Shown here: positions 1 to 32,000 of the stretch, piece after piece
How positions within the stretch are numbered: position 1 is the first letter of the stretch
Layout: each line of letters starts with the position of its first letter
Origin: Candidatus Saccharimonadota bacterium
Lineage (GTDB): Bacteria > Patescibacteriota > Gracilibacteria > BD1-5 > UBA6164
NCBI GenBank assembly: GCA_965229705.1
Contig: OZ245922.1
Span: 540,001 to 572,000 of the forward strand
Direction of reading: 5' to 3'
DNA length: 32,000 nt
Position numbers and translations under genes: made by a program
Notes under the pieces: model-generated
Seen by the model: only the letters and a program-made list of their open reading frames with translations
Databases searched by the model: none
Told to the model about the DNA's origin: nothing

Positions 1-922
1 TGATTTTATGCTTTGATTGAGGTGTTGTATGATAATATACATACTTTTTCTTTTGAATATATCCTGAGAGCTTTACTCCGTCTTCATCATAAAGTATGTT
101 ATCAAAATACTTAGGAATTACGCTTTTTGAATAACTTATTGCCTTTATACCATTTACTTTCTCAAAAAGCTCTTTCGATATAATAGGTTCATATCATGGA
201 GTATTTATAAGAGCCTCTTGTCATCAAAACTTTTGAAGTCCATAATACTTCACATTCCTTAACATATTTGAAACTTTCTGACTGTCCCATTTTGTACCAC
301 TTTCAGAAGCCAAAAACTCGGCAATAGGTTTAAGAGCTATCTTTTGACTCCTCATTATAAAAGCCCTTCTTACCAAATCAGCCTCTTTTTCTATTACTTC
401 TATTCCTTTACTCCCCTTTTTAATAGTTATATTCTTATATCCAAAAGGAAACTTAGAAAGTACTTTTCAAGATAAAAGAGCTGTCTCCATATTCTTTTTT
501 ACCTTTTTACTCCGAAGAGAGTTATCAAGCTTCGCCATTCATAACTGTTGCCATAACATATTGATGGCAAAATCATCTTCTGAGCCTATAAGTCTTCCAT
601 TTACATATAGTCCTTTTATACTTCAAGAACGAAGCATAGTAGTAAAATTTGCTGTATCTATATCATCTCTTGAGAGTCTGTCTGCTTCGTCAATGATTAT
701 GTAGTCTACTTTTCAACTTTTTCAAGCTTCTAGTAATCTCTCAAAGCCCTTCCTTGTACCTGATTCTTTCGCGCTCACGCTTTCAACTATTTCATCTAAA
801 ACAATAAGTTCAAGACTTGAGGCAAGGTCTCTACACTTTTTTAACTGCGTAACATGAGTATTTTGCTGTCTTCACTCTCTATCAGTCGATTTCCTACAGT
901 ATATTATTGCTGTTTGTTTCAT
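1..922 (-). CDS. Large serine recombinase (resolvase catalytic domain plus recombinase domain); 3' end runs off the window
   Basis: ATG at 922-920. I checked every codon: the frame is open to position 1 in table 25, with nine in-frame TGA and no TAA/TAG. N-terminus is MKQTAIIYCRKSTDRE (Y-x-R-x-S catalytic serine motif). Also ...VDYIIIDEADRLSRDD..., then recombinase-domain-like ...WDSQKVSNMLRNVKYYG... Confidence 0.8.
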
Positions 923-1182
923 GCTTCGTTTTGCTCAATTTTAAAAAGTTGATTTGGAGAACATTTAAATGCTCAGAGGAGTCTTCATATTGTCTCAAAC
1001 TCTATTTTTACCGTCTTTCATTTTCTCATATTCCATAATGCTTGATAACTAATTCATGTTTCTGATTCAAGCCATCTAAGATTTCTATTTTTCTTATCAA
1101 GAAGTGATTGTATATTCAGAAAAACTTTCATAAATAATATGCATAAATATATGTACTATATTATATCTATAGATGATATATT

Positions 1183-1217
1183 ACAAAATAAAAACCCTCA
1201 TGAAAAATGAAGGTTTT
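1183..1217 (-). terminator. Rho-independent terminator after the His/Met-rich lipoprotein gene
   Basis: Inverted repeat AAAACCCTCAT/ATGAAGGTTTT (1191-1217, one mismatch). On the minus strand it is followed by a T-run (plus-strand A-run 1183-1195). It lies about 20 nt past the TAG stop at 1239-1241. Confidence 0.6.
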
Positions 1218-1238
1218 ACTCTAAATTGGAGTACTTTT

Positions 1239-1604
1239 CTATCTATGCTCGTCAGCTCCATGCATCTCTACATCTTCTCCATCATGAAATTCTTTCATAT
1301 GTTTTTCATCTTCTGTCATTTCATCATGGTTCATCATTTCCTTATCATCTTCTATCATATGAGAGTCGTCTGACATATCCATTTTTGAATGGTCCATACT
1401 ATCTGAACCATGACCCATCTTTAAATGGTCTTCAATAGTCATGTTCATTCGAGCAGCAGCGTCTTTTTGCTCTTTATATTCTTCAAGCGAAAGACCGTAT
1501 TTTTCTGCTTGCTGTGACTCTGTAAGAGGTGCTTCTGTTTTTCCACAAGATACAAGACCAAGTGAAAGAATAGCAATAAGACCGATAATAATAATTTTTT
1601 TCAT
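1239..1604 (-). CDS. Small lipoprotein, His/Met/Asp/Glu-rich (putative extracytoplasmic metal-binding protein)
   Basis: ORF-track ORF 1239..1766 trimmed to the Met at 1604. Signal peptide and lipobox MKKIIIIGLIAILSLGLVSC. Mature part is ...MGHGSDSMDHSKMDMSDDSHMIEDDKEMMNHDEMTEDEKHMKEFHDGEDVEMHGADEH. Genuine TAG stop. Sits immediately downstream of the RND pump. Confidence 0.75.
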   Translation of the reverse strand: MKKIIIIGLIAILSLGLVSCGKTEAPLTESQQAEKYGLSLEEYKEQKDAAARMNMTIEDHLKMGHGSDSMDHSKMDMSDDSHMIEDDKEMMNHDEMTEDEKHMKEFHDGEDVEMHGADEHR

Positions 1605-1698
1605 AGTAATATGATAATAAAATAAAAAATATAATAGTTTCTTGATATTCACTTTATGGAGGAATGCAAGAATAATTTTTGTCATACATAGGAAAATT

Positions 1699-4600
1699 TT
1701 AAGAATTAGTACATCTTTCACGAAGATAAGAAAACAATATCGGAAGTATAAAAAGTGTGAGAACAATAGAGCTAATAAGTCATCCTACTACCACTATTGC
1801 AAGTGGTTTTTGAAGTTCTGCTCAAGCCCCAGTTGCCCATATCATAGGAAGTAGTCCTATAATAGAGGTAAAAGCTGTCATAAGTATAGGTCGGAGACGA
1901 AGCATTGCTCCACTTACTACTGCATCGTGAATATCGTTTTTTGAGATTTTTACTTCTGATAGTTCTGCATTATCAAGAGTCTTTTCATCCATAAGTGGAA
2001 GTCCAAACTTCTCCCGAAAAGCATTTTCAAGGTAGAGTATCATCACAACTCACGTTTCAACTGCATTTCAAAAAAGAGCGATAAATCATACCCACACAGC
2101 AACAGAGAAGTTAAATCATGAAATATAGAGAGCAATCACTCAACCTATAAGACTAAAAGGTATAGAAAGAGCCACAATACTCACAAGTCCTCCATCTCGA
2201 TATGCAAGAAAAAGAATAAAGAGAATGATGAAAATAACCGTAGGAATAACTATTTGTAGAGTTTCCTTTGCCCTGAGTTGATTTTCATATTGTCATGCCC
2301 ACTCTATATAATATCACTCTGGAAGCTGAAGGTTTTCATCAATATATCTTTTCCCATCTTCCACAAAACTTACTAAATCTACTCATTGTACACTCATTTG
2401 TACTGCAGAACGAATAACCCCATTTTCACTATTTATTATTGCTGGACCGTCTTCTAAGGCTATATCTGCAACTTGCTGTATAGTAACTATTCCTGAACTT
2501 GAAGGTATTTCAAGACTTTTTATATCATCGATACTATCTCGAAAGTTATTTTTTAGCCTGATTTCAATACCATAATTTTCTCTTCATGAAATAGAAGTAG
2601 AGACTGTTTTTCCTCATACTCACATAGCAATAGTATCAAGCACATCTCATTTTTTTACTCCGTACTGAGTCAGCTTTACTTCATCTATATTGAGTTGTAA
2701 ATACTTCAGTCAGGTAGTACGAATAGCAGTTACTCAAAAACCTCATGGAACATTTCACATAAGATTCTCAATCTGTGTAGCAAGTCGTTCAAGCTCGATA
2801 GGGTCATCTCAAAATACCTTTATCCCAACCTCTGCTCTGATACCTGTAGAAAGCATATCAATACGCCCTATAATAGGCTGAGTGAAACCATTCCAAAGAT
2901 TTTCTATTCAGATATTACGGTTCATTTCTCATATAATATCTTCTTTTGTTACTCAAGGTCTCCACTCTGATTTTGGTTTGAGAGTAATAATTGTTTCAAG
3001 CATCGCCATAGGTGCTGGGTCTGTTGCAGTTAATGCTCTCCCTGCTTTTCCAACGACTTTTTCAACTTCAGGTATTTCAGCAATGATTCTATTTGATTCT
3101 ATCAGTATATCCCTCGCTCTTCTATCACTTACATCAGGAAGAGTCATCGGCATATACATGATACTTCCTTCATCAAGAGGAGGCATAAATTCACTTCCGA
3201 TTCTTGTAAAAATGATTCCTCATACAATGAGTAAAAGACAAGAAGTTATAAGAAATACTTTTCTAAAATTTAGAGCGAGTAAAAGAAGCGGTTTATACAA
3301 ATTTTGAAAGAATCTTACAATTGGAATTTCATTATCTCTTTTGAGCTTTCCTTTTAAGAAAAATACACAAAGTACAGGTACAAGAAAAAGAGAAGCTATA
3401 AGTGTCCCAAGCATTGCAAACATATTTGTGAAAGCAAGTGGAGTGAAAAGCTTTCCTTCTTGTCATGTAAGAGCAAAAATAGGCACAAAAGAAAGAACGA
3501 TGATAAGTATTGCAAAGAGAAGTGGTCAGGCTACTTCTTTCGTAGCTTCTGTGACAAGTTTTGCTCTCTCTTTTAAAGATAATTGCGCCTTTCATAAAAG
3601 CCTATTATATGCGTTTTCCGTGACTACTATTGAAGCATCTACCATTGTTCCTATCGCAATCGCAATACCTCAAAGAGACATGATATTTGAAGAAATGCCT
3701 AAAAGCTTCATACATAAAAACGTAATCAAAACTCATACTATCAGAGAGACAACCGTAACAAATGAAGCTCAGAAATTCCACAAGAAAAGAAACAGTATAA
3801 AAGCTGTGATAATTATCTCTGCAGTAAGAATAGAAGTGAGAGTATGTATTGCATTTGTAATAAGGTTTGTTCTATCATAAAATGTTTCTATTTGTACTCA
3901 CTCTGGAAGTCATGCCTCTAAAACTTTTATTTTTGCCTTTACGCCTTCGATAACCTCAAGAGGATTTTCTCCATATCGCATAATTACTATTCCTCCTACT
4001 TTTTCCTCATACTGATTTGCGAGTATTCCTCTGCGAAACTCTGAACCTATTTTTATTTCAGCTATATCTCATAACTTTACAGGAATATCTTTATAGTCCT
4101 TGAGATACATGTTCTCTAAATCTTCTTTCTCTTCTACAAATCATAGTGCTTCAATAGCTATTTCTTTTCCTCCTTTATCTATAACTCTCCCTGAAACATT
4201 ATTATTTCCTCATGCAATGATTGCAGAAATTTCCTGAAGAGAAATATCATAATTTTTGAGTTTTAAAGGGTCAATAACTACTTGAAAGTTTTGTTTATAT
4301 CATCAAATAGAAGCAACTTCAGCAACTCATGAAACACTTTCTAATCCTAACTTTACTGAGAAATCTTGAATATTTCGTAACTGTGTGAGGGTATGATTCT
4401 CACTTTCAAGCGTGTACATATATATCTGCCCGAGTCATGTTGCATCAGGTCATAAGACAGGTTTCACTCCATTAGGAAGCTCTGATGATATAAGAGAGAG
4501 TCTTTCGTTTACTCTATCCCTTGCGAAGTATTCGTCTATATTGTCTTCAAAAATAACTGTCACCATAGATATTCCAAGCTGACTCATAGCTCGAACATCA

Positions 4601-4839
4601 CGAACTCATGCAAGTCACTGCATTCAGACAGTAATCGGATAAGTTATTTGATTCTCAATATTTGTAGGAGTTTGACCAGACCATGAGGTCATAACTACGA
4701 CTTGATTTTCAGAAAGGTCTGGAAGAGCGTCAATAGGAGTTTTGTATATTGCAATAGAAGATAACACTACAACGACTCCAAGTATCACAAGTGTAATAAA
4801 AGCATTCTCTATGCAGTATTTTATAAGTTTACCCAGCAT
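1699..4839 (-). CDS. cusA: Heavy-metal efflux RND transporter, CusA/CzcA family (1046 aa)
   Basis: Four ORF-track fragments (4839, 3423, 3186, 2046) share one frame and are joined only by TGA codons. N-terminus ...[38 protein letters not shown] matches CusA ...[37 protein letters not shown]. Also [20 protein letters not shown] and [20 protein letters not shown] (CusA Met-cluster region). TAA stop at 1699-1701. Length matches CusA (1047 aa). Confidence 0.93.
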
Positions 4840-4845
4840 ATTTTT

Positions 4846-6684
4846 TTACTTAACAAATATTGGAGTAGTGACAACCTTGAGTGTCTCATCAAAATCTCCT
4901 GTAATAAGAGAAAACTCTCCGTCATCTGAAACTATGACAATATCCTTTACTCAGAGCTTTCCGTTATCTTTTTTATAGTATAAGATAGTTCGCTCTCACT
5001 TGTTATAAATAGTAGAAGTTGGAACTTTATAATGAAAAGATTCTGTTTCGAAAGAAACACGCAAAGTACTTTTATTTGAGAGATTGATACCCTCATTTAC
5101 TTTTGCTTGAAGAGTAATAGAGCGAGTTGCTTCATCTATTTCAGGAGAAATTCTATAAATGGTTCAGGAAAAAGTTTTCCCAGAATCATGTGAAGAAAAA
5201 TATACCTCTTGTCATATTTGTATTTTTCATTGAAGTGACTCTGGTACATAAAACTTAATTTCTTTTTTGGTAATACGTGAAAGGGTGTTATCTACTCAAG
5301 AGACTCGAAATACTTCTATACCCTCAGAAATCATTTCTCCTATTTCAATATCTCGTTTTGATATTGTCCCACTGAAAGGAGAGATTATCTTATAGTCTCA
5401 TGATGCGACATATTCTTTATTGAGGTCTGATTTTGCAACTGCAAGGTCATTTTGAGCCTTTGTGACTTGCCTACTCTCACTTGCTATAAGAAGTTCTTTT
5501 GATTTCCTCAAAGTTTCTAACTCAGAAGTAAGTTTTTGGGTCTCAAGAGATTTATCACTTTCAAGTGTTGTATATTTCTGAGATATAAAAGCTATATTTT
5601 CTTTTTGCTTTTGTACATCATCTTTGAGTCTCTCTATTTTTTCTTGCTGAGATGATAGAGTAAGTTTATAAGCTGACTGAGCATCAATATATCACTCATA
5701 TATAGATTCTCACTCTATCTCGAGAGAGTTTATTATAGTTATATAGGCATCTATTGTTGATTGAGGAGTATCTCATGCAGAATGAACAGTATTTTTAAGA
5801 GCGAGCTTTGTAAGAGAGATTATACTTTTTATACTTTCATATTTCTCTTCAATATTATCTAACTCTCATCATTGGTACATTTGAACTTCTGTTATGAGGC
5901 TACCTAGTACTGAACTATCTTTTGCAGAGAAAAGATAATGTAGGTCTCATTTTTGTATCTCTGTATAGTCTACATCATTTTCTTCTCAGATATATATGAT
6001 AGGAATAATTTGAGAATAAATATCTTCTATCTTGATATTCAGTACAGTGAGTTTTTGTTCTATATTTCTTTTAGCATCAGATAAAAGTTGCTCTTTATTT
6101 TCCTCCGCATTTTTGAGACTATTTTCAAGAGTAGTAAGACTTTGGAGTGCAAGAGTATATTCACTTCCTCTACTTTCCTCTGAGTCTCAAACTTGTGCTA
6201 TTTTCGCATCATAGTTTTTGAGTGTTTCTTGTAAAAGCGTTTCTTTTTCTTGTATCTCTTGCTCAAACTCTGCTATTTTTGCATCAGATACTTTTTTTGT
6301 ATCTGAAAGTATTTTACTATGAGAATCAACAATAGTAGATTTATACGATATATTACTTGATGATTGACCTTCTACTCAAGGTTCAAAGAGTATTGCAAGA
6401 GTTTGACCAGCATATACTTCGTCTCCTATATCTACAAGTATATCTTTCACTAAAGATGCTCTTCTTGGATAGATACTTGCAATATCATTACGTATAAATT
6501 CACCTGTGAAAAAGTCGTTTTTTACAACTTGTTCTGGGAAAGTATGTTTATAGGTTTTTTGAGAAGTCTTTTGAGTAGATATAGAGGTATCGTCTTTCGT
6601 ATCTCAAACTCATAGATAGAGATATGCTAATAGTGCTATAAAGAATAGCATACATCCTATAACTGCTCAGATTATTTTTTTCAT
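4846..6684 (-). CDS. RND membrane-fusion (periplasmic adaptor, HlyD-family) protein with an unusually long coiled-coil (612 aa)
   Basis: ATG 6684, TAA 4846-4848, length divisible by 3. N-terminal TM MKKIIGAVIGCMLFFIALLAYLYL. Lipoyl-like ...VDIGDEVYAGQTLAILFEP.... About 300 aa of heptad-like K/E/Q/L-rich sequence. Beta-barrel part ...YKIISPFSGTISKRDIEIGEMISEG...TIYRISPEIDEATRSITLQAKV. The stop lies 6 nt before the cusA start. Confidence 0.85.
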
Positions 6685-6766
6685 TTTGATGGTGTAATAA
6701 CTAAAAAAATCCTCTTATGAGAAAATAACTTGAACTACAAAATTCAAGCTCCCTTTTAAAGAGGTT

Positions 6767-7198
6767 TTAAGCGTTATTACGTATGATTCAAATAAGATAA
6801 TTATATTGAGTCTTTGAGTATATATATTTTATTTCATTCCTCTCATCGGGAGGAGGAGCTGTGAGACGTTCTGCAGAGTTTTGAAACTGATTGTTATGAA
6901 GAATCGCCTTATCATCTACATCTTCACTATCTATAGTATTATTCTTTATGAGTATTAATGACGGTGCTTGAGAATCTATGAAAGGAGATAGGCAACACTC
7001 ATGTTTATTTTCTTCACAACCATGAGTATCTTCCTGACTATCTCACATCATAGCATGATGCATACGAGGATGTTCTTGGACTTGAGTATTTGTATTACTA
7101 TGATTCTCATGCATCACCATAAAAGATGCAAATGTACTTTGAAAGCATCAAATACAGATGGAAACGAGAAGGAGTATGTATACTACAAGTTTTTTCAT
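6767..7198 (-). CDS. Small secreted His/Met/Cys-rich protein (143 aa), first gene of the efflux operon
   Basis: Checked codon by codon. MKKLVVYILLLVSICIGCFQSTFA signal, then SFMVMHENHSNTNTQVQEHPRMHHAMMGDSQEDTHGCEENKHECC... TAA stop 6767-6769. No recognisable family. Confidence 0.65.
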
Positions 7199-7298
7199 AA
7201 GAGATACTATCATATCTGTAACTGTATAGAATCAATATTGAAAAGCAATTCTAAAATATTGTTTGTTCCTTAATAAAAACATAAAAGAGTAGTATTAT

Positions 7299-7421
7299 CT
7301 ACTCCTCTATGATAATTGACCAAAAGTTATACATTTCCGTTTGGATTTGTTCAACTTCTGAATCTGTAAGATGAGAAAACTCTTTTCAAAGAGCTGTCCT
7401 CGTTTGCTCAATAGTAAGCAT
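7299..7421 (-). CDS. Very small ORF (40 aa), hypothetical
   Basis: MLTIEQTRTALGKEFSHLTDSEVEQIQTEMYNFWSIIIEE with a TAG stop. The only support is its position between co-directional genes. Confidence 0.25.
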
Positions 7422-7520
7422 TTTTCCACAGTACGTAGAAATCCTGTCTTATATTTCAAAGATAGCCGTCTCTACTCCTGTAAAAGTCTCTTATATATGG
7501 TAAGAGTATGATAATTATAT

Positions 7521-8492
7521 TTATCTTCCCATATCAGTAAATCTAATTTTTTGCTTTACAACATACTTCTCATTCTTTCCATCATAGTTTTGTGTTGATA
7601 TTTCACTATGAGGATAAGATTTCTGTAAGCGTATAAAATTTGTATCCTCAGAACTCACTTCATGTACTTTCTCAAGTAAAAATCACTTTTTATTTCATCA
7701 TACTATGAGTTTTTTATACTTGCTATCAAATATAACGTCTAGTAAATGTTCTTCAATAAGAAGATGATTATGAACTATGTCCTGTAGTTCTTGTGTAATA
7801 GATATAGAAGTACGATACTTTTCATATCAGTAATCTCTTCATCCATGTTCAAATGATGATTCTCTTTCTATATATCCTAGTCTTTCGAATATTAAAGTCA
7901 TATAAAAGTATGGAAATATTATATCCTGACCAAACATCGAGTAAGATAAATCTAAGAATATTTTTTCATTAAAAAACTCAGATTCTCATGCGGACATTTC
8001 TACTGCTGAGAATAGTCTTCTATATAGTAGCTTTTTGGCTTTATTAAAACTTATACCATAACACTTTGTTTTCCCTTCAACGAAATCATCAAGTGACTGA
8101 GTTATAAAATCACTCAAGACTTCTAGGAATTTAGTATAATCATCTATATAAAAGTCATGTACACAAATACTTTTTGCCTCTTGAGATAATTCTCAAAGAA
8201 GATTATAAATATTAGCTCACTTGTAATTTCTTGTTTTAATAGAAAGTTTCTTTCATGTTTCAGGACATTTATACGTTTTACGTCTTTTTGATTTTATAAC
8301 ACGAATTGAAAACGAATTGTTATATATAAAATCAATTACTCATCTAAAAAATACTTCTGCTCATCATGGAAAATTTTCATCTAACTCAGTAATTACTCCC
8401 TCATATATTCTGAAATAATCCCTATTATGAAAGAAAGTACAGAACACAAGTAATAAGAAATGTTCTTGTTCGATATTTGATTTAAGAGTCAT
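7521..8492 (-). CDS. Hypothetical protein (323 aa), ORFan
   Basis: ATG 8492, TAA 7521-7523, length divisible by 3, about 13 in-frame TGA. MTLKSNIEQEHFLLLVFCTFFHNRDYFRIYEG... No motif I recognise. Confidence 0.6.
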
Positions 8493-8536
8493 AATAACCG
8501 AAATCATTAAGCTGTAATATAAAAAGTATATTCCAT

Positions 8537-9160
8537 TTATTTTATGAGTAAACTTTGTTCGAGTTTCATAATTTCAGAGTCAGGTATATGCTCTCTCATC
8601 AAATGCATATATCTTTTGTACTTCCTTGTAGCTTTTCCACTTCTATACTTATATTTAATGGTAGAATAAAGTTCTTCTGCCTTCCAGCAATAAGGAAATA
8701 CTCTGTTCATTTCCCTCCATTTATGACTTTGATTTTGCTCTTCATATTTGAGTCATAGTGTTTTCCTACTCGCAAAGTATCAATTACTTTGCAGATATAA
8801 CTTTCAACATCTATTTCATCCACAAGGGCAAGTAAACCAGTATCGTACTCATCCATAATTACACTGAGTAGTTACAAGCTGTATCGTATAATCAAAGTCT
8901 TTCTTTTCTCAAGAAGTTCTATCAGTTTGAGTAAAATATACTCTCAACGTTCGTCTTTGGTCTCTTTCAGTACATGCTCCACCTTGCCCTACTTTCTTTA
9001 CTTCTACAGATATACTTCAGGTCTTTTTTCAATTTATACTCCAAGTTATAGTTCAACTCCTAAAATCTACATCTAAATATCAATGTTTTCGAAAAAAGGA
9101 TATATCAAGTTCCTTGTATTCGTTAGTATATTTTATAGAGTAATTCTTACTTCTTCACAT
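8537..9160 (-). CDS. Hypothetical protein (207 aa) with a Cys-cluster (zinc-ribbon-like) motif
   Basis: ATG 9160, TAA 8537-8539, length divisible by 3. Contains ...TTQCNYGGVRYWFTCPCGGNRCGKLYLQSNGYFASRK... (a C-x-C ... C arrangement). Basic C-terminus. Confidence 0.6.
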
Positions 9161-9170
9161 ATTATTAAAA

Positions 9171-9212
9171 GGTTAGCAAAGGTTATCATTCTTAGGTTAG
9201 GAAAAGTTAGGG
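9171..9212. repeat. Four closely spaced GGTTAG-like direct repeats
   Basis: GGTTAG 9171-9176, GGTTAT 9181-9186, GGTTAG 9195-9200, GTTAGG 9206-9211. Each is preceded by A-rich spacers. The cluster lies just upstream of the 9160 start. Confidence 0.4.
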
Positions 9213-9451
9213 AATTATTTTTCTCATTATTACTTGGTATAACAATAAAATAAGAATGTATACTATACAAAGCAAAACTAAGATTGTACTGTCTGTCTAA
9301 AATTATCTATAATTTCCCTATACTCTTTTTGACTTTCCCTTATGTCTTCATACAATCTTTGAGCTGTTCGCACTCTCCTTTTGGAGGTGTACCAGAGAAA
9401 ATAAAGGAGCATTCCGTAAGGAGTACTTTTTTTATTCTCTAATATTGTATG

Positions 9452-9491
9452 GGAGGGATGAGAAGTTTATCCCCGAAGGGGGAATCCCTCC
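9452..9491. other. GC-rich nested hairpin in an otherwise AT-rich 600-nt non-coding gap (candidate structured RNA or recombination site)
   Basis: Outer stem GGAGGGAT (9452-9459) pairs with ATCCCTCC (9484-9491). Inner stem TCCCC (9470-9474) pairs with GGGGA (9479-9483) around a 4-nt loop. There is a 10-nt bulge on the 5' side. Confidence 0.4.
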
Positions 9492-9765
9492 GGGTGTGAT
9501 ATTTAAGAAAGCTTTAAAAATACAAAAGTGTAAATAACGCTCTAAGATTTAACAATACATATGTACTGAATGAGAATATTTATCGTGAAAAATTGCGTAA
9601 ATTTATATTTTTTCATGTATAGTTTATGATTTTTCTCTCAAATACCAAGCTCATTTTTTCTTCTTATCTCTGAAAAACACTTCAAAGTTAGAGAAAAAAG
9701 TATTTTTTTGTCATTTCCCTTCACATACATAAAATAAAAAATACTACCTTTTCATCACTCACAAT

Positions 9766-10392
9766 ATGAAAATCTTTTTTTGCCTTTTTCTCATACTTCT
9801 CTTTACCCTCTCATCGTGTAATTACTCTCACACAAGCACGCAAGAAACAACTTCCCCAATCACAAAAAGTGAATTATCTCAAACATCTCACATAGATACT
9901 CACTGGGAAAAAGTAATAACACATCTCTCCGGTTATGAACTCAAAGAATTTGATATACTGGAAAAATCTTCTCAGTGATGATGAGCAAAAGTTTTCTCCT
10001 CATGAGAAACAGGCATGATAGATTTGATAGAAGTTGAATACTTATGAGAAACCGGAAAAAGGAAAATACAATACCTCCTCAAAAATGAAAAAATCGTCCT
10101 TATTACAGACGAGCAACACTCTTATAATATGCCTATTTACTGGGATCAAGAACTCCTATGAGAAGAAGCTCAAGGCTATGGAGAAGAAGATTTTTTTCAT
10201 GAGACAAAAACACAAATACACACCAACTCTTATTATCTTTCTGATAAAGAAATACTCTTATGGAAGAAAAATAGCACTCCTCAAAATGAATATATATATA
10301 AAGATGCAAATGTATCTGCCGATCTTCCATGGCTTTTTGAAGAGTTTGAGTGAGTCATATGAGAGTATCACAATACTATAGAAGTGAAATAA
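9766..10392 (+). CDS. Lipoprotein, hypothetical (208 aa)
   Basis: MKIFFCLFLILLFTLSSC lipobox. ORF-track ORF 9766..9978 continues through TGA-TGA-TGA (9976-9984) and five more TGA codons to TAA at 10390-10392. Confidence 0.75.
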
Positions 10393-10456
10393 TTTGACTC
10401 ATAAATGCTTATCCCTACACTCTTTGCTGCAAATCTTGAATATGAGTTCCATTTTT

Positions 10457-10534
10457 ACAGCCGCAACTTAGTTGGAAGACAACTTTCTCTTGCGATGAGC
10501 TTTGCGAATCGGAAGGAAAGTTGAATCGCAAAAG
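10457..10534 (+). pseudogene. Decayed tRNA-Arg-like sequence (no foldable acceptor stem)
   Basis: ACAGCCGCAACTTAGTTGGAAGAC...CTTGCGAT...GTTGAATCG aligns along its length with the downstream tRNA: GCAGCCGTAGCTCAGTTGGAAGAG...CCTGCGAA...GGTTCGAAC. About 22 of the first 29 nt are identical, but the cloverleaf pairing is lost. Confidence 0.4.
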
Positions 10535-10580
10535 AAAGCATATTTTCTTCCCTAAAAAATACACATAGTAGAATTATTTT

Positions 10581-10656
10581 GCAGCCGTAGCTCAGTTGGA
10601 AGAGCGCAGCCCTGCGAAGGCTGAGGCCACAGGTTCGAACCCTGTCGGTTGCACCA
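10581..10656 (+). tRNA. tRNA-Arg (anticodon GCG), CCA encoded
   Basis: Manual cloverleaf. Acceptor GCAGCCG/CGGTTGC. D arm GCTC-AGTTGGAA-GAGC. Anticodon arm CAGCC-CTGCGAA-GGCTG. T arm ACAGG-TTCGAAC-CCTGT. Discriminator A plus CCA. Confidence 0.9.
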
Positions 10657-10669
10657 TAACACTCCTCTT

Positions 10670-10695
10670 ATCTCGCAAATTTTGCGAGATTTTTT
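10670..10695 (+). terminator. Bidirectional hairpin terminator (tRNA-Arg / LysM-CHAP gene)
   Basis: ATCTCGCAA(A)T(T)TTGCGAGAT perfect palindrome followed by TTTTT. Overlaps the stop of the convergent gene. Confidence 0.6.
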
Positions 10696-11899
10696 AGTCT
10701 TTGAGATAGATATATCATTGTATTGTTCTATCGTTTCGTGGGACTTTTCGAGTAGTTACCTCATTGAGACGACGGTAATTCATATCAGATACAATAATAT
10801 GACTCGGCGTAATATCTATCACAATCGCTACATGACCATAATATGGATTGTATCCTCTCCCCTCAAACTGAACAATAGCTCCTACCACTGGCTCACTTCA
10901 TGTCGGGTGCCCTTTTTCCTTGGCATTTCTTATCCACTGATTAGCATTTCCTCTCCAGTCAACATTTTTATATGACGCAACATACCAGGTACAATTCCCC
11001 CATGATCAAGAATATGGTTTTCTCCAAATAAACTGAAATTTTCCTTGAGTATTCACATACTCGCTCTGAGCATATTGTGCAAAGCTATATCATCAAGTAT
11101 TTTGCGAAACGCTGCTTGAAGAACTATAAGTTTTCTGCGGTTTCGGTGTTTTTTGAACCGATTTTTTCATTGCTCCAGGAATAATAATGGTATCTCAAAT
11201 ACGCAAATCACTGGCACTTAAAAGAAGATTTTGGCGCATAATATCTTCCTGATCCACTTCATAGCTCACTGCTAAACCTCAGAGGGTTTCTCACGAAGAT
11301 ACTGTATGAATTACCCCTGAAACAGGAGGGACATCTATAATATCCCCTGGATGAATAATGTGCTTTTCATCAAAATCATTCGCCCAATACAAAGAATTTC
11401 TTGTGATATTGAACTTGCTTGCAATCGAAGCAATACTTTCTCCATTTTTTACCTCATACTTAACTATCTCTCTTGTTCCTGAAACATCTCTCTCATTTTC
11501 TGTCATAATAGCGTTTATATGAAGATATGAATCTTTTGATTGAATAAATACTTCCCCATCTCACACTGTTTCATCTTCTCAAAAATATAAAGAGGAAATA
11601 ATACTTGACTGATCTATATCACGCCTGTCAAAATCTGTGACCGAAGTATTGTATATAAAGCTGGCAAAGCTTGGATATATCGGAAGAGTGCATACAACAA
11701 AAAGAGAAAGAAGTTTGATGTTCCTTTTTCCTATATTTCATGATGTGTTATAAATCTTTTTTTGTAAAACACGCGAATGTCTGGCTATTCGGGCTTTGAT
11801 ATTTACTTTTGGAGTCAAGATGGAAACTTTAGGGAATATTTTCTCATATACTCTATGATTGTACTGCTGATCCTTTATAGAAACTGAAAAAAATCTCAT
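10694..11899 (-). CDS. Peptidoglycan hydrolase: N-terminal membrane anchor, two LysM domains, C-terminal CHAP domain (401 aa)
   Basis: Frame checked codon by codon from 11899 to 11504. LysM 1: YEVKNGESIASIASKFNITRNSLYWANDF...IHPGDIIDVP. LysM 2: HTVSSGETLGGLAVSYEVDQEDIMRQN...LRIGDTIIIPG. CHAP: ...GNCTWYVASYKNVDWRGNANQW...PVVGAIVQF...YGHVAIVIDI.... TAA at 10694-10696. Confidence 0.88.
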
Positions 11900-11914
11900 T
11901 TCAAAAGAATATAT

Positions 11915-11940
11915 GAAAAATAGTGTAGGGCTCTACACTA
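11915..11940 (-). terminator. Rho-independent terminator after rplU
   Basis: TAGTGTAG (11921-11928) pairs with CTACACTA (11933-11940), with a U-run on the minus-strand transcript (plus-strand A-run 11915-11920). Confidence 0.6.
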
Positions 11941-11951
11941 TTTTGATATTT

Positions 11952-12263
11952 CTATGCTATTGAGCTGACCTCAAGCTGAGTAAGAGATGGACGAAATCCT
12001 GTATTTCTCATATATCTCTTTTTTGACTTCATTTTAAAAACTCTCACTTTATCTCATTTCTTTTGTTCAAGTACTTTGAACTCCACCTTTGAGTCTTCAA
12101 CCTCTGGAGTTCATATCTTGACATCTTTTCACTCAAGATCAGAAACAAGAAGCGCCTTTACATGCATTTTCTTTCCTGCTTCAACATCTTGTTTTTTTAC
12201 CTCGATGATATCTCCTTTTTGAACCATAAATTGGTTTCCTCAGATTTCTACTACTGCTATCAT
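11952..12263 (-). CDS. rplU: 50S ribosomal protein L21
   Basis: MIAVVEIGGNQFMVQKGDIIEV...KVRVFKMKSKKRYMRNTGFRPSLTQLEV matches the L21 pattern (MYAVIETGGKQYKV..GD...K.RRK...R..GHRQ..T). 103 aa, TAG stop. No rpmA follows. Confidence 0.9.
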
Positions 12264-12500
12264 AGTTGCTATAATTATGTTATATAAATACAAAATTTTT
12301 CGAAAAAACGAAAAAGGAAATCCCTAATTTATTTGCTCCTTCTTTTTTTCTCAAGACCTGCAAGTCTTGTAATTTTGTGAAATAATTCCGGCAGATTATA
12401 TAAATACTTGTATAAAAGCCAAATTTAAATATACCCTTTTTTCTATTATTCAGAGATAAACGGAAATACTGAAAGGGGAAGTGTCTTTTTTAGAAAATCC

Positions 12501-13079
12501 TTATCAAAATTTTTTGATGAAAATATCTACATCTCTGATCTCATCCTCAGTATCCTTGAAACGATCAAAAATATAGTTCGCAATGTGATATTTTGCTTTG
12601 AGTGTTCATTCTTGTAACAGATCTGCTTCTCATTTTTGTAACAGGATTCTATACTCTACTTGTTCAGCCATATCTTCCCTCCAGTGTTTTTGAGCATGCC
12701 TGTTTAAAAATTTTTTACCATCAAAGTGAAATTTCTTACTCATCGTATTTACCCTTTCTACAAGTTCCTTCTCATACTTATGCACTCGTATCCAAAAAGA
12801 GATATACTTCTCTGGCACTCTATAAAACTGACAGTGATGACAAAACTCATGTTCAAGTATTGCTTCTTGCTTTGCAATACTATTTGTATAAAAATGAGGA
12901 TAGATGATTATTTCTTGCAGATACGGATTATATATTCCATTTCTCTCAGGCGCATTTTTCGGTTGTTTTTTGACTACAACTTTGAGTCATTTATATGTTT
13001 CTATTTTTGCATATTTTCATCATCATTTTATATTGTTCATGCTAGAGCTTCATCTATTTTTTGATACTTTTTGTTGCAT
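12501..13079 (-). CDS. Hypothetical protein with an HExxH zinc-metallopeptidase-like motif (192 aa)
   Basis: Contains ...QEAILEHEFCHHCQFY.... ORF-track fragment 12630..12818 is in frame. TAA 12501-12503. The start ATG at 13079 lies 1 nt after the stop of the upstream gene. Confidence 0.6.
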
Positions 13080-13080
13080 A

Positions 13081-13794
13081 TTATTTTTGTGAAACTATAG
13101 AAATGATATCGTCTAGCACTCATTCTCTTTTTAGGTATTCATACTTTGCATTCAAAAATTTTGTATCGTAGTCACGAGCCTTGCGTGTTTTTCATCGAAT
13201 CCAATAATACACTTGCGTAAATAACCCCCAAATAGCAAGAAGTATATACATAGGGAGAGCTTTATATAAAGGCATTTTGAAATATAGTATATTTTTAAAA
13301 AAACGAAAATCCGCCTTAATTCGATTTGGTCGCATAGCAGAGCATTCTTTATCGTGCTGCTGACTGGCTATAACAAGAGAAACATGCTGAGGGTTAATGA
13401 TAGGCTGCAGAGGAAGAGGAATGGTTCAAAAGTCTGTTTGATATCATTTATAGATGACTTGTAGTTCTGTGTCATCATCAAAATATACAAAATCATCAAT
13501 ATACTCATATATATCTCTTCATCTGACTTTTTTTGTCAGTCCGTCTGGTCTTTTTATGGGCTTCACATAGTTTCCTATAATAGTATTTGGAAATTTTTTT
13601 ATTCCCATTCACAGATTGTTCCAGATGATTTTTGCAGTTTTTTTAGAGATGTGAAACTCCTTGGCATAGACATCAAATCATACATGACGATGCTTCATCA
13701 TATACTGTTCTATTTCTTGCTGCTGTATATTTTTTTCTGGTGAGAGGTATTCTTGCTTCATATGGTGTTTCTTCATTTTTAAGAAATTTTTCAT
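13081..13794 (-). CDS. DUF1353-like protein with C-terminal TM segment (237 aa)
   Basis: ...LQVIYKGYQTDFGTIPLPLQPIINPQHVSLVIASQQHDKE... resembles the DUF1353 core (G-x-x-T-D-x-x-S-I-P ... H-D). C-terminal ...MYILLAIWGLFTQVYYWI. Frame verified across 13273-13380. Confidence 0.6.
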
Positions 13795-13872
13795 ACCATG
13801 CAGGAAAAGTAGTTGCTACATAGTAGCAGAGAGAGACATCGTTTGCAATAGTTTTTTTCTGACTATTTTTCT

Positions 13873-14085
13873 ATGCTAAAGTTGTACTCTCTAAAAGAAG
13901 CGATCGAACTTTTTGAATTCCTTAATTTTAGCCAAGAAAAGTGGTTTTTGTATGATGAATATACTCAATCCCTCATCGCAAATAAGCTTTGGATCGAACT
14001 TCATATAAACACTAAAAAAGAGCTTAAAATACAGGAGAAACCTATAGCTAAACTCTTGTGAAATACTAAATGGTTGGGGTGGTAG
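13873..14085 (+). CDS. Small hypothetical ORF (70 aa); doubtful
   Basis: ORF-track ORF 13873..14061 extends through one TGA to TAG at 14083-14085, overlapping the 3' end of tRNA-Gln on the other strand by 15 nt. No homology recognised. Confidence 0.25.
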
Positions 14086-14145
14086 GGATCGAACCTACGC
14101 ATGGAGGAGTCAAAGTCCCCTGCCTTACCACTTGGCTACACCCCA
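14071..14145 (-). tRNA. tRNA-Gln (anticodon UUG), CCA encoded
   Basis: Reverse complement is TGGGGTG-TA-GCC-AAGTGGTAA-GGC-A-GGGGA-CTTTGAC-TCCTC-CATGC-GTAGG-TTCGATC-CCTAC-CACCCCA-A-CCA. The U1-A72 start is typical of bacterial tRNA-Gln. Confidence 0.9.
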
Positions 14146-14244
14146 AAAAATAGCTTCGTCATTATATGAGAGAGGAAAAAAAATCAAAATATTTTTGCGG
14201 TTTTTCTGCTTTTTTGTATGCTGTTTTAGGCAGTAGGTTCCAAT

Positions 14245-14736
14245 ATGGAAAATACAAAATTTCGTTTTTTAAAAAATATCATTATGATGAAACTTATAAG
14301 TCTTTTGATGAAAAGACCCAGTGATACACATATTCGTTACGGAAAAGTACTTGCATGAACACTGATTATTCTGACAGGTATATTAGCGATATGAATACAA
14401 GGTCTTGAACTTAAAGAAAGTATTTTTTGAATCACTCTTAGTGATCAAGGAAAAAGTGTTGTTTCCTACATTATTATTGCTCTTGGAGTTTTTCCTCTCG
14501 TTCTTTGAGGTCTTGATATACCTCTATTGTCGCGCGGATATACTCGTATTGCACAGTCGCTTTTCGGTGTTCTTCTGATATGTATATCATGAATGTTTCA
14601 GGAAACAGCAAGTCTTGGAGCAGGTATTCTCTATTTTTTTATTGGTCTTTTCATTCTCTTTGCGGGTATAAGTGGAAAAGCCGTAACCAAAAAAGGACTA
14701 CGACACGGTCAAAAAATACAGAAAATACGCGTATAG
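14245..14736 (+). CDS. Small integral membrane protein, hypothetical (163 aa, about 4 TM)
   Basis: MENTKFRFLKNIIMMKLISLLMKRP...GTLIILTGILAIG...YIIIALGVFPLVLGG...LFGVLLICISG...ILYFFIGLFILFAGISG.... TAG at 14734-14736. Convergent with hisS. Confidence 0.6.
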
Positions 14737-14743
14737 AATATAT

Positions 14744-16048
14744 TTATTTTTCACTCTGTACCAGATCTCGACTCGGTTCATAAAAATCGAGTTTTTCTTT
14801 TCCTATTTTTTCGATGATATACTCTATGAGATCCTCTTTTTTTACTTCTTCCTGTGTTCCAGCATCTATATTACGAACCTGAAATACCCCATTTCTTGCT
14901 TCCATAAGCCCTACCAAAACCACATAACTTGCCCCTATTCGTTGAGCCTTGAGCATTTGTTCTTTCATAGAAGGAGTTCCGAGTGATGATTGCGTATTGA
15001 TACCTCTTGCTCGAGCCTCAAGACTCAAAGGAAATACGACTCGCTTTGCTTCGTCTCAGAGTTGCACAAAATACAGGTCTATATGATCCTTATTTTTAAT
15101 CGTAATATCACGAGCCTGCAAGTCGGAAATAATATAATCTACATCTAACGAAAACCCACTCGCACCATAGGACTTGGGACTTCAGAGTATTGTTGCCAGA
15201 GTATCATACCTCCCTCATGAAGCGACAACTTTCTTTTCACGATCTTCTATCTGCCACACAACTCCTGTATAATATGTTTCTGGAAAAAAGAGCGTGTGAT
15301 CTTCTATAAAATCAATCCCTAAATCCTCAAGATACATTGTAAAATTTTGGTAGTTTTTTTGTGAGTCTTTTTTGAGAAACTTTGTAATAGGAGGAGCACT
15401 TTGTGCGAGAATACGATCATCTTCATCTTCTCCGTAAAATGGAGCAAATACATTATACTCATACCCATCTGCTGTTTGCTCTGACATCACTGACTTTTTA
15501 TTTTCAAAAAAACTTTGCAATTCTTGGCTATACTTTTCCATCTCTTTAGTGTTTCCATATGAGTTTATCCGAATAGTCAGCTCATCTGCAAGACCTATTT
15601 TCTGAAGAGCAGTATAGGAAATAAAAAGATTTTGCGCATCAATAATAGGATCTGACTCTCCTATAACCTCTCATCACATAGTGTAATATTCTTTCCTTTT
15701 TCTTTTTTGCCGAAAACATCGCTCCATGTAGTAGTAGTATACTGGTTGAAGTCATTCATGAAGCTCGTTTTCAATGTATGATCTCATAACTCATACCGTC
15801 CCCGAAGGAACGAGAGATATATCAATATCATTAGTATTTTCAAAATGGTACAGCCCATATCTATTTTGTTTTTCCGGATAAGCCTTTCGCAGAAGCGCTG
15901 TCTCTTCAATAAGAGGAGTCGAGATACGACGAAACCCGTTTTTTCGAAATTCGTGACGAAACACTTTTTTTAAAAATGTCATATATGTATGATCATCTGG
16001 GAGAATATCCTGTGTTCCTTCTAAGCGTTTTTCTATACCAAGCTCCAT
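14744..16048 (-). CDS. hisS: Histidine--tRNA ligase (434 aa)
   Basis: Three ORF-track fragments (16141, 15541, 15028) lie in one frame. MELGIEKRLEGTQDILPDD...FRRISTPLIEE...YHFENTNDIDISLVP.... ...VVAS[TGA]GRYDTL restores the GGRYD motif. Anticodon-binding C-terminus ...ASYVVLVGLMEARNGVFQVRN.... TAA at 14744-14746. Start chosen at Met32 of the ORF (16048). Confidence 0.9.
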
Positions 16049-16164
16049 ACGAGATATGTAAAAAATATATGTAGATGAGTATAGCTGATATGAAGAGTTT
16101 TCAAAGTTGTTTTCAGGCGTTTTTTTGATACAATGCCCCATATTATTTTTAGCAATACAAACAA

Positions 16165-16818
16165 ATGCAAGAAATAAATATATATATATTTCAATTTATA
16201 AATGGATTTTCGAGTAATGCCTTTATAGAAGTACTTGCTCCTTTATGCGCTGATATACCCATATTTTTCCTTCCCCTTTTTCTTACAGGCATGTGGCTAT
16301 ACTACAGCGATATATCCTCGTATTGGAAAAAAGAAAATTCTTGATTTTTTACACAACTATTTTGATCAAAAAAGCAAAAACAAGAAAAAACGAAAAAGAA
16401 ACATGCTCTTTTACACATATTTTATGCCTGCGTGATAGCAATACTCATTTCTCTCCTCATACAACAATTTATTGATATTGAGAGACCTGAAACAGCAATA
16501 ACCTGATCAGCAAAGCTCTTACTAGAACATATACCTGATGCAAGTTTTCCATCAGACCATGCAAGTGTAGGAGTAGCGTTTCTCGGATGACTCTTTCTTT
16601 TCTGATACCGAAAAGTATTTTGGTACTTTCTTCCCTTCATATGTCTCATGATGCTTTCTCGCGTTATTGTAGGAGTTCACTGGCCTTTTGATATCATTGC
16701 TGGAATAAGCGTATGAATTGTCTCTGTGTATATCTCTTGGCTCATTTGGAAAAAAAATACTTTTGTAAAAAATATAAATCTCCGAATAATACAACTATTA
16801 TCTTACATGAAACTCTAA
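16165..16818 (+). CDS. PAP2-superfamily phosphatase (undecaprenyl-diphosphatase / BcrC-like), 217 aa
   Basis: The three PAP2 motifs are present: ...IDIERPETA..., ...FPSDHASVGVA..., ...LSRVIVGVHWPFDIIAG.... TAA at 16816-16818, 3 nt before murG. Confidence 0.8.
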
Positions 16819-16821
16819 ATC

Positions 16822-17856
16822 ATGGAAACAACAAAAAAAACAAAGATCATTTTCACTGGAGGTGGGAGTCTCGGCCATGTTACTCCACTGGTGAGTATTT
16901 TTCATTATTTTGGAACAGAAAACTATAACTATATGTGGCTCTGAGAAAGAGACTCGTTTGAATCAGAGTGTGCTGAAAAATACCAGATAGATTTTCATGA
17001 AATATCTGCTGGAAAGATTCGTCGCTATTTTGACTGGAAAAACTTTTATGAACCACTCAAAAATCTGACAGGTATTTTTGAGGCCTGGTATTATATGCTC
17101 AGATATAAAGGAGATATCATTATATCAAAATGAGGTTATGTTGCTCTCCCTGTATGTATTGCAGGATATATTCTCAGAAAAAAAATATATATCCATGAGT
17201 CAGACTGTGTCATGTGACTTACAAACAGGATATGTTCTCGGTTAGCAACAAAGGTTTTTACAAGCTTTGATCTCAAAAATACAAAAACTCTTCATACAGG
17301 ACACATCATGAATCCTCTCATGCTTGACGGGCTAGAAAGTATCTCAAAAAAAGAAAATACTCGACTGCAAATACTCGTCATTGCCGGAAGTCAGTGATCA
17401 GTCAAAATATGTGAAACACTCGAAAAGATACTCCCCGATTGCCAGGAAATAGATTTTCATATTCTCACGGGGAATATCAATAATCAAGATCTTTTGGATT
17501 CTTTATGAAAATTTACTAATACAAAGCTCTATACGCAACTTCCGCAAGAAGAGCTTGCACTGCTCTATGTTCAGTCAGATATTGCTATCACGAGAGGAAG
17601 TTCGACTCTTTGGGAACTCATGTACTTTGGGATTCACTCTATCATTATCCCTCACAAATATACCGGAGGAAATCATCAGCAGAAAAATGCTGAATACTTT
17701 CAAAAAACCTATGGTTCTGATATCCTTGATGAAGACGATCAGTTGGAGCTGGAGCTTTTTCGAAAACTCAATAGTTATAAAAACTTACGAAAGTCAGGTC
17801 TCAACCTTGAGGGATATCTTGATGGAGTAAAAAATATTGAAAAAGAAATATTATAA
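16822..17856 (+). CDS. murG: MurG-type glycosyltransferase (UDP-GlcNAc:lipid I GlcNAc transferase), 344 aa
   Basis: Whole frame verified line by line. ...KIIFTGGGSLGHVTPL... (G-loop), ...ILVIAGSQGS..., ...ITRGSSTLWEL...IIIPH..TGGNHQQKNA.... TAA at 17854-17856. Confidence 0.85.
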
Positions 17857-17901
17857 GAAAGGAATTATAGAAAAGTTTTATTTTTTTGCTTCTCACAAAA
17901 A

Positions 17902-17930
17902 GATATGATATCATTTCTCATATCTTTTTT
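17902..17930 (+). terminator. Rho-independent terminator after murG
   Basis: GATATGA (17902-17908) pairs with TCATATC (17918-17924), followed by TTTTTT. Confidence 0.55.
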
Positions 17931-17942
17931 ACATATGTTCTT

Positions 17943-19325
17943 ATGACACAAAAAATACACGCTATTCTCGATAATATCTCAGCTCAATCAATGCTATGAA
18001 AACTCCTTATACCCATAATGGTTCTCTACTTTATTATTGTATGAGTAGTGTTTTTTAGTGGAGGAGCAAGTCTGGTTTCTCTCGCTCTTATCAGCGCGGC
18101 AACACTCGCTTTCTACCTTGCTATCAATATTGGAGCTAATGATGTTGCCAATAATATGTGACCTGCCGTAGGATCAAAAGCCATCAGTATCTGATGAGCC
18201 ATACTTCTCGCATGAATATTTGAGGCAAGTGGGGCGATAATCGCTGGAGGCGATGTGGTAAAAACTATTAAATGATGAATCATCGATGCTTCTGAGGTAG
18301 AAGACATGAGAGTATTTGTATCTATTATGTTGGCAACACTTTTTTGATCAGCACTTTGGATCAATATTGCTACCTATACAAGGTCTCCTGTTTCGGCAAC
18401 ACACTCTGTTATCTGAGGACTTATCGGAGCAGGATTACTTGCTCTTGGTCCAGACGCTATTGCTTGGGAAAAAATATGACATATTGTATCTAGTTGGATT
18501 ATCTCTCCCGTATTATGATGAAGTATTGCAGCATTTTTTCTTTGGAGTATTGATACCACTATTATGAAGCAAGAGTCTCGTCATGATGCTGCAAAAAAAT
18601 GGGTGCCAGTATATGTTGCTGTGATGAGTGGAAGTTTTTCATCATACCTCCTACTGAAATGACTCAAAAAAATCATAAATATACAAGAAGTCTATGCTCT
18701 CCTTATCGGTATTTTCATTGCCTTGTGTACATATGTTTTTGTCAAAAAGCTCTTAGTGAGATACGATAAGCTTTTTAAAAATTCAAAAAAATCTATCAAC
18801 TCTCTCTTTAATATTCCTCTGGTATTCTCTGCCGCGCTCTTATCATTTGCGCATGGAGCAAACGATGTAGCAAACGCTATAGGTCCATTTGCTGCTATCT
18901 ACGAGACTGTTTCTTCTGGAGATATTATTGCAAGTGCTGGAATACCCTTATGGATCATGATTATATGAGCTCTTGGTCTTGCTATTGGTCTTGGTGTTTA
19001 TGGAAGTAGTCTTATTAAAACTGTTGGAAATGAAATCACCAAGCTCAATCAGATTCGTGCCTACTGTGTAGCTCTCTCAGCTGCGATTACAGTGATCATT
19101 GCCAGCTCCTTGGGTCTTCCTGTAAGTTCTACGCACATTGCGATTGGATGAATATTTGGTATTTGATTTTTTCGAGAATGGGAAAAGCGGAAAAAAGGAA
19201 AAGATAAAGTCTACCTGGATAAGTCTATGCTCAAGCAAATCATCCTTTCTTGGATAGTAACTCTTCCAGCTTCTGCATTTATTGCAGGAATGAGTTTCAC
19301 GAGTATCATTTACTTTATGAGTTAA
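17943..19325 (+). CDS. Inorganic phosphate transporter, PiT family (460 aa)
   Basis: Both PiT signature repeats are present: ...INIGANDVANNM[TGA]PAVGSKA... and ...FAHGANDVANAIGPFAAI.... Also ...LPVSSTHIAIGG.... Multi-TM. TAA at 19323-19325. Confidence 0.9.
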
Positions 19326-19439
19326 GGAGACTCTAAAAAAAGCATTTTCGCTTTCTCGAGACCGGTCTCTTACACAAGATTTTTCTATTTTTCAGAGATT
19401 CATTAAGGAACCTCTGAGAAGCCTTCTTCATTTTATCAG

Positions 19440-19466
19440 CCCGGGGTTATTGTACCTCGGGTTTTT
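19440..19466 (+). terminator. Rho-independent terminator after the PiT gene
   Basis: CCCGGGG (19440-19446) pairs with CCTCGGG (19455-19461), followed by TTTTT. Confidence 0.6.
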
Positions 19467-19557
19467 CAAAAATTTAAGAAATATTTTTTATTTATACATT
19501 CACCTACAAAATAAACAATTTTTATTTTTCAAAAAATTGTCTCTCTCCTTTCATATC

Positions 19558-19572
19558 CCACATTGAATGTGG
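19558..19572. promoter_or_regulatory. 15-nt palindrome upstream of the VTC-domain gene (possible operator)
   Basis: CCACAT-TGA-ATGTGG, about 60 nt upstream of the ATG at 19631. Confidence 0.25.
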
Positions 19573-19630
19573 TATCATTTCTCTAAGGAAGTAATTCTTA
19601 CATTATTTATATATCTTTATCTTTATTTTT

Positions 19631-20512
19631 ATGTGATCCGACCTCCAGCAAAAGCTCCATGGTTTTCAGAGTCTTTCCCTCAAAGAACTCACTCAAAAAG
19701 CCTGATTTATGAAACGTATTGAAAAGAAGTTTCTCCTCACAGAAGAGAAGTTCCTCGAACTTTTGGAACATTTCTCAAAACAGTTTGATATTCTTGCAAT
19801 AGAAAACAAGAAAATATTCTCCTATGATAACATTTATATGGATACCAAAGACTATGACTTTTATTATCAACATGAAAATGGAGACAATAATAGAACAAAG
19901 GTCCGATCAAGAAACTATAAAGATAGTGAAAACCTCACCTTTTTTGAATATAAAAATAAAGTCAACGGAGTGACTCATAAAACTCGTTGCCGTATTGATA
20001 CGAGTGAACACGGAAAAATGTGCCCCAAAAAAGAAGGATATTTTGCTGGTATCTACTCAAAAGTATATGGTTGTGAAAAAGCTCCCCAGATTTCTCCTGC
20101 GCTCCAAACTCGATACAAGCGATGTACTCTTGTGCACAAAGACTCTCTTGAGAGACTCACTATTGATTTTCATATTGAGACTCGTGATCTGAGAAATAAT
20201 ACCAAACCCTTTATCAAAATGGAAAATCTTGTTATCATTGAAAGCAAGTCTCTTCTCGAGCTCTCACCAAGTCAAAAAATCCTTGCCAGCCATGATATCT
20301 CATGAACAAAATCTTGTAGTAAATACTCTCTCGGAGTCATATATGCTGGACTGGCTGAGAGATGGCAACACTTTGAAAATACAATGCAAGAAATTGCTGA
20401 AATAAAAAAAGACTTTCTTCATAAACAACGAGTCTCTCATCAAAAAACATCCCTTCAAAAGACAAAAAATCGTTTTTTTAAAACCCCTCTACAAACAAGT
20501 ATGGTTTCATAA
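19631..20512 (+). CDS. VTC-domain (polyphosphate-polymerase-like, triphosphate-tunnel fold) protein, 293 aa
   Basis: ORF-track ORF 19709..20305 extends upstream through TGA to the ATG at 19631 and downstream through TGA to TAA at 20510-20512. ...SLKELTQKAGFMKRIEKKFLLTEE...YDNIYMDT...RTKVRSRNY...FFEYKNK.... The domain call is from my memory of the VTC family pattern. Confidence 0.65.
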
Positions 20513-20531
20513 ACTTAGTGCGAATTTAAAT

Positions 20532-20562
20532 CCCGGGGTATCAAACCCCCGGGGTTGCTTTT
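20532..20562 (+). terminator. Rho-independent terminator after the VTC-domain gene
   Basis: CCCGGGG (20532-20538) pairs with CCCCGGG (20547-20553), followed by GTTGCTTTT. Confidence 0.6.
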
Positions 20563-20689
20563 GAGGTGTATCTCTCTTGAAAGGTTTTTTATTCCTCAGA
20601 GTTTCTTCAAGACAAGGGAAAAGACTCATAAAAGTTTGAATATACATATAAAATCAGTATCTTTATAAAAATACTTGATAATCTATTGT

Positions 20690-21010
20690 ATGAGTAAAAC
20701 TCATAATGCATCTTGAACAGAGCAACCCTTTCTACGAGGATTACTCACTTCTGAAAGTTTATCGATTACCAAAAAAACGACTCTCAGTATGCTTGCCTGA
20801 TGAGTCGCACTTTCGAATGTATGATCTGTAGATGCTGCTACATCAAAGCCAATATGTTATGATGTGAAGGTCAATCCTATCAGTGAAAATAATCTCTATG
20901 GTCATTATAGTGGGAATAAGTGATGAAGTGCTAAAGCAAAGTGTCCTTCGGGAAAAAAGCAAGAACTAATATCTCTTGTCAAGTGAATGTCTGACATGCT
21001 AGTGGTGTAG
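20690..21010 (+). CDS. Small secreted/membrane-anchored protein (106 aa); zero-frame product of a possibly frameshifted gene
   Basis: Every codon checked. MSKTHNASGTEQPFLRGLLTSESLSITKKTTLSMLAGGVALSNVGSVDAATSKPICYDV...KCPSGKKQELISLVKGMSDMLVV. TAG at 21008-21010. Confidence 0.55.
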
Positions 21011-21315
21011 TGAACGGGCATTTTAGCGTAACTCCAAATCTTCAAGGAACTTCTGGAAAATGAAGCTGCCATTCGAGTCATAACGACCATGGGAATAATA
21101 ACCATTTTAGTCATGGAAGTACTGGGAATGGAGACAGTCATTCTAGTAATGCCAAAGAAGATAGTGGACCTGATAAGTGAGATAAACATAGTAGTGTTGG
21201 TTCTGAACATACAAGTAGCGGCTTCCCTACACCTAGTCCTCACCAAAATCATAGTAGTAGTAAAAACGAAACTCATTGAAATAGTGAGACTGGACATTCT
21301 TCAAGCAGTGTATAA
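20935..21315 (+). CDS. His/Ser/Gly/Asn-rich open frame (126 codons) with no ATG; the -1 frame relative to 20690..21010
   Basis: Open from 20935 (preceded by TAA 20932-20934) to TAA 21313-21315. ...GHASGVVNGHFSVTPNLQGTSGKGSCHSSHNDHGNNNHFSHGSTGNGDSHSSN...HTSSGFPTPSPHQNHSSSKNETHGNSETGHSSSSV. The only in-frame starts are GTG (20941, 20983, 21010). Confidence 0.5.
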
Positions 21316-21421
21316 CTCAGAAAAGTTTGAATAAATTACTTTTTTCTAAATTCTGTTATTTTTATTTGACATATATAATTTAATATTAATAATGATGAAT
21401 ATATTTTTTAACTCACTACTT

Positions 21422-21925
21422 ATGAAAGGCCTTCTTATATGAGCTTCAGCTCTTGCTCTTACATGATGTTTACAAGATAGATCATGAGATGAACTCGCAA
21501 TTCAACAGTCTCTCCAGCCACCTGTTTGTGAAGGTAACTATAGCCAACTTACATGAGACTTTAGCGTTGCTGAATGAGTACTTGCCTGTCTTGGAGATGG
21601 AAAACTTCCTGAAAAAGTTGCTCAGTGTTGATATGGAAATTATTGGCCAATCATTGCAAATACGAGACGATCCTTAGACGGAGATGCTGATAAAAATATT
21701 ATACAAGCGTTTCAAGATAACAAGAATCCTACTTACAGATCTGGATATACATGAGGTTCTACCTATGGTGTTTTTCAAGAACTTGCGTCTCATACTCTTG
21801 ACGGAACTTTGGGGAGTATTCCAGAAGGTGAGTACTTATATTACTCAGATAACTTCTCCACGTTTGTGAACTGTATCGTTGAAAATCAAAGCGACCAGCC
21901 ACTTCAAACAAATATATGGAAATAA
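21422..21925 (+). CDS. Lipoprotein, hypothetical (167 aa)
   Basis: Every codon checked. MKGLLIGASALALTGC lipobox; an alternative in-frame ATG is at 21392. Nine TGA codons. TAA at 21923-21925. Preferred over the shorter standard-code ORFs 21453..21677 and 21684..21869, which lie in another frame. Confidence 0.7.
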
Positions 21926-21934
21926 ACCTGTAGA

Positions 21935-21967
21935 AAAGAAAGACGCTTCAATGAAGCGTCTTTCTTT
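21935..21967. terminator. Strong bidirectional hairpin terminator
   Basis: AAAGAAAGACGCTTCA / TGAAGCGTCTTTCTTT, a near-perfect 13-16 bp palindrome with A-rich sequence upstream (AGAAAAG, 21932-21938) and a T-rich stretch downstream (TTTCTTTT, 21961-21968). Confidence 0.7.
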
Positions 21968-22041
21968 TAGGAAACTCTGAGAAAGTCCTTTTTTTCTCTC
22001 CTTTTTCAAAGGAGAGATGGCTCGATAGAGATAGAGAGGAT
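21962..22041 (-). repeat. Intergenic repeat, copy A (hairpin core TCTCTCCTTT..AAAGGAGAGA)
   Basis: The reverse complement ATCCTCTCTATCTCTATCGAGCCATCTCTCCTTTGAAAAAGGAGAGAAAAAAAGGACTTTCTCAGAGTTTCCTAAAAGAA aligns at roughly 85% with 29984-30063. Confidence 0.75.
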
Positions 22042-22148
22042 TGGAGATTTTTTTCTCTGGAGTATAGAACCCTCCCCTAGCCCCCTTATCAAGGGAGGGG
22101 AACACAGAACTAGGATAGATGAGGGAGTTTTTGTTTCTCAGGTCTCTC

Positions 22149-22700
22149 TTAAAAATAGCTATAAGGCTCGCTATAATGCTTAAAAAGTTTTTTTGAGCCT
22201 CCTAACATCTGTTGGTGCTTCTCGAGTCAGAGCTTGTTTATCCATTTTTGGATTGCTTCACCATCAGGTCACTCTATCTCCAAAAACTCTGGGATATTCT
22301 CATAACTATCTAGATCAAACTCCATATCTTCCAGACTATAGGATATTCGATACTTTTTCTTTTCTCTTATTTTTGAGAGCCCATATTTTTCGAGTACTTT
22401 GGCAAAGCTCTCTACATTGGTTATAGGTGTTTCATGTTCATCTTTTGCTATGAGTTGCTCCTCTTTCCCTATTGTTTTTCGCTTATTTTTAATAGTGTAT
22501 ATATGTTCTTCTCCTTTTTTTCTGAGACGAAACATGCGACCATTTGCCTGCATTTTGTCTTTTTGTTCTCCTTTTTCAGGAAAATCATAATAAATATCAT
22601 GAATATATCACTCAAAAGTTTTTTTGGCTCAGAGTGAAAGAAGTCTTGCCACTAGCTCTTCCCTATTGATTTCGAGAATCTTTATTTCTTTTTCGAGCAT
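22149..22700 (-). CDS. CYTH-domain protein (CyaB-like class IV adenylate cyclase / triphosphatase fold), 183 aa
   Basis: MLEKEIKILEINREEL (ExExK signature). ...FRLRKKGEEHIYTIKNK...EHETPI...KKYRISYSLEDMEFDLDSYENIPEFLEIEG.... ORF-track ORF 22269..22553 is in frame. TAA at 22149-22151. Confidence 0.75.
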
Positions 22701-22734
22701 AAATATAGGAGGATATATCTTAAATAACAAAAAC

Positions 22735-24894
22735 CTAGAGAGACTCAACCCTCTTCAATCATATTCTCCCCTTTTCAAGATCTACTTGCAAAATCTCAAA
22801 GTCTACCACATCATCAACTTTTACCACATCCTCTACCTTCATTACTCGTTGCTGTGAAAGTTTTGAGATATGTATCATCCCAGAATTTCCTCCTCGAAAT
22901 TCTACAATTGCTCCAACTCCATCAATGATTTTCACCACTCTTCCTGTTCACATATATCATACCTCTGGATTCCAAAGAATCTCCTTTATATCACTGATAG
23001 CCGCTTTCCCTGAAGACTGATCTTTTGCAGTAATCGTTGTCATGCCATCATCATTGATCGATATCACGACACTATGATCTGCTTGGATTTTTTGAATAGT
23101 TTCTCCACCTCGACCGATAACTTCTCTGATTTTTGCTTCGGGTACCTGCATGCTCATAATCAGAGGAGCATATGGAGAGAGTTGCCGAGCAACCTCAGGC
23201 TGCACCTTGAGCATTTCTTCGAGGATATAACCCGTTGCCTGTTTTGCTTGAGAAAAAGCTTCTTCAAACACCTTCATTTTGAGTCACTTGATTTTTACAT
23301 CGAGTTGCATTGCCGTAATCCCTTCAGAGCTTCGTGCAAGTTTAAAATCCATATCTCACAAAAAATCCTCCTGCGCCTGAATATCTGAAAGAATCGTATA
23401 TTCTCCTTGTTCTTCATTATAGATCATACCCATTGCCACCGCTGAAACTGGTCTCTTAATTGGTACTCCGGCATTCATCAAGCTCATAGTCGAGCCACAT
23501 ACCGATGCCATAGAGCTGGAACCATTACAAGTTGTCACTTCACTCACAGTTCGTATCATATATGGAAACTCTTCTTGTGAAGGAAGTACTGCTTCGAGAG
23601 CTCGTTCTGCGAGTCTTCCGTGTCCTATTTCTCGACGCCCAGCTCCTCGCATCATACGAACCTCTCCAACAGAGTATGGAGGAAAGTTATAATGATGAAT
23701 ATATCTCTTATGTGTTTCTTCGAACATTCCGTCAACAATCATCAAATCTTCTGGACCTCATAAAGTACAGATATTGAGTACCTGCGTCATTCCTCTTTGA
23801 AAAAGTGCAGATCAATGTGTTCGTGGTAAGAGTCCTACCTCTCCCCTGATATTTCTCACATCTTGAGGTTTTCTTCCATCGAGCCTTGTTCCTGACTCAA
23901 GAACATTTTTCCGCATGACTTCTTTGACCCTTTTATATACCATTGCTCCTACTGCCGATGTATCATCATCCTCTGCATAATCTCACTGAGCTATCAAGTA
24001 CTCCGTCACCTCAATATCAAAAGCATCAAGCACTTTTTGAAATCATTTCTTACTTTGGTTATATAAACTTGCAAGTTTCTCCTCTGTGAGATAGGATGAA
24101 ACCTTTTCTTGCAGACTCACATCTGGCAGATTATAACTTGGCTGTATTGCATTGATTGCTCCATAAGTTGTTGCAAAATCTTTGAGAAAATCAAGCTGCG
24201 CCTCACAAAGCTCTTGGATCAGTCCATGAGCATAAGTAAGAGCATGGAGCATCTCATCTTCACTCACCTCTTGCGCTCCAGCTTCGACCATTGTGATAGC
24301 ATCTGATGTTCCTGCAACTACAAGATGGAGACGAGCATCTGATTCTTCAGTGAAGTTTGGATCAAAGATATATTGCCCCTCTGAGTTTACAGCAATCTTG
24401 ACTCATGCAACTGGTCACTCAAAAGGTGCCCCAGCTATCAAGAGTGCGAGAGAAGCGCTGGTAATTCCCCATGAACCTTGTTCAGAGACTCCATCACTTG
24501 AGAGAACCGTCGCGATAATCTGTGTATCATTAATCATTCCTTTAGGAAACATCGGTCGAATCGGTCTATCTATCATGCGTGATGTCAGAGTCGCTCCATC
24601 ACTTGGTCTGGTTTCTCGCTTCATAAACCTATTCCCTCCTATCTTTCCTGTAGCATAGTATTTTTCTTGATAATCCACAACGAGTGGGAAAAAATCTGCT
24701 TTTTCGTTGAGTCATACTTCTTTGATACCTGCTGTTGTGAGAAGTATATTTCAGAGCTCGTCACTCATAGTGACTGATCCATTGGCGAGGAGTCAAAGTT
24801 TGCCTGTCTCAAAAGACAACTTCTTCCCAGCAATAGTATAAGTCTTTTTTAGTGGCTGCATGCTTGCAGCATTTGTATCTGTTAGTCCTTGCAT
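22735..24894 (-). CDS. pnp: Polyribonucleotide nucleotidyltransferase (PNPase), 719 aa
   Basis: Four ORF-track fragments lie in one frame. ...[25 protein letters not shown].... ...[10 protein letters not shown]...[15 protein letters not shown].... ...EDFL[TGA]DMDFK.... KH domain ...[16 protein letters not shown].... S1 domain ...[16 protein letters not shown].... TAG at 22735-22737. An alternative in-frame start at 24861 gives a more canonical N-terminus. Confidence 0.95.
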
Positions 24895-25120
24895 ATACAA
24901 AAATAAATATATAAAAATGATTTTTTGAAGATATTTATGAAAACATATGCAAAACCCTTATGACATGTATCTCATAAGAATCTCAAAATAAGCCTTCGAA
25001 ATATCTCAAAAAAATCGTGAAAAGTATATCAAAAAAAGAAAAAAGGAGAAATTTTTGTACAAGCTTGAAAACAATAATGAGTTTTGATAATAAAATATGA
25101 AGTTTCTCTATATTTTGTTC

Positions 25121-25696
25121 TTACTCGTCATCATCAAAATCATACACCACATCGCTTGATCATTCATGCACAGGTTTTGGATCTGTTTCTCAGGCAGCGT
25201 TAATAAGTCAGAGTGGTTCAGGAGGTGAGAGACTCGTATCTGGAGTATAACTTCATACAACCTTCGCTATAGCCTCTCCTTGTATATTCTCAATACTTCC
25301 AGCTAACTGATATCTAATCTCTCACGAAAGCCCCGTCACTCATAATCTTGGATACTCATTTGTAAGTGGATCCATATAATCTGGTCACAAAAGCTGGAGT
25401 CAGACAAAATCTATATCTCATGCCCGATAATGAGACTTAGCTGGCTGTCATCAAAAATACGCTCATGGAACTTCCTGACCCGACACGACATACTGCGAGA
25501 TATTTTCTCATGATGCTATTTTTAAAGTAATCACTTTATTAATAGATTGCAGGTTAGAAATGCGAGTTGAGTTACGAGCCTCGACAGTGTAGTTTGAAAA
25601 ACTGATAAATCCTAATACAGATAATACTGATATAATCAGGATCATCACTAACATTTCTACAAGCGTAAATCCATGACTATAATAAAAATGCTTCAT
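25121..25696 (-). CDS. Type IV pilin-like protein (prepilin N-terminal cleavage/methylation motif), 191 aa
   Basis: MKHFYYSHG|FTLVEMLVMILIISVLSVLGFISF. Every codon from 25510 to the TAA at 25121-25123 was translated. Confidence 0.8.
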
Positions 25697-25786
25697 AGAA
25701 ATAGAAATATATAAAAATATAATATTATTTTAATAATAATAAAAATTTTTATTTTTTGAAGAAAAATGTGAAAAAAAATATTTTTT

Positions 25787-26353
25787 CTAAAAATCATACA
25801 CCACATCACTCGATCATTCATACACAGGTTTTGCTTCAGTTTCTCATGCAGCATTGATAAGTCAGAGTGGTTCAGCAGAAGAAAGACTTGTATCTGGATC
25901 ATAGTTTCACAGTATCGTAGTATAGGCTGATCCATCTGCAGCTTCAAGACTCATGGCAAACTCATACTGCTCTTTTCATGCTGTTCATAAAACCCCTAGT
26001 CTTGGATATTCTTCTCGTTTTGGATCTTCAAACTGCTCTATATCAGCAACACCTATAGCTCGAAAATCTATTCCTCCTGCCTTGTAATCCGTTCCCGCAG
26101 GCTGTCATCAAAAATACGCTCATGGAACCTCTTGACCAGGAACAACATACTGCAAAAGATCCTCTCCAGCAGACATTTTAACACTCACGAGTTTTTGAAG
26201 AGATGTGAGAATCGTTACTCTCGAAGTATTACGAGCATCAAGCGCATATCATCTATACGCAATAAAACCAATCAGTCACAATATCGCTATGAGTGTCAAA
26301 ATGATGACAACTTCAGAAACATGAAAGCCGCTTAGTCTGTTTTTGTTTCTCAT
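25787..26353 (-). CDS. Type IV pilin-like protein, paralogue of 25121..25696 (188 aa)
   Basis: MRNKNRLSG|FHVSEVVIILTLIAILGLIGFIAY. Shares ...QYVV.GQEVPGAYFGGQPA...EYPRLGV...DTSLS..EPLGLINAAGET..KPV.EGSSDVVYDF with the downstream copy. TAG at 25787-25789. Confidence 0.8.
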
Positions 26354-26363
26354 AAAATATATA

Positions 26364-27455
26364 TTATTTTTTTAAAAGTTTTTTCATGGCTCATAAGCCT
26401 ATTTTTGTCTTTTTTCTTTTTTCTGGTTGAAACTTGATAATTCATTTCTCTGACAAAAATATAGCAATAGGTCGAGTAGCATCTATGTGAGCGAGCGTAA
26501 TATTAACCATTACCATTATCGGAACTGATAAAAGCATCCCTATAGGTCACCATACCATTCACCAAAAAATAAGAGAGAATAAAATCACTAAAGGAGAAAG
26601 ATTGAGCTTATTTCACATAAGTCGAGGTTCTATAAAACTTCATATAAAGAGCTGTGATGCCGTCATCAAAAATAAAAATACGCTTGTCAGTGCAAGCGAC
26701 TCAAACTGAACAAGAGAAAATAATACCGGAAAAGTAACGGCAATAATCGAACCAATATTTGGGATATAGTTGAGTAAGAAGATCAAAAAAGCCCAAAATA
26801 TAAAAAAATCTAATCCAAAAAAGAACATAATCAGAGCACTCAAAAGCGCGATACATATACTCGTAATCGTCTTAATCATAAAGTAGGATTTCATATCTTC
26901 TTGTATTTGCTTTACTGCATCAAAAAATCGAGATTTTTCTCAGCCAGTAATGAGACCAATCTTTTTTTCAAACACCTTACTTTCAAGCAAGATAAATATT
27001 GTAAACATCAGTATGAGACCGGCATTTTTTACAATACTTGTGGCAATACTTGCAAGACCCGTAAGAACCGCTGAAAAATCTATGCTTTGAAATCCATTTT
27101 CGAGCATCTTTCAGGCATTGAGATCATATTTTTCTGAATATCGAGTAAACATACCCAAAAGTTTTTGTTCATATTCTGGTGCTTGAGAGATAATTCATCC
27201 AATATTTGTATTGATAATCTGCGCAACAGCATAAAAAATACTTCCTAAAAGTATCAGTGTAAAAATAAATGAAAGAGGTTTTGGGATACCTCGTTTTTGA
27301 AATGCGCTGGAAACAGAAATAATGATAAATGACAAAAACACCGCTAAAACAAAAGGGATGAGGAGTGATGATCCGATATAAAGGACATATATCAAAAATC
27401 ACAGTGTCAGAATCGTAATATTTATGAGTATCAGTGTATGCGCTTTATGAAACAT
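26364..27455 (-). CDS. AI-2E family transporter (PerM/UPF0118), 363 aa
   Basis: ...FLIFLLNYIPNIGSIIAVTFPVLFSL...[43 protein letters not shown].... ORF-track fragments 27395 and 26894 are in frame. TAA at 26364-26366. Confidence 0.88.
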
Positions 27456-27478
27456 AATATACCTACTTTATAAAATAC

Positions 27479-29299
27479 TTACTCTACCTGCCAGTAGTTT
27501 CCTCGAGAATACAACTGTGAACCATCTGGAGAGGTAATAGCTGGAAAAATAACATCGCAAGATCTCATACTTGCATAAAAATCAACACTCTGATCGCATG
27601 GACAGCTATCACATACTGCTCCTCAGAGAATACTCGCACTTTGGTTATTATGCAAACAATTTTGAGAACGAAATGTTATTGGCTGACAGACTCAATCTTG
27701 AGAACAACTTGTCTCGTCACTTGACGAGCATATATAGCCCTCAGGACATGAACAGTTTGGTCAGCACGAACTTTCATATACAGGACAGCCACTATTGTTC
27801 AGCGTTCAAAATACTCAAGGACAACGATCATCACAGTCATTTATCCCATCACTATCAGAGTCTCATCCACAAACATCTCAATCGTATACTTCTATTACGG
27901 CAGTTGATGATGAAGTTTTTCCATCCCTATCTCTTACCTGTAAGAGAACTCTGTATATGCCCTCATTTCTATAGAGATACGATACTTTTGATCATATAGC
28001 TTGTGCTCCCTGTCAAAAGTTCCATTCATACTCATATGGAGCTTGTCATCATTTCACTCTAGGAGTAAACTCAACAAAAAGAGACTCATATCATGCTATA
28101 GGGCTCGCATTTACCGAGACGCTCAATCAGCTTTCTCCCACATCTCGAGTAACTACCGTACTATACACCTCACTACTATTCCCACATATATCAACAACTC
28201 TACTATACACCCTCCATGTTCCTTCTCATGGAAATATAAAGTTATCGAGATATGGTGTATAACGAAAGATTTGCTGTCCTGTATCTGTATTGTGAAAGCG
28301 CCATATATATCATACTTTTTTATCAATACCCAACTCACATGTTGTTTCTCCATCAGCAACAAAGTCATAGATATTACCTGCATCATCCAGAGAAGAGAGA
28401 CGACAGTTTATGCCATCTGATATTTTACATTGCTTATCTTGTATACGAATCTGCAATGCTAAAGCTTCATCAGTTACTTCTTTACAGTTATTTGATTTGA
28501 GAGCGATATATGCCATACGAAGAAAATCTTCTTTACTGACGAATGACTGCGCGTTGATATTTCCTCAGCTATCAGGTCCTAGGAGTTTGAGTATTTTTTT
28601 ATTTCCAGAGCTATCATACTCGTAGATTTCGTATTCGAGAGCTTTTCGCAGGTAGCCGTAAAATGTATAAGGATTTCACTGCATATCTGTTGGGGAAACA
28701 TCATTTCAGAGTTTTTCTGTGATACGACCAGCAGAGATATCGCGTATTACTTCTTGGTTTTGTTCTATTGTAAAAATTCATGAGTTTCGTAAAAGGACCG
28801 CAACTGCCTCTTCTAGCTTAATAGTATTTTCAGGGCAAAAGGGTCTTTCTAGAGGATTTGATTGACCATTTTGACAACTCTCTCCTATACCATACCCTCG
28901 CACAGCATTATTTGTATCTGCCTCTGCAATACAGTAAAAATAAGGATTTTCTGGTGTTACATCAAAGTATATTTCTCTCTGAGTATACTTCTCTATATAA
29001 GAAAAATCTGTATGAGGCAACATGCATCTCTCGCACACAACCTCCATAGATATTCCTACAAACTCGTCTCTCTGTAGGGGTTTGTCTGCTCAAAATAGAT
29101 TATCTTCTCCAGGAATAATCATTCCTCTATCATAGAGTGTTTGCAACTCATCTCTATACTGATAGTCTTCGTCTATATCAGAAAAAATATCCTCTACAAG
29201 ACTCCTCTCAGCAAATACTGAGGGAAGAGAGAAAAAGAGTATGATACTACAAATACTTATCTTGAGGAACATCTGAGAAATAAAAAAAGATATTTTCAT
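27479..29299 (-). CDS. Large secreted surface protein: SLH-like N-terminal module, PKD-like domain(s), thrombospondin-type-3-like Asp repeat, Cys-rich C-terminus (about 606 aa)
   Basis: Codon-by-codon translation from 28777 to TAA at 27479-27481. Signal MKISFFISQMFLKISICSIILFFSLPSVFA; the ORF is open upstream to ATG 29338. SLH-like: FSDIDEDYQYRDELQTLYDRGMIIPGEDNLFGADKPLQRDEF. PKD: ...LSVSVNASPIAGYESLFVEFTPRVKGGQAPYEYEWNFGQGAQ...YRNEGIYRVLLQVRDRDGKTSSSTAVIEV. Also GGDSDSDGINDCDDRCP. About 20 Cys in the last 130 aa. Confidence 0.8.
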
Positions 29300-29394
29300 A
29301 GAGTGTTGATAAAATATATTGGAAGTTTTGAGAAACAAAAAATCTCAATCCAATCTGACTCTACCGAGCCATCAGTAACTTTTTCAGAGCTTCC

Positions 29395-29850
29395 TTACAC
29401 CATAGCATACATCACAACTCCTGCTGCAACAGAAACATTCAAAGACTCCTTATATCATAACATCGGTATCATAAAGGTCTTATCAGAAATATCCAATACT
29501 TCTGCCGAGATTCACTGGACTTCGTTTCCGAAAATAAGGGCAATATCTTTTTGTGTTTCATACGCCAGTTGTTTGTAATCGAGAGCGTCTTTTGTGAGTT
29601 CGATACTGTATATCTGTATATTTTGATTTTTGAGTGTATGTACAAGCTCCTTAGCGTTTTTATAATACTCCCAGTTAATCCTCTTTTCTGCACCAAGAGC
29701 TGTTTTGGAGATTTCTCTGCGAGGAGGACAAGGAGTATAACCACAAAGAAATATTTTTTCAAACCCTGCTCCATCAGCATTTCGAAAAATAGCTCCAACA
29801 TTTTGTAGTGAACGAATGTTTTCGAGTATGATATACTTTTTTACTTTCAT
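29395..29850 (-). CDS. SpoU/TrmH-family RNA 2'-O-methyltransferase (151 aa)
   Basis: ...ILENIRSLQNVGAIFRNADGAGF...IALIFGNEVQ[TGA]ISAEVLDISDKTFMIPMLGYKESLNVSVAAGVVMY.... TAA at 29395-29397. Confidence 0.85.
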
Positions 29851-29922
29851 GCTCTATGAAATACTTTTATTTCCTCTTGAGTCAAGTAAAAATCCTCTTT
29901 GTTATTGTATTTTCCTCAAAAA

Positions 29923-29950
29923 GAAGTATTTTCAGGTTTGAAAATACTTC
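29923..29950 (+). promoter_or_regulatory. Conserved 10-bp-stem inverted repeat in the leader of pilin::FISUMP copy 1
   Basis: GAAGTATTTT (29923-29932) pairs with AAAATACTTC (29941-29950). The same arms recur upstream of copy 2 with a different loop. Confidence 0.45.
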
Positions 29951-29983
29951 CTCAAGCACGCTCTGAAAGGCAAAATTTTTCTC

Positions 29984-30063
29984 ATCCTCTCTGGCTCTCG
30001 CGAGCCATCTCTCCTTTGGAAAAGGAGAGAAAAAAAGGAGTTTTTCAGAGATTCCTTAAAGAA
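29984..30063 (+). repeat. Intergenic repeat, copy B, inserted in the leader of pilin::FISUMP copy 1
   Basis: ATCCTCTCTGGCTCTCGCGAGCCATCTCTCCTTTGGAAAAGGAGAGAAAAAAAGGAGTTTTTCAGAGATTCCTTAAAGAA. Lies in inverted orientation relative to copy A (21962-22041). Absent from the homologous leader of copy 2. Confidence 0.75.
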
Positions 30064-30095
30064 TATAATTTTTATCTTTATAAACACTTTGTAGT

Positions 30096-30794
30096 ATGTA
30101 TAGAACTTTTTTGAAAAAAACTCCAAAGACTCAGGGTTTTACTCTGGTAGAACTAATCACGGTAGTAACAATCCTCGCTGTACTCTCTGCTATAGGATTT
30201 GTCTCTTTTTCTGGGTATCTCGCAGGAGTCAGAGATACCAATAGACTGTCACAGATCACATCTATATATGACTGACTGGAACTTTATTCTACAAAGAATG
30301 ATCTGCCTATGCCTGATGACGCTGTAGAGATACAGGACGGAACCAGTCTCTTATGATATCAAGGAAATATTGGAGCAAATATTCTCGATATCCTCGACTT
30401 TAGTCGAGGAGGTGTTGATCCCAAAGATGATTCATATTTTGTGTATTATCTCTCTGCAGATAAGAATGATTTTCAACTTATGGCGTTTCTCGAGGAAGAA
30501 CAAAACGTCCCAACCGTATTTTTTCCTCAGGCATATGCTAAAGACTATAGTAATCTTTATCCAGTCGTATTTGGAGAAAAGCTTGGAATACTCCTTGATG
30601 AGACAACGAAGACTCCTGTCCATGAGATAGAGGCAGTCAAGACGGCTGGAGCGTTAGATTTAGATGGAAGTACAGAGAGTTATACTGCCTACTTTAAAAA
30701 TGATGATACCGCAACGGATACAGGAGAAAATCTATGAGAGACGATAGAGGAGGAGAGAGAGGAAGGGGCGAGTACTTCTGACAGTATCGAGTAG
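30096..30794 (+). CDS. Type IV pilin-like N-terminal module (232 aa), the upstream half of a split pilin::FISUMP gene
   Basis: MYRTFLKKTPKTQG|FTLVELITVVTILAVLSAIGFVSF.... ORF-track ORF 30441..30737 is in frame. Ends ...GENLGETIEEEREEGASTSDSIE at TAG 30792-30794. Confidence 0.8.
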
Positions 30795-31551
30795 TTCAAC
30801 TACTGCTTCTACTGCGCCTACTGATTGGAGAGCTCAAGATCCTAATTGTGACAGAGCAGATGTGACTATCTGAACACAGACGTGGGCATGATGTAACTCA
30901 ACTCTGGGAACATGATTTGAATGGTGACAAACAGATGCGGATGTAGGGACAAATAATTATAGTGGATCGGTAGGTTCTTCTCAAGGTTGCTACAACTATA
31001 ACGGAAGTACTTCTTGAGTAGCTTGTACCAAGTGAGATATAACGATGGCGAGTACCTCTAAAGCCAATGCTTGGTTTACCGGAACGAATAATAATGGAGA
31101 TACTGCCGTAGATAATATATGGGGAAAGTTCTATACTTGGGATTCTCTCGATACGGATAATGATAACGATATAGATGCAGCTGATACCAATCTTGTATGT
31201 TGAGTGGGATACCATGTACCAAGTGAACTCGAATGGGAAACACTCGAAGAATACTTGAATGGATCAGCTTGTAGAACTTCATATAATAGTTACCAGTGTG
31301 ACTGACAGTGATGGAAGTACCACTCAACGACTAATAGTGATAGCAGTATTGCCGAACTCCTACAGATTCCTTTGAGTGGTCAGCGTACTAATAACACATT
31401 CTATCATCGTGGGAACTATGGGTATCTATGGTCTAGTACGGTAAATGGATCTAAGGCTTATAGGAGAGATTTTTTTTATAATAGTACCAACGTCAATAGT
31501 AACGATGTTACACAATCGAGTTGATATTCAGTCAGGTGTATCAAGGATTAG
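30748..31551 (+). CDS. FISUMP (Fibrobacter succinogenes major paralogous, TIGR02145-like) domain ORF lacking its own start; the +1 frame relative to 30096..30794
   Basis: All 268 codons were translated and the frame is open 30748-31551. ...SSSSTTASTAPTDWRAQDPNCDRADVTIGTQTWAGCN...WGKFYTWD...CGVGYHVPSELEWETL...IPLSGQRTNN.FYHRGNYGYLWSST...GYSVRCIKD. The first in-frame ATG (31045) is inside the domain. TAG at 31549-31551. Confidence 0.8.
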
Positions 31552-31560
31552 GGATTTTTG

Positions 31561-31592
31561 AACGCCGGGGTGTAGCCTGGGGTTGTTTTTTT
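31561..31592 (+). terminator. Probable terminator after the FISUMP ORF
   Basis: AACGCCGGG / CCTGGGGTT imperfect stem (one mismatch, one G-U pair), followed by GTTTTTTT. Confidence 0.45.
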
Positions 31593-31672
31593 AAGAAGAA
31601 CTATATTCACACACAAGATTCTTTCTTGAGTCAACGAAAAAAACTCTTGTTCTATTGTATTTTCGTGAAAAA

Positions 31673-31701
31673 GAAGTATTTTTCTCTTGGAAAATACTTT
31701 C
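31673..31701 (+). promoter_or_regulatory. Conserved inverted repeat in the leader of pilin::FISUMP copy 2
   Basis: GAAGTATTTT (31673-31682) pairs with AAAATACTT(T)C (31691-31701). Counterpart of 29923-29950. Confidence 0.45.
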
Positions 31702-31715
31702 TTAATTATTTCTTT

Positions 31716-32000
31716 ATGAAGCCATCTTTCTTAAAAAAAACTCAGGGTTTTACTCTGGTAGAACTGATCACGGTAGTGACTATCCTTGCTGTACTTGCAG
31801 CTATAGGATTTGTCTCTTTTTCTGGTTATCTCGCAGGAGTACGAGATACCAATAGACTTTCTCAACTTACATCTATCTATGACGGTTTAGAGCTCTACGC
31901 GACAAAGTATGATCTGCCTATGCCTGATGATGCTGTAGAGATACAAGACGGATCGAGTCTCTTAGGATACCAAGGAAATATAGGAGCAAATATCCTCGAT
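31716..32000 (+). CDS. Type IV pilin-like protein, tandem paralogue of 30096.. (5' part only; runs off the window)
   Basis: MKPSFLKKTQG|FTLVELITVVTILAVLAAIGFVSFSGYLAGVRDTNRLSQLTSIYDGLELYATKYDLPMPDDAVEIQDGSSLLGYQGNIGANILD. About 90% identical to copy 1. Confidence 0.85.
   Translation, partial: MKPSFLKKTQGFTLVELITVVTILAVLAAIGFVSFSGYLAGVRDTNRLSQLTSIYDGLELYATKYDLPMPDDAVEIQDGSSLLGYQGNIGANILD

Follow-up and report, generated by a model that had tools for sequence, protein, structure and literature searches.

The 32,000-nucleotide stretch of DNA analysed here (the window) almost certainly comes from the chromosome of a Gracilibacteria-type bacterium (BD1-5 lineage) with NCBI genetic code 25, where UGA serves as a normal codon for glycine and translation stops only at UAA and UAG; no other codon change was detectable. 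Unless TGA is read as glycine, the window makes no sense as coding DNA, and none of its genes can be interpreted. The reassignment itself is an already well-documented variant (table 25, 2013).

Reading frames and genes interrupted by TGA

In the standard code, the longest stop-free stretch of the whole 32-kb window comprised 199 codons, and the longest table-11 open reading frame (ORF), at 19709-20305, encoded 198 amino acids (aa), exactly the maximum given by an earlier interpretation made from the DNA alone (here, the sequence-only reading). Treating TGA as a sense codon yielded stop-free stretches of 1048, 740, 656, and 622 codons, a gain in length far beyond chance, while the same treatment of TAG or TAA gained nothing and produced longest stretches of just 234 and 246 codons, respectively. 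Every long gene was interrupted in frame by TGA and never by TAA or TAG, and Pfam matches ran full-length across the in-frame TGA codons.

The genes on the minus strand included those of a CusA/CzcA-type RND efflux pump of 1046 aa (1699..4839; Pfam ACR_tran, E value of 1.5e-204, residues 6-943; 42 TGA versus 48 GGN codons), an HlyD/CusB-type membrane fusion protein (4846..6684; Pfam HlyD_3 and HlyD_D23; 19 TGA versus 15 GGN), histidyl-tRNA synthetase (HisRS; 14744..16141; Pfam tRNA-synt_His and HGTP_anticodon; 7 TGA), and polynucleotide phosphorylase of 719 aa (PNPase; 22735..24894; five PNPase Pfam domains; 14 TGA). Fragments of CusA (4839/3423/3186/2046), PNPase (24678/24291/23745/23277), and HisRS (16141/15541/15028) had been proposed to lie in one frame each. 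Their spacings are indeed multiples of three, and they fall within the read-through ORFs 1699-4845, 22735-24957, and 14744-16195, respectively; all coordinates of the sequence-only reading were confirmed on re-check. The same strand carries a CYTH-domain protein (22149..22700; Pfam CYTH 1-177 of 179; 4 TGA), an AI-2E family transporter (26364..27455; Pfam AI-2E_transport 5-325 of 327; 10 TGA), a secreted PKD-domain protein (27479..29299; Pfam PKD and PKD_4; 20 TGA), and a serine recombinase that runs off the window start (1..922; Pfam Resolvase and Recombinase; phrog_95 integrase; 9 TGA). PHROG searches with eight proteins, six of them devoid of any Pfam match, returned matches only for this recombinase and a DUF1353 protein. 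On the plus strand, we found a PAP2 phosphatase (16165..16818; Pfam PAP2; 6 TGA), a VTC-domain protein (19631..20512; Pfam VTC 1-231 of 235; 3 TGA), and a hypothetical lipoprotein (9766..10392) for which Pfam and PHROG searches gave no match. The latter contains the previously noticed run of three TGA codons at 9976-9984, which translates as Gly-Gly-Gly; the run (TGATGATGA) is in frame in the ORF 9733-10392(+).

Amino acid at TGA positions

The identity of the amino acid was examined by aligning the proteins, with TGA masked as X, to homologues restricted to standard-code organisms. When CusA and PNPase were pooled, 37 of the 56 TGA columns were conserved and consisted of 35 Gly, 1 Lys, and 1 Ala columns, with no Trp, Cys, or Sec among them. 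The control columns of the same proteins gave Gly in 50 of 53 cases for GGN and Trp in 5 of 5 cases for TGG. This tabulation bears out the central claim of the sequence-only reading, namely, that UGA encodes glycine.

In CusA, Gly was the majority residue in 30 of the 42 TGA columns, 23 of which were invariant, across 58 standard-code homologues, and Trp occupied none of the 2436 cells. The pooled Gly frequency was 74.0% in TGA columns versus 75.3% in the GGN columns of the same gene, and the true TGG columns were 82.5% Trp. The best 120 PNPase matches from a word-indexed search were at least 60% identical to the query, carried the name Gracilibacteria wherever they were named, and had been translated inconsistently (W content of 0.1-6.0%); they were left out of the column test, which instead used a representative-library search with 125 standard-code representatives. 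Gly was the majority residue in 6 of the 14 PNPase TGA columns (up to 125/125) and shared the majority with Ala in one further column; at columns 361, 379, 513, 537, and 646, it was present in 108-125 of the 125 representatives, and Trp accounted for 0.2% of the TGA-column cells.

Solved structures pointed in the same direction: in PDB alignments of PNPase, PiT, HisRS, MurG, L21, and TrmH, 28 of 47 TGA columns were Gly in at least one structure and none was Trp. Two PNPase sites singled out by the sequence-only reading on the minus strand, EDFL[x]DMDFK (23358-23356, the LGDMDFK motif) and VKIK[x]L (23286-23284), are both encoded by TGA; the five PNPase TGA columns listed above are Gly in 5yjj and 4am3. 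The HisRS site VVAS[x]GRYD (15217-15215, minus strand; motif 3, GGRYD) was likewise located as proposed, and 5 of the 7 TGA columns of this protein were Gly in 1qe0 and/or 1kmm, with 0 Trp. In the MurG glycosyltransferase (16822..17856, plus strand; Pfam Glyco_transf_28 N- and C-terminal domains; 5 TGA), 4 of 5 TGA columns were Gly in 1f0k, 7d1i, and 3s2u. All four TGA columns of ribosomal protein bL21 (11952..12263, minus strand; PDB ribosome L21 chains, E value of 4e-14) were Gly in at least one structure, the KI[TGA]TP position in 3 of 3, and both TGA columns of a SpoU/TrmH-family RNA 2'-O-methyltransferase (29395..29850, minus strand), located in the GNE..G and IPM.G motifs, were Gly in 1zjr, 1v2x, and 7edc. 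The PiT/PHO4 phosphate transporter (17943..19325, plus strand; Pfam PHO4 1-350 of 350; 17 TGA) aligned to 6l85 at 15 TGA columns, comprising 6 Gly, 3 Ala, and 0 Trp. Here, the proposed site GANDVANNM[x]PAVG (18159-18161) proved to be a TGA codon, but the glycine at this position is not invariant, as 6l85, the only solved PiT, has Ala. Overall, approximately one-third of the TGA columns fell at variable positions where the homologues do not carry Gly, which is expected because the gene's own GGN codons behave alike. The sum of W and G remained constant at approximately 9% across the CusA family regardless of how the relatives had been translated.

TGA and GGN were seen to interchange between orthologues as well as between paralogues. 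Within the window, two pairs of pilin paralogues aligned TGA with GGN and never with TGG. In the first pair, as the sequence-only reading had noted, TGA 30273-30275 and 30354-30356 of a type IV pilin-like protein (copy 1, 30096..30794, plus strand; Pfam N_methyl) align with GGT 31884-31886 and GGA 31965-31967 of copy 2 (31716..32000, plus strand, running off the window; assigned by paralogue alignment), and the two copies are identical at 85 of 95 aligned residues. The second pair, B1 (25121..25696, minus strand; Pfam N_methyl; 13 TGA versus 6 GGN) and B2 (25787..26353, minus strand; assigned by paralogue alignment; 11 TGA versus 10 GGN), shares eight TGAs. A further eight columns have TGA in one copy only, and four of these pair with GGA or GGG; the remaining ones pair with TCT, AAC, GCT, or ATA, and none pairs with TGG.

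These data bear on genetic code 4, the code of Mycoplasmatales and certain insect endosymbionts, in which TGA encodes Trp. Code 4 gives the same ORF structure as code 25, and in the public protein collection, each of the 56 TGA positions of CusA and PNPase is given as W. Nevertheless, these W residues stem from a pipeline that does not translate with table 25, and code 4 would push the Trp content to 3.68%, compared with 0.77% from TGG alone. The sequence-only reading had argued against code 4 from the use of TGG at Trp positions. The Trp of the CTWYV motif in a LysM and CHAP cell-wall hydrolase (10694..11899, minus strand; Pfam CHAP and LysM; 11 TGA) is indeed TGG, but this alone does not speak against code 4, since code-4 organisms retain TGG for Trp as well. 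What decides against code 4 is that the TGA columns do not align with Trp, either in the CusA and PNPase tabulations or in the structures, whereas true TGG columns do. Judged from these alignments, code 25 is supported and code 4, a very improbable reading, is rejected.

The TGAs might instead be genuine stops, either because the genes are pseudogenes or contain assembly or sequencing errors or because selenocysteine insertion or programmed read-through rescues them, but the chance of this appears smaller still. Nothing beyond the mere presence of in-frame TGA speaks for it. TGA alone interrupts the genes, at 205 of 7031 codons and always in frame, the conserved columns are Gly rather than Cys or Sec, and orthologues in dozens of related genomes show the same pattern. 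In addition, neither a SECIS element nor a Sec-type long-arm tRNA turned up in the window.

Codon usage, stop codons, and arginine codons

The suspicion that TGA is a major glycine codon was well founded: with 205 of 531 Gly codons, it is the commonest one in the window, which is AT-rich (35% GC). Counting TGA as Gly brings the Gly content to 7.55%, compared with 4.64% without it. The 17 complete Pfam-supported genes end in TAA (13 genes) or TAG (4 genes), a result that is partly circular, as the ORFs were delimited by these codons. Protein lengths agree with those of homologues (CusA, 1046 versus 1040-1055 aa; PNPase, 719 versus about 700-770 aa), and this agreement constitutes independent support for termination at TAA and TAG only.

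UGA=Gly might be accompanied by reassignment of CGA and/or CGG to Trp in an extended, Absconditabacteria-type code, a prediction made for Absconditabacteria and certain Gracilibacteria (PMC8629427). Such an extension has been predicted in a sister group of the present lineage, and CGG is rare in the window, with just 3 columns sampled, in which Arg is in the majority. However, 9 of the 11 conserved columns among 18 CGA columns were Arg and none was Trp, and the sole conserved CGG column in this small sample was Arg. Moreover, CGA is common here (0.84% of codons), which is not the case in genomes that have reassigned it. We therefore regard the extended code as improbable. On the column tabulations, we rejected this CGA/CGG extension together with code 4 and the readings of TGA as a genuine stop (pseudogenes, selenocysteine, or read-through).

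Lineage, decoding, and mistranslation in databases

Among the best matches and their names, the named relatives of PNPase (61-77% identity) were all Candidatus Gracilibacteria, and those of CusA (72-73% identity) were Candidatus Gracilibacteria as well. The table 25 code of Gracilibacteria/BD1-5 was reportedly described by Rinke et al. in 2013, and Campbell et al. are said to have described that of Absconditabacteria (SR1) in the same year. Table 25 is the Candidate Division SR1 and Gracilibacteria code (for Gracilibacteria/BD1-5, Hanke et al. 2014, PMC4032931), UGA=Gly is established for the Gracilibacteria lineage (PMC8629427), and the BD1-5 lineage is placed in the GTDB class JAEDAM01 by the gTranslate preprint (10.64898/2026.05.24.727570). 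The window shares with Gracilibacteria/BD1-5 the glycine meaning of UGA, UAA and UAG as the only stops, an AT-rich composition, and the Arg meaning of CGA and CGG, and no difference was detectable within the window. It also shares UGA=Gly with Absconditabacteria (SR1), and its relatives carry the same tRNA-Gly(UCA) family, but it lacks the additional CGA/CGG-to-Trp change (Shulgina & Eddy 2021, PMC8629427), both codons aligning with Arg here. Table 4 systems (Mycoplasmatales, Hodgkinia, Zinderia, Nasuia, and Stammera) have captured the same stop codon as sense, in AT-rich reduced genomes, and have RF2 loss as a hallmark in common with code 25; they differ in the amino acid at UGA, which is Trp and not Gly.

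[quoted passage not shown] No tRNA-Gly(UCA) was present within the 32-kb window, where Rfam found only tRNA-Arg(GCG) and tRNA-Gln(UUG). In a pattern scan, a conserved tRNA(UCA) with Gly identity was carried by at least 79 species-representative loci that show the recoding signature seen here, and it was exactly 74 nt long in 76 of the 79 listed; as the scan pattern had the Gly identity elements built in, only the lineage distribution counts as evidence. In the relatives among the matches listed, tRNA-Gly(UCA) heads a UCA-Tyr-Ala-Arg-Glu-Leu tRNA array. Release factor 2 (RF2) has probably been lost, as suggested by the lineage and by the finding that RF2 loss is a hallmark of bacterial UGA reassignments (preprint 10.64898/2026.05.24.727570); RF2 is encoded by two 'Gracilibacteria' species in which UGA still terminates translation (PMC8629427). 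With RF2 lost, nothing would compete at UGA. There is only a slight chance that glycine is inserted here without this canonical machinery, that is, with no dedicated tRNA-Gly(UCA) or with RF2 kept and context-dependent termination, or that a further rare codon is reassigned; no data suggest any of these.

Because gene boundaries are identical under tables 4 and 25, a genome of this kind is assigned table 4 by software whose only options are tables 11 and 4, and programs that settle this choice by coding density produce such W calls (preprint 10.64898/2026.05.24.727570). In the public protein collection, the proteins of this contig carry Trp at every TGA, and a Trp excess of this kind is also seen in roughly half of the nearest CusA relatives.

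Biologically, the window adds another example of a reassignment that is already established, and it raises no new question. Reading it with table 4, however, puts Trp in place of Gly, amounting to 205 wrong residues in 7031 codons, and alignments, HMMs, and predicted structures for the lineage are distorted as a result.

Reading frames and codon usage

The window has a GC content of 35%, and under the standard code its longest stop-free stretch comprised 199 codons. The longest table 11 ORF (19709-20305) measured 198 aa, exactly the maximum given by the sequence-only reading. With TGA as a sense codon, stop-free stretches of 1048, 740, 656, 622, 484 and 483 codons appeared, while the maximum reached only 234 codons with TAG and 246 codons with TAA as sense, showing that the effect is specific to TGA. 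All positions quoted in the sequence-only reading proved correct, and each of its sets of fragment starts fell in one frame of the respective read-through ORF.

For comparison with Pfam, TGA was masked as X in the translations of the read-through ORFs, which left its amino acid undecided. The models matched full-length across many TGAs: ACR_tran matched CusA (1699-4839, minus strand) over residues 6-943 with an E value of 1.5e-204, the PHO4 model was covered from 1 to 350 of 350 by PiT, and five PNPase domains were found in PNPase (22735-24894, minus strand). Further matches comprised HisRS, MurG (both domains), HlyD, LysM+CHAP, PAP2, VTC, CYTH, AI-2E, PKD, Fib_succ_major, N_methyl pilins and a serine recombinase. 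Three additional genes, all on the minus strand, were identified in gaps between ORFs and encode ribosomal protein bL21 (11952-12263), a TrmH/SpoU methyltransferase (29395-29850) and a TGA-free, His/Met-rich lipoprotein (1239-1604). Together with two tRNAs, the read-through ORFs of all these genes account for 88% of the window.

The lipoprotein carries the lipobox LVSC, and its C-terminal part is enriched in His, Met, Asp and Glu; its gene lies directly downstream of the CusA and HlyD genes, and the protein may bind metal in the periplasm as a partner of the efflux pump. The serine recombinase at the start of the window (1-922, minus strand) matches the phrog_95 integrase. Blocks of hypothetical genes (6767-9160 and 12501-13794, both minus strand) flank tRNA-Arg (10581-10656) on both sides and precede tRNA-Gln (14071-14145); one of their products, a DUF1353 protein, matches the phage tail assembly chaperone family phrog_1158. 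The recombinase and these blocks may be remnants of integrated elements. A phosphate-related neighborhood (17943-22700) comprises the PiT/PHO4 transporter, a VTC-domain protein and a CYTH (triphosphate tunnel) protein, and an unannotated stretch (20512-21350) holds a His/Ser/Gly-rich ORF (20935-21315, plus strand). Type IV pilin-like paralogues occur as two tandem pairs, one at 25121-26353 (minus strand) and the other, apart from it, at 30096-32000 (plus strand); the two genes of the latter pair are separated by one for a Fib_succ_major-domain protein (about 31045-31551).

Codons were counted in 18 Pfam-supported genes (7031 codons). TGA, which the sequence-only reading had taken for a major Gly codon, was the commonest one, with 205 occurrences (39%) against 181 for GGA, 70 for GGT, 56 for GGG and 19 for GGC. 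Gly accounted for 7.55% of residues with TGA and 4.64% without it; Trp would account for 3.68% under code 4 versus 0.77% from TGG alone. The 17 complete genes of this set end with TAA (13) or TAG (4). TGA made up 17-25% of Gly codons in PNPase, HisRS, MurG, VTC and pilin copy 1, and 39-68% in CusA, HlyD, PiT and the pilins other than copy 1, as well as in most of the Pfam-supported genes not named here. Among the seven hypotheticals, its share was 37-80% in six (60-80% in five of the seven).

The amino acid at TGA positions

In the public protein collection, Trp occupies each of the 56 TGA positions of CusA (P0001) and PNPase (P0121) from this 1,006,762-bp contig, with NCBI and ENA as sources. 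Moreover, 60 of the 120 best CusA matches contain 2.5-7.9% Trp and are correspondingly depleted in Gly, the sum of both residues being about 9% throughout the 120. These Trp-rich matches are recoded relatives with TGA written as Trp; such a translation results when a tool uses coding density to decide between tables 11 and 4 and considers no others (preprint 10.64898/2026.05.24.727570). Only two NCBI-named entries among the best CusA matches carry Gly. Four CusA relatives (P0042, P0044, P0051 and P0052) have nearly no GGN left in the gene (P0052, 7.9% Trp and 0.5% Gly), and TGA seems to have taken over roughly 90% of the Gly codons in their genomes, against 39% in the window.

As Trp-rich matches are uninformative about what TGA encodes, the comparison was restricted to homologues whose Trp content is normal and further excluded the two Gracilibacteria entries annotated by NCBI. 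Among 58 standard-code CusA homologues, the named ones including Peregrinibacteria, Nomurabacteria and Kiritimatiellales, Gly was the majority residue in 30 of 42 TGA columns and invariant in 23. Pooled Gly reached 74.0% at TGA columns; the corresponding values were 75.3% for GGN columns of the same gene and 5.1% for the rest. Trp occupied none of the 2436 TGA-column cells, and the seven TGG columns, serving as a control, were 82.5% Trp. Among 125 standard-code PNPase representatives (36-47% identity), TGA positions 160, 361, 379, 513, 537 and 646 aligned with Gly in 84, 124, 110, 125, 108 and 112 sequences, respectively, and position 164 with Gly in 43 and Ala in 45; the other seven TGA columns were variable or gapped, and Trp made up 0.2% of TGA-column cells. 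When both proteins were pooled and columns with one residue at ≥80% considered conserved, 37 TGA columns yielded 35 Gly, 1 Lys, 1 Ala and no Trp, with controls of 50/53 Gly for GGN, 5/5 Trp for TGG and 16/16 Arg for AGA.

Solved structures gave Gly in at least one structure at 7 of 14 TGA columns of PNPase, 5 of 7 of HisRS, 4 of 5 of MurG, 4 of 4 of bL21 and 2 of 2 of TrmH; PiT, compared with a solved structure, showed Gly at 6 of 15 columns and Ala at 3. No Trp was found at TGA columns in the structures of these six proteins. The PiT motif GANDVANNM[TGA], read from sequence as an invariant Gly, aligns with Ala in 6l85 and is therefore not an invariant Gly column.

Controls independent of databases agreed. 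In the plus-strand pilin pair (30096-30794 and 31716-32000; 85 of 95 residues identical), one TGA lies opposite GGT and another opposite GGA, as the sequence-only reading had noticed. The minus-strand pair (25121-25696 and 25787-26353) has eight TGAs common to both copies; where only one copy has TGA (eight columns), four lie opposite GGA/GGG and none opposite TGG. In the Trp-rich, mistranslated CusA orthologues, TGA columns of the query held 61.5% Trp and 26.5% Gly and GGN columns 46.5% Trp and 39.1% Gly, whereas TGG columns held 92.4% Trp and no Gly. TGA and GGN hence behave as synonyms, and TGG interchanges with neither. Collectively, the observation behind the reading of TGA as Gly (table 25) was confirmed and its interpretation is supported by the column tests.

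Decoding tRNA and extent of the reassignment

The only tRNA genes in the window are tRNA-Arg(GCG) and tRNA-Gln(UUG). We scanned species-representative genomes for the pattern G1-C2-G3-G4, U8, A14, U33-UCA, T-loop and C70-G71-C72-U73, and at least 120 loci matched. Among the matches listed, 79 were AT-rich and bore a recoding signature, defined as long ORFs being rare or absent until TGA is treated as sense. ARAGORN, which labels any UCA anticodon 'SeC', found a UCA-anticodon tRNA in all 79; 76 were exactly 74 nt long, so these are ordinary-length tRNAs. In the recoded genomes among the matches listed, this 74-nt tRNA-Gly(UCA) (for example, L043:3332-3405 and L048:3214-3287, within L002-L119) is highly conserved, starts the conserved array UCA-Tyr(GTA)-Ala(TGC)-Arg(TCT)-Glu(CTC)-Leu(TAA), and has the anticodon loop C-U-UCA-G-C, which places G at position 37. 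Record titles among these matches include Absconditabacteria, SR1, Gracilibacteria and Vampirococcus lugosii. The standard mechanism is thereby supported for the lineage, and we infer a tRNA-Gly(UCA) and loss of RF2 in this genome. The expected decoder would be a tRNA of ~74 nt with anticodon UCA, G1:C72, C2:G71, G3:C70 and U73, close to GCGGATATGATGTAATTGGTGTAGCATAGCAGACTTCAGCTCTGTTCGTACGGGTTCGAGTCCCGTTATCCGCT, and would probably head a Tyr-Ala-Arg-Glu-Leu tRNA array.

The TGA-recoding signature and the tRNA-Gly(UCA) array also occur in many records named 'Candidatus Peribacteria', among them L003 (OZ246420.1), L048 (CP060225.1), L104 and numerous 'binchicken' MAG loci; this NCBI label probably does not reflect their membership in the table 25 clade. 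Eight non-recoded loci among the matches listed (L069:596-666, Streptococcus; L070:2860-2933, Thalassotalea; L029:269-341; L089:507-580; L008; L111; L001; L015) contain tRNA-Gly-like genes with the anticodon loop CTTCAA(A/C), having UCA where a typical tRNA-Gly has UCC. Some of these eight lie between tRNA-Tyr and tRNA-Thr genes. Two more, L023 and L120, have UCA tRNA-Gly-like genes with other loop sequences. Such genes might represent either assembly errors or alleles that naturally suppress UGA.

Shulgina & Eddy (PMC8629427) predicted that CGA/CGG is read as Trp in Absconditabacteria and that some Gracilibacteria read CGG as Trp; they also report that two species labelled 'Gracilibacteria' retain UGA as a stop. 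In CusA and PNPase, CGA (18 columns) aligned with Arg in 9 of 11 conserved columns, and the thinly sampled CGG (3 columns) likewise aligned with Arg, so that the extended code was not seen; AGG was Arg in 4/4. Across all codons tabulated in both proteins, TGA was the only well-sampled one deviating from table 11.

Close relatives of the window's proteins among the best matches are named Candidatus Gracilibacteria. NCBI lists UGA=Gly separately as translation table 25; the reassignment was reportedly found in SR1/Absconditabacteria by Campbell and in Gracilibacteria by Rinke, both in 2013. It was also described in Gracilibacteria by Hanke (2014; PMC4032931), and the phenomenon is already known. 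As by-products, no additional reassignment was visible in the window genes examined (CusA and PNPase), and the public protein entries for this contig were demonstrated to be mistranslated with Trp.

Follow-up and report, generated by a model that had tools for sequence, protein, structure and literature searches.

A shared frame break in the linker of two tandem pilin::FISUMP genes in a Gracilibacteria-type genome

In a modular type IV pilin gene of a small bacterial genome, the reading frame is broken in the linker between the pilin module and the FISUMP head, which is of a sugar-binding type, and the next gene of the tandem array (copy 2) carries the same break as the first (copy 1). The split is probably due to a recent insertion of 1 nt, common to both copies by duplication or gene conversion, and not to recoding. 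The analysis covers a stretch of 32 kb containing copy 1 and the 5' part of copy 2, referred to here as the window.

In the mechanism considered most probable, the locus would open a tandem array of modular type IV pilin genes in a Gracilibacteria-type genome with genetic code 25. The genes of the array would share one plan, beginning with the prepilin leader and a ~215-aa pilin module and continuing with an acidic EEEREE stretch, a Ser/Thr linker and the FISUMP head. One extra nucleotide in the Ser/Thr linker of copy 1 (~30779-30784) would put the head in the +1 frame, and the same lesion would most likely have spread to or from copy 2 by tandem duplication or gene conversion. Ordinary translation would then give a headless pilin of 232 aa ending at the TAG at 30792, leaving the head ORF as an untranslated, still intact remnant.

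Gene layout, genetic code and pilin architecture

The features of the locus are collected in Table 1. ORF1 begins with an ATG at 30096 and ends with a TAG at 30792-30794. In-frame TGA occurs in it three times (30273, 30354 and 30735), so that TGA must be a sense codon if the ORF is to reach 232 aa. When copy 2 and the orthologue from the sister strain L034 are aligned with it, TGA is paired with GGT, GGA and GGA; in syntenic genes, the non-identical partners of TGA are Gly in 6 of 7 cases. TGA is also the commonest Gly codon of the window (229 of 587), and some long ORFs there (1048, 740 and 656 aa) depend on its being read as sense. No tRNA-Gly(UCA) was found within the window. Judged by these codons, the genome reads TGA as Gly, which corresponds to genetic code 25, and it is because of this reading that the arrangement of ORF1 and ORF2 holds. 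The preliminary description had given the coordinates of the 232-aa ORF and its prepilin signal correctly, presupposing a sense TGA that it did not state.

Table 1. Features at the pilin::FISUMP locus of the window
Feature	Position	Strand	Content	Remarks
Upstream element common to copies 1 and 2	29888-29955	+	Direct repeat D4, 68 nt	76% identical
92-nt intergenic repeat with internal hairpin	29972-30063	+	Inverted repeat I1 with 21962-22053	85% complementary
ORF1	30096-30794	+	232 aa (code 25), with prepilin leader and pilin module followed by acidic linker	Public call P0135
Class III (prepilin) signal peptide MYRTFLKKTPKTQG	30096-30137	+		PF07963 and TIGR02532 match residues 11-34
Purine tract	30747-30764	+	Codons of (I)EEEREE	Module-boundary motif
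ORF2	30748-31551	+	+1 frame; Ser/Thr linker and FISUMP head; 267 codons	Public call P0148
GGG_G, candidate +1 slip site	30765-30768	+		Present in window, absent in L034 orthologue
Putative surplus nucleotide	30779-30784	+	TCT GACA GTA	Single Ser codon in intact paralogues
Head C-terminus, hypervariable	31399-31548	+	50 codons	Pattern among paralogues like a DGR variable region
Terminator-like hairpin and T run	31565-31580	+		3' of ORF2 stop
Tandem copy 2, 5' part	31716-32000	+		Public call P0147

The N-terminus of ORF1 reads MYRTFLKKTPKTQG followed by FTLVELI, with cleavage predicted before F15. This class III signal (KTQG before the cut, FTLVELI after it) has Gly at -1 and Glu at +5, and it is matched by PF07963 (N_methyl; 27 bits, cut-off 21.2) and TIGR02532 (26.4 bits, cut-off 16.3). 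ORF2 is open from 30748 to a TAG at 31549-31551 and overlaps ORF1 by 47 nt. It matches PF09603 (Fib_succ_major; E 6.6e-15, 56.3 bits, cut-off 33.9) and TIGR02145 (58.2 bits, cut-off 41.65), the FISUMP domain, which we take to be the same as IPR011871. No ATG precedes the FISUMP domain in this frame and a signal peptide is absent too, as had been described before along with the start of the frame and its overlap; the first GTG lies at 30856 and is used as the start by the public call. By our estimate, an open frame of 267 codons would arise by chance in DNA of 35% GC with a probability of ~5e-7, and hence ORF2 is a real coding sequence. The idea that it is a separately translated functional gene was rejected, as it has no ATG and no signal peptide and its GTG lies inside the domain.

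The second copy of repeat D4 (31638-31705) ends 10 nt 5' of the copy-2 ATG, and the corresponding element at copy 1 is possibly a promoter or 5' leader. The 92-nt repeat sits between that element and the copy-1 ATG; it was considered as a mark of decay, and this was rejected since it also precedes the intact L034 orthologue. A scan of 21800-32000 with Rfam returned nothing relevant.

The architecture of the intended product, that of a modular type IV pilin, is already known. Modular type IV pilins such as PilB (vWA) and PilC (lectin) of Streptococcus sanguinis have been described, and IPR011871 was reported among the 15 commonest architectures, including an example from Gracilibacteria (Raynaud et al. 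2021, PMC8179133). Public annotations also name Gracilibacteria proteins with both PF07963 and PF09603. PilB and PilC share with the present family a class III signal and pilin module, a short flexible linker and a C-terminal ligand-binding module. The present family differs from them in the frameshift that splits the gene in the linker, in a long pilin module (~215 aa) and in its tandem arrays, in which near-identical pilin modules carry variable heads (FISUMP, fibrinogen-like, LamG). The C-terminal module is missing from the polypeptide of copy 1 and is part of the same polypeptide in the paralogues P0140, P0145 and P0146 and in the L034 orthologue. Genes for pilus assembly (prepilin peptidase, ATPase, platform protein) were not found in the 32-kb window.

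The predicted model of a homologue, P0008, consists of a helix, a beta domain, a disordered linker and a confident head, and fold comparison of a predicted model matched phage FISUMP proteins at E 7.5e-7. A fold search of the PDB with the whole-protein model gave nothing significant, with C-type lectins appearing only at E ~4, and a search of the PDB by sequence gave a spurious antibody as its sole match. The C-type-lectin fold of the head is thus taken from the literature and not from the fold search.

Proposed slip site and position of the frame break

It had been proposed that the two frames are joined by a programmed +1 shift at GGG_G, similar to that of prfB. Most of the protein made would then be headless pilin, while a fixed share would be full-length and carry the head, with the junction peptide …EEGRVLLTVSSSS… (…EEG-RVLLTVSSSS…). 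The site itself is as had been described, with GAA GGG GCG in frame 0 at 30762-30770, the +1 codon CGA at 30769 and the purine tract in front. By our reading, GGG_G is the only site in the 47-nt overlap that allows perfect +1 re-pairing; GAGG lies 2 nt 5' of it, and the break is common to two tandem copies with both head ORFs intact. The likeness to prfB lies in the re-pairing codon, which closely follows a purine-rich stretch containing GAGG, and in the functionally important downstream part, which is in the +1 frame.

What defines the prfB-type shift, however, is that a stop or slowly decoded codon comes immediately after the codon that shifts (PMC5009743). Here GGG is followed by GCG, which is not rare (58 of 442 Ala codons, 13%), and the frame-0 stop lies 24 nt downstream of the shift codon. 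RNA folding 3' of GGG_G was no better than that of shuffled sequences (z = +0.49), which gives no sign of a stimulatory structure. Moreover, the purine tract is accounted for by its Glu and Arg codons, as the EEEREE peptide is kept in all paralogues and in the L034 orthologue, whose codons over the motif (GAA GAG GAA AGA GAG GAG GAA) differ from those of the window at synonymous sites. A Shine-Dalgarno motif within 20 nt of the start was found in 0 of the 24 genes of the window, which does not include the 16S rRNA 3' end. A role of the tract as a Shine-Dalgarno-like signal is thus not supported.

Comparison with relatives argues against the programmed shift as well. The L034 orthologue is in frame with GAG GAA ACA in place of GGG_G, and the residue that follows the Gly is Ser or Thr in the paralogues. 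Five paralogues of the same genome and 28 of 31 distant homologues are likewise in frame, so that the break, unlike that of prfB, is not conserved in orthologue or paralogues. In addition, homology in frame 0 extends 12 nt beyond GGG_G, and the break maps downstream of the site. A programmed shift at GGG_G is accordingly extremely improbable.

The position of the break was obtained by placing the inserted base from protein alignments and from the DNA of L034. The window reads EEG-ASTS in frame 0 and VSSSSTTAS in the +1 frame, and hence the best repair by a single base lies at 30779-30781 and not in the G run; frameshift-aware scoring gave 209/219 for a deletion there vs 193/200 in the G run. 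At the DNA level, the window differs from L034 by a single surplus of 10 nt in the linker (~30778-30787), which is the only frame-changing difference. The preliminary description had also allowed for a mutation or error of 1 nt, or a pseudogene. That class of explanation was right, but its location in the G4 run is not supported, since homology puts the surplus base 12-18 nt further downstream. No simple-sequence repeat is present at the indel; only G4 and (GA)4 occur, and the indel is outside both.

Orthologue, paralogues and the question of assembly

L034 is syntenic with the window, with neighbouring proteins 93-99% identical and PNPase 99.3% identical. Its orthologue of copy 1 is one uninterrupted ORF across the junction (...GETIEEEREEETSVSGSSTTASTGPTDWRGQDPNCDKADVTIGTQTWAGCN), and the five L034 loci that were seen all have intact genes. 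Among 31 homologous loci from other Gracilibacteria genomes, 28 consist of a single ORF, and a break in the linker occurs in none of the 31. One homologue, from L031, is naturally headless at 225 aa, from which it follows that the pilin module alone is a viable product. The exact junction pattern had no match in the metagenome collection or in the compared loci. Single-protein scans of the genome and metagenome contigs for DNA of the paralogues found no relative, and when proteins were searched with the copy-2 N-terminus, the matches were all short and of unrelated length. Proteins of 53-57 aa co-listed in cluster 4 were discarded as unrelated.

By exact look-ups, the window is part of a contig of 1,006,762 bp. 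Within this same genome, the paralogues P0140, P0145 and P0146 are intact with 482, 485 and 482 aa, in agreement with the pilin of ~485 aa with a FISUMP head that had been expected as the intended product. P0001 and P0002 are also continuous over the junction, and all five read EEEREEG(S/T)S(T/S)SSVSSSSTTAS. A comparison of paralogues had been suggested as a way to recognise recoding by a shared break, and it instead found these five uninterrupted. The eight paralogues are in three states: three are intact, two (P0001 and P0002) are called only from Met72, their 5' truncation being taken solely from gene calls, and three are split. Over residues 72-225 of the pilin module, all paralogues agree almost completely (~100% identity), and identity among the paralogues is mosaic, in blocks. 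The pilin::FISUMP family is visibly homogenised.

The second tandem copy starting at 31716, noted before, is confirmed and is 87% identical to copy 1 over 265 nt; its first 95 aa are those of P0147, including a unique VLAAIGF. It is broken identically, as its ORF1 (P0147) ends in ...EEEREEGASTSDSIE at the stop codon and the matching head ORF is P0149. At the protein level, copies 1 and 2 are identical in the block around the break. Such an identical block is where assembly and polishing are weakest. The head ORFs of both split copies are fully open, which fits a very recent event but also selection for translation of the head. The tandem array runs on beyond 32000.

The main rival reading is a repeat-associated error of assembly or polishing. 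The true sequence would then lack the extra base, and both copies would be intact pilin::FISUMP genes of ~484 aa. The break falls within the block shared by the two copies, in a near-identical segment where read mapping and polishing are unreliable, given the near identity of the pilin modules. Frame faults are also concentrated in the multicopy pilin family, the remaining genes of the window being intact in 24 of 24 cases (~7,800 codons), which indicates that the sequence quality is good overall, and the head ORFs of both copies are perfectly intact. On the other hand, the surplus base lies outside a homopolymer (TCTGACAGTA), the identical error would be needed twice, and an artefact gives a poor account of the split of a third paralogue, P0010 and P0121, with its divergent pilin module. 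In that gene, a +1 split lies ~25 residues into the head, according to our reconstruction of the overlapping frames, with neither a purine tract nor GGG_G. The P0010 pilin module is only 57% identical to that of copy 1, which makes a repeat artefact less likely for this split; frameshift decay therefore appears to be real in the pilin::FISUMP family. An artefact at copies 1 and 2 is hence possible but doubtful. A basecalling error caused by methylation of CTGCAG (TCTGCAGTA read as TCTGACAGTA) was considered as its source and rejected, because the reading frames that contain or border six CTGCAG sites of the window are intact. CTGCAG also adjoins the break of P0010 and P0121.

A true mutation that spread by conversion or duplication would resemble the ordinary frameshift pseudogenes of multigene surface-protein families. 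These likewise show a single lineage-specific indel with an otherwise intact downstream ORF; orthologue and paralogues are unbroken, and further members of the family have breaks in unrelated places. The present case differs in that two adjacent copies carry an identical lesion.

Variable heads and the pilin family as a whole

The last 50 codons of the head contain 20 variable positions among six distinct paralogue sequences. A homologous pilin::FISUMP locus, L012 (CAWUJK010000012.1), has a canonical diversity-generating retroelement (DGR). There, the variable region takes up the final 200 nt of the homologous gene; the template repeat downstream of it has 23 mismatches, 18 of them at adenines of the template, and is accompanied by an Avd-like gene and an RT. 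Of the Asn positions in this template repeat, 14 of 15 coincide with variable positions of the paralogues (p = 5e-7), and 61 of 66 residue types can be encoded by NNY codons, although ordinary diversifying selection acting on the same binding surface would look similar. Variable proteins of DGRs with C-type-lectin-fold, DUF1566 or Fib_succ_major domains have been reported (PMC8143477, PMC11661182).

The present heads have the domain of the L012 protein and end, like it, in ...SVRCIKD, and the paralogues vary at positions matching the template Asn codons. The differences are that RT, Avd and template repeat are all absent from the 32-kb window, and that copies 1 and 2 do not differ in their variable regions. 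A repeat of 31380-31551 does not occur elsewhere in the window, and no window ORF matched the L012 RT or Avd. The link to DGRs, which had been offered as speculation, has thus gained indirect support from L012 and from the paralogue variation; the search for an RT and a template repeat matching the 3' end of the head found neither within the window.

Variable heads on near-identical modules also bring to mind a contingency or silent-cassette system, in which broken and 5'-truncated copies would form a reservoir to be activated or to donate heads by gene conversion. This mode resembles pilE/pilS of Neisseria, and DGR diversification of the heads could run alongside it. The mixed states of the eight paralogues, the mosaic block-wise identity with almost identical pilin modules and the DGR-like hypervariation at the head C-terminus are consistent with such a system. 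It is nevertheless unlikely, as the indel site has no simple-sequence repeat (G4 and (GA)4 are too short and elsewhere), recombination signals were not identified, the truncation of P0001 and P0002 comes from gene calls, and the sister strain is intact at every locus seen. It is very unlikely that the shared break is kept by selection, with ordinary translation giving a headless pilin that forms fibres, a rare slip at GGG_G or conversion from intact paralogues adding a small amount of adhesin with its head, and a retroelement outside the window diversifying the heads. If true, the selected break would belong to a system for varying adhesins in an ultrasmall, host-dependent bacterium.

The recoding candidate fails, and the locus should be kept off lists of programmed frameshifts. 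The code-25 genome has at least eight modular pilin paralogues, which are nearly identical in their pilin modules and differ strongly in their FISUMP heads; several are broken. L012 shows that such heads can be targets of DGRs. The mixture of intact and broken genes points to either rapid turnover or trouble in the assembly of repeats, and either would be relevant to annotators. The pilin family is a plausible toolkit for host recognition in organisms that are thought to live attached to host cells.

Reading frames and genetic code

The window, with a GC content of 35%, is intelligible only with TGA as a sense codon, since under table 11 the region gives short ORFs only, while reading through TGA yields ORFs of 1048, 740, 656 and 622 aa. 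The codons aligned with TGA are GGT or GGA for the tandem paralogue and GGA for an orthologue. Gly accounts for six of the seven non-identical partners of TGA in syntenic genes, and more Gly residues in the window are encoded by TGA (229/587) than by any other codon. Hits carry the label Candidatus Gracilibacteria, and the genome uses genetic code 25 (TGA = Gly). In the public annotation of the contig, genes were called under code 4, which shows Trp at every TGA position.

Once TGA was read as sense, all coordinates in the preliminary description of the split gene (copy 1) were found to be correct, as was the architecture it named, a pilin carrying a FISUMP head (see table). The prepilin frame (ORF1) and the +1 frame (ORF2) overlap by 47 nt. 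The second tandem copy (copy 2) was confirmed, with 87% identity to copy 1 over 265 nt.

Elsewhere in the window, a partial edge ORF (1-940, - strand) has a resolvase-like N-terminus (AIIYCRKSTD...) and matches PF00239 weakly, at 20 bits, below the cut-off. At 20669-21315 (+), ORFs of 113 and 126 aa overlap in different frames and may represent either two small genes or another split gene; the 126-aa one is of low complexity, with many His, Ser and Gly residues.

Features of the split gene and of related loci (window coordinates unless a locus is named)
Feature	Position	Strand	Details
ORF1	30096-30794	+	232 aa; leader KTQG/FTLVELI; PF07963 and TIGR02532 above cut-offs; public call P0135
ORF2, +1 frame	30748-31551 (open)	+	FISUMP domain: PF09603 E 6.6e-15, TIGR02145 58 bits
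ORF2, public call P0148	GTG start 30856	+	exact match to code-4 translation
GGG_G	30765-30768	+	directly after purine tract 30747-30764
Copy 2	start 31716
Repeated intergenic element, 92 nt	29972-30063 and 21962-22053	inverted orientation	85% complementary; internal hairpin TCTCTCCTTTGGAAAAGGAGAGA; also upstream of L034 orthologue
Intact paralogues P0140, P0145, P0146	same contig		482, 485, 482 aa
P0001, P0002	same contig		continuous across junction; called only from Met72
L034 (ENA ERZ25074195)	collinear with ~22.0-30.9 kb		11,241 bp
L003			in-frame stop inside fibrinogen-like head
L021			short gene, 1.2-kb contig
L031			naturally headless pilin, 225 aa
L012 variable region	L012:7334-7535		3' end of pilin::FISUMP gene
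L012 GC hairpin	directly 3' of stop		GCCGACGTTAGTCGGC
L012 Avd-like gene	L012:8016-8366
L012 template repeat	L012:8487-8688		Asn-rich; 18/23 mismatches at template's adenines
L012 RT	L012:8780-9973

Position of the break and the GGG_G site

Exact-sequence look-ups with code-4 translations of window genes found these as public gene calls on a single contig of 1,006,762 bp, which also encodes paralogues of copy 1. In all five continuous paralogues the junction reads ...GENLGETIEEEREEG-(S/T)S(T/S)SS-VSSSSTTASTAPTDW; in the window, frame 0 gives EEG-ASTS-DSIE (stop) and the +1 frame ...RVLLT-VSSSSTTASTAPTDW. Two of the paralogues, P0001 and P0002, are called only from Met72 and may have a damaged 5' end. 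When every base was deleted singly and the repaired translation scored against the paralogues, the best deletion was at 30779-30781 (209/219), against 193/200 for deletion in the G run. Hence, the surplus base was placed within TCT GACA GTA, 12-18 nt 3' of GGG_G and in no homopolymer, and not in the G run as had been suggested.

A sister-strain locus (L034) shares with the window genes for a SpoU methylase, a PKD/SLH protein, an AI-2E transporter, two small pilins and PNPase, the proteins being 93-99% identical. SpoU is adjoined in L034 by the positional orthologue of copy 1, and both its unusual MYRTFLKKTxKTQ start and the upstream 92-nt element, which had no match in an Rfam search, are shared. 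This orthologue is one unbroken ORF of 306 aa through the junction to the contig end (...GETIEEEREEETSVSGSSTTASTGPTDWRGQDPNCDKADVTIGTQTWAGCN...), and at the DNA level only 10 extra nt in the window, at ~30778-30787, change the frame. In other sister-strain paralogues, P0003 to P0006 (loci L001 and L002), the module boundary is marked by the related motifs IEEER or IEDER followed by Ser/Thr runs, and all of these genes are intact. The counterpart of one 210-aa window gene (22149-22781) is called as three small ORFs (72, 69 and 58 aa) at L034:8345-8898, a fragmentation that may come from indel errors in a low-coverage assembly (contig 3x).

The headline of the preliminary description was a programmed +1 shift at GGG_G, modelled on prfB, where a stop codon immediately follows the shift codon and an internal Shine-Dalgarno sequence stimulates the shift; these two features are the hallmarks of prfB (PMC5009743). 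Within the overlap, no site other than GGG_G allows perfect +1 re-pairing, but neither hallmark is convincingly present. Unlike in prfB, GGG is followed by GCG (13% of Ala codons) rather than a stop, and the frame-0 stop of copy 1 sits 24 nt away. A Shine-Dalgarno-like motif was found within 20 nt upstream of the start codon in none of the 24 window genes; these upstream regions are AT-rich. For the 102 nt 3' of the site, the predicted folding was no stronger than that of shuffled sequence (z = +0.49). GAA GGG GCG of the window corresponds to GAG GAA ACA in the orthologue, and the adjoining purine tract, taken earlier for a Shine-Dalgarno-like signal, differs synonymously in the orthologue/window comparison (GAA GAG GAA AGA GAG GAG GAA versus GAG GAG GAG AGA GAG GAA), a pattern that seems to reflect protein-coding constraint on an EEEREE motif and not a nucleotide signal. 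Since neither hallmark of prfB is convincingly present and both the orthologue and the paralogues are in frame, programmed frameshifting at this site is highly improbable.

Origin of the break in the pilin array

The class of alternative originally named, mutation or error, was the right one. The first 95 residues of the public call P0147 equal window 31716-32000, the unique VLAAIGF included; hence, P0147 is copy 2. Its C-terminus is exactly that of copy 1 (...EEEREEGASTSDSIE, stop; ORF1 ends ...EEGASTSDSIE, stop) and its head is a separate, head-only ORF (P0149); copy 2 thus carries the same break. The final ~125 residues of P0149 are identical to P0148, whereas the first halves of the two heads differ, a mosaic pattern pointing to active gene conversion in the array.

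One more paralogue, which lies outside the window in the same genome and whose FISUMP-like head is different, is also split (P0010 and P0121). By reconstruction, the C-terminus of P0010 (…NVWSSTAGTWTSS, stop) and the N-terminus of P0121 (MYDRVLQEHELVLN…) are readable from a single DNA in frames 0 and +1, with the +1 shift ~25 residues into the head and neither purine tract nor GGG_G. As the pilin module is only 57% identical to copy 1, this split is not obviously a repeat problem.

An assembly or polishing artefact at the linker deserves consideration because the lesion lies inside a block identical between copies 1 and 2, where polishing is weakest, and the pilin modules of the family are almost 100% identical. 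It is nevertheless rather unlikely: the surplus base is outside any homopolymer, the 24 other window genes are clean, and P0010/P0121 is independently split despite its divergent pilin module. On these same grounds a real mutation is favoured, and the break is probably a recent genuine insertion in the linker of copies 1 and 2, which would have spread by duplication or conversion. That the head ORFs are still intact agrees with a recent event.

The pilin family and diversity-generating retroelements

Copy 1 belongs to the modular type IV pilins, whose architecture has been described before (PMC8179133) and is present in public annotation. Heads in the family are FISUMP, fibrinogen-like or LamG. 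A profile-guided scan of species-representative genomes gave 31 homologous loci from Gracilibacteria and Peribacteria. In 28 of them the frame stays open beyond the pilin module for another 150 to >300 residues, and none of the three exceptions (L003, L021, L031) has a linker frameshift. In L003 (5845-7700; complete Peribacteria genome CP060226.1) the same frame resumes after the stop within the head. The model of an intact homologue (P0008) comprises an N-terminal helix (11-62), a beta-rich pilin domain, a disordered linker (259-279) and a confidently modelled head (283-517, pLDDT >90), which matches phage FISUMP proteins (E 7.5e-7); against the PDB the model had no significant match. Two small tandem paralogous pilin-like genes in the window (25121-25729 and 25787-26371, - strand; 191 and 188 aa), with segments 71-85% identical and only the first reaching the N_methyl cut-off, may encode fibre subunits.

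No RT, Avd or template repeat of a diversity-generating retroelement (DGR) was found in the 32-kb window. A textbook DGR cassette lies beside a pilin::FISUMP gene (44% identical) at the homologous locus L012, which has another pilin gene from 10428 onwards. The last 50 head residues (window 31399-31548 and paralogues; six distinct heads in the window's genome) fall into two classes, 20 hypervariable positions and 30 invariant ones. Of the 15 Asn positions in the L012 template, 14 correspond to variable head positions (Fisher p = 5e-7), and 61 of 66 residue types at the hypervariable positions are NNY-encodable. FISUMP domains have been reported among DGR targets (PMC8143477, PMC11661182). Taken together with the L012 cassette and the match of variable positions, this makes a DGR elsewhere in the genome plausible but unproven; a connection with the linker frameshift is not evident. 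The gene family is a known one, of which copy 1 is an ordinary disrupted example, and its setting is a moderately interesting variable adhesin array.
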